A stretch of DNA of 64,000 nucleotides from an uncultured delta proteobacterium. Lineage in GTDB: Bacteria; Myxococcota_A; Polyangia; Polyangiales; B10-G4. Positions 1 to 64,000 of the stretch are shown piece by piece (position 1 is the stretch's first letter; each line of letters starts with the position of its first letter). The position numbers and the translations under genes were made by a program. Below the pieces are notes generated by a model that was not told the origin of the DNA, searched no databases, and saw only the letters and a program-made list of their open reading frames with translations. The stretch spans positions 64,001 to 128,000 of the forward strand of contig CAVSGI010000010.1 of assembly GCA_963727445.1 (NCBI GenBank). The letters run 5' to 3'.

Positions 1-594
1 CGATCGACCACCGGAAGAAGCGCCCGAACGCCTCGTCGTCATCGGCGCCTCCACCGGAGGTCCCACCGCGCTCCTCGAGGTCTTCAACCGTTTCCCGGCT
101 TCGGCCTCGGCGGCCCTCGTCGTCGCCCAGCACATGCCGGAACGATTCACCAAGACCTTCGCCGAGCGCCTGAACCGTCTGGGCAGCCTCTCGGTGAAGG
201 AGGCGACGGAAATCGCTCGGCTCGGGCCGCGTCAGGGATGGATCTGCCCAGGTGGTCAGTGCATCGAGGTGGTGAAGGCGACGGGCACGCTCTCGGTCCG
301 CGTCGTCAAGCCCGACGTCAGGACCGCTACGTTCCGTCGGTCGACCGCCTCTTCGAGAGCGCTGCGCGTGCGTATGGTGATCGCGTGATCGGCGTGGTCC
401 TCACCGGGATGGGCGACGACGGTGCGCGCGGGGCGTTGGCGATCAAGGAGGCCGGGGGTACGGTTCTGGCCGAAGCCCCGGAGACCGCCGTGATCTACGG
501 GATGCCGGGGGCCGCGGTCCGCGCGGGTGGGGTCGATCGCTCCCTGCCTCTGAGGGCGCTCGCGGAGCACTTGGGGACGCTGGTGGCCGAGTGA
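1..594 (+). CDS. cheB: Chemotaxis methylesterase CheB, C-terminal catalytic domain (5' partial, one frameshift near 320)
   Basis: VVIGASTGGP, VAQHMP, then in a second frame PSVDRLFES, GVVLTGMGDDGA, IYGMP: the CheB Ser-His-Asp triad motifs. Confidence 0.9.
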   Translation, partial: RSTTGRSARTPRRHRRLHRRSHRAPRGLQPFPGFGLGGPRRRPAHAGTIHQDLRRAPEPSGQPLGEGGDGNRSARAASGMDLPRWSVHRGGEGDGHALGPRRQARRQDRYVPSVDRLFESAARAYGDRVIGVVLTGMGDDGARGALAIKEAGGTVLAEAPETAVIYGMPGAAVRAGGVDRSLPLRALAEHLGTLVAE

Positions 595-640
595 GATTGA
601 TGGTTCAAGGTCAACGATTCTGGTACCTTCTGCGTTCTCG

Positions 641-1531
641 ATGAGCGACGAGGCGCAAAGCGGAGGGGGCCAGCGGGCCAGCGACGTGCCCATGGATCTC
701 GTCAAGGAGCGGGAGACGTTCGTCCGCTCTTTCTTGAAGCGGGGCGTCGAGCTCACCGAGGAGCTCCTCGGTGAGAACGAAGAGCTGCGCGCCGAGCTCG
801 AGCGACTTCGCGAGGAGAACCTGCGCCTGAGGGCTCAGGTGGCCAGCGACGACGCGATGCGTGACTTCATGACCAAGGTCGAGGCGCTGGAGGCGGAGAA
901 GGAGAAGCTCCTGGCGCAGACCGATGAGCTTCGCGAGGTCAACGTTCACGAGGTCAGTCGCTTCGCGGAGGTGGAGAGCGAGCTCAACGACCTCGCCAAC
1001 CTCTACATCGCCGCCTATCAGCTCCACGCCAGCCTCTCGGTGCGGCGGGTCCTCAGGCACGTCCAGGACATGCTGGGCCAGCTCATGGGTGCGTACGCCT
1101 TCGCCATCTACGTGGTGGGTTCCGATGGCCGGACGGCGGAGCTGCTCGCGCAGGAGAACCTCGACGACGAGGCGCTGCCGCCGATCGAGGTCGGGGACGG
1201 CCCGGCGGGGGTCGCGCTTCTCACCGGGGTGGCCAAGATCCCCGAGACCATCGTTCCGGGAACCGTGGAGCAGCCTTTCGCGGTGGTCCCGCTGATGGTG
1301 GGGGATCGGGCGATCGGCGTGGTTTCGATCGTCACGATGCTCGAGCAGAAGCAGCGTTGGGCAACGGTGGATTCGGAGCTGTTCAAGTTGATCGGCGAGC
1401 ACGCCGGGCCGGCGCTGATCGCCGCCAACCTCTACGCGGGAGCCGAAGGGGCGCTCTCCGCGCTCGACGATCTCAGAGACAACCTTCAGAAGCGCGGTGC
1501 CAGCATGATGCCGGTCGCCGAGGGGGAGTGA
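641..1531 (+). CDS. Coiled-coil plus GAF domain protein of the che cluster
   Basis: N-terminal Glu/Leu heptads, C-terminal GAF-like segment (AVVPLMVGDRAIGVV...DSELFKLIGEHAGPAL); lies between cheB and a cheY-like gene. Confidence 0.75.
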   Translation: MSDEAQSGGGQRASDVPMDLVKERETFVRSFLKRGVELTEELLGENEELRAELERLREENLRLRAQVASDDAMRDFMTKVEALEAEKEKLLAQTDELREVNVHEVSRFAEVESELNDLANLYIAAYQLHASLSVRRVLRHVQDMLGQLMGAYAFAIYVVGSDGRTAELLAQENLDDEALPPIEVGDGPAGVALLTGVAKIPETIVPGTVEQPFAVVPLMVGDRAIGVVSIVTMLEQKQRWATVDSELFKLIGEHAGPALIAANLYAGAEGALSALDDLRDNLQKRGASMMPVAEGE

Positions 1532-1542
1532 GCGAGCGGACC

Positions 1543-1917
1543 ATGGCTGAATACACCTGCCTAGTCGTCGAGGACTCTCCCATGATGCGCCAGCTGCTCG
1601 TGTTCGCGCTGGCGCGCATCAAGGAGCTCACGGTCACCGAGGCCGAAGACGGCGTCGATGGCCTCCGCAAGCTCGCCCAGGCGCGCTTCGACCTGGTCAT
1701 CACCGACATCAACATGCCGATCATGGACGGCCTGAAGCTGGTCAAGCGCATCCGTAGTGACGAGACCCACAAGGACGTCCCGATCATCATCATCACCACC
1801 GAGGGCAGCTCCGAGGATCGCGCGCGTGCCATGGCGCTCGGCGCGAACGCCTACATCACCAAGCCGATTCAGGCGCCTCAGGTGATCGCGCAGGTCAAGG
1901 AGCTCCTGTCGGTCTGA
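1543..1917 (+). CDS. Single-domain response regulator (CheY-like)
   Basis: LVVEDS, DLVITDINMPIMDG, ITTEG, YITKP receiver motifs; ATG at 1543. Confidence 0.9.
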   Translation: MAEYTCLVVEDSPMMRQLLVFALARIKELTVTEAEDGVDGLRKLAQARFDLVITDINMPIMDGLKLVKRIRSDETHKDVPIIIITTEGSSEDRARAMALGANAYITKPIQAPQVIAQVKELLSV

Positions 1918-1921
1918 AGAC

Positions 1922-2572
1922 ATGACGAGCCGCTGGCCGGGGACCGACGACGGCGAGCAGGTGCTCGTGAAGGTCTGCGGCGTGCGCACCGTCGCCGATG
2001 CAGAGATGTGCGCGCGAGAAGGCGTGGACGCCATCGGGCTCAACTTCTGGTCCGGCTCGTCTCGGAAGGTCGATGCCGCGGAGGCCACGCGGATCGTGGA
2101 GGCGGTCGCCGATCGCGTCGCGGTGGTCGGGCTCTTCGTCGACGCCCCGCCGGCCGAGATCCGCGCGCTTCGGTCGCAGGTGGGCTTCGAGTGGATTCAG
2201 CTTCACGGCACCGAGTCGCCGCAGATGGTCGCGGCGCTCGGGCCTCGGGCTTTCAAGGCGCTTCGCGTCGCTGATCGCGACGTCTCCCAGGAGGCCGCGC
2301 GCTATGGCGGGGCGCTGATCCTCCTCGACGCCTTCGTCGCCGGGCGGCCAGGAGGGACCGGGCAGCGATTCGATTGGCGCCTGGCGAACGCGCTGGCGAC
2401 GGAGCGTCCGGTGGTGCTCGCCGGCGGTCTCGACGCCGACAACGTAGCGACAGCGATTCGCGAGGTCCGCCCGCGCGCAGTGGACGTGGCGAGCGGAGTG
2501 GAGTCGACACCGGGCGTGAAGGAGCCTCGGAAGGTGGCGGCATTCGTAGCGGCTGCGCGTCGCGCGGTGTAG
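1922..2572 (+). CDS. trpF: Phosphoribosylanthranilate isomerase
   Basis: VKVCGV, IQLHGTE, LLDA...[17 protein letters not shown] motifs; upstream of trpBA. Confidence 0.95.
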
Positions 2573-2583
2573 CTTTCGGGGCG

Positions 2584-3773
<1,190 letters not shown>

Positions 3774-3774
<1 letters not shown>

Positions 3775-4580
3775 TGGCTTCCCCCATCGCCCAGGCCTTC
3801 GCCGCTGCCCGGGACGAAGAGCGCGCCGCGCTCGTCATCTATCTGTGCGCGGGCGATCCCGATCTCGACACCACGGTGGAGCTGGTGGTGGCCGCGGCGG
3901 AAGCGGGCGCGGACGTGATCGAGCTCGGCGTCCCTTTCAGCGATCCCACCGCCGACGGGATCGCCATCCAAAGGGCGAGCGAGCGCGCGCTCGCTGCGGG
4001 GACCACCTTCGCTGGTGTCCTCGATGCGGTCCGGAAGATCCGAGCGCGGACCGAGGTGCCGATCCTCCTCTTCGGCTACTACAATCCGCTCCTGACCTAC
4101 GGCGAGGAGCGCGCGGTGCGGGACGCCAAGGCCGCCGGCGCGCAGGGCTTCTTGGTGGTCGACCTTCCCCCCGAGGAGTGCGCGCCCCTCTACGAGCCGG
4201 CGGTGGCGGCCGGGATGGACTTCGTTCCCCTGGTCGCCCCCACCAGCACTCCCTCTCGCGTCGAAGCCGCCAGTGAGGTGGCGACCGCCTTCGTCTACTA
4301 CGTCTCCCTCACCGGCGTGACCGGGGCCAAAGCGGTGGCGCTCGGAGAGGCCGCCGGCCGCGCCAAGGCGCTATCCGAGCGCATCGGCCGTCCCGTGGCG
4401 CTCGGATTCGGCGTGAAGACCCCCGAGGACGCTGCCACCGTCGGCCGTCAGGCGGACGGAGTGGTGGTGGGGAGCGCGGTGGTCACAGCGGTGCACGAAG
4501 CCCCCGACACCGAAGCGAAGCTATCGGCCATCCGCACGCTGGTTTCGGGGCTCTCGGCGGCGGTGCGCGACGCCCGATAG
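3774..4580 (+). CDS. trpA: Tryptophan synthase alpha chain
   Basis: GDPD, IELGVPFSDPTADG, YYNP, VDLPPEE, YYVSLTGVTG, DGVVVGSA; coupled to the trpB stop. Confidence 0.97.
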
Positions 4581-4634
4581 CCCTTTTTTCACAGGGGACC
4601 AATCCGGATCGCGGGGTGGCTCGTAGGCACCCAC

Positions 4635-7282
4635 ATGGTCCCACCCCGCCATACCGCCGTCGTCCTCCTCCCCTTCTTCCTCGCGTTCGCCGCCTGTGCG
4701 CCGGCCGAGCCGGATCCCACCGACCCAGGCGCAGCGCGTGACTGCGAAGCCCTCCTCGCCGATTGGGACGCCGAACAAAGCACCCCCGAACCCGACGCCG
4801 TCCCGGTGGTGCTCGACGCCAGCGCTCTTCACGACGGGCTGAACGGGCGGACGCGCGCCGCGATCGACGGGGATCCGAGCACCGTCGAGTCCCTCGACGT
4901 GGGCGCGAGCCTGGTGCTCCGTCTCGACGAGCCCGAGCGCGTTCGCGCTCTGCGGTACGTGCCCGCGGCGGGTCGGGCCGCGGTGACCGACTTCCGCGTC
5001 TACGTCTCGCCAACGCCGGATTGCTGGGGCGAGCCCGCCGCGGTGGGCCGCTTCGACGGAAGCGACGTCGCGCAGGAGGTGACGGTCGGGGGACGTGCGG
5101 GGCGTTTCCTCCGCTTCGACGTCGTGGGCGCCTCGGAGGGAAGCACCCGCGCGGGGATCGGCGATCTCGTCCTGGTCGTCGGGGCCCGCGTGATCTCGAG
5201 CCCCGAGCCGCGCGCCATCGTGGGGGTGGCCTGGCAGTACCAGACCCAGGTCTCTCTGCCCGGCAACGAAGCGCTGGCGTTCGAGGTGGCGACTGGGCCG
5301 ACGGCGATGACGGTGGACGACCACGGCATCGTGCGTTGGACGCCCGCTGCCGGAGACGAGGGGACGCACGACGTGGTGCTGCGCACGACGCGCGGCCCGG
5401 CCGAGCTCGAGCAGAGCTTCACCCTCACCGTCGCCGGGCTTCGGACGGTCGGCAGTGCGTCGGTTCCCGCGGGGGGCGGCACGGTCGTCGTGGACACCTC
5501 CTCGGGTGGCATGGGGCCGACCGAGGTCGAGGTGACCGTCGATGACGCGTCCGCGCCCGCCGGCACCGTCGAGATCATGGCCGTCGACGGCGAGACCGCG
5601 GGCGGGCCGACCGAGCTGAGGCCCCTCGGCGTGCCCTTCGTGGTCGACTCGGACCTCCCCGATGGGACGCGCATCCACGTGCGCGTGGACCTCCGCGGCG
5701 TCGCCGGGCTGCCTGCCGACCATCCAGAGGATTCGGTGTTCGTGACCACCTATCCGCGGAATTACCTCGCGGACGGCCCGGGGGCGGTGAACGCCTTCGG
5801 CTTCTTGCCCATGCAGAAGGCTCCCGCCGAGGCGTCGTGGGACACCGAAGCCGGCAAGCACGAGGTCTTCCAGGTCAACGAGGGCGAATCCGTCGTCTAC
5901 ACCACCGACGAGTTCACCATCATCTACATGCTCGACATGGGCGACAGCACCGAGATGGCGATGAGCCACCTCCGGCGCATTGGCAACCACGTCGTCGCCG
6001 CGCGCGAGTACTTCGCGGGCCACGGGTGCACCCCGCGACCGAATCAGCCGGTGATCATCCATGCGCTCTCTGGCGCGGTGGGGCAGGTCGACCAGACCGC
6101 GCTGGTGCTGGAGCTCGACAAGAACCACGTCGACGGTGATCCCGATACTTCGGTTCGCTCGACGGTGGCCCACGAGCTCTTCCACGTCTATCAGATCGCC
6201 GCGCTCGACGGCGGGAGCTACCCGCTCTCGGAGTTCTGGTGGATCGAAGGGACCGCGGCCTACATGGAGGACGAGGTCTTCGACACCAACGACTGGCTGA
6301 ACTTCTACGGGCCCTTCGACGGATCGAATCTCCCGGCGGGCTCTGGAGGACCAGTCGAACTACTACAACTCGATGGTCTACATGAAGTCGCTCAAGGCCC
6401 AGCGCGGCTTCAACGCCTGCGACATGATCCCCGCCTACGGGGAGACGGGAGAGGGGCTCGCGGCTCTTTCGAACGTGGTCGGTGGTGACAGCGTTCGTCT
6501 TCAGACCTACGCGACCTTCATCGCCGCGTGGAATCACGTGCGAACCGCCGACGTCCTCGACGACAGCGACGTGTTCTTCTCGTCCAGCAAGAGCGAGTTC
6601 GTCGACGAGGTCCGAGGCAACCTCTCCGCCGAGGGCTACCGCGAGTACACCTGGCAGAAGAAGACGCGCAACCCCGCGGGCGGGGAGTCGGCGCGGCTCG
6701 TCCTCGAGGAGGAGGGGACCCTCGAGATCGAGGTGCGAAAGCCGATGAGCGACTTCCTCCTCTACGTCTACGACGACAACCACGAGCAGATCGGGCAGGT
6801 CGCTGCCGGAGACGGAATGCTCAGCCTCGAGGTCAGCGGCGAGGCGATCTACCTCGACATGGGCATCGTCCAGGGGAGCGCGGGCGTCGATATCGACGTC
6901 TTCGCCCGCATCATGGCGGCGGAGCAGTGCGCCTCCTCCGGCGCGCCCTGCAGCGGCTCAGGCTCGGAGTTCGACGACGAGTGCTGCGGCGACCAGATCT
7001 GCGTCGTCGGCGCGTGCCGCCCGAACACCGGCGGTCGGGAGCGAGCGAGCTGCACCGACGCCCTGGGCTGCGCCTCCGGGCTGGCCTGTGACGAGGTGGG
7101 CTCGGCCGAGGCGTCGCCCACCTGCTGCGCGCGGGACACGGAGTACTGCGTGGCGAAGGAGGACTGCTGCGGCCTGACGGAACTGCGTCGAAAACCGCTG
7201 CGTCGGCCGCACCTCTGGCGAGTCCTGTCTCGATGGCGACTGCGTCGGCGTCAGCTTCTGTGACGACGGAACGTGCAGCTGA
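4635..7282 (+). CDS. Large secreted lipoprotein: discoidin-like and Ig-like domains, HExxH metallopeptidase, Cys-rich tail (frameshifts near 6350 and 7180)
   Basis: Lipobox FAAC; AAIDGDPST (F5/8-like); VRWTP Ig/cadherin-like repeat; VAHELFHVYQ plus WWIEGTAAYMED gluzincin motif; ORFs 4635-6488 and 6373-7263 join and a Cys-rich end reads to TGA at 7282. Confidence 0.65.
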
Positions 7283-7292
7283 GGGGCGCCGA

Positions 7293-8387
7293 TCAGGTGG
7301 CGCGGATGTGAACCGGGAGGCGCCGGGCGCCCCAGCTCCCCTTCTTCGGGGCGAAGCGCCCGGCGAGCGCGGTGCCACACCGGTTGCACTTGCCGTCGGC
7401 GTCGAGGTTCCACTCGCCCAGCTGATACCAGTCGCGCTCGATGAGGAGCTGGCCGCACGATGCGCAGAAGGTCGATTGACCACCTGGGTCGTGGACGTTG
7501 CCGGTGTAGACGTGCGCGAGGCCGTGCGCCTTGGCGATCCTGCGCGCGCGCGTGAGCGTCTCCGGCGGGGTGGCCGGGATGTCGCGCATCTTGAAGTCCG
7601 GATGGAAGGCGCTGAAGTGGAGCGGCGTCTCGGTGCCGAGGTTCTCGGCGAACCAGCTGGCGAGGCGAGCGAGCTCGTCGTCGCTGTCGTTCTGCCCCGG
7701 GATGATGAGCGTGGTCACCTCGAGCCAGACGTCCGTCTCGTCGTGGATCCACTTCAGCGTGTCGAGAACCGGCTCCAAATGAGCGAAGCAGAGCTTCTGG
7801 TAGAACTGGTCGGTGAAGGCCTTGAGGTCCACGTTCACTGCGTCGAGGTGCTCGTAGAAGGCTCCGCGCGCCTCCTCGGTGATGTAGCCGGCGGTGACCG
7901 CGACGTTCTCGATCCCCTCGGCGTGCGCCGCCTCGGCGGTGTCGATGGCGAACTCGGCGAAGATCACCGGGTCGTTGTAGGTGTAAGCGATCGACGTGCA
8001 CCCGGTGTCTTTGGCGGCCTGGACGATGGCTTCGGGCATCGCCAGGTCCTGCAGGCGGTCCATCTCCTTCGCCTTGCTGATGTCCCAGTTCTGGCAGAAC
8101 TTGCAGCCGAGATTGCACCCGGCCGTCCCGAAGCTGAGCACGCTGGTGCCCGGATAGAAGTGGTTGAGGGGCTTCTTCTCGATGGGATCGATGCAGAAAC
8201 CCGAGGCCCGACCGTAGCTCGTGAGCACCACCTCGCCGCCGCGGTTCTGCCGGATGAAGCAGAACCCACGCTGCCCATCCTTGAGCTTGCAGTAACGCGG
8301 GCAGAGGTCGCATTGCACGCGCCCATCGATTGTGTGCCACCACTGTCCTCGGACCACGCCGGGGGCGATCATGTCTCGCTTGGTCAT
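7293..8387 (-). CDS. amrS: AmmeMemoRadiSam system radical SAM enzyme
   Basis: CDLCPRYC, DPIEKKPLNHFYPG, GCNLGCKFCQNWDIS (CxxxCxxC), YTYNDP, HFSAFHP, YTGNVHD. Confidence 0.9.
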   Translation of the reverse strand: MTKRDMIAPGVVRGQWWHTIDGRVQCDLCPRYCKLKDGQRGFCFIRQNRGGEVVLTSYGRASGFCIDPIEKKPLNHFYPGTSVLSFGTAGCNLGCKFCQNWDISKAKEMDRLQDLAMPEAIVQAAKDTGCTSIAYTYNDPVIFAEFAIDTAEAAHAEGIENVAVTAGYITEEARGAFYEHLDAVNVDLKAFTDQFYQKLCFAHLEPVLDTLKWIHDETDVWLEVTTLIIPGQNDSDDELARLASWFAENLGTETPLHFSAFHPDFKMRDIPATPPETLTRARRIAKAHGLAHVYTGNVHDPGGQSTFCASCGQLLIERDWYQLGEWNLDADGKCNRCGTALAGRFAPKKGSWGARRLPVHIRAT

Positions 8388-8884
8388 GACGTACCTCCGC
8401 GTCGCTCGCGGTCGGCGTCGCGACCGAGCGCAATGCTCGCCGCCTTCTTCACGGCGTCGCGTACGTCGTCGTCCCCGACCCGGCCCAGCTCTCGAGCGAG
8501 CTCCTCGGGGAGCGAAGCGACGGGTACGGCGGGTGGGGGCGGCGGCGCGGGCCGCGGTCTCGGTGGTCCGGGCGGCAGGCGGCCGACCTTGACCTTGAGG
8601 CGCCTGACGCCGCTGCGAGGCGCGAGCTTCTTGAGCGAGGCGAGGAGCTGCGGCGCGAGGAGATCGATCTCCTGCGCCCACACGGTGGTCACGGCGTGCA
8701 CCACGAGGGTCCCCCGGATCAAGGCCACCGGCCGCGCGTTCTTCGCCACGCGCTCCGGAACCGCCTGGTCCCAGAAGCCGAAAGCGCGGATGGCCTTGAC
8801 GTCGTCGGGCTCTTTCGACGGATAGACGTCGGAAACCAGCGCGGAGATCGCCTTGGGCTCACCTGGTTTTCTACGTCGGGCCAC
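8384..8884 (-). CDS. DUF721/DciA-family protein
   Basis: W..AVPERVAKNARPVALIRGTLVVHAVTTVWAQEI pattern with a Pro-rich tail; overlaps the amrS start. Confidence 0.7.
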   Translation of the reverse strand: MARRRKPGEPKAISALVSDVYPSKEPDDVKAIRAFGFWDQAVPERVAKNARPVALIRGTLVVHAVTTVWAQEIDLLAPQLLASLKKLAPRSGVRRLKVKVGRLPPGPPRPRPAPPPPPAVPVASLPEELARELGRVGDDDVRDAVKKAASIALGRDADRERRGGTS

Positions 8885-8966
8885 CTGTACCAGGTAATCC
8901 CGACCAATCGCGCTGTCCAGCGTACGACCCCACTCAGGGTCGTGTATAAGCTCACCTTCCGTCCCG

Positions 8967-10103
8967 ATGGACAGCCTCGCCGACACCGACGACGCCGTGA
9001 AAGACGTGATCGCGCGCATGCGCCGCGCGCGCCGAGTCGCCCTCGACGTGGAAGGGGATGGCCTCTTTCGCTACCGGGCCCAGCTCTGCACCGTCCAGCT
9101 CTGCGCCGATGAGGACGTGGCGATCATCGATACCCTGGCCACCGATCCGCGTCTCCTCTCTCCCCTCGTCGAGGACGCCTCGATCATCAAGATCGTTCAC
9201 GATGCGTCCTTCGACGTGCGCTTGCTCCGGGAAGCGGGCGTGGGCTTCGCCGGGCTCTTCGACACCTCGGTCGCCGCACGGTTTCTGGGCGAGCCCGCCA
9301 CCGGCCTCGCGTCGCTCCTGCAAAAGCACCTCGACGTGAAGCTGAAGAAGGAAAAGCAGCACGCCGACTGGGGGCGAAGGCCGATCGACGAGGAGAGCCT
9401 GTCGTATCTGGAAAACGACGTGATGTACCTCGAGGAGCTGGCGGACGTGCTCGAAGAGGCGGCCGAGAAGAAGGGGATCCTCGACGAAATCCTCACCGAG
9501 TCCAGCTGGGTGGTGGGAAACGCCGACGGTGACGTCGTCGACGACCGGCCGCCGTGGGTGCGTATCAAGGGCGCCTTCGACCTCACGCCCGCCGACCAGG
9601 CCGTGCTGCGGGAGGTGGCGCTGGCGCGAGAAAAGGCCGCCGAGCGAATGAACGTGCCGCCCTTCAAGGTGGTCCGAAACGACGTCTTGATGGAGCTGGC
9701 TCAAAGGAAGCCCAAGGATCACCACCAGGCGCTGAAGATCCGCGGCCTCGACCGGGGCAGGGCGCGGCGCATGGCGCGCGAGATGGTGTCGGCCATCAAG
9801 CGGGGCCTGCGCGAAAAGGCCCCTCCGAAGGAGGAGCTCCCGCGGCGCACGCCGGCCCCGCCTCCGGCCGAGCGAGATCGCCAGAAGCGCCTGCACAAGG
9901 GCTTGTCACGCTGGCGGAAGAAGAAGGCGGCGGAGCGCGAGGTGGACCCCCAGGTGATCCTGCCGGGCCACTGTCTTTCGGACCTCGTCGCAAAGCAGCC
10001 GGGCTCCGCGGAGGAGCTCGGGGCCATCGCTGGCTTCGGTGACTTCCGCGTCGAGCGCTACGGCGAGTCCTTGCTCGAGATCATCCGCGGCGCTTCGAAG
10101 TAG
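8967..10103 (+). CDS. rnd: Ribonuclease D (DEDDy exonuclease plus HRDC domains)
   Basis: VALDVEG, KIVHDASFD, FDTSVAARFLG, ADWGRRP, REKAAERMNVPPFKVV. Confidence 0.9.
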   Translation: MDSLADTDDAVKDVIARMRRARRVALDVEGDGLFRYRAQLCTVQLCADEDVAIIDTLATDPRLLSPLVEDASIIKIVHDASFDVRLLREAGVGFAGLFDTSVAARFLGEPATGLASLLQKHLDVKLKKEKQHADWGRRPIDEESLSYLENDVMYLEELADVLEEAAEKKGILDEILTESSWVVGNADGDVVDDRPPWVRIKGAFDLTPADQAVLREVALAREKAAERMNVPPFKVVRNDVLMELAQRKPKDHHQALKIRGLDRGRARRMAREMVSAIKRGLREKAPPKEELPRRTPAPPPAERDRQKRLHKGLSRWRKKKAAEREVDPQVILPGHCLSDLVAKQPGSAEELGAIAGFGDFRVERYGESLLEIIRGASK

Positions 10104-10110
10104 GCGCCGA

Positions 10111-11262
10111 TCACATGCTGGCTTTGTAGAGCGCCAGCATGTCCTCCTCGGTGCACGGCCGAGGATTGAGCTGATGGCAGGCGTCCTCCATCGCGAGCTT
10201 GGCGAGCTTGTCGAGGGATTCCTCCTCGACGCCCGCGGCGCTCAGCCCTTCGGGCAGCCCCACCTTGCGGCGAAGCGCACGCAGGGCGCCGGCGCACTCG
10301 AAGGCGAGGGTCTCTTCGTCGTCGCCGCGAACGCCCAGGATCCGGGCGATGGTGGCGATGCGCTTGGGGATGGTGCTGCGGTTGAAGTCCAACACCGCCG
10401 GCAGGCAGAGCGCGTTGGCGAGCCCGTGATGCAGATGCGATTCCGCCGACAGGGGGTGCGCCAGCGAGTGACAGGCGCCCAGGCCCTTCTGGAAGGCGAC
10501 GGCGCCCATCATCGCGGCCTTCATCATGTTGCCGCGCGCTTTGATGTCCCGCGAGTCGGAGACGACCTTGTCGAGGGAGCGCACCGTGAGCTTGATGCCC
10601 GACAGGGCGATGGCGTCGGCCATCGGGTGGTCGCCCTGCGCGCAGTAGGCCTCGATGCAGTGGGTGAGGGCGTCGAAGCCCGTCGCGGCGGTGATCTTCG
10701 GCGGCATGGAGACCGTGAGCTGCGGGTCGAGGATCGCCACGTTGGGCATGAGCTTCGGCGAGAAGATGACCGTCTTCCTATTCGTCTCCTCGATGGTCAC
10801 CACGCCGCTGCGGCCGACCTCGGAGCCGGTGCCCGCGGTGGTCGGGACCGCGATCATCGGCGGCACCTGTCCGGTGATCTTCGCGTCGCCACCGATGGCG
10901 TCGTCGTACTGCGCCACCGGTCCGGGATGGGTCGCCATCAGGCGAACGAGCTTGGCGACGTCGAGCGGGCTTCCGCCGCCCACGGCGACGACCAGGTCGG
11001 CGCCAGCGTCCCCGAAGGCTTCGGTCGCCGCCGAGAGCTCCTTCTCGAGCGGGTTCGAGGAGATGCCGTCGAAGACGACGGCCTCGATCCCCTCTGCGGA
11101 CAGGCCCTTCTCCACCGGCGTGACGAGGCCGGCCTCGACCACCCCCGGGTCCGCCACGATGAGCGCCTTCGTCGCGCCCAGGCCTTTGGCTTCGGCGCCG
11201 ATGGTCTCGATCGACCCGTCACCGAACACGATTCGCGTCGGGAAGCTCCACACCGTCGTCAT
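10111..11262 (-). CDS. Iron-containing alcohol dehydrogenase
   Basis: GGGSPLDVAK, PTTAGTGSE, GFDALTHCIE, GACHSLAH, HHGLANA metal-binding motifs. Confidence 0.93.
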   Translation of the reverse strand: MTTVWSFPTRIVFGDGSIETIGAEAKGLGATKALIVADPGVVEAGLVTPVEKGLSAEGIEAVVFDGISSNPLEKELSAATEAFGDAGADLVVAVGGGSPLDVAKLVRLMATHPGPVAQYDDAIGGDAKITGQVPPMIAVPTTAGTGSEVGRSGVVTIEETNRKTVIFSPKLMPNVAILDPQLTVSMPPKITAATGFDALTHCIEAYCAQGDHPMADAIALSGIKLTVRSLDKVVSDSRDIKARGNMMKAAMMGAVAFQKGLGACHSLAHPLSAESHLHHGLANALCLPAVLDFNRSTIPKRIATIARILGVRGDDEETLAFECAGALRALRRKVGLPEGLSAAGVEEESLDKLAKLAMEDACHQLNPRPCTEEDMLALYKASM

Positions 11263-11278
11263 CGACTCATCTCCAGTG

Positions 11279-12217
11279 TCATTCGACTCCGACCTGTCGG
11301 GTCATGAGCCGGCCGACCGCTTGTTTGGGCGTGCACTCGCCCGAAAGAACGTCTGCGACCGCTGCGCTGATCGGTGCCTCGAAGCCGCGGCTCTGAACGA
11401 AGCTCGCCACCTGATGGGCGATCGCAGCACCTTCGATGTTGGCGCCGGCTTCCTTCGCCGCGTCCTCGAGGGAGGCGCCGCGGCCGAGGGCGCGGCCGAG
11501 CCGCAGCTCGGGTCGATCGTCGCCGCTGAGGGCGCTCATCAGGTCGCCGACCCCCGCCAGGCCGTGGAAGGTGCGTTCGTCGGCGCCGCAGGCGACACCC
11601 ACCCGTGCGGCTTCGGCGAGCCCCCGGGTGCCCATGATCGCCAGGGTGGAGGGGCCGAGCCCCATCCCCTCTGCAAAGCCCGCACACACGGTCAACAGGC
11701 CCACCATCGCCGACGCGATCTCGACGCCGGTGACGTCGCCCGTCGAGTAGAGCCGGAGGTCGGGACCGCCGATCGCCTGGCGTACGGCGTCGGTGACCTC
11801 GGGAAAGCGAGTGCCGACAATCCCGCCGCTCGGACGTCCCTCGGCGAGCGCGTCGGCGGCGAGCGGTCCCGCGAGCACGCCCACGCGGCGCACCGGCGTC
11901 ACCCGTCGAACGACGCGGGTCAGGGTCTCGAGCTCGTCGCCGACCAGGCCGCGGCTGACGTGGACCATGAGGTGGCTGCCGTCGAGATGAGAGCCCACTT
12001 CGTCGGCGACCTCGCCCACGAAGCGCGAGGGGATGGCGAGGAAGATCAGCTCCGCCTCTTTCACGTCGGCATAGCTCTTGGTGGTGCGCACCCTGGGGGA
12101 GTCCACGCTCTTGCCGACGCGAGAGTAGAGAAGGACCTCGTGGTCCTGGCGCGCGGCGGCGGTGGCGAGACCGCGGCCGAACCCACCCGCCCCGATGATG
12201 GCGACGGGCGGGCTCAC
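11279..12217 (-). CDS. NAD(P)H-dependent glycerol-3-phosphate dehydrogenase homologue with degenerate active site
   Basis: IIGAGGFG Rossmann motif, DVTGVE, TRGLAE, TFHGLAGVGDL and NIEG match the GpsA fold; KN and SRN motifs are absent. Confidence 0.8.
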   Translation of the reverse strand: MSPPVAIIGAGGFGRGLATAAARQDHEVLLYSRVGKSVDSPRVRTTKSYADVKEAELIFLAIPSRFVGEVADEVGSHLDGSHLMVHVSRGLVGDELETLTRVVRRVTPVRRVGVLAGPLAADALAEGRPSGGIVGTRFPEVTDAVRQAIGGPDLRLYSTGDVTGVEIASAMVGLLTVCAGFAEGMGLGPSTLAIMGTRGLAEAARVGVACGADERTFHGLAGVGDLMSALSGDDRPELRLGRALGRGASLEDAAKEAGANIEGAAIAHQVASFVQSRGFEAPISAAVADVLSGECTPKQAVGRLMTRQVGVE

Positions 12218-13920
12218 GAGTCGCTCCACATCTGCGCGATCTCGCGCGCCGCTTCGAGGTTGGGTTGGTCCGCGATCGCTTCGGCGTACTGGACGACCCG
12301 GTTCTGGTAGTAGAGGAGCAGGGTCGGGTCCTCCGCGGTGATCTCCGCGCCCACGTCCAAGGCGGCGATGCGGTCGTGATAGCCCTTGAAGGCGGTCAGC
12401 GCGCGCTCCACCACGTGCTCGGCAGGCTCGCGGGCGAGCACCGGGCTCACCTGGACTTCGCCCTTCTTGGAGAGCTCGAGCAGCTTGTCGCGCGCGTCGC
12501 CCACTTCTTTCACGAGCTCCTCGCGGGGCATGGAGACGTCGCCGCGATGACGCACGCGCACGAAGAGGTCGACCCCGGGCGTCGCGCGCACCAGCCGGCG
12601 GAAGAGCACGTGGGCGACGAGCTGGGTCGACATGATCACCGTCTCGCGTGCGATAGCTGATCGACCAGGACCTCGCCGAGCTCGCGCGTGTAGGCCTGCG
12701 TCGCGCTTCGCGTCGAAGGAGGCCTCGCCGCGGCGGGTCACGTAGGTGCCCGGATCGATCACGTCGCCGCGGGGCGCGAGCGACCGCCCTCGTCGTCGAT
12801 CTCGTTCCCGAAGGGATCGAGCGGCTCGCCGAAGCGGACCACGCAGGCGGACTCCAGCGCGGTGAGCTTGCGGAAGAAGGCAACCCAGCGATCCACGCGC
12901 GAGAACTCGTCGTCCTCGATGATGTAGCGCGCCTTTCCCTTCTCCTTGAGGTGATCCTCGATGAGCGTCTCGGCCTCGAGGACCAGGGCGTAGTTGATGG
13001 TCGCCGGCACGAAGTAGACCGGGCGCGGCGATGCCTCGCGCCTGATTGCGCGAGAAGGCCTCGACGCCGGTTCCGGCGAGGCCGAGCTTGAGATGGCGTC
13101 TCCACCAGCCCCGAGCGGCTGCGGGTTCCGCCCGGGAAGAAGAGCGAGTGATAGCCCCGCTCGATCATCACCGCACGAGTAGGTCTTGAGGACCTCCTTG
13201 TAGAGCACGCGACTTCACGCGGCGGTCGACGCGATAGGCGCCGAGGTTGTGCATGAAGAAGCTGATGATCGGGTTGGTGAAGAGGTTCTTGCCCGCGCCG
13301 TAGACCACCGGCGGGAGCTCGTCGCGCTGCAGGGCGTAGCCGAGCGCGAGCGAGTCGAGGTTCGAGGCGTGCGTGGGCACGAAGACCAGCGTGCCTTTGC
13401 GCGAGAGTCGCTGGAGCTGCTCGTGCGGACCTTGAACCGTGAGCAGGTTCGTTGAGCGCTTCGTGGGGGGTGACGATCTCGCGGGGGAGCTGCGCCGGGC
13501 TCATCACCCCGGTGATCAGCTCGTGGAACGACGGTTTTCGGCCATGGAGTAGACGCGCGGGTCGAAGTTGCCTGCGACGTCGCCGGCCATCCGCATGCTG
13601 ATGCGGTCGAGCGGTGCGCCGCTTCTCCTCGTCGCTCATGCGGGCGATGCGGCGCAGGAGCCCGCGCCAGTAGCCGAGGTGCTCCTTCGCTTCTTCGTCG
13701 CGCTGCTTCGCCAGCCGCTCGGACTCGTTGAATGCGACCTCGTTCAGCGCCAGCTCCATCGTGTGCCGGTCGGCGGTGTGGGCGTCGGCCACGCGCTTGG
13801 CGACCTCGCGGACGATGTCCTCGCGCTCGCTGTTGAACCAGAAGATCGACGGGTCGTCCGGCTTCGGTGATGTACGGCCTCAGGCGCGGCAGCCGGAAGG
13901 GTTTGTCCGAGAAGAACTTC
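12214..13920 (-). CDS. Glycerol-3-phosphate acyltransferase, PlsB-like (many frameshifts, start uncertain)
   Basis: Fragments in several frames: PTHASNLDS (HxxxxD), YGAGKNLF, LGAYRVDR, FFPGGTRSRSG, VPATINY, LLLYYQNR. Confidence 0.75.
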
Positions 13921-15283
13921 AGACCGCCTCGAAGTAGCGGGCGAGCTCCCAGTCGGTCACGGCCTTCTGGTGCTCGCGGACCTCCCAGTCGCGGGTGCGC
14001 ACGTAGTGATCGACGAAGGCCTCGCCCAGCATCTCGCGCGCCGCTTCGCTCTCGGCGAGGGCGCGGGTCGCGGCGGTGAGGGACGTGGGAAGGGCCGCGG
14101 CCTTCGACGCCCTCGGCCGTCGCGTCGCCCTCGCGACGGCGGCGGGCGGGTTCACGCCGTGATCGATGCCGTAGAGCCCGGCGCCGACCGACGGCCGCGA
14201 GGGCGATGTAGGGGTTGATGTCGGCGGCGGTCTGCCGGTACTCGGCGCGCGCCGACGACTCGCCCGGCCGTTGATCACGCGGATGGCGCAGGTGCGGTTC
14301 TCGACGCCCCACGTCGGCGTCAGCGGCGCCCACACGCCCGGCACGTAGCGCTTGTAGCTGTTGATGAAGGGGCGTAGAGGGCGGTCAGCTCGGGGCGAGC
14401 GTCACCTGGCCGCCGATGTAGTGCCGGCCGAGGTCGCTGAGCCCATCGGCGTCGTCCGGGTCGGAGAAGAGGTTCTTCTCGCCGGTCGCGTCCCAGAGGC
14501 TCTGGTGCATGTGGCCGCTCGAGCCCGGGAGATCGGCGTTCCACTTCGCCATGAAGGTCACGCAAAGCCCGTGGCGATAGGCGATCTGCTTCATGAGCGT
14601 CTTGAAGAGCGCTGCGCGGTCGGCGGCCTCGAGGCGATCGCGTAGTCGAGGGCGGCCTCGTACACGCCGGGGCCGGTCTCGGTGTGCACGCCCTCGAGGG
14701 GGATGCGGTAGTCGGTGCAGGTGTCGAGGATGTCGTGCAGGAAGTCGGCGTGCTGCGCCTCGCGGAGCCACGAGTAGCCGAACATCCCCGGGCTGAGGGG
14801 CGTCGAGGCCGTGGAAGCTCTTGTCGCGGAGAGTCTCGGGCGTCTCCTTGAAGACCCAGAACTCGAACTCGCAGGACGCCTTGGGGCGATAGCCCGCGGC
14901 CTCGGCGCGCGCGTACGATCTTGCGCAGGACGTTGCGCGGGCAGGCGGGGTGGGGCTTGCCCGCCTCGTCGTAGAAGTCCGCGAGGAAGTTCGCCGTGTC
15001 GGGCTCGTGCCGGTAGAACGCGGAACGTCTGGGGGTCGAGCTTGGCGTGGGCGTCCGGATATCCGGAGTCCCAGCCCGTGACCTTCGCGTTGTCGTAGAG
15101 CTGGTCGGCGATGTCCCAGCCGAAGATCACGTCGCAGAAGCCGAAGCCCTTCTCGAGGGCCGAGTAGAGCTTGTCGAGGGAGACGTACTTGCCCCGCAGG
15201 ACCCCGTCGACGTCGAAGCCACCGATCTTGGCCTTCTTGATGCCTCGCTCTTCGAGGTCTTTGCGGATGTCATCGAGCTGCAC
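13919..15283 (-). CDS. Glutamine synthetase-family (gamma-glutamyl-amine ligase-like) protein (many frameshifts)
   Basis: DVDGVLRGK, HTETGPGVYE, TFMAKW..DLPGSSGHMHQS, WAP...WGVENRT, DINPY, VTDWELARYFE. Confidence 0.85.
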
Positions 15284-15466
15284 TCGGCTCTCCCGTGTCC
15301 TGTCAGTCGCCCGACTTCGCGACCGAGGGGAGGAGGATACGCCGATCGGGTACACGGATTCACGTCCGGATTTCTGCCGTTCGGGGGGGACGCTCGCCGT
15401 TTCGGCAGAGATTTTGGGGCGCTTCCGTTTGCCTCGGTCGAGCCCGAGCGCCAATCTCTGGCGGCC

Positions 15467-16027
15467 ATGAGCGACGACACCCGGCAGAAGTGGGACGAGC
15501 GCTACGCGAAGGGTGACCACGTGCGCGGTCAGGCCCCCGGCTGGCTCCGCGAGCTCGACCAGGAGATCCCGGTGGAGGGCCTCGCCATCGACGTGGCCGC
15601 GGGCACCGGTCGGGTGGCGGTGTGGCTCGCGCGCCGCGGCCTCGAGGTGATCGCCGCCGACATCAGCCCGGTGGGGCTGGCCCTCGCGCGCGAGACCGCC
15701 GCCGACGAGGGCGTGCGCATCCAGACCAGGGTCGTCGACCTCGAGCGCGACGGACTACCGGACGGGCGCTTCGATCTCGTGGCGTGCTTTCACTACCGCC
15801 AGCGGAGCCTCTTCCCCGCAATCAAGGAGTCGCTCTGCCCCGGCGGGATGGTCCTGGTCGAGCTGCCCACGATCCGCAACCTCGAGCGCAACGCCAAGCC
15901 CTCGAAGCGCTGGCTCGCCGAAGAGAACGAGCTCCTCGCCGATCTCGCCGGGCTCACGGTTCTCTACTACCGCGAGGGGTGGTTCGGCAGCCGTCACCTG
16001 GCGCGGATGGTGGCGCGAAAGAGCTGA
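15467..16027 (+). CDS. Class I SAM-dependent methyltransferase (TehB-like)
   Basis: KWDERY, AIDVAAGTGR motif I, ADIS, FDLV. Confidence 0.85.
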   Translation: MSDDTRQKWDERYAKGDHVRGQAPGWLRELDQEIPVEGLAIDVAAGTGRVAVWLARRGLEVIAADISPVGLALARETAADEGVRIQTRVVDLERDGLPDGRFDLVACFHYRQRSLFPAIKESLCPGGMVLVELPTIRNLERNAKPSKRWLAEENELLADLAGLTVLYYREGWFGSRHLARMVARKS

Positions 16028-16061
16028 CCCGTCCTCGCCCCACACTGGGGTGAGGTGTAGA

Positions 16062-16953
16062 GTGAAAGCAATCTTGCTTCGATCGTTCGCCCTCTCGATC
16101 CTCCTGCTCGCTGGTTGCTCCCTCGACGGTCGGGCGATCGCGCCGGGGACGGGGCTCGGCTTCGACGCGTCGCGCGACACCGGGTCGCGAGACGCTGACG
16201 CCCCGGACAGCCGGACGGCGTCGGACGCCTCGTCGCCCGACTCCATGGTCGTGGCGGACGGAAGCGTCGGTCCCGCCGACGCAGCGCCGGACAGCACCGT
16301 CGTTGTCGACGGCGCCGTAGCGGCCTCGGACTGCGACGGCCCTCTCGCGGGGGCGATCTTCTGCGACGGCTTCGAGGATTCGGCGCTCGGCGCCTGGTCG
16401 GAATCTCATCCACGCGGCCGTCCAGGACACCTCCAACGTCTATCGTGGCGGCGGGGCGCTCCGCGTGGACGTCAGCACCTACGGCGACCACCCGCAGGCG
16501 GTGCGCTCGCTCGCGTCGATCACCTCGGGCGAGATCTACTTCCGCGCCTACTACTACTTGGAGAGCGCACGACTCGTCGATGTCACCTACATGGTCGTCG
16601 CGGAGTACCAGGTGCCCTTCAATCACGTGAGCCTGTCCACCTACACGGGTGGCGACTCCTACGCCTGGGTCGATGGCCCGGACATATTCATCCACAACCC
16701 CGCCGTCGGCGTGCCCACCGACCGCTGGTTCTGCACTCAGGCGCACGTTCACGTCGACGGCGAAAGCGGGAGCTTCACCAGTTGGGTCGACGGGACCATG
16801 GACGAGATGCAGACCGACGTCGACACGCTCCCCGCAGCTGGCTTCACCGCGCTCCAGGTCGGCGCGACCTGGACGGGTGGCGGGCAAGGCGCCTACCGGA
16901 TGTGGGTCGACGAGGTCGCGCTGGACGACGCGCCCATCCCCTGCACGTTCTGA
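16062..16953 (+). CDS. Secreted lipoprotein with Cip1/lectin-like beta-sandwich domain (frameshift near 16420)
   Basis: Lipobox LAGC, Asp/Ser linker, FCDGFED, IYFRAYYY, DRWFCTQ, MWVDEVAL...IPC. Confidence 0.6.
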
Positions 16954-16955
16954 GA

Positions 16956-17936
16956 TCAGTCGAGCACGAGGCGGAGCTCGGGCTCTCGCTCCCGCATCTC
17001 CTCGACCTCGGGGTGCAAGGCGTCGAAGACGCGAAGCAGTCGGATGCGGGTGCGGTAGAGGCCGCGGCCGAGGGCGGCGCATTGGCCGCCGCCGTGCACC
17101 GGATCGTCGACGCAGCCGGCCTGGTTCCAATAGGTCGCGACGTCGGCAGCCTCGAAGGCCCAGTCGCTGGTGATGGCGAAGCGCTCGTGGACGACGCGCT
17201 CCGGCGGGGGCGGCAAATCCACGGTGCCGGAGCGGATGGCGTCGAGGACGGCCTGGTCGAGGGTGTGGACGCCGCTCGTCTCGAGCACCCAAGCCCCCGA
17301 AACGACGCCCTCCGGGTTCTGCACCACGCGCACGTCGACGCGGTACCAGTTGGTGGGCGCGTTCAGGAGGTTGACCTGGTCCATCCACTCGAGCGCCGCC
17401 TGGGTCGCGGCGTCGAAGTGGTCGTTGGCGAGCTCGGGCGGCATCGCGCCGATCGGATCGATGGGCTTTTCGGGCCCGTTGCGGTAGCGGCCGAGCTCGT
17501 CGATCAAGCGCGCGAGGGGGTTCATCCCCGCGCGTCGTTCGCGCTCCGCCTCGGCCATGTCGGGGACGAAGGCGCGGCGCATGCGGCGACGCATCTCGAA
17601 GTACCAGCCGTCGACGTCTCCCGACGCCACGCGATCGTCGCGGATGCCCTGATCGAAGTAGCGCTCGAGCGCATCCTCGGCCCGCCCTCGTCGATCGAAG
17701 GGCTCGCGCGCGAGCGTCCAGCCCGCGGCCTCTGCGAGGGGGAGGGTGGGCAAGAGGTCGATGTCCTCGCCGCCTTCGCCACCGCCGGGCGCCTCTTCGG
17801 TGGGTGGGGGCGGCGCTTGGACGTCCCCATGTGCGTCGAGCAGACGGTCACCGGCCGGCCGCGTCTGGATCTGCGCCGCCGCAGGTGCGGCGAAGACCCA
17901 CATCACCACCGACGCCGACAGCAGAATCCTCCCCAC
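16956..17936 (-). CDS. Exported protein with a TonB C-terminal-like domain
   Basis: Signal peptide ending AAA-Q; VRVVQNPEGVVSGAWVLETSGVHTLDQAVLDAI resembles TonB_C. Confidence 0.55.
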   Translation of the reverse strand: MGRILLSASVVMWVFAAPAAAQIQTRPAGDRLLDAHGDVQAPPPPTEEAPGGGEGGEDIDLLPTLPLAEAAGWTLAREPFDRRGRAEDALERYFDQGIRDDRVASGDVDGWYFEMRRRMRRAFVPDMAEAERERRAGMNPLARLIDELGRYRNGPEKPIDPIGAMPPELANDHFDAATQAALEWMDQVNLLNAPTNWYRVDVRVVQNPEGVVSGAWVLETSGVHTLDQAVLDAIRSGTVDLPPPPERVVHERFAITSDWAFEAADVATYWNQAGCVDDPVHGGGQCAALGRGLYRTRIRLLRVFDALHPEVEEMREREPELRLVLD

Positions 17937-17967
17937 GTCGGTACGTTGCGCGAGGGCGGCGTCGAGT

Positions 17968-19635
17968 TCACGCCGCGCGGGCTTGCTCGAGGAGCTCGGC
18001 GGCGGCGGCGCGGGTCTTCTTGGTGACCCGGGCGCCGCCGAGCATCTGGGCGAGGGCGTCGAGGCGGGCGCGGCCGGACAGCGCCTGGACGCGGCTGACG
18101 GTGCGTCCCTGCTCGATCGCCTTCTCGACGTGGAAATGCGCGTCGGCGAAGACCGCGACCTGAGGCAGGTGGGTGATGCACAGGACCTGGCGATCGCGCG
18201 CGACCTCTTTGAGCTTCTTGCCGACGCGCTCGGCGACGATGCCGCCCACGCCGGTGTCGATCTCGTCGAAGACGTGCAGTCCCCCGGACTGGCGGTCGCT
18301 CAGGACCCGCTTGATCGCCAGGAGCACCCGGGAGAGCTCGCCGCCGCTCGCTACCCGCGAGAGCGACATCGCCGCTTCGCCGGCGTTGGGCGCCACCACC
18401 AGCTCGACGCGATCGGCGCCGGTCGGCCCCAGCGGCGCCTCGTGCACGGCGATCTCGAAGGTAGCCTGACCCATGCCGAGCGACTCGAGCTCCCCGGAGA
18501 TCGCCCGCGCGAGGCGCTTCTTGGCGCGCGTCCTGAGCCGATGAAGCGCCCGCGCCTTGTCGCGCGCCTCCGCTTCGGCCGCGGTCACCGCCTCTTCGAG
18601 CGCTTCTGCGTGCGCTTCGCGGCGCCCGAGCAGCGCGAGCTCCTCCCGCGCTTCGTCCCGCCGCGCGATCACCGCGGAGAGATCGCCCCCGTGCTTCTTC
18701 GACAGGCGCCGCAGCTGCCCCACGCGCTCGTCCAACCAGGAGAGACGCGCCGGGTCGGCGGGCGTCCGCCGCGCGTACGCGGCCGCTTCCCCCGCCACGT
18801 CCTCGATCAGCGCCCGCGCGTCGTCGAGCTGCGAGGCCCAGCTCCCGAGGCGCGCGTCGTGCCGGGCGGCCTGCGACAGCGACTCGGCGATGCGTGCGAG
18901 CGCGCCGCTGATGGACGCATCGCTCCCGAGGAGCGCGTCCTCGGCCCCCTCGGTCACCTGCATCAGCTGTTCGGCGTGGGCGAGACGCGCATGTTCCTCC
19001 TCGAGACGCACGTCCTCGCCTTCCTCCGGCGCGACCTCGTCGATCTCGCGCAGCACGAAGCGCAGGAAGTCCTCACGCTCGGCCCGGCCCGCGGCACGGC
19101 GCGAGAAGTCGGCGAGGGCGTCGCGTGCGAGAGCGAGGGCGTCGTGCGCGTCGCGCATCTCCTTCTTCAGATTCTCCGCGCCCGCGAAGGCGTCCAGGAG
19201 CTCGAGCTGCTGCCGCGGCTCCGTCAGCCCATGATGCTCGTGCTGCGACGAGATCGTCGCGAGACCGCGCGCGAGGTCCGCCAGCTGCCTCTGGCTCGCC
19301 AGGCGACCATCGAGGTATGCCCGGCTGCGACCTGTCGCCCGGACGATGCGACGGACCACAAGCTCGTCCCCCACGTCGAAGCCGGCGGCGACGAAGCGCC
19401 CCCGCACCTCGGGCGCGTCGGCGAGATCGAAGAGCGCCTCCACCTCCGCCGCTTCGGCGCCGGCGCGCACGAGCTCCGGCCGACTGCGCGCGCCGAGCAC
19501 CAGCTCGAGGGCATCGACCAGGATGCTCTTGCCCGCGCCTGTCTCGCCGGTCAAAACCGTCAGGCCGGGCCCGAGCTCGAGCTCGAGCGTGTCCACGATC
19601 GCCAGATCCTTCACCCGAAGACAGGTCAGCATCAC
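17968..19635 (-). CDS. recN: DNA repair protein RecN
   Basis: LTGETGAGKS Walker A, ASGGELSR signature, VFDEIDTGVGG, QVLCITHLPQVA. Confidence 0.96.
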   Translation of the reverse strand: MMLTCLRVKDLAIVDTLELELGPGLTVLTGETGAGKSILVDALELVLGARSRPELVRAGAEAAEVEALFDLADAPEVRGRFVAAGFDVGDELVVRRIVRATGRSRAYLDGRLASQRQLADLARGLATISSQHEHHGLTEPRQQLELLDAFAGAENLKKEMRDAHDALALARDALADFSRRAAGRAEREDFLRFVLREIDEVAPEEGEDVRLEEEHARLAHAEQLMQVTEGAEDALLGSDASISGALARIAESLSQAARHDARLGSWASQLDDARALIEDVAGEAAAYARRTPADPARLSWLDERVGQLRRLSKKHGGDLSAVIARRDEAREELALLGRREAHAEALEEAVTAAEAEARDKARALHRLRTRAKKRLARAISGELESLGMGQATFEIAVHEAPLGPTGADRVELVVAPNAGEAAMSLSRVASGGELSRVLLAIKRVLSDRQSGGLHVFDEIDTGVGGIVAERVGKKLKEVARDRQVLCITHLPQVAVFADAHFHVEKAIEQGRTVSRVQALSGRARLDALAQMLGGARVTKKTRAAAAELLEQARAA

Positions 19636-19833
19636 CGCTCCTCCGCGGGGCGAACGGCCCCACGACTCATCGACCTCAGACGCCTTCGGTTGCTCAGGAC
19701 TGACGGAGGACGACTCTGAACAGTTGTACAGTGCGCTGCGGAGCGCGGCAAGCTTTCCGGGCCGGTGCGGCCCTTGCTACCCTCCGGACGCGTCCCGCAA
19801 TTCCAGGGGCCTGCCATCCCCCCTCACCCCTCG

Positions 19834-21375
19834 ATGTCGCTGCTTCCTTCTCGCCTCCACGCCTTCGCCCTGGCGCTCTCGGCCGCCCTCACGCTCCTCC
19901 TCGCGGTGGGGGAGGCATCGGCGCAGACCCGCGTGGTCGTAGAGAATTTCCACGGTCCGCAGAGTGGCCGCGTTCGGGGATACGTCGTTCAAGCCCTCAG
20001 CAACGAAGGCTCGATCGAGATCGTGCCGCGCGCCGAGGTGGAGGCCGCCGCCGCGGAGCTGGGCTTGCGCGCCAATCGATTGCGTGAGGACGACTATCCC
20101 CAGATCGCCCAACAACTGAACGTCACGGCTTTCGTCAAAGGGCGGGTCAGCCGCCGGCGACGCCGCTGGTCCGCGGTCGTGACAGTGATCAACGGCGCCG
20201 ACGGCGCGACCCTCGGCCGCGAGCGCTGGGGTGGCCGCACGGTGTCCAGCCTCGGCGCCATCCGGCGCAACGGCTACCGCCGGCTCGAGCCGCATCTGTC
20301 GAGCGCCCAGTCCCCGGGCCCCGCGTCGAACCAGAACGACAACGCACAGGCCAACCCCAACCACTGGGCTTACGGCGGCGCAGAGAACGACGAGGGGTAC
20401 GACGACGAAGAGATCCCGGGCGAGGAAGACGAAGAGGAAGAGGACTCCGAGCCGGTCGATCCCGGCTCGGCCTTCGACTTCCTCACCATCGAGCTCCTCG
20501 GCGGCTTTCTGCATCGCGGGATGACCGCCAACGCGCGCGTCCTCAACAACGGCCGCGACCCCATGGGGCCGGCCGAGCTCGACGAGGTGCGCAGCTACAC
20601 CAGCGCGGGCCTCGGCGGCGGCGAGGTGGGCTTCCGCATGGGCTTCTTCCCCGGCGCGATCCCCGACGACCAACCCATCCCCTGGTTCGGCGCGATCTTC
20701 GAGCTCCGCCACTCCGTGGGCCTGACCTCGCGCGGATGCCCCCAGACGGGTCCCTGCACCACCGACCAGGATCGCATCGATGTCGGCACCGAGCAGTGGG
20801 CGATGTACGTCGGCGCCCAGGGTCGCTTCCGCTTCGGTGACAAGCGCGGCGCGCCGATGATCTGGGCCGACGTCGGCTACGGCATCTTCGGCTTCCTTCT
20901 GGATCCCGGCGCGCTCATGCAGCTCGAGCGCCCGAGCGTCATCCCGCCGATCCAGTACAGCTACATCCACCTCGGCGGCGGCATCAACTATGCCCTGGTC
21001 CCCATCTACTTCACCGCGGGGCTTCGCCTCGGCTACAACGCCGGCCTCGACGTCGGCCAGAACGCCCGCGACATCTGGGGACTGCAGACGGGGGGCTCGA
21101 GCGGTTTTCAGCTCGGCATCGATCTGACGACGGAGATGCCCTACATCGCCGAGGGCGTCTTCCTCGGACTGAGCTTCGAGTATTTCGTCTTCTCCACCGC
21201 GTGGCGCGGCCAGACGCGCTGCGTGGACCCCTCCACCGGCTGCAGCCCCACCGATCCCTGGGAGCCCTGGCCGTCCGATCCCGCCGACCCCGACGTGGTC
21301 ACCGGGGGGATCCAGGATCCGGTGAACGACAACTACATTCGCCTGTATCTGTCGATCGGGTACGCGTTTCGTTAG
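19834..21375 (+). CDS. Exported protein, probable outer-membrane beta-barrel with an N-terminal periplasmic domain
   Basis: Signal peptide ASA-Q, acidic linker, amphipathic strands, C-terminal LYLSIGYAFR beta-signal-like end. Confidence 0.6.
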   Translation: MSLLPSRLHAFALALSAALTLLLAVGEASAQTRVVVENFHGPQSGRVRGYVVQALSNEGSIEIVPRAEVEAAAAELGLRANRLREDDYPQIAQQLNVTAFVKGRVSRRRRRWSAVVTVINGADGATLGRERWGGRTVSSLGAIRRNGYRRLEPHLSSAQSPGPASNQNDNAQANPNHWAYGGAENDEGYDDEEIPGEEDEEEEDSEPVDPGSAFDFLTIELLGGFLHRGMTANARVLNNGRDPMGPAELDEVRSYTSAGLGGGEVGFRMGFFPGAIPDDQPIPWFGAIFELRHSVGLTSRGCPQTGPCTTDQDRIDVGTEQWAMYVGAQGRFRFGDKRGAPMIWADVGYGIFGFLLDPGALMQLERPSVIPPIQYSYIHLGGGINYALVPIYFTAGLRLGYNAGLDVGQNARDIWGLQTGGSSGFQLGIDLTTEMPYIAEGVFLGLSFEYFVFSTAWRGQTRCVDPSTGCSPTDPWEPWPSDPADPDVVTGGIQDPVNDNYIRLYLSIGYAFR

Positions 21376-21385
21376 GCGTGAGATC

Positions 21386-21418
21386 GGGCACGGGCACGGG
21401 CAGGGGCACGGGCAGGGG
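21386..21418. repeat. Hexamer tandem repeat GGGCA(C/G), about 5.5 copies
   Basis: gggcac gggcac gggcag gggcac gggcag ggg read directly. Confidence 0.9.
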
Positions 21419-21461
21419 AGCGATCGACATCCTCGCCGGTCGGCGTTATTAGACCCGCATC

Positions 21462-24123
21462 ATGGATTCGAAGGCGATCCGAAAGGCGTTCCTCGACTAC
21501 TTCGCCGAGCGTGGCCACGAGCGCGTGGCCTCGGGGCCCATCGTGCCCGCGAACGACCCGACGTTGATGTTCGCCAACGCGGGGATGGTGCAGTTCAAGG
21601 ACGTCTTCACCGGCAAGGACGTCCGGCCCTACTCGCGGGCCGCGACGAGCCAGAAGTGCATCCGCATCAGCGGCAAGCACAACGACCTCGAGAACGTCGG
21701 CGTCACCGCCCGTCATCACACCTTCTTCGAGATGCTCGGGAACTTCTCCTTCGGCGACTACTTCAAGCGCGAGGCCATCGAGTATGCGTGGAAGTTCCTC
21801 ACCGAGGTGATGGAGATCGACCAGAGCCGGATGGTGGTCAGCATCTTCGGCGGTGACGACGAGCTCCCGGCGGACGAAGAGGCGGCGAAGATCTGGGCCG
21901 AGGTGAGCGGCTTCGGGCCGGAGCGCATCATGCGCTGCGGCGCCAAGGACAACTTCTGGTCCATGGGCGACACCGGGCCCTGCGGTCCGTGCAGCGAGAT
22001 CTTCTACTTCATCGGCGAAGGCGAGGCGGACGTCTCGAAGTTCGACGAGGAGCCGGGGATCGACGGCAAGGGCTGGACCGAGATCTGGAACAACGTCTTC
22101 ATGCAGTTCGAGCGCCACGCGGACGGAAAGCTCACGCCGCTGCCCGCGCCGAGCGTCGACACCGGGATGGGCCTCGAGCGCCTCTCGGTGCTCAAGCAGG
22201 GCGTCACCAGCAACTACGACACCGACCTGCTCCGTCCCCTCGTCGACCTGGCGGCGAAGATCGCGGGCAAGAAGTACGGCGGGAGCCTGTCGAAGGACGA
22301 CATCTCGATGCGGGTGATCGCGGACCACGCGCGCACCACCGCTTTCATGATCGCCGAGGGCATCTTCCCCGACAAAGCGGACCGCTCCTACGTGCTGCGG
22401 CGGGTCATGCGCCGCGCGATCCGCCACGGCCATCGCCTGGGCATCGAAGAGCCCTTCCTGCACGAGGTCGCGCTGTTGGTCGTCCAGCGGATGGGCGACG
22501 TCTATCCCGAGCTCGAAGAGCAGAGCGCGGTCATCGTCGACGTGACCAAGCAGGAGGAGGAGCGCTTCCGCGAGACCCTCGCGCGGGGCCTCGCCATCCT
22601 CGAGGACAATGACGAGTGGATGGAGGCGAAGGGAGAGAAGCGCTTGCCCGGCGCGGTCGCCTTCAAGCTCTACGACACCTACGGCTTCCCGCTGGATCTG
22701 CAGCGCGTGATCGGCGAGGAGAACGGCTTCGGCATCGACGAAGAGGGCTACGAAGCGGAGCTCGCGGCGGCCAAGGAGCGGAGCAAGGGCAGCAAGGTGG
22801 GCGAGGAGGCGGTCTCGGAGATCTTCTACGCCCTGCACCACGACCTCGGCGACACGGACTTCGTCGGCTACGAGGACGAGGAGGCGACGGCGCAGATCGT
22901 CGCCCTGGTGAAGGACGGTGAGCGGGTCGACTCGCTGACCAAGGGCGACGAGGGACAGATCCTCGTCGACGTCACCCCTTTCTATGCGGAGTCCGGAGGT
23001 CAGGTGGGCGACGAGGGGCGTGATCGCGTCCTTCGACGCGCGCTTCGAGGTCGACCGACACCCAGAAGCCGGTGGGCTCGCTCTTCGTTCACCACGGCAA
23101 GGTCTCGGCGGGGACCCTCGAGGTCGGTCAGGAGGTCACCCTCGAGGTCGATCACGACCGCCGCATGCAGACGCGCCGCAACCACTCGGCGACGCACCTT
23201 CTCCACTACGCGCTTCGCAAGGTGCTCGGCCCGCAGGCGACGCAGAAGGGCTCGCTGGTCGGCCCGGATCGGCTGCGCTTCGACTACGCGTCGTCGCAAC
23301 CGCTCACGGCCGCGCAGGTCGCCGAGATCGAGGACCTGGTCAACGAGAAGATCCTCGACGAACGTCGACATCACGACCGACGTGCTGCCGATGGACGAGG
23401 CGAAGGCGCGGGGCGCGATCGGCATCTTCGAGGAGAAGTACGGCGAGGTCGTTCGCATGCTCACGATGAGCGAGGACTCGATCGAGCTCTGCGGCGGCAC
23501 CCACGCGTCGCGCACGGGCGACATCGGCTACTTCAAGCTCCTGTCGGAGTCGGGGCTGGCGGCCGGCGTGCGGCGCATCGAGGCGGCGACGGGCTGGAAC
23601 GCCATCGACGCCGTGCGCGCGATCGAGCGCGAAGTGGGCGAGACCGCGGCGCTCCTCAAGACGTCGCCCGCGCAGCTCAAGGACAAGGCCCAGAAGCTGG
23701 TCGGCCGCGAAAAGGAGCTCGAGCGCGAGATCGACGCGCTGAAGCACAAGATGATGAGCGGCGGCGGTCGCGACTACAAAGCGGACGCGCGTGCAGGTCG
23801 ACGGCGTGAACGTGCTGGGCGTGACGGTCGAGCTCGGTGACCCGAAGGCGCTTCGCGAGTTCGCCGACAAGCTGCGCGACGAGCTGGCGCCGGCCGTGGT
23901 GCTGGTCGGCACCGCCGGCAAGAAGGGCAAGGCGTTCCTCGCCTGCAGCGTCAGCAAGGACGTCACCGACCGCTTTCAGGCGGGCGCCATCGTCAAGGAC
24001 GCCGCCGCGGTCGTGGGCGGCGGCGGCGGCGGCCGGGCGGACTTCGCGCAAGCGGGCGGAAGCGACCCGTCGAAGCTGGGCGAAGCCGTCGAGCGCGTCT
24101 ATGCGCTGACAGGCGCCGTCTAG
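21462..24123 (+). CDS. alaS: Alanine--tRNA ligase (frameshifts near 23015-23060, 23360 and 23790)
   Basis: DPTLMFANAGMVQFK, RHHTFFEMLGNFSFGDYFK, NHSATHLLH, ELCGGTH, GVRRIEA, GGGGGRADFAQAGG. Confidence 0.96.
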
Positions 24124-24248
24124 GGGTATCGCCGCCCCGCTCTTGGCGCATCTGTCTGTCGGCCGCGGGGAAGCAGTCCCCGAGGGGAGCGTGGAGGGGG
24201 CGGAAGTCCCCTCACCGAAAAGACAAGAGCTTTACGGCGGGGCCGTCC

Positions 24249-25640
24249 GTGGGCGAACCTTTCGTCGTGAACGTCTCTGAGGAGCAGCTTTCGGCGATCG
24301 ACGAGGAGCTGGCGGCGCTGGACGATCCCGAGCGCGTCTCGACGATCCTCGCGCGTTTCGCCGACGCCGAGCGCCCGGATCTCGCGGCGGTGGACGAGGA
24401 GCTCGAGGCGCTGGCTGCGGCCCTCGACGACGCCGAGTCTCTCCTCGCCGCTGCGCGGGCCCGGGTGCCGAGCACGTTGGTGGAGACGCCGCTGGAGCCT
24501 GTCGCCGAGGCCGAGACCGAATCCGAGCCCGTCGTCGTTGAATCCGAGTCCGCGGCGTCCACCGAAGAGGACGACGAGCTCGAGATGTTCTCCGAGATCC
24601 CCCCGCCGATGGAAGAAGGCGAGGAGGTGGATTCGGACATCCCTCCGCCGATGCCAGCAGCGGCTCCCGACCCCGAGATGGCGGCGGACGCGGAGATCGA
24701 CGCCGAGCCCGCGGCGTCGGCGCCCGACACCATCCCGCCGGCCGCCAACGCGGCCGAGCCCTCCTATACGGAGCTCGAAGCGCAGTTCTTCGGCGACAGC
24801 CAGGCGCCGCCCGCACCGTCGACGCCACCGGCCAATCCCGAGGCGGCCTTCTTCGGAGAAGAGGGCGTGATCGAGGGAGCGCCGCCTCCCGCGCTCTCCG
24901 AAGCGGACCTCTTCGCCGACGACGCGAGCGAGATCGAGGAGGCTCCCGTCGGCACGGGCGATCTCTCGGACCTCTTCGACGGCGACGCGCTCGCCGCGGC
25001 GGCGGGCGCCGAGCCCCTCGCGGACATCGCGTCGGCGCCGAGCGCCGCCGACCTCGAGCACAATCTCTTCGACGACGAGGAGCCCGAGGCCACTCACGTC
25101 TTCACCGTCGCCGACGTCGCCGAGATCGAGCGCCAGAGCAAGGCGCCGCCGGCCGAGACGAAGCCAGAGAGGACCGAGGCCGAGCTGGCGGCGGACGCCG
25201 AGATCGACGCGATTTTGGCGGCCAACGACGCGGAGAGCGCGGCCCTGGCTGCGGCGGAGGAGGCGATGGGCGCCTCCGACGCCGAAGCCAATCTCGACGC
25301 GCTCTTCGACGGCGTGCAGGCGGAGGCCCCGCCCCTCGACGCGGAGCCGACCCGTTCGGAGCCTCCGGCCCCGAGCCCGGTGGTGGCCGAAGAGGAAGCC
25401 GCCCTCGGTCTCGAAGCGGGCGACGACGAGTTCGAGATGATGCTCGACGACGACGACCTGGTCGTCCTCGACGACGACGACCTCCTCATGGAAGACGACG
25501 AGGAGGATGCCACCATGATCGTCGAGTCACCCATCGCCGCTCAGCAAGCGGCCCCCGCTCCCTCCGCGGAGGAAGCGGTCGAGTCCGAAGAGAAGAAGGG
25601 CGGCTTCTTCAAGAAGCTCTTCGGCAACGACGACGAGTGA
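24249..25640 (+). CDS. Highly acidic Pro/Ala/Glu/Asp-rich, probably disordered protein with a C-terminal amphipathic helix
   Basis: 463-aa ORF with coding-like codon use, ending KKGGFFKKLFGNDDE. Confidence 0.7.
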   Translation: MGEPFVVNVSEEQLSAIDEELAALDDPERVSTILARFADAERPDLAAVDEELEALAAALDDAESLLAAARARVPSTLVETPLEPVAEAETESEPVVVESESAASTEEDDELEMFSEIPPPMEEGEEVDSDIPPPMPAAAPDPEMAADAEIDAEPAASAPDTIPPAANAAEPSYTELEAQFFGDSQAPPAPSTPPANPEAAFFGEEGVIEGAPPPALSEADLFADDASEIEEAPVGTGDLSDLFDGDALAAAAGAEPLADIASAPSAADLEHNLFDDEEPEATHVFTVADVAEIERQSKAPPAETKPERTEAELAADAEIDAILAANDAESAALAAAEEAMGASDAEANLDALFDGVQAEAPPLDAEPTRSEPPAPSPVVAEEEAALGLEAGDDEFEMMLDDDDLVVLDDDDLLMEDDEEDATMIVESPIAAQQAAPAPSAEEAVESEEKKGGFFKKLFGNDDE

Positions 25641-25659
25641 GTCGCCGTCCCACATAGAC

Positions 25660-25691
25660 GCAGGGGCCCGACCCGAAGGTCGGACCCCTGC
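25660..25691 (-). terminator. GC-rich hairpin with C(UUCG)G tetraloop between convergent genes
   Basis: Minus strand gcaggggtccgacc-ttcg-ggtcgggcccctgc: 14-bp stem with one G-U pair; weak U-tract. Confidence 0.6.
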
Positions 25692-25798
25692 CGCGGGAGG
25701 AGTTCCAGAGCGGTGAAATCTGGAACGGACTCGATGGACGACTACGATTCGGGAACGTTCCTCGCTCGTCTGCGGCGCCGCTCGCCGCGTCGGGCCAT

Positions 25799-26740
25799 TT
25801 AGAAGTAGAAGACGCCGCCGAAGTTCATGAGCGCGCCGACCGAGGTGTTGGTGGTGCGGCCGGTGGGGTTGCCGAAGTCGTCGAACTCGACGAACTCCGG
25901 CTGCGAGCTGTCCGAGATGCGATGCCGGATGAGGGCGCGCACGTCGAGGTTCAGCGCGAACCAGCGCGCGATGCGCCACTCGATGCCGAGGCCGCCTTCG
26001 CCGTTGAAGTGGGCGAAGCTCATGTCATCGAAGCTGCCGGTGAAGCGGTTGATGCCGTTCGCCGAGCCCCAGCTGAGGCCGAGACCGAGCACCGCGTAGA
26101 ACTGGAGGCGATGCTGCGGGTTGAAGAAGAAGAGGGTGTTGATGCCGACCGGCATCTCCCAGCGGCTCAGGCCGTTGTAGTCGGTGCCGCTGTAGTAGCC
26201 GAAGTCGACTTCGAGGGCGAAGTGGCCGCTGCGCGGGCGGAAGCGCGGGCCGATGCGGAAGCCGCCCATCTGCACGTTGTTGCCGATGATGCCGGAGACC
26301 GAGGGATGGATACCGAAGCTCGGGCGTCGCGGCTGGCGCTGCTGCTGCACCTGCTGCACCTGCGGGCCCTGCTGGGCGCCGGCGCTGACCACCACCGTCG
26401 TCTGCGCCTGCGGCTGGGCGATGGGCTGGGCGACGGGCTGGCTCGGCTGAACGACGACCACCGGCGGCGCGGGCGCGGGGGGCGGGGGAGGGGGCGCCGG
26501 CTGCGCCGGCTGCACCACCACCACCTGACCCGAGCGAACGGGCGGGGCCACGCCGACCCGGACGCGGGTGCGGTTTCGCACCCGGACGCGGGCCTGGGCG
26601 TTGAAGGAGGAGCCGACGTTCACCGAGGCGCAAAACGCGTCATCAGGCGCGCACTGCGCCTCGGCTTTGGGGGCGGCCAAGAGGAGAAACCCAGCCAACG
26701 CGGGCAGGGTCAGGATGGCTGTCATGGGAAAGCGGCGCAT
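25799..26740 (-). CDS. Outer-membrane beta-barrel protein with Pro/Gln-rich N-terminal linker
   Basis: Signal peptide AEA-Q, amphipathic strands, C-terminal FGGVFYF. Confidence 0.75.
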   Translation of the reverse strand: MRRFPMTAILTLPALAGFLLLAAPKAEAQCAPDDAFCASVNVGSSFNAQARVRVRNRTRVRVGVAPPVRSGQVVVVQPAQPAPPPPPPAPAPPVVVVQPSQPVAQPIAQPQAQTTVVVSAGAQQGPQVQQVQQQRQPRRPSFGIHPSVSGIIGNNVQMGGFRIGPRFRPRSGHFALEVDFGYYSGTDYNGLSRWEMPVGINTLFFFNPQHRLQFYAVLGLGLSWGSANGINRFTGSFDDMSFAHFNGEGGLGIEWRIARWFALNLDVRALIRHRISDSSQPEFVEFDDFGNPTGRTTNTSVGALMNFGGVFYF

Positions 26741-26756
26741 CACGGAGGGACTCTTA

Positions 26757-26772
26757 CGCAAGCATGATGCCA
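26757..26772 (-). promoter_or_regulatory. Sigma54 -24/-12 promoter
   Basis: Minus strand TGGCATCATGCTTGCG (GG-N10-GC) just upstream of the beta-barrel gene. Confidence 0.7.
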
Positions 26773-26941
26773 CGGGGGTATCCACCACGATCCTACGATA
26801 ATTCGGCTCTCAGCCCCTCGTGCGTGACCACGCGTTCACACCGGGCTGCGGCAGAGAGTTCTCGGAGGGGGTCCACGGCGGCGAGACCTGGGACGCTGGG
26901 GACGACGGCGTCTGGGGACAGAAGAGAGCGGGACCCGCGGG

Positions 26942-27370
26942 TCAGGCCGGCTCCCAGCCGCCGCCGTGGGCGCGGCGCCGGTGCTCGGGGCGTAGCTCGC
27001 TTCGGGCGTCCGGGCTCAGGAGCTCACAGGGGTCGAACCAGTGGACCGTGCGGGCGCGGCCGCGGAGCGGCGGGAGGTCGCCGCGAAATTCGTCGGAGGT
27101 GGGACAGCGGTCCTTCCAGAGCGCCTCCGGCGTGGGGACCTCGTCGAAGGCCAGGACTTCTTTGATGCCGCCGTTGCAGTTGGTGCTGACGACGAGGACC
27201 GAGCCGGGGAGCGCTCCCACCTCCTTCACCCGCAAGACGAGGTCGTGGTGAAACTCGCCCTGCTGGTGATGGGAGAGCAGCTCGAAGCCGCCGAAGCGCG
27301 TACGAAGGATCTCCAAAAGGGCGCCCAGCGACAGCGCCTCCGCCAGCTCGGACAGGGTCTCCACGCGCAT
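26942..27370 (-). CDS. Hypothetical protein
   Basis: 142-aa ORF with globular composition (QGEFHHD, STNCNGGIKE, HWFDPC). Confidence 0.65.
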   Translation of the reverse strand: MRVETLSELAEALSLGALLEILRTRFGGFELLSHHQQGEFHHDLVLRVKEVGALPGSVLVVSTNCNGGIKEVLAFDEVPTPEALWKDRCPTSDEFRGDLPPLRGRARTVHWFDPCELLSPDARSELRPEHRRRAHGGGWEPA

Positions 27371-27410
27371 CCTACGACGCCCGCGGGGCCGTTATTCCGC
27401 CCACGTGATC

Positions 27411-27574
27411 CACATCAGGCCGTGCGGGAGGTCCCGGGGGGTTGAGGCGGTCGTGGGGTGCTGGGGGGTGGGAGCACGCATCGGTTCCGCGGCGCTTGCA
27501 GCTGTGTGGTCAATTCTCGTCGACGGTTCTCGACCGCCGATGCCCCCCGGGACCCTCCCGTGCGGCTGGTCGTG
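27411..27574 (+). ncRNA. Candidate rod-like structured RNA or long inverted-repeat element
   Basis: Arms 27419-27453 and 27531-27566 are complementary, with G-U pairs that only form on the + strand; the interior also folds. Confidence 0.4.
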
Positions 27575-27580
27575 CTTCTC

Positions 27581-29656
27581 TCAGAGCCCGATGCGGCCGA
27601 GGGGCTGGACGGTCACCTCGGGGGCCAGCTCCTGGTAGCTGAGGACGCTAGCGTCGGGGAGGTCGACCTCGAGGAGACGGCGGAGGAAGCGGCGGACGTC
27701 GGGCTGGGTCAGGATCACCGCCGCGGCGCCCGGCGCTGGGAAGCACTCCCGGCGCACGGCGGCGATCACGTCCTTGGCCATGTCCGGCGGCATCGCGAGA
27801 TACGCGCCGGTGGCGGTTCGCTGGATGCTGTCGCGCACCGTCTCCTCGATGAGCGGGTCGAGGAGGTAGACAGACAGGACGCCGCCCTCGGCGTGCTGAT
27901 GCGTGAGCTGCCGCTTCAGCGCCCCCCGCACCAGCTCGGCCAGGGTCATCGGATCCTTTTCGTTCGGCGCGTAGGTGGCGAGCGCTTCCAGGATCTCGCG
28001 CAGGGGGCGGATCGAGACGCCCTCTTCGACCAGCCGGCGCAGCACGTCCGTGAGCAGGTGGAGCGACACCGGCTTCGGCACCACGTTGCGGACCAGCGCC
28101 GGATAGGCGCGCTCGAGCTGGTCGAGCATCGCCTGCGACTCCTGCAGGCCCACCATGTCGTGGGCGCGCAGCGCCACGGCGCGCTCGAGGTGACGCCCGA
28201 TGGCCTCGCCCGCTCCGTAGCAGGCGATGCCTTCGCTCTCGAGATGCTCGCGCGCGTCCTCGGCGACGAGGCACGCCGAAGCGCCGGTCACCGGATCCAC
28301 CGCCTCGTCCGCGTCGATGCCGAGGGCGCGGACGGTCTCGGCATCGCGCAGACAGAGCAATCGATCCGCCGAGAGCGTGCCCCCACCCACCGGGATCTCT
28401 TGAATGGCGATGGCGTAGGTGTCGGGCGGAAGATGCGGCGCCCGCCGCGCGCGCACCCCGGGCAGGGCGATGCCCAGATCGAGGAAGAGCGTGTCCCTCA
28501 GGCTCGGGATGGTCTCCTCGAGGAGCGGGCCGCCGCCCGCGTCGTCGAGGAGCGCGTCGGAGAGCGCTGGCCCGAGGTCGACCGCCACCGGGATCACCAC
28601 CGGGACCATCGCGCGCTTGGCGCGTGTCTCCCGCGCAGCTTCCAGGCGAACCTGGGTGTCCTGGCTGGTCTCGCGCCCGCTCTTGTTGGCGACCAGGCGC
28701 CGCGAGACGACGAAGAAGACGACCGACAGGACCAGGAAGGGGACGGCGGGCAGACCCGGGATGATCGCCAGCGCCAACAGGAAGACCGAGCCGATGGTGA
28801 GGGCGCGCGGATCACCGAAGACCTGCCGCGCCACGTCCGAGCCGAGGGAGGCGTCCTCCTCTTCCGAGGAGACGCGCGTCACCACCAGGCCGGCGGCGGT
28901 GCTGATGAGGAGCGCGGGGATCTGCGAGACGAGCCCGTCACCGATGGTGAGCAGACCGTAGGTCTCGAGGGCATCGGTAGCGCTCATGTCGCGCATGCCG
29001 ATGCCGATCGCCAGACCGCCCAGAATGTTGATCACGGTGATCACGATTCCGGCGATGGCGTCGCCCTTGACGAACTTCATGGCGCCGTCCATGGCGCCGT
29101 AGAATTCGCTCCCGCGCTGCAGAGCGTGGCGCTGCTTGCGCGCTTCGTCCTGAGAGATCGCTCCCGAACGAAGCTCGGCGTCGATGCTCATCTGCTTGCC
29201 CGGCATGGCGTCGAGGGTGAAACGCGCGCCCACCTCCGCGACGCGCTCGGAGCCCTTGGCCACCACGAGGAACTGGATGAGCGTGAGGATCGCGAAGACG
29301 ATCGCGCCGACCACGTAGTTGCCCCGCACCACGAAGTTGCCGAAGGCGCTGATGACGTCACCGGCGTCGGCCTGGAGCAGGATCAGACGCGTCGACGAGA
29401 CGTTGAGGGCGAGGCGATAGAGGGTCGTGATGAGCAGGATGGTCGGGAAGGAGGCGAGGCTCAGCCCGCTATCGATGTAGAGGCTGACCAGCAGGAGCAG
29501 CACGGCGATCGAGACGTTGCTGGCGATCAGCACGTCGAGGAGCGGCGTCGGCAGCGGGACGATCATCATCCCGACCATCAGCACCACCAGCGCGGCCAGC
29601 GTCGCGTCGGCGTAACGGCGCGCGGCGCTGTGCGTCCCCCCTGCCTTCGACATCAT
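27581..29656 (-). CDS. sctV: Type III secretion export-gate protein (FHIPEP family, SctV-like)
   Basis: FPTILLITTLYRLALNVSSTRLIL, ERVAEVGARFTLDAMPGKQMSIDAE, FYGAMDGAMKFVKGDAIAG, VLSYQEL; the short LLQADAG loop looks like SctV rather than FlhA. Confidence 0.85.
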   Translation of the reverse strand: MMSKAGGTHSAARRYADATLAALVVLMVGMMIVPLPTPLLDVLIASNVSIAVLLLLVSLYIDSGLSLASFPTILLITTLYRLALNVSSTRLILLQADAGDVISAFGNFVVRGNYVVGAIVFAILTLIQFLVVAKGSERVAEVGARFTLDAMPGKQMSIDAELRSGAISQDEARKQRHALQRGSEFYGAMDGAMKFVKGDAIAGIVITVINILGGLAIGIGMRDMSATDALETYGLLTIGDGLVSQIPALLISTAAGLVVTRVSSEEEDASLGSDVARQVFGDPRALTIGSVFLLALAIIPGLPAVPFLVLSVVFFVVSRRLVANKSGRETSQDTQVRLEAARETRAKRAMVPVVIPVAVDLGPALSDALLDDAGGGPLLEETIPSLRDTLFLDLGIALPGVRARRAPHLPPDTYAIAIQEIPVGGGTLSADRLLCLRDAETVRALGIDADEAVDPVTGASACLVAEDAREHLESEGIACYGAGEAIGRHLERAVALRAHDMVGLQESQAMLDQLERAYPALVRNVVPKPVSLHLLTDVLRRLVEEGVSIRPLREILEALATYAPNEKDPMTLAELVRGALKRQLTHQHAEGGVLSVYLLDPLIEETVRDSIQRTATGAYLAMPPDMAKDVIAAVRRECFPAPGAAAVILTQPDVRRFLRRLLEVDLPDASVLSYQELAPEVTVQPLGRIGL

Positions 29657-29675
29657 CAGGCCGCCGATGTTGCCC

Positions 29676-30287
29676 TCATCGGATGGCTGGTGTCGAGGGC
29701 GGCTTCCGGAGGCGGCGGCGCGGCAGGAGGCGCGCGAGGAGCCCGACAGCGAGCACCAGCGCGAGCGTCAGCGTCGCCCAGCGCGGCGCGTAGGGGCCGA
29801 GGTAGAGGTGCAGGACCACCAGCGCCCCCGCGGCGTAGGAGAGCCGATGGAGCGGCTTCCAGAGGCGCACCCGCAGCGCACGGGTGAGCCGGGGGAAGGA
29901 GGTGATGAGCAGCGCGACGAGGATGGAAAGGGCGAGGAGCCCCGCGCGGAGGTAGGGCCAGCTCAGGACGCTCGCCCAGGCGTCTTCGAGGGGACCGCCG
30001 AGCGCGATGAGGGCGTGGAGGATGGCGAGCAGGGCCGCGCTGATCCCCAGCGGGCGCTGAAAGCGAACGACGCGGCGCGCTCTTCTGGCGAGTCGCGAGA
30101 GAGGCGTGAGCGACAGCGTCGCGACGAGGGCGACCGCTGCGCACCAGCCCACCGCGCGCGTGAGGAGATGATCGCGCAGGGCGGGCCATTCGGTCGCGCG
30201 TTCGGCCCAGAGCGCGGACGCCAGCACCGCGGCGACGGCCACGACGGCGACGTAGAGCGTGAGCGGCGGTCTCTTGCGACGCTTCAC
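29676..30287 (-). CDS. Ferric-reductase-like transmembrane heme protein (MsrQ-like)
   Basis: TLSLTPL, RPLGI...LH, LLITS, WKPLHRLSY...LH heme-ligand pattern. Confidence 0.8.
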   Translation of the reverse strand: MKRRKRPPLTLYVAVVAVAAVLASALWAERATEWPALRDHLLTRAVGWCAAVALVATLSLTPLSRLARRARRVVRFQRPLGISAALLAILHALIALGGPLEDAWASVLSWPYLRAGLLALSILVALLITSFPRLTRALRVRLWKPLHRLSYAAGALVVLHLYLGPYAPRWATLTLALVLAVGLLARLLPRRRLRKPPSTPAIR

Positions 30288-32482
30288 AGCATCTCCAGGA
30301 AGTAGACGAGGTCGGCCACCTCGGCGTCGCTCAGGTTCTCGGTGTCGCCGTGTCGATTCGCCGCGTCGCGATCGTGGATCACTGCCGTGAGATCTTCGGC
30401 GCGACCGTCGGTCAAGAAAGGGCCCCCGCGCGAGACGCCGATCAGCGATGGCACGTCGAGGATGGCGTCCGCGCCGAGCGCGGCGGCGCGGCCCGGGAAG
30501 AGCGAGCCGAGCGGATGCTGGCCGAGGTTGGTGAAGGCGGGCAAGGCGTGGCAGGTGGGGCAGCCGGCGCGTACGAAGACGTCGAGGCCGCGCCGCTCGC
30601 GGGGCAGATCGCGCTCGGCGTGCACACCCAGGCTCGGATTGCTCGGCAGCGCCTCCACGAACGCCTCGAGGGTGTGGGCGCGCCCGGGGGCCCGCCGGAG
30701 AAAGCCGCGGAGGAGCGTCCGCGAGAGGTGCTCGAGGTCGCGGATGCGCGGATAGCTTCCGTCGCGCAGATAGGGAGCCGTGCCCGCCACGCCGCGCACA
30801 CTCAGCGTGGGCGAAAGGCGATGCTCGCCGATGTTGCGCATCACGTGATCGGTGTCGGCGTGCAGGTGGCAGCTCTGGCAGGCGATGCCGCTCCGCGTCG
30901 ACTCGTAGAAGGTGCGCTCGCCCATCCGGCGCGCGAGCGCATGCTCGGACTCTTCGAGGAGCGCCTCGTCATCGGGCGCGAGGCGGATGAGCTCTTCGAG
31001 TGTCCCCGATGGATCGAAGAGCCCGATGCTTCCGTCCGCGGGCGAGGTGACCGCGAAGCTCCCGCCCTCGAAGGTGAATGTGGAGTGGGGCGCGGAGAGC
31101 TCCGGTGTGTCGATGATCTCGGGCCGCGGGCCGAGGCCCAGCGTCCAGACCTCCCAGGTTCCGGCGAAGGCGATCCGCGCCCAGCCCCCGAAGCCGAGCT
31201 CGATCCCCATGGGCGATCCGCCGCGGTCCACGTCGCCGCCGCTGGCCTGGCGCGACGAGCGGCGAGCGGTGAGCTCCTGGTCGACCACCGTGAAGGACGG
31301 CACGTCGATCGTCAGGAGCTGGTCCTGGACGAAGTGGTTGCCGTAGTGCGTGGAGCCATCCGCCCGGTAGTCGGTGGTGGCGATCATCGCGTGGCTTCCG
31401 TCGGGTGCGACCGCGAGGGTGACGGCGGGCCTGCCGAGCAGGAGCGTCTGCCGCCCTACGGGGGGCGGCGAGAGGTCGAAGCGCTCGAGAGTCGCGCGCT
31501 TCGTCGAGCTCACGAGGAGCGTGCGCCCGTCCCGCGCGAAGGCGAGCCAGTCCGCATCGATCGGCAGGAAGTCGCGCACCGAGCCCGCCTCCACGTCCAC
31601 CAGGAACACGCCGGGCTCTGGCCCATGGACCGCGACCGCGAGCGTTCCAGTCGCAGGCGCCGAGGCGACGCGCACCTGATGAGCGCTCAGCGGGATGCGC
31701 GCGAGGATCGTCTCGCTGAGGACGTCCACCACGAAGAGCATGTCCGTATGGCGATGCGCCACCGCGACGCGCCGATCGTCGACGAAAGCACAATCGGTGG
31801 GCGCGTCCCCGACGTCGATGCGCGCGACCAGGCCGCCCTTCTCCACCACAATCAGCTCGTCGGTCTCCTCGCTCACGGTCGCGGCGAGGCGCCTGTCCGC
31901 CGACCCGTGGAGCCAGCGCGGGTGTGGTCGGGGCTGAACGCCGACCGCGGGACGAAGGTGCGTCGCGCCATCAATCTCGAGCGCGACCTCGATGGGACCA
32001 TCGGCCGCCGGCGGCCCGTGGAGCGCGGGGTCGTAGGCGATCCGGAAGAGCCCGTGTCCGAGGGAGGTGCCGGCGGCGGGGTCCGCGCTCTCGCTCGCGC
32101 GGAAGAGGACGGTGCCGGCCGCCGGCGCGTGCACGTAGAAGGTCTGCGGGTGATCGAAGAAGACCACGGCGGGGAAGATCGAAGGGGTGTCTTCGAGCCG
32201 CCACCGGTCCTCCGCGCTCTCCGCGCTCCCCGTCAGCCCTTCGGTGTCGAGGAGGGTCTCGAAGCGCGAGGCGATGGAGACGAGGGGAAACGCCACCATC
32301 ACCGCCCCGATCCCGAGCCGTTGAAGACCCGAGAGCCCGAAGAGCGAGGGCCTGGCGATGGACAGTACGTTGACCAGGGCCCAGGCCAGGGCGTAGGCGA
32401 GCACCAGTGACCACACGGTCAGCTCGGGCATGAGCGCCCAGGCGACGAGCGTCAGGACGAGAATGGGGCCCTGGCGATGCAC
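30284..32482 (-). CDS. Membrane-anchored beta-propeller plus di-heme cytochrome c (CcP/MauG-superfamily-like) protein
   Basis: N-terminal TM segments, YVTN-like repeats (RIDVGDAP), CQSCH and CPTCH, TAPYLRDGS, PSLIGV...PFLTDG, DLVYFL. Confidence 0.8.
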   Translation of the reverse strand: MHRQGPILVLTLVAWALMPELTVWSLVLAYALAWALVNVLSIARPSLFGLSGLQRLGIGAVMVAFPLVSIASRFETLLDTEGLTGSAESAEDRWRLEDTPSIFPAVVFFDHPQTFYVHAPAAGTVLFRASESADPAAGTSLGHGLFRIAYDPALHGPPAADGPIEVALEIDGATHLRPAVGVQPRPHPRWLHGSADRRLAATVSEETDELIVVEKGGLVARIDVGDAPTDCAFVDDRRVAVAHRHTDMLFVVDVLSETILARIPLSAHQVRVASAPATGTLAVAVHGPEPGVFLVDVEAGSVRDFLPIDADWLAFARDGRTLLVSSTKRATLERFDLSPPPVGRQTLLLGRPAVTLAVAPDGSHAMIATTDYRADGSTHYGNHFVQDQLLTIDVPSFTVVDQELTARRSSRQASGGDVDRGGSPMGIELGFGGWARIAFAGTWEVWTLGLGPRPEIIDTPELSAPHSTFTFEGGSFAVTSPADGSIGLFDPSGTLEELIRLAPDDEALLEESEHALARRMGERTFYESTRSGIACQSCHLHADTDHVMRNIGEHRLSPTLSVRGVAGTAPYLRDGSYPRIRDLEHLSRTLLRGFLRRAPGRAHTLEAFVEALPSNPSLGVHAERDLPRERRGLDVFVRAGCPTCHALPAFTNLGQHPLGSLFPGRAAALGADAILDVPSLIGVSRGGPFLTDGRAEDLTAVIHDRDAANRHGDTENLSDAEVADLVYFLEML

Positions 32483-32517
32483 GACGGCAGTGTCGCACGG
32501 AGTAGGATGGCGGCGTC

Positions 32518-34333
32518 ATGGACGACAATCAGACCCTCGTGGACGACCACGGCCCCGATCCTTCGCGCGCACCGCTCACTCCATCGGTGCAGGCGCCGGT
32601 GCCCCTGACGCCGAAGCAGCGCTACACGGATCTCGGGACGCTGGGCGAGGGCGGGATGGGGACGGTGCTCCTCTGCGAAGATGTCCAAGTCGGGCGGCGC
32701 ATCGCGCTCAAGAAGCTCAAGGGGAGCCGCGGAAACAACGCATCCGCGATGGCGCGCTTCGTCCGCGAGGCGCGCGTGCAGGGCCAGCTCGAGCACCCGG
32801 CCGTGCTCCCGGTCTACGACCTCGGCGTGGACGAAGCTGGCGCCGTCTACTTCACGATGAAGCGCGTGCGCGGCCGGACGCTCGAGGAGGTGCTGTCCGA
32901 CCTGAAGACCGGCGTCGCTGCGACCACGGCCGAGTACGACCTTCACCGGCTGGTTTCGATCTTCGCCCAGCTCTGTCTGGCGGTCGACTACGCCCACCAG
33001 CACGGGGTCCTGCACCGCGACATCAAGCCCGCGAACGTGATGCTCGGCGACTTCGGCGAGGTCTACCTGGTCGATTGGGGGCTGGCCAAGCTCCTCGCGC
33101 CGACGACATCCCTCGCGAAGCGGGCGCGCGCCGACGGCCGGCCCAGCGGTGGGCAGACCGCCGCCGGAGCGCTCCTCGGCACGCCGGGATACATGTCCCC
33201 GGAACAGTGCCGCGGATGAGCGCGACCTGGGCGCGCCCTCGGACGTCTACGCCCTCGGCTCCGTGCTCTTCGACATCCTCACGCTCGTGCCGCTGCACCA
33301 GGGCTCGTTCGCGCAGATCCTCGCCTCCACCATCGCGGGCACGGAGCGCCGTCCCTCCAAGCGGGCGCCCGAGCGCGAGGTGCCGCCCGAGCTCGACGCG
33401 ATCTGCGAAAAGGCGACCGCGCGCGATCCCGCCGATCGCTTCGCCACTGCGCGCGCGCTGCACGACGCGGTGGAGGGGTGGCTCAAGGGCAAGCGGGATG
33501 CGGAGCTGCGTCGCGAGGCTTCGCGCGAGCACGCGGCGCGCGCCGGCGAGGCGGGGAGCGAGACCCTGGAGGCGCGACGCGTCGCGATGCAGGAGCTCGG
33601 GCGGGCGCTCGCCCTCGATCCCGAAAACGACCAGGCGGTGGGGATGCTCGCCGAGCTTCTGGCGACGCCGCCGAGAGAGCGGCCGGCGGCGGTCGACGAA
33701 AAGCTCCGGAGCTTCGAGCAGCAGCAGCTCGCGCGCGTCGGGCGTCTGGCGGCGCTCGCCTATGGCTCGCTCTTTCTCTTCATCCCCCTCCTCATGTGGC
33801 ACGGCGTCCGCGACGTGGCGCCCTTCGCGGCGTTCTTCGGGCTGGCCGCGGTGTGCACCGCCATGAGCGCGTACGCCTCCACCAAGCCGGAGGTCTCGAT
33901 CGACTTCGTCGGCGTGCTCATGCTGGCCAGCAGCACGATGTTCCTCTGCACGTGGCCTTTCTACGGGCCGCTGCTCCTGACGGCGCCGTCGCTCATCGCC
34001 AACGCGGTCGGGTTCACCTTGCTCTTCGCGGGCCGCTGGCGCGTGGCCACCATCGCCGTGGGCATCGTCTTCATCGCCGGGCCGATCGCGCTCGAAGCGA
34101 TGGGGATCGTCCCGGCGACCTTCGCCTTCGAAGGCGGCGCGATCACGCTCTTTCCCGGTGCGCTCGATTTTCGCGAGGTGCCCAGCCTGGTGCTGGTCAC
34201 GCTCTCGGCGACGAGCTCGCTCCTGATCGCCTGTCTCACCGCAAGCGCCGTTCGCCTCCAGCTCAAGAGCGCCGAGGAGCGCATCTACCTGACGGAGTGG
34301 CAGGTGCGCGCGATGGTGCCTTCGGGGCGTTGA
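32518..34333 (+). CDS. Ser/Thr protein kinase with a C-terminal multi-TM domain (frameshift near 33215)
   Basis: LGEGGMG, IALK, HRDIKPAN, DWG, GTPGYMSPEQ, SDVYALG; hydrophobic helices after 33740. Confidence 0.9.
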
Positions 34334-34339
34334 GCGCGC

Positions 34340-35155
34340 TCAGACAGAGTCGGAGAGGACGGGCAGGGGCTCTTCCGACGTCGTGCCTCGGAGCTCGCGG
34401 AGGAAGCGCTCGTGTCGTTCGGCGTAGAGCCGGTGATAGCGGCCCTTGAGCTTGCGGGCCTGGACGTCCTCGGCTCCGCAGTCGACCCAGGGGAGCCAGT
34501 CGAAGGTGTAGCGCATCTTCGCGTTGGGGAGCGGGACGCCTTTGGTGAGCCCCGGGTTGTCGATGCCGATGAAGAGCGGCACCAGGGGAACACCCGTCCG
34601 GCAGGCCACCTCGAAGGGGCCGCGGTGGAAGCGGAGCAGCTCGTGGGGCGGAGAGCGCGTGCCCTCGGGGAAGGCGACCACGGGTCGGCCGGCCCGAATC
34701 GCTTCGGCCATCCGCTCGAGCGCGGGCTCGTAGTCTCCCTCGTCCCCCGGCAGGCCCGGTCCCGCGATGTAATGAGTGGACTTCACCACCCACCTCAGGA
34801 TCCACCCCTTGTACCAAGCCGCCTTCACCACCGTGGTCAGCCCCTCGAGCCAGCCCAGGCAGAAGAGGACGTCAATCAGGCTCGGATGGTTGGCGATGAG
34901 GACGTAGGGACGGTCTCGTGGGACGTCGGGAGGCAGCGAAAGGGGCTGGTATTCGATGAGACCGGCGACCTTGAGCCACCACATGAAGAGGGGGTAGGCC
35001 CGCGACATCCACCGGCTGACGAAATCCCGCTGTCGCTCCCGGCTGAAGGTGAGCAGCAGGAGGAACGGAAAGAAGAGCAAGCTCGCGGTGATCCCCGCGC
35101 CGAAAAACATGACGAAGGAGAGCGCGGCGAGCGTCTTTCGCAGCCAGACCGGCAT
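34340..35155 (-). CDS. Lysophospholipid acyltransferase (PlsC family)
   Basis: IANHPSLID and AFPEGTRS motifs. Confidence 0.88.
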   Translation of the reverse strand: MPVWLRKTLAALSFVMFFGAGITASLLFFPFLLLLTFSRERQRDFVSRWMSRAYPLFMWWLKVAGLIEYQPLSLPPDVPRDRPYVLIANHPSLIDVLFCLGWLEGLTTVVKAAWYKGWILRWVVKSTHYIAGPGLPGDEGDYEPALERMAEAIRAGRPVVAFPEGTRSPPHELLRFHRGPFEVACRTGVPLVPLFIGIDNPGLTKGVPLPNAKMRYTFDWLPWVDCGAEDVQARKLKGRYHRLYAERHERFLRELRGTTSEEPLPVLSDSV

Positions 35156-35214
35156 CGACCGCCCACTCTTAGCAGGCTGTCGCCGCCTCGCCACGGGTTG
35201 CCGCTTCGGCCCAC

Positions 35215-36222
35215 ATGTGCGAGGCCTTTCGGCCGAGGACAAACGTGGAGAAGGGGACAAAGGCCTCCGAGCGGCCCGCGTGGATTCGCGAGGCCATCCT
35301 CGCCGGACAGCGCTACCACGTCCGGACCAAGAGCCCCCTGCTCCACAACGCGATCAACCTCGGGGCCACGACCGCATTGGTCCTGCTCCTGGTGGTGATC
35401 GCCTGGGCGGGGAAGGTGGTCCATCCCGCGCTCTACGTGCCGCTCGCGGCCTATGCCTTCGGCAACACCTACTTCGCCCTCTTCGTGTTGGTCGTGCACG
35501 AGGCCTCCCACGGGATGTTCTTGATCAGCAAGAACCGCCGCGCCCGCGACGCCTTCAACCGCGCGGCTGGTTGGTCGGTCGCAGTTTTCTTTGCGACGCA
35601 CTATCCGAAGCACTGGGAGGTCGGTCACCTCGAGCACCACGTGAGGCCGCTCGAGCCCAACGATCCGCAGGCGCACAACACGCTCACCGGGAAGGTTCTG
35701 CTCCGGCGCGTCCTCGCGTGCGTGTTCGTTCCCGGCTTTCTCTTTCTCGAGCGCACCGTCTTTCGAAAGAAGAAGTCCGGGGGCAAGTCGGGGAGCACCA
35801 CCTCGGCCATCGTTGGCTTCGTGGTGGTCTGGGCGATCGCGCTGACGCTCCTGACGTCGACCTGCGGGTGGGCCTCGGCGCTGGCCGCCTTTTTGGGCAT
35901 CCACGTGATCGTGGCGTTCAATCACGTCAAAGGCTCGCTCGAGCACGGCGGCGCGATCGGGCGCGAGGAGGACCCGTTTCTGCGGTCGCGCTCGACCTTC
36001 TTCCCCGGTCGCTTCTTCCTGATGCCCTTCAACATCAGCCTGCACTTCGAGCACCACCTCAATTACGGGGTCCCCTGGTACGACCTGGTCCGTTATCACC
36101 GCGATCTGCGACAGATCGTGCCCGCGAACGTTCGGCGGGACGTCTGGAACCACCACCCGCTGCTCCAACTCGCGGGCGCGCTCGGCGGCGTTCGGCCCGA
36201 AGGAGAGGCGCAGGGCGCCTGA
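35215..36222 (+). CDS. Membrane fatty-acid desaturase family protein (start may be GTG at 35245)
   Basis: His boxes HEASH, HLEHH and HFEHH with TM segments. Confidence 0.85.
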   Translation: MCEAFRPRTNVEKGTKASERPAWIREAILAGQRYHVRTKSPLLHNAINLGATTALVLLLVVIAWAGKVVHPALYVPLAAYAFGNTYFALFVLVVHEASHGMFLISKNRRARDAFNRAAGWSVAVFFATHYPKHWEVGHLEHHVRPLEPNDPQAHNTLTGKVLLRRVLACVFVPGFLFLERTVFRKKKSGGKSGSTTSAIVGFVVVWAIALTLLTSTCGWASALAAFLGIHVIVAFNHVKGSLEHGGAIGREEDPFLRSRSTFFPGRFFLMPFNISLHFEHHLNYGVPWYDLVRYHRDLRQIVPANVRRDVWNHHPLLQLAGALGGVRPEGEAQGA

Positions 36223-36303
36223 ACAGCCCCGAATTGGGGCAACAAAGCCCCGAAACCACCCAAACTCCACCCCGGCTGGCGTGTATCTTACACTGCAGGT
36301 CGA

Positions 36304-38461
36304 ATGGCTGATTTTTCCGAGAGATACCAGCTGCGCGTTCCCCTCGGAGAGACCGAGGTCGGGGCGGTCTGGGAGGCCCTCGACAACGAGGGCGGCCGCT
36401 CGGTCGTGGTCGTCGTCCTGGAAGAGGACGCCCCCGAGGATCTGAAGGCGCATTTCGAGAAGACCTACGAGGCGCTCCATGGTCTCGACTCCCCCCACCT
36501 CGTGAAGGTCTTGGACCGAGGACAGACGGACGAGGGTGGACCCTACGCGGCGATCGAGAAGCTCGAGGGGCGACCGCTGATCGCGTTCATGGACGACGCC
36601 GACGCCAAGGCGTCGATTCGCGAGGCGGTGGAGTGGTTGATGGGCGCCCTCGAGGGGCTCGAGGCCGCGCACGGTGCGGGCATCGCCCATGGCGACATGG
36701 AGCCGGGTAACGTCTTCCTCGCCGATGTCGGCGGAGAGAAGGTGCCCAAGATCATCGGTTGGGGCCTCAACCGCGCATTCATTCGCGCCGGCCTTCACGA
36801 GCCCGAGGATCCCGAGGCTGAATCGCTCTTGCGCTCCCTCGCCTTCGCGGCGCCCGAGCAGAGCGACGCCAAGCGTGGGCCGGAGGCCACCGACGATCTC
36901 TACGGCGTGGCCGCGATCCTCTACGACGCCCTGACCGGCGAGCTCCCTCATCACGGGACCAGCGTCGACGAGATCCGCGAGTCGCTTTCGTCTTCGAAGG
37001 TCGTGCCGACGCAGAAGCTCCGTCGCGAGGTCGCGGGCACGATGGCCGCGCTCGTCGATCGATGCCTTCAGAGCGAGATCAAGCGACGGCCGGGCAACGC
37101 GCAGGCGCTGCATCGCTCCCTCAAGTCGGCGTTGAGCTTCTCGTCACGCATCGCCGACCTCGATCTCGCCCACGGTCGCCGGAGCCTCACGCCTTCGGAA
37201 GAGCTGCTCGAGGAGAAGGCGAAGGCGCTCGAGGCGGGGTCGGGCTTCGCGGTACCGAAGCCCGCCGGTGGTGGCCTGAGCGCCAAGCGCTCCTCCGCCG
37301 TCGCGCAGACCACGCCCGGGATCGGCGCGCCGGCTGCGGCCGTCCCTGCGCCAGCCGTGAAGTCCGCCGCCAAGGAGGACGAGGCGACGGACGGGCCGGA
37401 AGAGGCCGAGGCCTCCGCGGAGGCGCCCGAGGAGAGCCAGGCCGAAGCTCCCGCCGCCGAGGCTGCCTCTGACGATGCCGCCGAGGCCGCAGGAGCCGAG
37501 GAAGAGGCGGAAAAGCCCGAGAAGAAGGCCCCGGTGATGCCGAAGCCGAAGGCGCCCTTCGGTCTGTCCCCGAAGGCGCCGAAGGTCCCGAAGTCGCCCA
37601 AGGCCGCCGCTTTCCCGCCCCCGGCGTCGAAGAAGATCGAGGCCGCTTCCGAAGAAGCGGAAGAAGAGCCGCCGGCGGAGGGCGAGGAGAAGCGGACTTC
37701 GGAAGAGCCTGGGCGGATTCTCGCTCGCGGACGCCGAGGAGATCGAGGCGCCGCCGCCGCCGTCGCCTCCCAAGTCGATGCCGCCGCCGGTGCCGCCGAA
37801 GAGCACCCCACCGCCGCCGCCGCCCGCGGCGCTCGCCGCCGCCGCCCCCGCCCCCGTTCTGGACGAGGTCGAGACCGAAGCCGCCGAGGAAGAAGAGGAT
37901 CCCTTCCTCGCGCCCATCGTCCCCGACGCGGACGACGTGCCGCTCGAGCCCACCATCCCCACGACCCGTCCGAACATGAAGTTGATCGGCGGGGGGATCG
38001 CGGGTGCGATCGTCATCCTGCTTCTCATCGTCGTCGCCTCGAGCGGCGGTGACGACGAGACGCCAGTCAGCGAAGCGCCCAGCTACGAGTCGTTGCCCGA
38101 CGAGACGCCCGCCGAAGCGCAGGGCGAAGAGTCCGAGACCCTGGCCGCCGAGGCCGAGGCCGAGGAGGCGCGGGCTGCGGAAGCCGCGGCGGCGGAAGAG
38201 GCGGCCGCCGCCGAGGCCGCGGCTGCGGAGGCCGAGGCCGAAGAGACCGAGACCGGAGCGCTCGAAGAAGAGGGTGCGGAGCAGGGCGAGGTCGTGGCCG
38301 AAACCGAAGAAGAGGCCGAGGTCGAGGTGGCCGCCGCAGCCCCGGTGATGCGGGCGCGGTCCGCGAGCGTCATGCGCCGTCGCACCGCCCGCATGCGGCG
38401 CGCCGCCATGATGCGCAGCGCCATGATGCGCCCCCGCGTAATCTCCGACCCCGGATTTTGA
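36304..38461 (+). CDS. Single-pass Ser/Thr pseudokinase (frameshift near 37720)
   Basis: Kinase fold (RYQL, HGDMEPGNVF, FAAPEQ, DDLYGV), Lys/Pro linker, TM GIAGAIVILLLIVVA, acidic then Met/Arg tail ending ISDPGF. Confidence 0.75.
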
Positions 38462-38465
38462 CCAA

Positions 38466-38577
38466 GCGGGGCCTTGGCCCCGCCCACACAAGGCTTGGCG
38501 CCACCGTAGCGAAGCGCGGCCCGGAGTGTGGGCGAAGCCCACGCGCCGGGCGTGCGCAGCGCAGGTGGCGCGAAGCC
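38466..38577. repeat. Hairpin plus REP-like branched palindrome between convergent genes
   Basis: gcggggcc-tt-ggccccgc (38466-38483); nested stems 38492-38577 with four GCGNAGC motifs. Confidence 0.65.
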
Positions 38578-38600
38578 GGGACTACGTGCCCTTGCTCTGC

Positions 38601-40259
38601 TCACGGCGTGCAGGTCACCGTGGCGTCTCGCGCCATCATGACCGGGTAGCCGCTGGTGTCCGCCGTGACCAGGACGTCGAAGTCCGTTGGGTGGGTCGCG
38701 AAGGCGCCGTGGAAGGGGCAGCTCCAGAAGCCCGCCACGCCGGAGAGCACCGGGTGGCTCGTGCCCACGGCGGTGCGGGTCACCGACGCGCAGGGGTTTT
38801 CGTACGAGCCGGAGATCGGCGTTCCGAAGACGGACGTCATGTTCTCGGGCGAGCCGTGGATCGCTGCGGAGTAGCCCGGTGAGTTGTAGAAGCTGCACCC
38901 GTAGGAGAAGTACAGGCTGGTCCGACCGCCGTCGGCGTTGCGCCCAAGCTCCTTGAGCCAGTTCGCTGCGGACTGGAAGAACGCGTTCGCGGCGGCGCCT
39001 CCGTGATAGTCGGGGTCACCGGCGAAGACCAGGACGCGGCCCGTGACGGCCGGGCCCCACGCGGCGATGGTGTCCTCGAGCGGGCCGAAGGTCGCGTCGA
39101 GGCTGCCGCTGCAGCTCGCGCCCCCGATCCAGATGATGTCGTACATGCCGAAGTCCGCCGTGGTGAGGGTGCGCCACATGGCCTCTGTCACCACCGTGAC
39201 CGTCGCACCCGCGCCCAAGCTGGTGGTCGCGGTCGTGCCGCCGGGGCTGTACACCAGGATCCGAGGCGTTCCGGTGTAGCAGCTGACGCCGCAGCTTCCG
39301 CCGGTGCACATGACCCCCGGGTCGCAGGTGACCCCGCAGCCGCCACAGTTGGACTCGTCGCTCGACACGTCCATCTCGCAACCGTTGGTCGGGTCCATGT
39401 CGCAGTCGGCCCAGCCGGTGTCACAGGTGAATCCACAGGCGCTGCCTGTGCAGCTCGCGGTGGCGTTGGCCGGGGCAGCGCAGGCGTTGCCGCACATGCC
39501 GCAGTTCATCGTGTCGCTGGTCACGTCGGTCTCACAGCCGGTCATCGTGTCGCCGTCGCAATCGCCGAGGCCGGCGGTGCACATCAGGCCGCACACACCC
39601 GCGCTACAGGCGCCGACACCGCCGTCTTCGTCGGGGCAGACCGTCGCGCACGCGCCACAGTTCATCGCATCGGCGGAGATGTCGACTTCGCAGCCGTTGG
39701 TCGCGTCGCCGTCACAATCGGCGTGCATGGCGTCGCAGGTGGAGCTGCATACCCCACCCATGCAGGCGGCGACGGACCCCGCGGGGACCGGACACGCCAC
39801 GGCGCAGCCGCCGCAGTTCGCCGGATCGCTCCCGGTGTCGATGCAGGCGCCCCCACAGGCGGTCTCGCCGGTCGCGCAGTCCGAGGCGCACGCGCCCCGG
39901 CTGCACACCTGACCGGAGGGGCACGCGTTGCCGCAACCGCCGCAGTTCATGGGATCGGCGTTGACGTCGATGCACGCACCGTCGCAGCTCATCTGGGTCC
40001 CCGGACAACCCGCGCCGCACACCCCGCCGCTGCAGAGCTGTCCCGGATCGCACGCGTTGCCGCAGCTGCCGCAGTTGGCCGCCGAGGTCATGAGATCGGC
40101 GCAAGCCGAGCCGCAGAGCGTCGCGGGCGCCGGGCAGCCCCCGCCGCCGGTGTCGGTCGCGCCGTCCAGAGGACCGCCGGCACGCCGGCCGCTGGCGCAG
40201 GCGGCGAGCAGCAAGAGGGCCAACGTCGCGATCCTGGCGCTACATCCGAACGAGCTCAT
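38601..40259 (-). CDS. Cys-rich repeat lipoprotein with a C-terminal globular domain
   Basis: Lipobox LAAC; repeated D..NCG.CG..C and DCDG...NGCE units typical of myxobacterial Cys-rich proteins. Confidence 0.85.
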   Translation of the reverse strand: MSSFGCSARIATLALLLLAACASGRRAGGPLDGATDTGGGGCPAPATLCGSACADLMTSAANCGSCGNACDPGQLCSGGVCGAGCPGTQMSCDGACIDVNADPMNCGGCGNACPSGQVCSRGACASDCATGETACGGACIDTGSDPANCGGCAVACPVPAGSVAACMGGVCSSTCDAMHADCDGDATNGCEVDISADAMNCGACATVCPDEDGGVGACSAGVCGLMCTAGLGDCDGDTMTGCETDVTSDTMNCGMCGNACAAPANATASCTGSACGFTCDTGWADCDMDPTNGCEMDVSSDESNCGGCGVTCDPGVMCTGGSCGVSCYTGTPRILVYSPGGTTATTSLGAGATVTVVTEAMWRTLTTADFGMYDIIWIGGASCSGSLDATFGPLEDTIAAWGPAVTGRVLVFAGDPDYHGGAAANAFFQSAANWLKELGRNADGGRTSLYFSYGCSFYNSPGYSAAIHGSPENMTSVFGTPISGSYENPCASVTRTAVGTSHPVLSGVAGFWSCPFHGAFATHPTDFDVLVTADTSGYPVMMARDATVTCTP

Positions 40260-40286
40260 CCAACACCTCTGAGAAAGAAAAGCGAC

Positions 40287-42773
40287 TCACACGTCGTGGG
40301 CGAGTCTGAAACCGTTGTACGCGAAGATACGCCACGGCGCGCGTCCGAGGCGCGTGGCCGAGCGACAGAAGCGGGGGTCGTAGTTCCAGCTGCCGCCGCG
40401 CACCGGTCGGAGCGTGGTGTCCCCGTCGAAAGAGAGGTCGCCGCACCAGTCCCGCATCGAGCCGCCCAGATCGCGCACACCGTAGATCGACACGTCGTTG
40501 GGGAACGCGCCGACCGGCTCGGGGCGGGGCGGCCCGCGGCGGCTGTCGCCCATCTTGCAGAGGGTCCGGTCGAAACCATCGCCCCAGGGATAGAAGCGTC
40601 CGTCCACGCCACGCGCGGCCTTCTCGAGCTCCTGCTCGAGCGGGAGACGATACTTCACGTCGTCGCGCTCCGACGCCCAGTTGCAGTAGGCGACGGCGTC
40701 GTGCCAGCTGATCCCGAAGACGGGCCAACGCGGATCCCACGGCGCCCCGTCCGGTCCGGTCTCGGGCAGCTCGTAGTGGCCCGTGCTCTTGGGGCGCTTG
40801 AAATACTGCCCTTCCGACACGCTCAAGCTCGACTCCGAGCGCGGGCACCGCTGCCAGGCCTCCGCCGGATCCAACTCGTGGAGGCCGTTCAGAAACTCGG
40901 TGTACTGCTCCATGGTCACCGGGAACACCGCGACGCAGAAGGCGTCCAGCCACACCTCGGTGGGGGGGGCCGAGCCGGGCGCCTCCGCGTCACCCCCGCA
41001 GAGGAACGGTCCGGCGGGTACGTAGACGAAGCCCTTCCCGATGGTCTCGTCGTCGAGCAATCGGATCGGTGTCCGCGTGAGGTCGCGATGCTCGGTGCGA
41101 TCGATCCGAACCGGGTAGCGCACGGGCTCGTGGCCCTCGGACTCGAGCGTGAGCAGATAGGATCCCATCTCGAGCGAGACGCGCGAGATCGGGGTCTCGC
41201 CCAGCTCCTCGCGATCGACGAGACGGTAGGTGAGCCCGCGCTTTTCGAAGCGCTCGCAGAACACTTTGGCGCCGGCCGGCTCGGTGGTGAGCGAGACCGA
41301 GCCGATGCCTTCGAGGAGCGCGGTGAAAGAGCCGTCGTCGAAGTTCGAGACGCGGTCGTGGTAATAGGCGATGGAGGCGGCATCACGCGCCTCTTCCGCT
41401 TCTCCCAGGCGCTCCCAGTAGGCACCGGCGAGCGCCGCCCGGGCGCCGCCGTGGCTGGGTGCGTAGGCCAGGGCCTTTTCACAGAGGGCGATGAACTCAC
41501 CGAAGGCGCGCGCGCGCGTGGGCTCGAGCCGCTCGAGCTCGTCGCGTACGTCGAGGAGCTCGCGTCGTTCGGACAGGGGTGACCAGGCGTCGGCCGAGTC
41601 GGCGAAGCGCTTCTCCTTCTCGCGCAGCTCGTCGCGCGACTGACCGAGCTCGAGGTAGTGGCTCCACACCTCACCGGCCCGCGCGAGAAGCTCCTCGGCT
41701 TTCTGCTGGCGCTCGGTGCCTTCGAGGAAGGCCTGAAGCGCCTCCGCCAGCTCCTTCGCGCTCTGGTAGCGATCGTCGCGCTCCGTCGCGAGGGCGCGAG
41801 TGCAGATGTCGGCGAGATCCTTGGGGATCGACAACCGCGGCGCCCGCCGCGGAGGAGGCGTCGGCATTCCCTCCATGGTGCGGAGGAGCAGCGACAGCGG
41901 ACGGTCGCCCTGATAGGCGGGCTCGTAGGTGAGCAGCTCGTAGAGGATGGCGCCCAGGCTCCACACGTCGCTGCGCGGATCGAGATCCGGACGGCCCGCC
42001 GCCTGCTCGGGGCTCATGTATCCCGGCGTCCCGACGAGCATGCCGCTTCCATCGTCGGGATCGGTGCCGCGCGCGTAAGTACGCGCCACCCCCCAGTCGA
42101 GGACCAGCGTCTCGCCGAACTCGCCGAGCATGACGTTCGACGGTTTGAGGTCGCGGTGGATGATTCCGCGGGAGTGCGCATAGCTCGCGGCTTCGCAGAC
42201 CTGGAGGAAGGCGCGCAGGAGTCGGGGCCGCGGCCACCGTGAACGGGTGGCCGGGTCGCCATCCGCCAGGTCGGCGAGGACGTCGGAGAGGGAGGAGCCC
42301 TCGACCTTGCGCATCACCAGGTAGACGTGCCCGGTGTCGGTGACACCCATCTCGTAGAGCGGAACGATGGACGGATGCTCGAGCTGCGCGGTGACGCGCG
42401 CCTCCTCCTTGAAGGAGACCCACTCGTTCGGGGCATCGACGTTCATCACCTTGAGCGCGACGTTTCGCTGGAGCTCCGGATCGTGGGCTTCGTAGACCGT
42501 GCCGACGCCTCCCGAGCCGAGGACGCGCAAGAGCTCGTAGCGGCCGGCGGAGCCACCGACGTCGAGCGCGGAGGTCCGGGCGCCGACGGCGCGATGGGTT
42601 CCACTCGTCCCCATCGACGCCATCGTGGGCATGTCCGAGGGGCCTTCGATTCCAGGGGCCTGGCCCGAGGCTTTCTCCACGCCGCTGGCGCGCTCCGTCG
42701 GCTGAGCGCGCACTTTGTGAACGTCTTCTTTCTTCACGGGGATCGACGGGAGACCGAATCCCCCATCTCCCAA
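40287..42773 (-). CDS. Ser/Thr kinase fused to an FGE-sulfatase (SUMF1) domain
   Basis: LGSGGVG, VALK, HRDLKPSN, DWG, GTPGYMSPEQ; C-terminal PVT..QY..F, EKAARG.DGR.YPWG, RGGSW, NGFRL. Confidence 0.9.
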   Translation of the reverse strand: MGDGGFGLPSIPVKKEDVHKVRAQPTERASGVEKASGQAPGIEGPSDMPTMASMGTSGTHRAVGARTSALDVGGSAGRYELLRVLGSGGVGTVYEAHDPELQRNVALKVMNVDAPNEWVSFKEEARVTAQLEHPSIVPLYEMGVTDTGHVYLVMRKVEGSSLSDVLADLADGDPATRSRWPRPRLLRAFLQVCEAASYAHSRGIIHRDLKPSNVMLGEFGETLVLDWGVARTYARGTDPDDGSGMLVGTPGYMSPEQAAGRPDLDPRSDVWSLGAILYELLTYEPAYQGDRPLSLLLRTMEGMPTPPPRRAPRLSIPKDLADICTRALATERDDRYQSAKELAEALQAFLEGTERQQKAEELLARAGEVWSHYLELGQSRDELREKEKRFADSADAWSPLSERRELLDVRDELERLEPTRARAFGEFIALCEKALAYAPSHGGARAALAGAYWERLGEAEEARDAASIAYYHDRVSNFDDGSFTALLEGIGSVSLTTEPAGAKVFCERFEKRGLTYRLVDREELGETPISRVSLEMGSYLLTLESEGHEPVRYPVRIDRTEHRDLTRTPIRLLDDETIGKGFVYVPAGPFLCGGDAEAPGSAPPTEVWLDAFCVAVFPVTMEQYTEFLNGLHELDPAEAWQRCPRSESSLSVSEGQYFKRPKSTGHYELPETGPDGAPWDPRWPVFGISWHDAVAYCNWASERDDVKYRLPLEQELEKAARGVDGRFYPWGDGFDRTLCKMGDSRRGPPRPEPVGAFPNDVSIYGVRDLGGSMRDWCGDLSFDGDTTLRPVRGGSWNYDPRFCRSATRLGRAPWRIFAYNGFRLAHDV

Positions 42774-42819
42774 TCAGGCTATCACGCCGACGTCGGTGGG
42801 TGGACGCGGCGTCGCAGCG

Positions 42820-43413
42820 TCAGATCTCGCGGCGCCCGTCGAAAGCACGACCGAGGGTGACCTGATCGGTGAACTCGAGCTCGCCGCCGTGGGGAACCCC
42901 ACTGGCGATCCGTGACACCTTCACGCCGCTCGGGCGCAGCACCTGGCTGACGTAGAGGGCCGTCGCCTCGCCTTCGACGCTGAGCGGTGTGGCCACCACC
43001 ACCTCGCGCACCCCCTCCGCCGAGAGGCGCGAAAGAAGTGCGTCGAGTGGCAGTTGATCGGGGCCCACCCCGTCGAGGGGGGCGAGGAGCCCGTGAAGCA
43101 CGTGGTAGCGCCCGCGAAAGGTCCCGCTCTTCTCGATGGCGACGAGATCGGGGACGCGCGCCACGCAGCAAAGGACGCTTCCGTCGCGACGGGGATCCTG
43201 GCAGATCGCGCACTTCGTCTCGGCCCCGTAGTTGCCGCAAGTCTCGCATCGCACCACGCGCGCGTGGATGTGGGCGAGCGCCTCGCCGAGCGCCGCGGCA
43301 TAGGCGGGCTCGACGCCGAGCACGTGGAAGGTCAGGCGCATGGCCGTGCGCTCGCCGACGCCGGGTAGACGCGCGAAGAGCTCGGTCAGCTCCGCGATGG
43401 GATCGACGGGCAA
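42820..43413 (-). CDS. recR: Recombination mediator RecR
   Basis: LPGVGERTA, C4 zinc finger, YHVLHG, EGEATA, SRIASGVPHGGELEFTD. Confidence 0.96.
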   Translation of the reverse strand: MPVDPIAELTELFARLPGVGERTAMRLTFHVLGVEPAYAAALGEALAHIHARVVRCETCGNYGAETKCAICQDPRRDGSVLCCVARVPDLVAIEKSGTFRGRYHVLHGLLAPLDGVGPDQLPLDALLSRLSAEGVREVVVATPLSVEGEATALYVSQVLRPSGVKVSRIASGVPHGGELEFTDQVTLGRAFDGRREI

Positions 43414-43416
43414 GGC

Positions 43417-43737
43417 TCAGATCAAACCGGGGATCTTCAGCCCGCCGCTGACCTTCTCGAGCTCGGCGTCGACCTCTTCCTTGCTCTTCGCCAGCGCCGC
43501 ATTGGCGGCGGCGACGACGAGGTCCTGCGCCATCTCGAGATCCTCGCCTTCGAGGAGCTTCGGGTCGATCTGGACCGAGACGAGCTCCTGACCTCCGTTG
43601 ACAGTGACGGTCACCTGGTCGTTGCCGGCCGAGGCGTCGAAGGTGAGCTCCTTGAGCTCTTCCTTGCGCTTTTCGATCTTGCGCTGCAGGCGGCTCGCCT
43701 GGCGCATCAACTCTCCCATTCCACCACGGAACTTCAT
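43417..43737 (-). CDS. ybaB: YbaB/EbfC nucleoid-associated protein
   Basis: VTVTVNG, IDPKLL, DLVVAAANAAL; canonical dnaX-ybaB-recR synteny. Confidence 0.93.
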   Translation of the reverse strand: MKFRGGMGELMRQASRLQRKIEKRKEELKELTFDASAGNDQVTVTVNGGQELVSVQIDPKLLEGEDLEMAQDLVVAAANAALAKSKEEVDAELEKVSGGLKIPGLI

Positions 43738-43777
43738 GCGTTCTCCCTCTCCGCTTTGGAGCTCGGGCTAAGGTGAC

Positions 43778-45590
43778 TCAATCGAGGTCCACGCGCACCT
43801 TCACGTTTCCAGCGCCCTCCGGAAAGATTCTGGAGGGCCTCCTGGACCCGGGGGTGGGCGAGGGCCTCGCGCTTTCTCTCTTCGCGCAGGTCCGTGCGCT
43901 CTCGGGCGCTGGCCTCGGCGACGCTGAGGCCTTTCTTTTCGGCCTCTTCGGTGAAACGGATGACGATCTCGGGGGACGCGCCGATCACCTTCGCCGCGCC
44001 CTCGGCGATCCCCTCCCTGGACTCCTGGGTCTCGGCCTGCTTGCCGAAGAAGGAGCCGGAGGGGAAGCCGACGACGAGCCTGTCGCGGTCGATGGAGAGG
44101 GGGATACCGTGCTCGAGCACCGCCGCCAGGGCGGGACGGGCTTCGCGGATGTGACCGATGATGCGCTCCCACACGGGGAGGGGATTGCCCGCGGGGACGT
44201 CGCGGACGATGGATTCGGCGACCGAGGCGGACGCGGGCTCGGAGACGGGCGCCTCCGGCGGCTGTGACTTCGTCACGAACTCCGACACCGCGGCGGCGAC
44301 CGAGTCGGGCGCACTGGCGGACGAGGGCGCGGCCTCGGCGCGCGGCGCCGCCTGACGTCGTTCCGGCGGCGGCGCCTGGCCCTGCCCGCGCGAAGGCTCG
44401 CGGCGTCGCCCACGGCCGCCGCCGCCTCCACCGCCACCGCCGCTGAAGCTCTTCTCGAGCGCTTCGAGGCGGGCGAGCAGGACACCCACCTGCTTGAGCG
44501 GCGGTCGGGTCGCGATCCGCAAGAGGCCCATCTCGAGCACGGTGCGCGGCGCGCTCGAGCGACCCACGTCCTCGACGAGCTGGGCGAGGGCGGCGAAGGC
44601 GCGCTGGAGCTCGAGGACGTCCGTCTCGCGCGCGATCGCGAGGGCGGCCTCTCGCTCTTCGTCGACCAGATCCGAAAGGGAGCCTGCGTCGCCATCGGTC
44701 ACCTTGAGGACCGTGAGCTCGCGAAGGTATTCGAGGAGCTGGCGCGAGAAATGGAGCATGTCGACGCCCTGACTGGCGATGGCGTCGACGCTCCGAAGCA
44801 CGCCGGCGCCGTCGCCACAGAGGGTGGCCTTGGTGGCCTCGATGGTCGCTTCCCGTCCCGCGATCCCGAGGGTCTTGGCGACCTCGTCACCGCGCAGGCT
44901 CTCCCCACCGAACGCGACGATCTGGTCGAGGAGGGTCAGGGCGTCGCGCATCGAGCCCGCCGCCTCGCGCGCCACGATCGTGACCGCGGCTTCGTCGGCC
45001 TCGATCCCCTCGGCGCCCAGGATCTCGCGCACGCGGTCGCTGATAACCCGCTGGGGGATGAGCCGGAAGTCGTAGCGCTGGCAGCGGGAGCGGATGGTGA
45101 TCGGGACCTTGTGACTCTCGGTGGTCGCGAAGATGAACTTCACGTGCGGCGGTGGCTCTTCGAGGGTCTTGAGGAAGGCGTTGAAGGCCCCGGAGGAGAG
45201 CATGTGGACCTCGTCCACGATCACGACCTTGAAGCGATCACGCGCCGGCCTGTAGGGGATCGACTCCTGGAGGCGCCGGACGTCCTCGACGCTGTTGTTC
45301 GAGGCGCCGTCCATCTCCTGCACGTCCATGTCGACGCCGGCGGTGATCTCCCTGCAGGGGTCGCACTCGTTGCACGGCGTGGCGGTAGGCCCCTTGTCGC
45401 AGTTCAGCGCCTTGGCGAGCAGGCGCGCCGTGGTCGTCTTGCCCACGCCCCGAACGCCGGTGAAGAGAAAGGCATGGGCGACCCGATCCGCCTCGATGGC
45501 GTTCGCGAGGGTGCGCGCCACGTGCTCCTGACCCACGAGATCTTCGAAGGTCTGAGGCCGGTACTTTCGCGCGAGGACGGTGTAGCTCAT
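43778..45590 (-). CDS. dnaX: DNA polymerase III subunit gamma/tau (probable 1-nt insertion near 43829)
   Basis: LARKYRPQTF, GVRGVGKTT, DEVHML, TLEEPP, SRCQ; removing one base gives the end LQIFPEGAGNVKVRVDLD-stop at 43778. Confidence 0.95.
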
Positions 45591-45663
45591 GGGGGCGGGG
45601 AGCGTACCAAGAGGGTCGGGGGGTTGAAAGGGTGGCCGGGGCTTCGGGCACCGGCACGATCGC

Positions 45664-45700
45664 AAAAAAAGAACGCCGGCAACCTGCGGTCACCGGCGTC
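45664..45700 (-). terminator. Intrinsic terminator of the VWA gene
   Basis: Minus strand gacgccggtgacc-gca-ggttgccggcgtt followed by a T7 tract. Confidence 0.85.
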
Positions 45701-45723
45701 CTCCCCCCTGTGGGTTCCCCCTT

Positions 45724-47349
45724 TTAGTATCCGAGCATCGTTCTCGCTCGGCCGAAGAGGTCGCGGAAGCGAAGGCGGGCTTCGTCGGTGCCCGCGGTCT
45801 CCGCGGTGAGTGTGTCGATGGTGGCGAGGTCCTCGTTCCGTGCGTAGGGGCTCTCCTTCAGGATCTCGGAGAAGGCGGCGATCGCGGCCGCCCATCGGTG
45901 GTCGTCGTCCGCCGCCGAGAGCTGGCCGACGTCCGCAGGCGCCAACGCCGCGCGTGTCTCGTGCGCGGGATCGGTCGCGCTCGCGCCCAAGTCCTTCCAG
46001 CGGACGCGCACCTGGACGAGCTCACTCGTGCCGATCTCGGCCGTCCCCGTCACGCGATCCCCGTCCAGAGGCGCGGGCGCGCCGCCGATGCTCGGGATGT
46101 CCTGGCCCTTGAGCACGAGCTCGTAGAGCGCGGTCACCCGATGACCGGCGCCGACCTCGCCGGCGTCGACCGAGTCGACCCGGAAGTCGCTGTCCGCGAT
46201 GGCTCGGTTTTCGTAGCCGAGGAGCCGGTAGGCGATGACGAAGTCCGGGTTGAACTCGACCTGGATCTTCATGTCCTGGGCGACGAGGTGAATGCCGGCC
46301 AGGAGATCGTGCCGGCCGTAGTCACGCGCGTGGCTCTCGCTGGTGATGACCGAGTACGTCCCGTTTCCGGCGTTGCTCACGCGCTCCATCATGGCGTCGT
46401 TCAAGTCGCCGGAGCCGAAGCCGAGCGCGGTCAGGGTCACACCGGAAGCCCGCTTCTCTTCGATCAATCCCACCAGGGCGTCCGTGTCCGTGATGCCGAT
46501 GTTGAAGTCGCCGTCGGTCATCATCACGACGTGGTTGAAGCCGCCCTCGATGAAGCCGGCTTCGGCCTGGTCGTAGGCGAGGTTGATCGCGTCGCCGCCG
46601 GCGGTGGAGCCGTAGGCGCGGAGCGCGTTGATGGCCGTGGAGATCGTCGCGTACTCGTCGGCAGGCGTCGGGGGCAGGGCCACACCGACGGTTCCCGAGT
46701 AGGTCACGATGGAGACGGTGTCGAGCGGGGTGAGCACCTCGAGGGAGGCCAGCATCAGGGTCTTCGCCAGCGGCAGCTTGTCGTAGGTCGCCATGCTCCC
46801 CGACACGTCGACCAGGAAGACGATGTTCGACTGAAGCTGGACGAAATCGGGCGGGGACGCTGCCTGGATGCCGACCCGGAGCTGCGCGATGTCGCGGCCC
46901 ATCGCGTGCTCCGAGGCCGAGAGCTGGATCGCGAAGGGAATCTCCGCGTCGATGTCGGGCGCGTCGTAGGCGTAGTCGAAGTAGTTCACGTACTCCTCGA
47001 GGCGCACGCTCGCGGGATCGGGCAACACGCCGTCCTCGATGTCGCGGACGAAGATGTCGTAGCTCGCCGTGTCGACGTCGGCGGCGAAGGTCGAGAAGGG
47101 ATCGTGATCGACCATCACGAATGGATTCGTTCCGACAGGCTCGAAGCGATCGCTGGAGCTGGCGTCCGGTGTCATGCCGGAAGGCCCGGTGTCAGCGGGA
47201 TAGGAGGGCGCCGCCGATCCCGTGTCGGCGTAGCTGCCGACCCCCGCGTCGCCGGTCGAGCCCCGGTAATAGTCCGGGGCTCCCACTCCATCGTCCCCGC
47301 ATCCCACCCATGCGAGCGCCGCAACCAGCGGCATGACGCGCTTGATCAT
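45724..47349 (-). CDS. VWA-domain lipoprotein (YfbK-like)
   Basis: Lipobox WVGC, STFAADVDTASY, VRLEEYVNYF, DVSGSM MIDAS, TDGDFNIG, YRLLGYENR, DAGEVGAGH. Confidence 0.9.
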   Translation of the reverse strand: MIKRVMPLVAALAWVGCGDDGVGAPDYYRGSTGDAGVGSYADTGSAAPSYPADTGPSGMTPDASSSDRFEPVGTNPFVMVDHDPFSTFAADVDTASYDIFVRDIEDGVLPDPASVRLEEYVNYFDYAYDAPDIDAEIPFAIQLSASEHAMGRDIAQLRVGIQAASPPDFVQLQSNIVFLVDVSGSMATYDKLPLAKTLMLASLEVLTPLDTVSIVTYSGTVGVALPPTPADEYATISTAINALRAYGSTAGGDAINLAYDQAEAGFIEGGFNHVVMMTDGDFNIGITDTDALVGLIEEKRASGVTLTALGFGSGDLNDAMMERVSNAGNGTYSVITSESHARDYGRHDLLAGIHLVAQDMKIQVEFNPDFVIAYRLLGYENRAIADSDFRVDSVDAGEVGAGHRVTALYELVLKGQDIPSIGGAPAPLDGDRVTGTAEIGTSELVQVRVRWKDLGASATDPAHETRAALAPADVGQLSAADDDHRWAAAIAAFSEILKESPYARNEDLATIDTLTAETAGTDEARLRFRDLFGRARTMLGY

Positions 47350-47380
47350 CGAGCCTTCCTCCAATCCAGAGGGAGAGCCC

Positions 47381-47396
47381 TTCAACCATCATGCCA
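47381..47396 (-). promoter_or_regulatory. Sigma54-like promoter (GA variant at -12)
   Basis: Minus strand TGGCATGATGGTTGAA upstream of the VWA gene. Confidence 0.45.
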
Positions 47397-47545
47397 CCGC
47401 GGAAACGCCGCGATTCTCTTTGGGGGGTCGTGCATGCGGACGGGCACGTGAACCACTCTGACTCGCAATGGCACAGCGGATAGAAATCCGAATCCGCGCG
47501 CGCACTCACACGCACACGTTCGAGGGTTGTGCGCTCGAGACGTGT

Positions 47546-48400
47546 CTACGCGTGAACGTCGCGCGTCGACTTGATCTCGATCGGCGCGAGCTCGAGGGTC
47601 TCGTAGGGAAGATGCACCCCCTCTTCGCGGAGCCGATTGAAGATGGCTTCGCGCAACGAGAGTCGCTCGGCGATGTGGGTCGTCTCGTCGTCGATCCACG
47701 CCTGGAGCTCGAAGGTCACGTTGTAGTCGCCGAGGGCGGTGACCACTGCGCGCGGCGCGGGCTCGCTCAAGTACCCCGCGCGGCCCTCGGCCACCCCGAC
47801 GAGGAGATCGCGAACCCGCGGTAGGTCCTCGCCGACGCCCACGGTGATGGGGACATCGAGGCGCAGGTGGGGAAAGTTCGTGTAGGAGGCGACGGTGCTG
47901 TTGACGACCTCGGTGTTGGGGATGGCCAGCATCTTGCCGTCGGGGGTCACCACGCGTGTCGAGCGCATGGTGATCTTGTCCACCCGCCCGTACTTGTCCC
48001 CGATCTCGATCAGATCACCCACGGTGAAGGGACGGTCCCAGAGGATGAAGAGGCCGCTGATGATGTTGGACAGCGCGTCCCGGGCTGCGAAGCCGACGGT
48101 CAAGCCGACGATACCCAGGCTCCCCAAGAGCGACGTGGTGTCGACGCCGAGCTGGGCCAGGATGGCGATCAAGCTGACGGCCACCAGCGTGTAGCGGACG
48201 ACGGCGCTGATGAACGACGCCGCGGTGCGGTCGACGCGATCGCGCTTCACGGCGGCGTTGAGGGCCCGTCCGATCGCCAGCCACAGCAGGAAGACGACCA
48301 GGAGAATTCCGCCGACGCGAAGGAGCGCCGAAAGGAGATCGGGCACGTGCAGCGTCACCGCGCCGTCTCCCACGTCATAGAGCCCCTGTAGCCAGTCCAT
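47546..48400 (-). CDS. Small-conductance mechanosensitive channel (MscS family)
   Basis: GLTVGFAARDALSNIISG, RPFTVGDLI, GRVDKITMRST, IPN. Confidence 0.92.
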   Translation of the reverse strand: MDWLQGLYDVGDGAVTLHVPDLLSALLRVGGILLVVFLLWLAIGRALNAAVKRDRVDRTAASFISAVVRYTLVAVSLIAILAQLGVDTTSLLGSLGIVGLTVGFAARDALSNIISGLFILWDRPFTVGDLIEIGDKYGRVDKITMRSTRVVTPDGKMLAIPNTEVVNSTVASYTNFPHLRLDVPITVGVGEDLPRVRDLLVGVAEGRAGYLSEPAPRAVVTALGDYNVTFELQAWIDDETTHIAERLSLREAIFNRLREEGVHLPYETLELAPIEIKSTRDVHA

Positions 48401-48444
48401 CTGAACCTCCGACGCAGTGATATACCCCCCGGGCGCTTCGTTGC

Positions 48445-50184
48445 TCAGCCGATCTGGCCGGCGTCCACGACCTCGCTCTGCCAGGGCGTTCTCTTCAACA
48501 GGCGTCGCGCGCGGGTGCGCAGCTCGCGGGGGAGCCGCCCGCGAAGGGCGGCAGCCAACGCTTCGGCGAGCTCGGTGGCGCTCTCGAAGCGGTCCTCTGG
48601 GTCCTTCGCCAGCCCGAGCGCGAGCGCCAGGTCGAGGTGGCGGTGGGCGTCGGGCGCGAGCTCGGTGGGGCGTATCGGCATCTTCGTCACCAGATCGACG
48701 ACGACCGCGGAGAAGTCGCCGCCGACGAAGGGCTGCCGTCCGGTGAGCGCCCGGTAGGCCACCGCGGCGAGGCCGTAGACGTCGGTGCGCCCATCGACCT
48801 GCCCATCGACCTGCTCGGGCGCCATGTACTGCGGCGTCCCCACCACCTCGCCTCCGGTCAACGTGGCGCCGTCCACCAGCTTGGAGATGCCGAAGTCGAG
48901 GATCTTCCAGACCCCACCCTCGGTGAGGAAGAGGTTCTGGGGCTTGAGATCGCGATGGACGATACCCGCTCGTTGGGCCGCCTCGATGCCCTCGGCGACC
49001 TGCCGCACGAGGTCGACGATCGCATCGTCGTCGAGGCGGCGCTCGCGACGGAGGATCTGACCGAGGTTCTCTCCGTGAAGCCGCTCCATCGCCAGGTAGG
49101 GAAGGGGCGCGCTCTCGTCGCCGACCTCGAGGACCTCCACCACGTGAGGCGAGTCGAGGGACGCCGCGATCTGCACCTCCCGGAGAAATCGCTGGACGAA
49201 GTCGGGACGGCTCAAGACCTCGGGGAGCAGCATCTTCACCGCCGCCGGCGCTCCGGTCTCGACGTCCTTCGCCTCGTAGACCTCACCCATGCCACCGCGC
49301 CCGATCACCGATCCGAGCTCGAAGGAGCCGAGCACCTGCTCGGAGAAGCGTCCGAGGCCGCCGGCCTTGAGCGCCTGCTCGAGATCCTGCCGCGCCTCGA
49401 GAAATAGCGCCTCGCGTCGCGCGGCGAGGCGCACGACCTCGTCGAGCTCCTCGAGCGACTTCTCGGTGACCTGTCGCGTCTTCAGCGTTTGCGTGTAGAT
49501 CGCCACCATCAGCAGCACGAAGACTCCGACCAACATGAAGCGTCCGGTGCCGCCCATGTCGACGGTGGTGATCAGGCCGGGGTCGTCCATCGACCCGAGC
49601 GCGAACGCGCTCCCCAGGAGCACCGCAGGGGCGCATCCGGCGACGAGCGTCGCCAGCGCGATCCGGCGGCTGTAGTAGAGGCAGGCGTTGTACTGATCGA
49701 TGATGAAGATGATCAGAACCGGCCCGAAGACGCCCAGGAAATAGGCGACGCCGGTGTTGGTCAGGGCGCTCACGCCGATGAAGACCAGGAGGTGGGTCTC
49801 GCGGTACCGGGCCTCCGTGGACACGTAGAATCGATAGCCGTTGTTCAGGAACGAGACCGCTGCCGAGAGGACGAAGATCGTCTTCGCCAGCGGCGTGCCG
49901 TCGAGGACCAGCCACGCGAGAACGGCCACCGCGTTGAACACCATCCCGGTGACGCTCACGTTCCGCGTCTGCTCGATCTCGAGTCGCCTGAGAACCATCT
50001 CGGGGTTCTCGGCCTTGCTCACGTCCGTGCCGGCGGTTCTGCTGGTGGCCGAGGTCCCCGACGTCGTGCCGGTGCGCGAGGTCGTCGCCGTGTTCGCGGC
50101 GCCCGTCTCCACCACCGTGGGCGCTTCGCTCGAGCGCTTCGGTCTCGAATCCGCCTCGGTCGGTGCGTCCGGGTCGCTCACCAC
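48445..50184 (-). CDS. Ser/Thr kinase with an N-terminal multi-TM domain
   Basis: About six TM helices, then IGRGGMGEVY, AAVK, HRDLKPQN, DFG, GTPQYMAPEQ. Confidence 0.92.
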   Translation of the reverse strand: MVSDPDAPTEADSRPKRSSEAPTVVETGAANTATTSRTGTTSGTSATSRTAGTDVSKAENPEMVLRRLEIEQTRNVSVTGMVFNAVAVLAWLVLDGTPLAKTIFVLSAAVSFLNNGYRFYVSTEARYRETHLLVFIGVSALTNTGVAYFLGVFGPVLIIFIIDQYNACLYYSRRIALATLVAGCAPAVLLGSAFALGSMDDPGLITTVDMGGTGRFMLVGVFVLLMVAIYTQTLKTRQVTEKSLEELDEVVRLAARREALFLEARQDLEQALKAGGLGRFSEQVLGSFELGSVIGRGGMGEVYEAKDVETGAPAAVKMLLPEVLSRPDFVQRFLREVQIAASLDSPHVVEVLEVGDESAPLPYLAMERLHGENLGQILRRERRLDDDAIVDLVRQVAEGIEAAQRAGIVHRDLKPQNLFLTEGGVWKILDFGISKLVDGATLTGGEVVGTPQYMAPEQVDGQVDGRTDVYGLAAVAYRALTGRQPFVGGDFSAVVVDLVTKMPIRPTELAPDAHRHLDLALALGLAKDPEDRFESATELAEALAAALRGRLPRELRTRARRLLKRTPWQSEVVDAGQIG

Positions 50185-50199
50185 GTCAGGATACGAGTC

Positions 50200-51903
50200 T
50201 CAGGGGCTGGCGTCTGTGGTGCCGTAGCGTTCGATCTCTTCGGTGACCTCGGCCTCGCGCTGCATGTCCTCCATCGTGGGCATGTCGAGCGCCTGAAGCC
50301 GTTCGAGCTCCGCGCGCAGAGCATCGACGCGCGCCTGGATCTCGGTGACGAGCTCGGCCTCGCGCTGCATGTCCTCCATCGTGGGCATGTCGAGCGCGCG
50401 GATGCGTTCGAGGTCGGCGGCCAACTCCGCGAGGCTCGCTTCGCCCGCCTCCTCTTCTTCCTCCTCGGGCTCCGCCGCCCCGAGCTCACCGCCGGTGGCC
50501 ACGGGCGCCGCGACCTCGGCCGGCGCTTCGACCCCGAGGATCGCGCGCCCCAGACCGACGGAGATCTCGGGCACGTAGGTGATGAGCATCAAGCCGCCGA
50601 ACATCAGCACGATGAAGGGCGCGACGCTTCGGAAGACGTGGCCCACCGGGCGCTCGAAGAGGGCGCTCGCCACGAAGAGGTTCAGCCCCACCGGCGGCGT
50701 CAGGTACCCGATCTCGAGGTTCACGATGAAGATGATCCCGAAGTGCATCGGGTCGACGCCCATCGTCATCGCCATCGGCGCCAGGAGCGGGACGAAGATG
50801 AACATGGCGCTGAGGATGTCCATCATCGCGCCCACGACGAGGAGCATCAGGTTCAGCACCACCAGGAACTGCCAGGGCGCGAGGTGCATCGACTCGAGCC
50901 ACTCGGCCGCGGCAGCCGGGATCCCCTGCCCCTCGAGGAACTCCGCGAGGGCGAGGGCCGCGACCATGATCACCAGGAGCGAGCCGAGGAACAGGCCGGT
51001 GTCCTTGAAGATCCGCGGCACGTCCGAGAGGGTGAGCGCGCGGTGGATGTACACCTCCACCACCACCGCGTAGACGACGCTGATCGCCGAGGCTTCGATG
51101 GCGTTGTAGATGCCTCCGTAGATCCCGCCGAGGATGAGCACCGGGAAGAGCAGCGCCCAGAAGCCGTCCAGGGCCGCGCGGCGGAGCTCCCTCGCGTCGA
51201 AGGCCTGGCGCGGCGTCTTGTCCTTGATGCCGTGGAAGATGGAGAAGCCCGCGAGGATGGCGCCCATCACCAAGCCCGGGCCGAAGCCGGAGGCGAAGAG
51301 CTGCTCGACCTCCATGTTCGCGCCCTGGTTGACGATCGGATAGATGATCATCGGGATCGAGGGCGGGATCAGGATCCCCAGCGAGCCCGCCGAGGTGACG
51401 AGGCCGTGGCTGAAGCGCTCGGAGTAGTGATTGGCGATGAGGGTGGGGCCCATCATCGCGCCGATGGCCACCACGGTCGCCGGGCTCGAGCCGCTGATCG
51501 CGGCGAAGAGCATGCAGGCGATGACCGCGCTGATGGCCAGTCCGCCGGGCATCCACCCGATCAGCGCCTTGGCGAAGTCGACGAGGCGCCGGCTGATCGC
51601 GCCTTCGCTCATGATGGCGCCGCTCATGATGAAGAGCGGGATGGCCAAGAGCGGCGGGCTGTCGGCGAGAGAGCGGATGCGCTCGATCAGCACGGAGAAC
51701 TGAGTGATGTCCGTAAAGCCCGCGTAGAGGACCAGGCACAGCACGGTCGCCGCCCCGATCAGCACGAAGAGCGGCTCGCCGAGGAGCGCCATCGCCAGGA
51801 GCGCCGCCGCGAGGAGCCCACCCGAGCCCGAAAAGGGCAGGGCGGCGATCGCCAGAAGGACGACCAGCAGCACCGGATGCAGCTTTCGACCGGCGGCGGT
51901 CAT
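50200..51903 (-). CDS. dctM: TRAP transporter large permease DctM with a duplicated C-terminal extension
   Basis: LLAIPLFI, FAAISGSSPAT, GSLGILIPPSIPMI, GVDPMHFG, IGYLTPPVGLNLF. Confidence 0.93.
   Translation of the reverse strand: MTAAGRKLHPVLLVVLLAIAALPFSGSGGLLAAALLAMALLGEPLFVLIGAATVLCLVLYAGFTDITQFSVLIERIRSLADSPPLLAIPLFIMSGAIMSEGAISRRLVDFAKALIGWMPGGLAISAVIACMLFAAISGSSPATVVAIGAMMGPTLIANHYSERFSHGLVTSAGSLGILIPPSIPMIIYPIVNQGANMEVEQLFASGFGPGLVMGAILAGFSIFHGIKDKTPRQAFDARELRRAALDGFWALLFPVLILGGIYGGIYNAIEASAISVVYAVVVEVYIHRALTLSDVPRIFKDTGLFLGSLLVIMVAALALAEFLEGQGIPAAAAEWLESMHLAPWQFLVVLNLMLLVVGAMMDILSAMFIFVPLLAPMAMTMGVDPMHFGIIFIVNLEIGYLTPPVGLNLFVASALFERPVGHVFRSVAPFIVLMFGGLMLITYVPEISVGLGRAILGVEAPAEVAAPVATGGELGAAEPEEEEEEAGEASLAELAADLERIRALDMPTMEDMQREAELVTEIQARVDALRAELERLQALDMPTMEDMQREAEVTEEIERYGTTDASP
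50248..50397. repeat. Exact 45-bp direct repeat, period 105 bp, inside the dctM tail
   Basis: ctcggcctcgcgctgcatgtcctccatcgtgggcatgtcgagcgc at 50248-50292 and 50353-50397. Confidence 0.9.
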
Positions 51904-52934
51904 CTCTCCGCCTCCGGGTCCTTGTCCGTTCTGGCCTTCTCGGCCGCTTGCACGCTCTCGTCCTTCGGCGGCCGGCCGTAGCCGCCGCCCATCAGCGCGG
52001 AGACGCCGGCGGCGACGAAGCGGAGCATGGTGAGGGCGAAGGCGACGGGGACCGCGAGGGTGCTGATCCAGTCGGGGATGCGCATCTGCGCCGAGAGGCC
52101 TCCGATGGCGCGCATCCCCGTCTCCGGGTCGAAGACGTAGCGGTAGCCGAGCACCATCATGAAGGCGCAGAAGACGGCGGTGCCGAAGTGGCCGAGGGCG
52201 TGGACGTAGCGCGCCGCGCGCGCCGGCAGGATCCGGTCGAAAGCCTCCATCCGCAGGTGGCGGCCCTCGTGGGCGCAGACGCTGGCGCCCAGAAAGCCGA
52301 TCCACAGAAGCAGCATCAAGCTCAGCTCCTGCGACCAGGTGTAGCCCTGTGGGAAGTACGTCAGCGCGAGCCAGACGAAGAGCGGCGTCACCACCAGGCC
52401 GACGATCGCGATCTCGGTCTGCCAGCCGGCGGCCTTCTTTCGCATCTTCGGCAGGCCCCAGAACCCCACGCCGATGCCATAGACAAGGATGTAGACGTAC
52501 TTCGACGGCACCGTGAGCATCAGCCAACAGAAGAGGGCGATGACCCCGGTGGTGACGACGGTGAGGGTGAGCTTGCCCCCGTGCTTCGGCAGGAGCTTCC
52601 GCTTCGCGTGTCGCTCCGCCGTCCAGAAGGCGAACCAGGTGAGCAGGACGCCGATCGCCGCGCCGAGGATCGGCGCCAGGGTGTGATCGACGAGGGCGCG
52701 CGTCGCCTCGCTCTCGATGCCGAAGATGCGGGCGAGGACCGCGCCAACCTTGCTGTCCTGCGAGTCGAGGCGGCGGTAGACGACGTCCAGGAAGACCATC
52801 ACCGCCATGGCGATCAGCGAGGTGACGACGATCGCCTCCTCCGCCTTGAAGACCAGATCGTCGAGTCGGCGCAGTGGCCCGAAGGGTCCCGCAGGGCGGT
52901 CCTGTCCACGCGCCTCGCCGGCCCCCGTCCCCAT
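51900..52934 (-). CDS. dctQ: TRAP transporter small permease DctQ, enlarged by extra TM segments
   Basis: FLDVVYR...WSQELS..LLLWIGFLGAS...GRHLRME; ATGA overlap with dctM. Confidence 0.85.
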   Translation of the reverse strand: MGTGAGEARGQDRPAGPFGPLRRLDDLVFKAEEAIVVTSLIAMAVMVFLDVVYRRLDSQDSKVGAVLARIFGIESEATRALVDHTLAPILGAAIGVLLTWFAFWTAERHAKRKLLPKHGGKLTLTVVTTGVIALFCWLMLTVPSKYVYILVYGIGVGFWGLPKMRKKAAGWQTEIAIVGLVVTPLFVWLALTYFPQGYTWSQELSLMLLLWIGFLGASVCAHEGRHLRMEAFDRILPARAARYVHALGHFGTAVFCAFMMVLGYRYVFDPETGMRAIGGLSAQMRIPDWISTLAVPVAFALTMLRFVAAGVSALMGGGYGRPPKDESVQAAEKARTDKDPEAER

Positions 52935-52992
52935 ACCGGCCGGGAACCTATTTCCATCGGCCTTTCGGGGTCAAGCGCAGTACATAGGAGGG

Positions 52993-54177
52993 GTGACGGG
53001 CTCTCCGCGGCAGATTCTCCACGTCGACATGGACGCCTTCTACGCGTCCGTGGAGCAGCGCGACAATCCGTCCCTGCGCGGCAAGCCGGTCATCGTCGGC
53101 GGTCCCTCGAAGCGCGGCGTGGTCTCGGCGGCGAGCTACGAGGTCCGGCCCTTCGGCGTCCGCTCCGCGATGCCCATGGCCGAGGCCCTCAGGCGCTGCC
53201 CGGAGGCGATCGTCATCCGTGGGGACATGGGTCGCTACGCCGAGGTCTCGGCCCGGGTCTTCGAGATCTTCCGGCGATACTCGCCGCTGGTGCAGGGCAT
53301 GAGCCTCGACGAGGCCTTCATCGACGTCACCGCGAGCCAGGCGCTCTTCGGCGACGGGGCCACCATCGCCGCGCGGATCCGGGAGGACATCCGGCGCGAG
53401 GTGCACCTGACGGCGTCAGCCGGCGTCGCGCCGAGCAAGTTCGTCGCGAAGGTCGCGAGCGACCTCGACAAACCCGACGGGCTGGTGGTGGTGCGCGAGG
53501 GGGAGGTCGAAGCGTTCCTCGCGCCCTTGTCGATCGATCGCATGTGGGGGATCGGCCCGCGCGCCGCGGCGCAGCTCCGCGAGCACGGCTACGAGACGAT
53601 GGGTGATCTCGCCCGCGCGCCCGAAGACCGTCTCACGCGCCTGCTCGGGAGCTGGGGCGAATCCGTGGCGCGTCTCGCCCGCGGGATCGACGAGCGCGAG
53701 GTCGTCATCGGTGAGCCCGCCAAGTCCATCGGCGCCGAAGAGACCTTCGCGCACGACCTCGAGACGCGCGCCGAGGTCGAGCGACACCTCCTCGCGCAGG
53801 CGCGTCGCGTCGCGCGCCGCCTGTTGAAGGCCGGGCTCTCCGGGAGCGTGGTGACCGTCAAGCTCAAGTACAAAGACTTCACGTTGCGCTCGCGGCAGAA
53901 GCACCTGCCCGAGCCCGTGGACGACACCGACTCGATCTACGAGGCCGCGACCAGTCTTCTCGGCCGTTTCCCCCGTGGGGTGAAGGGCGTCCGGCTCACC
54001 GGCGTCTCCGTTTCCCATCTCGAAGCGGGGCCTCCGCCGCCCGTGCTCTTTCCCGACGAGCGAAAGGCGCGGCGGACCAAGGTCGAGCGGGCCGTCGCCG
54101 AGCTCGAGTCCCGCTTCGGCGTGGGGGGCATCACCCGCGCAGCGCTCCTCGAGGACGACTCCGCGCGCGACGAATGA
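52993..54177 (+). CDS. dinB: DNA polymerase IV
   Basis: ILHVDMDAFYASVEQ, SAASYE, SLDEAFID, KVASDLDKPDG, KSIGAEETF. Confidence 0.96.
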   Translation: MTGSPRQILHVDMDAFYASVEQRDNPSLRGKPVIVGGPSKRGVVSAASYEVRPFGVRSAMPMAEALRRCPEAIVIRGDMGRYAEVSARVFEIFRRYSPLVQGMSLDEAFIDVTASQALFGDGATIAARIREDIRREVHLTASAGVAPSKFVAKVASDLDKPDGLVVVREGEVEAFLAPLSIDRMWGIGPRAAAQLREHGYETMGDLARAPEDRLTRLLGSWGESVARLARGIDEREVVIGEPAKSIGAEETFAHDLETRAEVERHLLAQARRVARRLLKAGLSGSVVTVKLKYKDFTLRSRQKHLPEPVDDTDSIYEAATSLLGRFPRGVKGVRLTGVSVSHLEAGPPPPVLFPDERKARRTKVERAVAELESRFGVGGITRAALLEDDSARDE

Positions 54178-54268
54178 GGCGCGCACATTCTTCACACAGT
54201 CGGTTGGACACGACGCGGGATTTGCGTGACAGAGGCGGCCGGGCCAGAAGATTGCAGGGCTATTGGTG

Positions 54269-54284
54269 TGGCATGGGTGCTGCT
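54269..54284 (+). promoter_or_regulatory. Sigma54 -24/-12 promoter
   Basis: TGGCATGGGTGCTGCT (GG-N10-GC), then GGAGG and ATG at 54312. Confidence 0.6.
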
Positions 54285-54311
54285 GTGATGCCCTGCCCTG
54301 GGAGGACTTCC

Positions 54312-55304
54312 ATGGCCCGTGTTTTGACCCTGAGCACCCTCACCTTCGTCATCGCCGTTGCCACCGTTGGCTGCGGCGACTCGACCGTCACTGACACCGG
54401 TGTCGCGACAGACTCTTCCGTAGACACCAGCGTGGGCATGGACGCCACGCCCGATGGGATGGCGGACGCCACGCCCGATGGGATGACGGATGGGGCGATG
54501 GACGCCACGCCCGATGGGATGACGGATGGGGCGATGGATGCGACGCCCGATGGGATGACGGATGGGGCGATGGATGCCACGCCCGATGGGATGACGGATG
54601 CCATGGCCGACGGGGCGATGGACGCGACGCCCGATGGGATGGCCGACGGGGCGATGGACGCGACGCCGGACGGGATGGCCGACGCGTCGATGGACGCCAC
54701 TGCGGACGCCGTCGCAGACGCGATGCCGGACGCCATCGCGGATGGGGCGGTGGACACCGCGGTCTGTCCCTCGGGCTGCGACTGCGACATCGACTGCACC
54801 GGTCGCACGACGTGCCTCTGCGCCACGGGATGTCCGTGCAACATGCGCTGCACCGGCGGAACCACCTGCATCGGGACCTGCAGCGGCGCCGGCACTTCCT
54901 GCTACTACAACGGCACGGGCCGCTCGATGTTGGACCTCGCCTGCACCAGCTCGGCCACGTGCACCTTCGATGCGGCCGGCACCTCCGACGCCACCGTGGA
55001 CTGCAGCTCGATGGCGGATTGCTCGGTCGACGCCACCGGCTCGTCGGGGATCATGCTTGCATGTGACTCGGGCGCGGACTGCACCATCGACGCCACCGGC
55101 TCGTCGGACGTCATGATGAGCTGCAACGCCACCACCTGCGACCTCACCTGCGACGACGCCTCCTCGTGCGTCCTCGACTGCATGCCGAGCGCCACTTGCT
55201 ACCTGAGCTGCGGCGGCACCTCGACCTCCTGCGGCTTCGGAACCTGCGCCGCCCCGACCACCTGCAGCGCTACGCTGACGGTGTGCAACGGGACCTGCCC
55301 GTAG
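54312..55304 (+). CDS. Lipoprotein with Met/Asp tandem-repeat stalk and Cys-ladder C-terminal domain
   Basis: Lipobox TVGC, MDATPDGMTDGA repeats, CTxDATGxS repeats. Confidence 0.85.
   Translation: MARVLTLSTLTFVIAVATVGCGDSTVTDTGVATDSSVDTSVGMDATPDGMADATPDGMTDGAMDATPDGMTDGAMDATPDGMTDGAMDATPDGMTDAMADGAMDATPDGMADGAMDATPDGMADASMDATADAVADAMPDAIADGAVDTAVCPSGCDCDIDCTGRTTCLCATGCPCNMRCTGGTTCIGTCSGAGTSCYYNGTGRSMLDLACTSSATCTFDAAGTSDATVDCSSMADCSVDATGSSGIMLACDSGADCTIDATGSSDVMMSCNATTCDLTCDDASSCVLDCMPSATCYLSCGGTSTSCGFGTCAAPTTCSATLTVCNGTCP
54438..54700. repeat. Coding tandem repeat, 36-bp unit, about 7 imperfect copies
   Basis: atggacgccacgcccgatgggatgacggatggggcg and variants. Confidence 0.9.
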
Positions 55305-55330
55305 CGGGCATATCCACGACGGCGAGCCCG

Positions 55331-55894
55331 TCACGGGCGAGCGCACGTGCAGACCTTCTCGAACGCATCGAGGAGGTCAGACTGGCCGAGCGCTTCTTCG
55401 AGCTGGCCGAGGAGGTCTCGGACCTCTGCTTCATCGACGCGTTCGCTCGCGAGGAGCGCACGCACGTCGTCGATGTCCTTGCCTCGACCCGCCAGCACCT
55501 TCATCACCACGAGATGTGTGGGATGCGCGACCGGCACGCGGACGCCTTCGACCTCCACCCGCTCCGCGTGGTCCAGCGCCAACCGCTCGAGGCCAGCACC
55601 TGCGACGACGAGATCGACCTCCATCCCCGACGGATGCGAGAGGGGCAGCACGGCAGCGCTGGCGAGGAGCTCGTCGGCGGATTCCGGAAATCGGTGCGTG
55701 AGCCCGCTCTCGGCGAGGCGCTCGACCAACGCCGGGAGGTCTTGCTTCGGGACGGCGACGGTTACGTCCACGTCCTGGGTTGCGCGGGGCGCACCCCAGA
55801 TGGCCACCGCCTGCGCACCGAAGACGTACCACTCGATCCCCGCGCCATCGAGAACCGACGCGAGGGCCGAGAGCGTCTCACCCAGCGCCGACAT
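55331..55894 (-). CDS. Nucleotidyltransferase toxin, MenT1-like
   Basis: WYVFGAQAV, PRATQDVDV, VDLV, HLVVMKVLAGRGKDIDD: DNA-polymerase-beta-superfamily toxin motifs. Confidence 0.75.
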   Translation of the reverse strand: MSALGETLSALASVLDGAGIEWYVFGAQAVAIWGAPRATQDVDVTVAVPKQDLPALVERLAESGLTHRFPESADELLASAAVLPLSHPSGMEVDLVVAGAGLERLALDHAERVEVEGVRVPVAHPTHLVVMKVLAGRGKDIDDVRALLASERVDEAEVRDLLGQLEEALGQSDLLDAFEKVCTCARP

Positions 55895-56126
55895 CGGATG
55901 CTCGATCCAAGAGAGCGCGAAGGCGAAGGTGCATTCGCAGGTCTTCCCTCCGTTGCTCGTCGCTGGGCCACCCCGGGTTCGTGCGCCGATGGGCCTCGTA
56001 GAGATCGACCGCCAATCTCACCTTCTCCGCAACGGGCGCCTGGGCCCGGGCCTTCAGCGACAGGCGTGATGGCGCTCCCCAGTCTCGTTCGGCGTACTCG
56101 CGCAACGCCTCCGGATCGAGAGACAT
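55878..56126 (-). CDS. Small putative antitoxin, MenA1-like
   Basis: About 82 aa, overlaps the toxin start, helical AEKVRLAVDLYE segment; TATCAT 7 nt upstream of the ATG at 56126. Confidence 0.55.
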   Translation of the reverse strand: MSLDPEALREYAERDWGAPSRLSLKARAQAPVAEKVRLAVDLYEAHRRTNPGWPSDEQRREDLRMHLRLRALLDRASDVGAG

Positions 56127-56198
56127 CGAAGACATGATAACACGGGGGCAACGCTCACCGGCCTTCGGCTGAGCGCAGGGCGCGCCGTCCTCCCCAGG

Positions 56199-57500
56199 CT
56201 ACCGCCGCGTGAAGCGGAGCACGTGCCGGTAGATGTTCGTCGGGTTCACCTGGCCCATGTTCCAGTCGTAGTCGGGGCCGTCGGGATCGGAGCTGTAGTT
56301 GTAGAGGATGATCTCTTCGGCGGTCTCGCCCTCGAGCCAGCCGGCGAAGCAGGTGTCGCCGCGCGACGGGAGGTCGAGGATGTAGGCGATGCGGCTCTCG
56401 CCCTGGACCCAGCGCCAGAGCGAGCAGCGCTTGGGCGCGGTGATGTACTCGTACTGGTTTTCGAAGGTCATCGCGAGGTGGTCGCCGGCGGTGCTCATCA
56501 CGTCGTAGTTGCCGGACTCGGTCACGTTGCGGCGGCCCACGAGATAGGCCTCGCCGTCGTGCCAGAACATCAGGGGCGAGTCGTACTTCTTCGGGTCGCC
56601 CACACAGCTCCAGTCCGTGATGTCGCTGGCGGGCGCCGTGCAGACCTTGCTGCCCCAGCCGAGGTCGTCCCCCGCTTCGTTTCGGATGACCCCGTAGAGG
56701 GTGCCGTCGTCGGCCAGAGCGAAGTCGGTCTCGCTGCCGCCGCCCATGGAGATGACGGGACGCGAGGGGTTCAGCGGGGTCCAGGTGATGCCGTCCGCGG
56801 TGGTGCGGAGCTCGATGGTGAGCGGCTCGCCGTCGGTGTAGATGTTTTCCCCGCCCGCATAGACGAGCATGTACGGCGTCCCGCGCTCCATCTTGGTGCG
56901 CCACGCGATGAAGCTGCCGGTGCCGATGTCGCCCAGGGGCGCGAGATCCGACCACGTCCCGTCCGCGGCGCGCATCGTGTACGAGACGCCCTGGGGCTCG
57001 AAGGCGGTGGGCGAGTCGCCGAGATTGGCCATGTAGAGGAAGAGCTGGTCACCGAGCGAGAGAAAGCGTGGCTCGCGGAGGTCGTGACCGACCGCGAAGC
57101 TCGTCTCGAAGTCCCAGGTGCGCTCGTCGTCGGTGGAGATGACGTACATCTCGACGTCGGGGGACGCGAAGTGGGTCGGGGCGGTGCGGAACGCGAGATA
57201 GATCCGGCCGTCGCTGTGGCGCACGACGTCGAGGTTGTTTCTGGCGTCTTGGAGCATGACCTCGGGCGGCAGCCCGTCGCCCGGGATCACCTGCCGGGTG
57301 TCGACGATCTCCACGTCGTGCAGGCCCGGCTCCGAGGGCGGTGGAGGCGGTGGGGGCGGCGGCACGTAGGGGCCGGTGTCCACCGCGGAGTCGACCGGCC
57401 CGTCGGGGGCCGCGTCCAGGGCCGCGTCCGTCGCGCTCCCATCGTCCCCGCAAGCCACGAGGAAGAGCACACAAGAGCCCAGCACCGCGAGTCGTCCCAC
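56199..57500 (-). CDS. Lipoprotein with sialidase/BNR-like beta-propeller
   Basis: Lipobox LVAC, Asp-box-like STDDERTW, ADGTW, TADGITW. Confidence 0.7.
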   Translation of the reverse strand: MGRLAVLGSCVLFLVACGDDGSATDAALDAAPDGPVDSAVDTGPYVPPPPPPPPPSEPGLHDVEIVDTRQVIPGDGLPPEVMLQDARNNLDVVRHSDGRIYLAFRTAPTHFASPDVEMYVISTDDERTWDFETSFAVGHDLREPRFLSLGDQLFLYMANLGDSPTAFEPQGVSYTMRAADGTWSDLAPLGDIGTGSFIAWRTKMERGTPYMLVYAGGENIYTDGEPLTIELRTTADGITWTPLNPSRPVISMGGGSETDFALADDGTLYGVIRNEAGDDLGWGSKVCTAPASDITDWSCVGDPKKYDSPLMFWHDGEAYLVGRRNVTESGNYDVMSTAGDHLAMTFENQYEYITAPKRCSLWRWVQGESRIAYILDLPSRGDTCFAGWLEGETAEEIILYNYSSDPDGPDYDWNMGQVNPTNIYRHVLRFTRR

Positions 57501-57549
57501 CCGCCGAAGATGGGAGCTTCCTCCGGGAGGCGCAAACGCCCGCCCCGGC

Positions 57550-58212
57550 TCAGCGCTCGACCAGCACCTCTGTGAGGGGCTTCTTGCCCAGATTCGGCAC
57601 CCGGCACGCGTCGGATGGGTAGCCCACCGGCATCAAGAGGTAGGGGCGCTCGTTGTCCGGGCGGCCGAGGATCTCCCCCAGGAAGCGCATCGGGCTCGGC
57701 GTGTGGGTCAGCGTCGCGAGGCCCGCGTGGTGCAGCGCCGTGATCAACATCCCGCTGGCGATCCCCACGGACTCGTTCACGTAATAGTTCCGCTCATGGG
57801 GCTCGCGGCCGTGCTTGTGGGCGAAGACGACGATCAGTGCCGGGGCCTCCTCGAGGAAGGGCTTGTGCTCGTCGGTGCCGATGGCTGCGAGGTCGCGCAG
57901 CCACTGCGCCGAGGCCCGTCCTCCATAGAAGGCGGCCTCCTCTTCTTCCGCGGCCACCCGAATGCGCTTCTTGAGGTCGGGATCGGTGACCAGCACGAAG
58001 GTCCAGGGCTGCTTGTTGGCTCCGCTGGGGGCCTGGGCGGCGGCGGCGATGCATTGGCGGACGACCTCGAGGGGGATGGGCTCGGCGGAAAACTCCCGAA
58101 CCGAGCGCCTCGAGCTCAGCTCGTCCCGGATCTCCATGGCCCGGTCGAGCATCTCGCGCTCCCCGAGGCGGCGGAAGGTCAGGGGGGAGAAGCTCGGGAG
58201 GTTGTCGCTCAT
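57550..58212 (-). CDS. Nitroreductase-family flavoprotein, iodotyrosine deiodinase-like
   Basis: RRSVREFS, APSGANKQPW, AEEEEAAFY, HKPFLEEAP, ESVGIASG, LTHTPSPM. Confidence 0.85.
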   Translation of the reverse strand: MSDNLPSFSPLTFRRLGEREMLDRAMEIRDELSSRRSVREFSAEPIPLEVVRQCIAAAAQAPSGANKQPWTFVLVTDPDLKKRIRVAAEEEEAAFYGGRASAQWLRDLAAIGTDEHKPFLEEAPALIVVFAHKHGREPHERNYYVNESVGIASGMLITALHHAGLATLTHTPSPMRFLGEILGRPDNERPYLLMPVGYPSDACRVPNLGKKPLTEVLVER

Positions 58213-58380
58213 GCCTCCTTATATGCCAGGGCGCCGTTTTGGTGACGCAGCCGACCTCTCGAGGTGCCGAGATCGCGGCAAACCCTGCGCCGCGGACCTG
58301 AAGATCGGGTGATCATTCGGGATCGTGGGTGCACAGCCGCTTCCCCCCACCATCGTTTTTCGAATCGTCACGCGACCGCG

Positions 58381-58408
58381 TTGACAGCCGCCCTTGTTCG
58401 CTTAACCT
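58381..58408 (+). promoter_or_regulatory. Sigma70-type promoter of pyrG
   Basis: TTGACA-N16-TAACCT. Confidence 0.65.
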
Positions 58409-58488
58409 CCGCCCCGTGCCGTACGCGCCATCCCACTTCGAGTGGACCCTGCGCATCGACGGCCGACTTGTCTCCGGACGCAGGGTGA

Positions 58489-60186
<1,698 letters not shown>

Positions 60187-60262
60187 GCGTCTCGCCTGAC
60201 ATCCATGTCGCGATCGGCGCAAGATGGCGTCTTTTTCCTCAGTGTTTTCAGCGACCGAACGT

Positions 60263-60278
60263 GGGCACGGGGGATGCT
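60263..60278 (+). promoter_or_regulatory. Sigma54-like promoter
   Basis: GGGCACGGGGGATGCT (GG-N10-GC) upstream of the Cys-rich lipoprotein pair. Confidence 0.5.
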
Positions 60279-60359
60279 TGTCCATGGGGTTCGCGCTTGA
60301 TTCGCGCGCGCGCCCCTGAGGTACTAGGATGCCCCGGCCTGTTCTGGGGAGGATTTGGG

Positions 60360-61169
60360 ATGATGAGGATGCTTCGCTTTTCCATGATGCTTGCCGCTGC
60401 CGCGCTTCTCTTCGCTTGCGGAGACGACGGCCGGATGACTACGGACGGTGGCGCGGACACGTCGGTTCCCGTGGACACGGGGACGACGAGTGACACCGGC
60501 ACCACGGCCGACACCGGCACGATGGCCGACACCGGCACGACGACCGACAGCGGCATGGGCGGCACCTGCGGGGGCTCCGCGTGCGACCTCGTGACCGGCG
60601 GTGGCTGCGGCGCGGGACAGAGCTGTCAGTTTCTCGCACCGATGATGGGCGCCGATCCCGAGGCGATGTGCGTGCCCGCCGGCACCGCCGGCGACGGAAT
60701 GCCTTGCATGAATTACATGGACTGTCAGGAGGGCTTTGCGTGCATCACCGCCGACGGGGCGATGGAGGGCACCTGCCAGCACTACTGCTGCCCGGGCGGC
60801 ACCGGCGCGTCGGCCGCCTGTCCCACCGGCCAGACCTGCTCCACCACCTTCATGGGCACCGATGTGGGCTTCTGCTCCTTCGCGGATGACTGCGACCCGG
60901 TCGGGATGACCGGCTGCATGGGTACCGAGGCCTGCTACCCCGGCCCGGACGGCACCTTCCAGTGCGCGACCCCCGGCATGCTCACCGAGGGCGAGACCTG
61001 CGAGACCTTCGTCAACGAGTGCGCCGCCGGCCTCGCTTGCTTGATGGGTCAGTGTCGGAAGCTGTGCGACACCGACAGCGGCATGGGCTGCGGCGCGATG
61101 CAGATGTGCACCGTCGGCCTCTCGGGCTTCGATACCCTGGGGGCGTGTGATCCGGTCGCGACCCCGTAG
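60360..61169 (+). CDS. Cys/Met-rich lipoprotein
   Basis: Lipobox LFAC, DTG repeats, two CD.V...C...C modules. Confidence 0.85.
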
Positions 61170-61199
61170 CTCGTCTCCCGGCTCCGCCGGGGATATGAT

Positions 61200-62027
61200 G
61201 TGACTCGCGTGAAGTGGACGCCGACAGCTCTCCCCCTCGTGCTCGCCCTCTGGGCGGCGGCGTGCGGGGGAGACGACGGTCATGGGGACGCCTCCGTCGA
61301 CACGGGCACCATGGACGGGACCACCATCGTCGATGGGGGTAGGACCGACAGCGGTACTCCGGGTGATGCCGGCCTGGACAGCGCGGTGCCCGACGCGGCG
61401 CCTCCTTCCTGCACCGGCGACTGCGATCCACGCGAGGGGGCTCCCTGCGGGGATGCTGGCGTCTGCGCGCTGGTCGCCGACGCGCCGATGTGCGCCGAGG
61501 CGCTGGGCACCAAGGCCGCCGGTGCCACCTGCGAGGCGGTGAGCGACTGCCTGCCGGGGCTCGCGTGCTTCATGCGTGCCGGCGGTGGCGTCTGTGCCGA
61601 CGTTTGCTGTCCGAGCGACGGCGTGTGTCCCGGCGACCAGCACTGCACCGGCGCCGGCATCCTCGTCGACGGCACCGAGACCGAGTGGTGGTCCTGCGTC
61701 GGCCTGCGCACCTGCGACGTCCTGCGGCCGGCCGAGGCCTGCGAGCGAGGGGAGGGCTGTTACATCGTCTCGACCGAGGGCGACACGGACTGCTTGCGTG
61801 CAGGAGCGGGAGAGGCGGGCGCCGATTGCGTCGATCAGAACGATTGCGCCTCCGGGTACTTTTGCGCGGGTGTCACCGTCGGGACCTGCGCGCGCATCTG
61901 CGAGATCGGCGCGACCAGTGGGCCGAGGGCCTGCCCCGATGGCGAGGGGAACTGCCAGGCGTATCCCTACTCGCCGGAGGGCACGGGTGTCTGCACGCGC
62001 GCCACGTCGGCGATGATGTTCAGATGA
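61200..62027 (+). CDS. Cys-rich lipoprotein, paralogous architecture to the upstream gene (start may be 61209)
   Basis: Lipobox AAAC, CDP...C..G..C modules, CC motif shared with 60360-61169. Confidence 0.85.
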   Translation: MTRVKWTPTALPLVLALWAAACGGDDGHGDASVDTGTMDGTTIVDGGRTDSGTPGDAGLDSAVPDAAPPSCTGDCDPREGAPCGDAGVCALVADAPMCAEALGTKAAGATCEAVSDCLPGLACFMRAGGGVCADVCCPSDGVCPGDQHCTGAGILVDGTETEWWSCVGLRTCDVLRPAEACERGEGCYIVSTEGDTDCLRAGAGEAGADCVDQNDCASGYFCAGVTVGTCARICEIGATSGPRACPDGEGNCQAYPYSPEGTGVCTRATSAMMFR

Positions 62028-62730
62028 GCGCGACGAAGCGCGCGAGGAGCTGAGCGCCCGCGGGCGTCTCCTGCACCGCCGCCGCCAGTCCTTCGGGGTC
62101 GCCGCCCTCGCCGCGAATCAGGTCGGCGCGCCGTTCGATGTACGTTCGGATCGCTTCAGCGTCGAACTCCGGATGAAACTGCACCGCCCACGCCCGGTCG
62201 CCGTAACGGAACGCGTGGTTTTCGTCCAAGGCGGCCGAGGCGAGGCGCGTGGCGCCTTCCGGCGGCCGCACGACGACCTGGCGATGGGTCGCCTGGAAAC
62301 GAACGGGTGAGTCGAAGACGCCGAGGAGCGGGTCGCGCCGCCCCTCATCGGTGAGCGTCACCTCGATGGTGCCGATCCGACGGCCTCTGGGGTTGTCGCC
62401 CACCTCTCCGCCGAGAGCGTCGGCCAGGAGCTGATGCCCATAGCAGATCGCCAGCACCGGCGCGCCGCGGGAAACGACGCGCGAGAGGAGCGCTCCGGCG
62501 GCGACGCTCCAGGGCTCCCGATCGGTGACCATCGCCGCCGAGCCGGTGACCACCATCGCTTCGATGGAGTCGGCGCTCGGCAGCGCGGACGCGCGCATCG
62601 CGTCGACCGTGAGCACGTCCTGCTCGGCCACGCCCAGGCCCCGCGTGATCCAACGCTCGTAGTCACCCCGTAGGCTGGCCACGTCCTCGAACGTCGATCC
62701 GGTCTTGAGGATCACGATGCGGCGACGCAC
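62020..62730 (-). CDS. Class I glutamine amidotransferase-like protein
   Basis: VVTGS, ICYGHQ (catalytic Cys), VQFHPE (His-Glu). Confidence 0.9.
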   Translation of the reverse strand: MRRRIVILKTGSTFEDVASLRGDYERWITRGLGVAEQDVLTVDAMRASALPSADSIEAMVVTGSAAMVTDREPWSVAAGALLSRVVSRGAPVLAICYGHQLLADALGGEVGDNPRGRRIGTIEVTLTDEGRRDPLLGVFDSPVRFQATHRQVVVRPPEGATRLASAALDENHAFRYGDRAWAVQFHPEFDAEAIRTYIERRADLIRGEGGDPEGLAAAVQETPAGAQLLARFVALI

Positions 62731-62752
62731 GCATGAATGATACAAGAAGCCG

Positions 62753-63031
62753 ATGGCCGCCGCCGCCTGCCAGAACCACCTCGATCGGGAGGCGATCGGC
62801 GTGTGCATCAAGTGTCGCAGCCGCATCTGCAGCGAGTGCGTGACCAAGGTGGACGGAATCAACTACTGCGTCACCTGCTACGCCCGGCTGGCGGGCCACG
62901 ACGCCGAGCAGCGAAAGAAGAAGCGCTTCGTCTTTCCCGAGGCCCTCGCCCCGGCCGCGGCCATCACCTGGCTCTTCGCGCTCACGCTCTTCGCCTGGGG
63001 TCTGCTCGAGATCGCCCTGAGGAGCGGCTGA
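62753..63031 (+). CDS. Small B-box-like zinc-finger membrane protein
   Basis: CQNH...CIKC...CSEC...YCVTC followed by one TM helix. Confidence 0.75.
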   Translation: MAAAACQNHLDREAIGVCIKCRSRICSECVTKVDGINYCVTCYARLAGHDAEQRKKKRFVFPEALAPAAAITWLFALTLFAWGLLEIALRSG

Positions 63032-64000
63032 ATGCGGCGGAGCCCCGGCGGCGATGGGCCTCTCTCGGCCATCGACACCACCTTCGCGCTCTTGAGGGGA
63101 GGCGACCTCCGTCTGTGGCTGCTGCCCATCACCGGCGGCCTGATCGCGGCGGCGCCGATCCTCGCCACCTTCTACTTCGAGCGCGTCGAGGGGCTGTCGC
63201 AGCTTCGGCCGCTGTTGGCGGCGGCGGTGGTGCTGGGGCTCGTGGGCCGGGCGCTCCTCGCCGCGCCGGCGGCGCGCCTCGGCGCGCATCAGCTCTGGCC
63301 CACGCTGCCGATCCCCGAGGGCGGGGGACGGACGATCGACGTGATTCGCACCGCCTCGGTCGTGACGCTCGGACTCTTCGGCTACCTCTTCGTGCTCGCG
63401 ACCGCGGCGCTGATCTCGCCGCTCTTCGCCCTCTTCGTGTCGCCCATCCTCATCTTTCGCGGTCTGTGGGCGCGGTCGTGGATCGCCCAGGCCGCCATCG
63501 CCGACGAAGGCGGCGTCTCGGTGTTGCTGAGGGCCCTCGCTGACGCGAGCGGGCGCCGCGTGCGTGGAGTCCTGGTCGAGCTGCTCCTCTTCCTCGGCAC
63601 CGCCGGCCTGGCGATCAACCTCTACCTCACCATGGCCATCCTGCTCCTGCTGCTCCGCTCGCTCCTCGGGCTGGATCTGGCGTCGGTGGATGCGTTCCTG
63701 TCGCTCCGCAACCCCATCGTGGGCGCCTCGATTCTCGTCTTGTCGGTCGTGCTCCTCGAGCCTCTGCGGGTGGGGCTGTCGGCCTACGCCTACGTCGATG
63801 CGCGCGTGCGAAAGGAGGGGCTCGACCTCCGCGCCGCGATCGACGACGCGGTGGGGGCGAGTGAGCGACGCCGGCGCGCGGAGGCTCCATCGGGCGCGGG
63901 CCTCGCGGCGGCCCTGCTCCTCGCCGTGCTCGGCGCGTCGGGCATGGCCCGCGCCCAGACGTCCGAGCCCGTGACTCCTACAGAGGAGACGCCCGGCGAG
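63032..64000 (+). CDS. Multi-pass membrane protein (3' partial), resembling membrane subunits of MoxR/DUF58-associated operons
   Basis: Open frame from ATG at 63032 to the window end (absent from the ORF track); many TM helices and YVDARVRKEGLDL motif. Confidence 0.7.
   Translation, partial: MRRSPGGDGPLSAIDTTFALLRGGDLRLWLLPITGGLIAAAPILATFYFERVEGLSQLRPLLAAAVVLGLVGRALLAAPAARLGAHQLWPTLPIPEGGGRTIDVIRTASVVTLGLFGYLFVLATAALISPLFALFVSPILIFRGLWARSWIAQAAIADEGGVSVLLRALADASGRRVRGVLVELLLFLGTAGLAINLYLTMAILLLLLRSLLGLDLASVDAFLSLRNPIVGASILVLSVVLLEPLRVGLSAYAYVDARVRKEGLDLRAAIDDAVGASERRRRAEAPSGAGLAAALLLAVLGASGMARAQTSEPVTPTEETPGE

Follow-up and report, generated by a model that had tools for sequence, protein, structure and literature searches.

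Several described groups of proteins are poor in lysine. The proteins of halophiles are acidic and lysine-poor, and salt-out halophiles have acidic periplasmic proteins. The A chains of AB toxins that translocate from the ER are also lysine-poor. Among the secreted enzymes of alkaliphiles, M-protease of Bacillus KSM-K16 (PMC8153356) and the glycoside hydrolases of Alkalitalea saponilacus (PMC13591233) are presented as alkaline adaptation in the accessible portions of those papers. The 'lysine deserts' of ubiquitin-system proteins are described, in the available part of PMC10169902, as an avoidance of lysine that escapes lysine-directed modification.

We have analyzed the genome of an uncultured delta proteobacterium (Polyangiales; B10-G4; GCA_963727445.1), within which the window is a stretch of 64,000 nt of contig CAVSGI010000010.1. 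In all analyses protein classes were assigned with a custom heuristic gene caller and rules for signal peptides, lipoboxes and transmembrane segments; neither SignalP nor DeepTMHMM was used. Outside the inner membrane of this myxobacterium and some of its relatives there is a strong deficit of lysine, while the interior keeps it. An earlier note on the window had claimed that its exported proteins are nearly lysine-free and often enriched in methionine, and that its cytoplasmic proteins use lysine normally. The proteins concerned are nine exported proteins, three partial exceptions and four cytoplasmic controls.

16062..16953, plus strand: gene for a lipoprotein whose linker is acidic, read in two frames that switch near 16350-16390 (frame-specific GC3 profile and translations); no Lys past the signal peptide when read through the switch, and none in the part 16465-16953; no Pfam or NCBIfam match
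16956..17936, minus strand: exported or anchored TonB_C-like protein (PF13103 TonB_2, 29.3 bits, cut-off 22); 1 Lys and 33 Arg in 317 aa, the Lys count being taken over 16956-17909
19834..21375, plus strand: signal-peptide protein with no family match in the profile search; 2 Lys and 39 Arg in 513 aa
25799..26743, minus strand: signal-peptide protein whose C-terminal part is beta-barrel-like and whose sole Lys is within the signal peptide; the match to TIGR04565 OMP_myx_plus is weak and under the cut-off
30284..32482, minus strand: protein with a hydrophobic N-terminus; 2 Lys and 59 Arg in 732 aa; MauG and hydrazine-synthase models match below threshold only
38601..40259, minus strand: MXAN_6577-like cysteine-rich lipoprotein with D-x-M-N-C-G repeats (NF041328, 181 bits, cut-off 100; also Stig1 PF04885); 1 Lys and 19 Met in 552 aa
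54312..55304, plus strand: lipoprotein of 330 aa without Lys and with 4 Arg and 24 Met; it has tandem repeats of 12 aa rich in Met and Asp, and its C-terminal part is Cys-rich; 36-bp repeat at 54464-54600 (3.8 copies, 97% matches)
60384..61169, plus strand: exported protein of 261 aa, rich in Cys and with a linker of the DTGT type, that has 1 Lys, 2 Arg and 20 Met; 18-bp repeat at 60474-60555
61209..62027, plus strand: lipoprotein of 272 aa, rich in Cys; of its 2 Lys, one belongs to the signal peptide
4635..6488, plus strand: lipoprotein, partial exception, with a weak F5/8 type C match; 3 Lys and 40 Arg in 617 aa; the end previously given, 7282, extends into a second ORF in a different frame
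45724..47349, minus strand: exported VWA/YfbK-type protein, partial exception (PF12034, 146 bits; PF12450; PF00092); 8 Lys and 27 Arg in 541 aa
56199..57470, minus strand: lipoprotein-like protein, partial exception, with no family match in the profile search; 5 Lys and 24 Arg in 423 aa
8967..10103, plus strand: cytoplasmic control, RNase D-like (Rnd; PF01612, HRDC); 25 Lys in 378 aa
17968..19635, minus strand: cytoplasmic control, RecN-like SMC protein (PF02463); 16 Lys and 62 Arg in 555 aa
21462..23840, plus strand: cytoplasmic control, alanyl-tRNA synthetase (AlaS; PF01411, 645 bits); 39 Lys in 792 aa
43417..43737, minus strand: cytoplasmic control, YbaB/EbfC (PF02575); 10 Lys in 106 aa

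The near absence of lysine is thus confirmed at all nine exported loci (at 16062-16953 only through the frame switch), as are the families of the four controls and their lysine content, including the roughly 16 Lys given in the note for RecN. Over the window 16 of 3,261 mature residues are lysine in eight predicted exported proteins, compared with 293 of 8,701 residues in 27 cytoplasmic proteins (Fisher p = 5e-24).

The claim also holds genome-wide. The pooled lysine content of cytoplasmic proteins is 2.66% (n=3,581), falling to 1.00% for signal-peptide proteins (n=739) and 0.59% for lipoproteins (n=867; Mann-Whitney p = 5e-275 for exported versus cytoplasmic), and a subset of 195 strict-lipobox proteins has 0.53%. 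The genome was also sampled in eight separate 200-kb pieces, which all give ratios of 0.19-0.38, and four Omp85-family proteins show the deficit individually, at 0.08-0.14. The deficit is specific to lysine, with log2(exported/cytoplasmic) = -1.78; four other residues with AT-rich codons (Asn, Tyr, Phe and Ile) range from -0.16 to +0.26, as they do in other genomes. Exported arginine is not elevated (6.84% versus 8.72% in the cytoplasm), and per 100 aa signal-peptide proteins carry a median net charge of -5.1 and lipoproteins one of -8.9, compared with -2.7 in the cytoplasm. The lysine deficit is also specific to the compartment. Signal peptides have K/(K+R) = 0.263 and 0.217 in the two exported classes, retaining the cytoplasmic share of 0.231, whereas their own mature parts fall to 0.112 and 0.090. 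GC3 is equal between the classes, at 0.873-0.880. Among orthologues of G000 and G001 the exported K/(K+R) is 0.08-0.11 across all identity bins, compared with 0.19 to 0.50 for cytoplasmic proteins, and the gap is present in every GC3 bin. The deficit does not originate in weaker constraint, as it persists at matched conservation. Exported lysines are nevertheless the less conserved, 48% being kept between these two genomes versus 61% in the cytoplasm.

Place of residence matters, and export route does not. The K/(K+R) of 43 Tat-like substrates is 0.091, and that of the remaining signal-peptide proteins 0.102. In 97 membrane-anchored periplasmic domains it is 0.123, and the periplasmic POTRA part of BamA is likewise depleted. 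An agent acting solely beyond the outer membrane therefore cannot explain everything. In polytopic membrane proteins the loops predicted to lie outside are not depleted (0.21, versus 0.19 for inner loops), in a comparison that depends on a weak orientation rule with an Arg in/out ratio of only 1.5.

The deficit is specific to certain lineages. We sampled 100-400 kb of each comparator genome, with 9 to 63 exported proteins in each. Depletion is common to the same-genus genome G001 (GC3 0.85; K/(K+R) 0.256 cytoplasmic, 0.092 exported) and some other families of the order; it is seen in G014 (0.170 and 0.074) and G016 (0.189 and 0.048, the strongest deficit). It is absent from other relatives, such as G002 of the same order (GC3 0.89; 0.187 and 0.175). 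GC-matched Ramlibacter (GC 0.694, GC3 0.93-0.96) has 0.342 and 0.346, and with the same pipeline no deficit was found in it or in seven other genomes. The earlier note had argued that GC pressure alone does not account for the pattern. We agree, given the signal peptides, the equal GC3, the deficit at matched conservation, its patchiness among relatives and its absence from Ramlibacter. All the strongly depleted genomes do have GC of at least 0.67, however (0.68-0.74 in sampled stretches, 0.67-0.70 at BamA loci), and GC bias is at least a co-factor and may be required.

The residue that replaces lysine can be read from BamA. We took the 23 alignment columns with Lys in at least two of four non-depleted orthologues, and read them in five depleted orthologues. 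The resulting 115 cells contain Arg in 35, Lys in 22, Asp in 12, Glu in 8 and Met in one. Total K+R is 88-108 in depleted and 79-99 in non-depleted BamA. The proposal that methionine stands in for lysine is therefore not upheld, and the Met positions of depleted BamA proteins align chiefly with Met or Leu. In 359 motifs from 119 homologues of the DxMNCG protein the residue preceding NCG is A in 104, N in 82, K in 18 and M in 16. The claimed enrichment in methionine applies to three of the nine window proteins (3.4%, 7.3% and 7.7% Met), which are a small group of Cys-rich lipoproteins. It does not extend to the genome, where median exported Met is below cytoplasmic (1.65% versus 2.0%) and 27 of 1,606 exported proteins, compared with 1.9% of cytoplasmic proteins, have at least 5% Met.

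Our best reading, advanced tentatively as possible rather than probable, is that exposed lysine amino groups are selected against outside the cytoplasm, with help from GC bias. We infer both the selection against the amino group and the identity of the agent. Lysine would be selected against in folded domains beyond the cytoplasmic membrane, in the periplasm, outer membrane, cell surface and secreted proteins, because an exposed epsilon-amino group would be open to attack by lysine-directed enzymes or chemistry, both within the envelope and beyond it. Arginine would be the main replacement, retaining total basic charge in conserved proteins such as BamA, and GC-biased mutation would make AAG-to-CGN/AGG changes cheap. 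The remaining lysines might lie chiefly at irreplaceable sites, such as the cofactor Lys of the cell's own lysyl oxidases, but the 48% retention noted above indicates that not all surviving exported lysines are essential.

A secreted Lys-specific protease or amine-reactive chemistry had been suggested as the agent. For the protease the search was negative, with no M35 Lys-N family member found in the study genome and no Lys-C-type signature among its 20 S1 matches. Asp is at position 189 in one of the 19 S1 matches assignable to a called gene, and this enzyme would cleave after Arg too. For amine-directed chemistry there is one concrete candidate. The study genome has four PF01186 lysyl oxidase matches, compared with none in 14 control genomes. 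All four have lipoprotein or signal N-termini, contain 1, 4, 1 and 4 Lys, and align to LOXL2 (PDB 5ZE3) with the HxHxH copper site, LTQ Lys and LTQ Tyr invariant; the one Lys of the C21 copy is at the LTQ position. Judged by sequence, these are four intact-looking lysyl oxidase lipoproteins, and as exported copper/LTQ enzymes they are a candidate hazard. Equally, they might be a weapon or cross-linker that is safe to carry given a lysine-poor envelope. The link across genomes is imperfect. Within the order, five of six genomes with a match of at least 90 bits are depleted and one partly so, and two of seven without a match are depleted; no lysyl oxidase was found in depleted G001 (86% complete) and G005 (95% complete). 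At 22 evaluable metagenome loci with a lysyl oxidase the exported/cytoplasmic ratio of K/(K+R) is <0.6 in nine, 0.6-0.7 in three and at least 0.8 in ten. Lysyl oxidase is therefore neither necessary nor sufficient for the deficit. Other amine-directed enzymes do not follow the pattern, with tyrosinase in one of 21 genomes and copper amine oxidase in none of 21.

Could the deficit be produced without selection against lysine? GC-biased drift from Lys to Arg, through mutation or gene conversion, might suffice if the need for lysine were relaxed outside the cytoplasm, where the two residues would be near equivalent, and cytoplasmic lysine were held by nucleotide or nucleic-acid binding or by solubility, with lineages differing in effective population size or nitrogen economy. 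Such erosion exists, as cytoplasmic K/(K+R) declines from 0.50 to 0.19 as conservation drops, and the GC-richness of every strongly depleted genome (0.67-0.74), the retained K+R of BamA and the lower conservation of exported lysine all conform. AGR arginine codons are not in excess in exported genes (0.033 versus 0.045), fitting an old equilibrium, and the most extreme metagenome loci, at 0.005-0.02, are near pure mutational equilibrium, for which the expectation is an estimate rather than a computed value. Yet when conservation and GC3 are equal, exported values remain below cytoplasmic ones by a factor of 2.2 to 2.8, and Ramlibacter and G002 escape the deficit at a GC3 higher than that of depleted G001. 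Depleted and non-depleted lineages are moreover interleaved on the BamA tree, so that an additional lineage-specific factor is needed in any case. We consider drift an unlikely explanation. An artefact is far less plausible still and largely refuted. In GC-rich DNA an ORF called in the wrong frame is rich in Arg and poor in Lys; such ORFs, mis-predicted signal peptides or a few expanded low-complexity families could mimic a deficit, and our gene calling and localization are heuristic and the assembly has frame breaks. But the exported genes have the codon-position GC of real genes (GC3 0.882 versus GC2 0.524), K/(K+R) is unaffected by linkers lacking both residues, conserved single proteins such as the Omp85 family are depleted and orthologue pairs agree, the eight genomic samples concur, and the same pipeline finds no deficit in Ramlibacter and seven other genomes.

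Adaptation of the extracytoplasmic proteome to habitat, with the cytoplasm buffered, is in our view quite unlikely. Alkaline pH would favor Arg since Lys loses its charge, and salt would favor acidic, lysine-poor surfaces. The acidity of the exported proteins and the depletion of both periplasmic and outer parts, as expected for small ions, fit this idea. Loss of Lys with gain of Arg is the described adaptation of M-protease in the accessible text of PMC8153356, and that of PMC13591233 treats lysine depletion as alkaline-typical. One wetland and one salt-marsh metagenome run contain, at low depth, short stretches with 95-100% identity to the window, but small shares of words matched and these labels do not indicate high pH. 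The lysine-specific deficit does not follow the acid shift across genomes. It is strongest in G016, where exported charge is almost unshifted (D+E 11.0 versus K+R 9.2), whereas the most acidic exported proteomes, G035, G040 and G057 (Asp 8.9-10.9%), lose Lys and Arg equally and leave K/(K+R) unchanged. Nor is exported Arg raised in the study genome, and the outer membrane-protein loops are undepleted, although that is a weak test.

Compared with known systems, the study genome resembles the alkaliphile enzymes, as far as the accessible text of their papers extends, in that mature secreted proteins have fewer lysines, with Arg as the preferred basic residue, solely outside the cytoplasm. It differs in that about 1,600 predicted exported proteins are affected, including housekeeping envelope proteins such as BamA, exported Arg is not raised and there is no reduction in acidic residues; nothing points to an alkaline habitat for the organism, and the pattern is patchy among related lineages. 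As in halophiles, proteins exposed to the medium are acid-shifted and low in lysine, yet the two properties are uncoupled across the sampled genomes. The four lysyl oxidase homologues share the HxHxH copper site and the LTQ Lys and Tyr with animal LOX/LOXL2, but they are lipoproteins of a bacterium, have linkers rich in Asp, Thr and Gly and C-terminal parts rich in Cys, and are without SRCR domains. As in lysine deserts, in so far as the available part of their source describes them, and in AB toxin A chains, Lys is replaced and Arg kept, leaving no target for a lysine-directed enzyme. Those are single proteins or regions facing the eukaryotic ubiquitin system, whereas here the affected unit is a whole bacterial compartment.

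The proteins that this bacterium exports are strongly depleted in lysine, and the deficit spans the genome but is found in certain lineages only. The 8 proteins of the window that are predicted to be exported contain 16 lysines in 3,261 mature residues, against 293 in 8,701 residues for 27 cytoplasmic proteins (Fisher p = 5e-24). An earlier note had drawn attention to nine exported proteins almost free of lysine, and a recount on the called genes or translations returned all nine of its values.

We examined the whole assembly that carries the window at C10:64001-128000 (G000; 9.47 Mb in 27 contigs, 69% GC, completeness rating 85.6%), in which a custom codon log-odds caller identified 7,691 genes at a coding density of 85%. 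Every assignment of a protein as exported or cytoplasmic is based on our own heuristic rules for signal peptides, lipoboxes and hydrophobic segments. The AlaS of the window is only 55% identical to that of its best named record, a Polyangiales MAG, and homologues of one window protein lie mostly in records named Polyangiales, Polyangiaceae or Myxococcales.

Table. Lysine content by predicted location, genome-wide and pooled (class; number of proteins; Lys content; proteins with zero Lys)
Cytoplasmic; 3,581; 2.66%; 7%
Membrane; 1,801; 1.86%; 6.2%
Signal peptide; 739; 1.00%; 18.5%
Lipoprotein; 867; 0.59%; 26.5%

The deficit holds over the whole genome under this heuristic partition, at 0.59-1.00% lysine in the two exported classes (0.77% combined) against 2.66% in cytoplasmic proteins. 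The exported/cytoplasmic lysine ratio fell between 0.19 and 0.38 in all eight separate 200-kb samples.

Some genes of the window are in pieces or change frame. One of the nine counted proteins is encoded by a lipoprotein gene (16062-16953) whose coding frame switches near 16350-16390, where GC3 passes from frame 0 to frame +1; the assembly has an indel there, or else the gene itself is disrupted. Glutamine-synthetase-like and acyltransferase-like genes at 12759-15520 are in short pieces (Gln-synt_C at 14385-14594 and 14591-14785, Acyltransferase at 13168-13380), and 4635-7282, taken as a single gene in the earlier note, comprises two ORFs in different frames. These fragmented genes and frame changes may be indel errors in the assembly. 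The 732 aa protein at 30284-32482 matches models of MauG and hydrazine synthase, though only below their thresholds (E = 2e-6 to 4e-3), and may possess a haem-c-type domain.

The depletion is confined to the mature part of the exported proteins. The lysine share of basic residues, K/(K+R), is 0.112 and 0.090 in the mature parts of the two exported classes, compared with 0.263 and 0.217 in their own signal peptides and 0.231 in cytoplasmic proteins, while GC3 is 0.873-0.880 across all classes. Lysine alone stands out among the residues, with log2(exported/cytoplasmic) = -1.78; for Asn, Tyr, Phe and Ile the genome does not differ from others. Membrane-anchored periplasmic domains (n = 97) have K/(K+R) = 0.123. 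In polytopic membrane proteins the short loops predicted to face outwards give 0.21 and the inner ones 0.19, hence no depletion outside, under an orientation rule that is weak (Arg in/out 1.5). Tat-like substrates, identified by a heuristic motif (n = 43), are as depleted as the other exported proteins (0.091 vs 0.102), and explanations based on the Sec route or the site of folding were rejected on this ground. Gene-level GC or foreign origin was also rejected, since the exported proteins with at least 3% lysine (57 of 1,441) have a GC3 of 0.891 against 0.877 for the rest.

Within G000 the cytoplasmic K/(K+R) rises with GC3, from 0.16 at GC3 <0.8 to 0.31 at >0.9, and the gap between exported and cytoplasmic proteins is present in every GC3 bin. 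It is likewise present in every conservation bin of 190 orthologue pairs shared with a genome of the same genus (G001), with exported values of 0.08-0.11 and cytoplasmic values climbing from 0.19 in the least to 0.50 in the most conserved bins.

The same pipeline was applied to comparator genomes of the same genus, order and phylum and to a GC-matched outgroup; these are small samples, of 100-400 kb per genome. Two further samples were too small to judge, G025 (60 kb, 3 exported proteins) and the Rhizobacter genome G023 (60 kb, 9 exported proteins).

Table. K/(K+R) in comparator genomes (genome; relation; cytoplasmic; exported)
G001; same genus; 0.256; 0.092
G014; same order; 0.170; 0.074
G016; same order; 0.189; 0.048
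G009; same order; 0.323; 0.236
G002; same order; 0.187; 0.175
G003; same order; 0.258; 0.251
G008; same order; 0.357; 0.353
G040; same phylum; 0.420; 0.397
G036; same phylum; 0.378; 0.383
G057; same phylum; 0.390; 0.454
G035; same phylum; 0.392; 0.396
Ramlibacter (G021); GC-matched outgroup; 0.342; 0.346

The outer-membrane protein BamA was used as a probe of individual lineages. Its K/(K+R) in depleted genomes is 0.137 (G000), 0.10 (G005), 0.04 (G010), 0.03-0.05 (G013) and 0.06 (G016), and in non-depleted genomes 0.20 (G002), 0.27-0.29 (G007), 0.35-0.36 (G011) and 0.32-0.33 (G017). Depletion extends to its periplasmic POTRA part. Depleted and non-depleted lineages are interleaved on the BamA tree, indicating that the trait has switched state several times. 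Totals of K+R are similar in the two groups, so that lysine has been exchanged with arginine. At 23 columns where at least two of four non-depleted proteins have lysine, the 115 cells of five depleted proteins contain R 35 times, K 22, D 12, E 8 and M once. In wider surveys K/(K+R) is <0.10 in 10 of 141 BamA cluster representatives of at least 600 aa, and in 73 of 120 MXAN_6577-like sequences, with 40 of the 120 at 0.3 or above. The trait is therefore recurrent, yet confined to a minority of lineages.

The methionine part of the earlier claim is a local family effect. Exported proteins had been described as often enriched in methionine, but genome-wide their content is 1.72% and 1.90% against 2.07% in cytoplasmic proteins (medians 1.65% vs 2.0%), and proteins with at least 5% methionine number 27 of 1,606 exported compared with 1.9% of cytoplasmic. 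The window happens to contain two of the 27, separated by 6 kb, which accounts for the impression. Both are lipoproteins rich in Cys and in Asp/Thr/Gly, and their tandem repeats include Met. A 36-bp repeat at 54440-54742 (3.8 copies, 97% matches), in a lysine-free lipoprotein, encodes a 12-aa unit of Met, Asp, Gly, Thr and Pro, which we take to resemble Met-rich metal-binding repeats. Predicted lipoproteins of G000 are in general very Cys-rich (3.38% vs 1.30% in cytoplasmic proteins), and in many the mature protein starts C-G-D-D followed by Asp/Thr/Gly linkers.

The suggestion that methionine substitutes for lysine fares no better. Only the single BamA cell noted above changed from a lysine column to methionine, and homologues of the DxMNCG protein at 38601-40259 disagree as well. 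This protein belongs to the MXAN_6577-like cysteine-rich family (NF041328, 181.2 bits, cut-off 100; Pfam Stig1, 61.8 bits, cut-off 24.1), and its methionine content of 3.44% exceeds the 95th percentile (3.15%) of 120 family sequences. Among 359 NCG motifs in 119 homologues the preceding residue is A (104), N (82), L (24), T (23), S (21), R (19), K (18), G (18) or M (16), and the methionines thus do not occupy positions where relatives carry lysine. Mean methionine is 1.45% in homologues with <0.5% lysine and 0.9% in the lysine-richer group. A general role of methionine as lysine stand-in or oxidant sink was therefore dropped.

The earlier note had also proposed a secreted lysine-specific protease or amine-reactive chemistry as the agent. 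Neither a Lys-N (M35) nor a Lys-C-type S1 protease was found in G000. The M35 peptidyl-Lys family (PF14521) has no match there, a weak result because the control genomes have none either. There are 20 matches to S1 proteases (PF00089); among the 19 tied to called genes one has Asp189, as in trypsin, whose cleavage follows Arg as well as Lys, and no signature of Lys-only cleavage was seen. Tyrosinase (1 of 21 genomes) and copper amine oxidase (0 of 21) are too rare to be shared agents. Lysyl oxidase (PF01186) has four exported copies in G000, all outside the window, and none in 14 control genomes.

Table. Lysyl oxidase family lipoproteins of G000 (PF01186; contig and coordinates)
C21:129682-130998
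C9:875839-877098
C6:430788-431831
C10:851801-853129

The four genes score 125.7, 125.0, 119.2 and 37.2 bits (cut-off 20.4), and their products have lipoprotein or signal N-termini and total 1, 4, 1 and 4 lysines. On alignment to LOXL2 (PDB 5ZE3) all four have the copper-binding HxHxH and the LTQ-forming Lys and Tyr as invariant residues (H192, H194, H196, K218, Y254). In the C21 copy the cofactor lysine, checked against 5ZE3, is the only lysine of the protein.

Lysyl oxidase is imperfectly associated with the deficit. Six genomes of the order have a match of at least 90 bits (G000, G009, G010, G013, G014, G016), five of them depleted and G009 partly so; G017, with a weak match, is not depleted. 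Depletion is found in two of seven genomes of the order without a match (G001 and G005) and in none of five such outgroup genomes from outside the order. Related genomes are non-independent samples in these counts. Homologues occur at 80 metagenome loci, of which 22 have enough genes to judge; the exported/cytoplasmic ratio is <0.6 at nine, 0.6-0.7 at three and at least 0.8 at ten. Four of the metagenome loci (L259, L260, L261 and L274; GC 0.73-0.74) have purged lysine far beyond G000, with 1-5 lysines among 190-300 basic residues of predicted exported proteins and K/(K+R) of 0.005-0.02 against 0.12-0.20 in cytoplasmic neighbours. The enzyme is not a necessary cause, given the depletion of G001 and G005, nor a sufficient one, given the ten enzyme-bearing loci with high ratios, and the causal arrow could also point the other way.

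What then removes the lysine? The reading with most support is that selection acts on lysine in a compartment-specific way and is helped by GC bias; we advance it tentatively, as something short of an even chance. Drift from lysine to arginine, driven by GC under a relaxed need for lysine, is possible but rather doubtful. Ramlibacter (GC 0.694, GC3 0.93-0.96) and G002 (GC3 0.89) have no deficit whereas G001, of lower GC3 (0.85), does, so GC pressure is no predictor, and the gap runs through every GC3 bin of G000; the earlier statement that GC pressure alone is insufficient is borne out. Lower constraint on exported proteins also fails as a cause, because the gap is kept at matched G000-G001 identity, in a comparison of 40 exported and 96 cytoplasmic pairs.

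That the chemistry of the habitat, alkaline pH or salt, has shaped the external proteome we consider unlikely. The exported proteins of G000 are strongly acidic (median net charge per 100 aa of -5.1 and -8.9 in the two classes vs -2.7 for cytoplasmic proteins), and short near-identical pieces of the window occur in two DNA runs, one from a wetland and one from a salt marsh. Shares of 0.16 and 0.05 of the words sampled recur in these runs, in pieces mostly 90-99% alike, with a few identical; there is no RNA run among the matches listed for window words. Yet the deficit is strongest in G016, whose exported proteins are barely shifted towards acid, while G035, G040 and G057 have a strong shift with unchanged K/(K+R), and the two properties are therefore uncoupled across genomes. 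Two papers offer an alkaline reading of lysine loss in external proteins (PMC8153356, PMC13591233). Nothing in our data indicates high pH, and exported arginine is not raised (6.84% vs 8.72% in cytoplasmic proteins, compared with 6.69% in exported proteins of Ramlibacter).

If selection is responsible, one amino acid has been purged from an entire compartment, about one fifth of the proteome, in some bacterial lineages, with their close relatives spared. This would hint at an unrecognised extracellular hazard for lysine, or a benefit in avoiding it, and the exported vs cytoplasmic K/(K+R) would be a simple genomic marker with which to trace the cause over thousands of genomes. In the literature searched, largely outside subscription journals, we found no account of such a purge in myxobacteria. 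Proteomics with trypsin or Lys-C and amine-reactive labelling or cross-linking would under-sample these exported proteins, and localisation predictors that use composition and learned it from model bacteria would behave differently here. Lysine-free exported enzymes are handy scaffolds for site-specific amine chemistry, and the intact-looking lysyl oxidase lipoproteins offer a concrete way into the role of bacterial lysyl oxidases.

A lysine-poor envelope could conceivably be a form of self-immunity, though we think this improbable. Some GC-rich Polyangiales-like myxobacteria would strip lysine from periplasmic, outer-membrane and secreted proteins, and could then use lysine-directed chemistry of their own in the shared space outside the cytoplasm without damaging themselves. 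The candidate agent would be the copper/LTQ lysyl oxidase lipoproteins, acting against prey or in matrix cross-linking. G000 shares an acid shift with the exported proteome of salt-out halophiles, but across genomes the lysine deficit is not tied to that shift. It shares lowered external lysine with alkaliphiles; exported arginine is not raised overall, and in BamA the total of K+R is kept. Self-immunity, if true, would make the lysine-poor envelope a proteome-wide and compartment-wide counterpart of the toxin-immunity pair.
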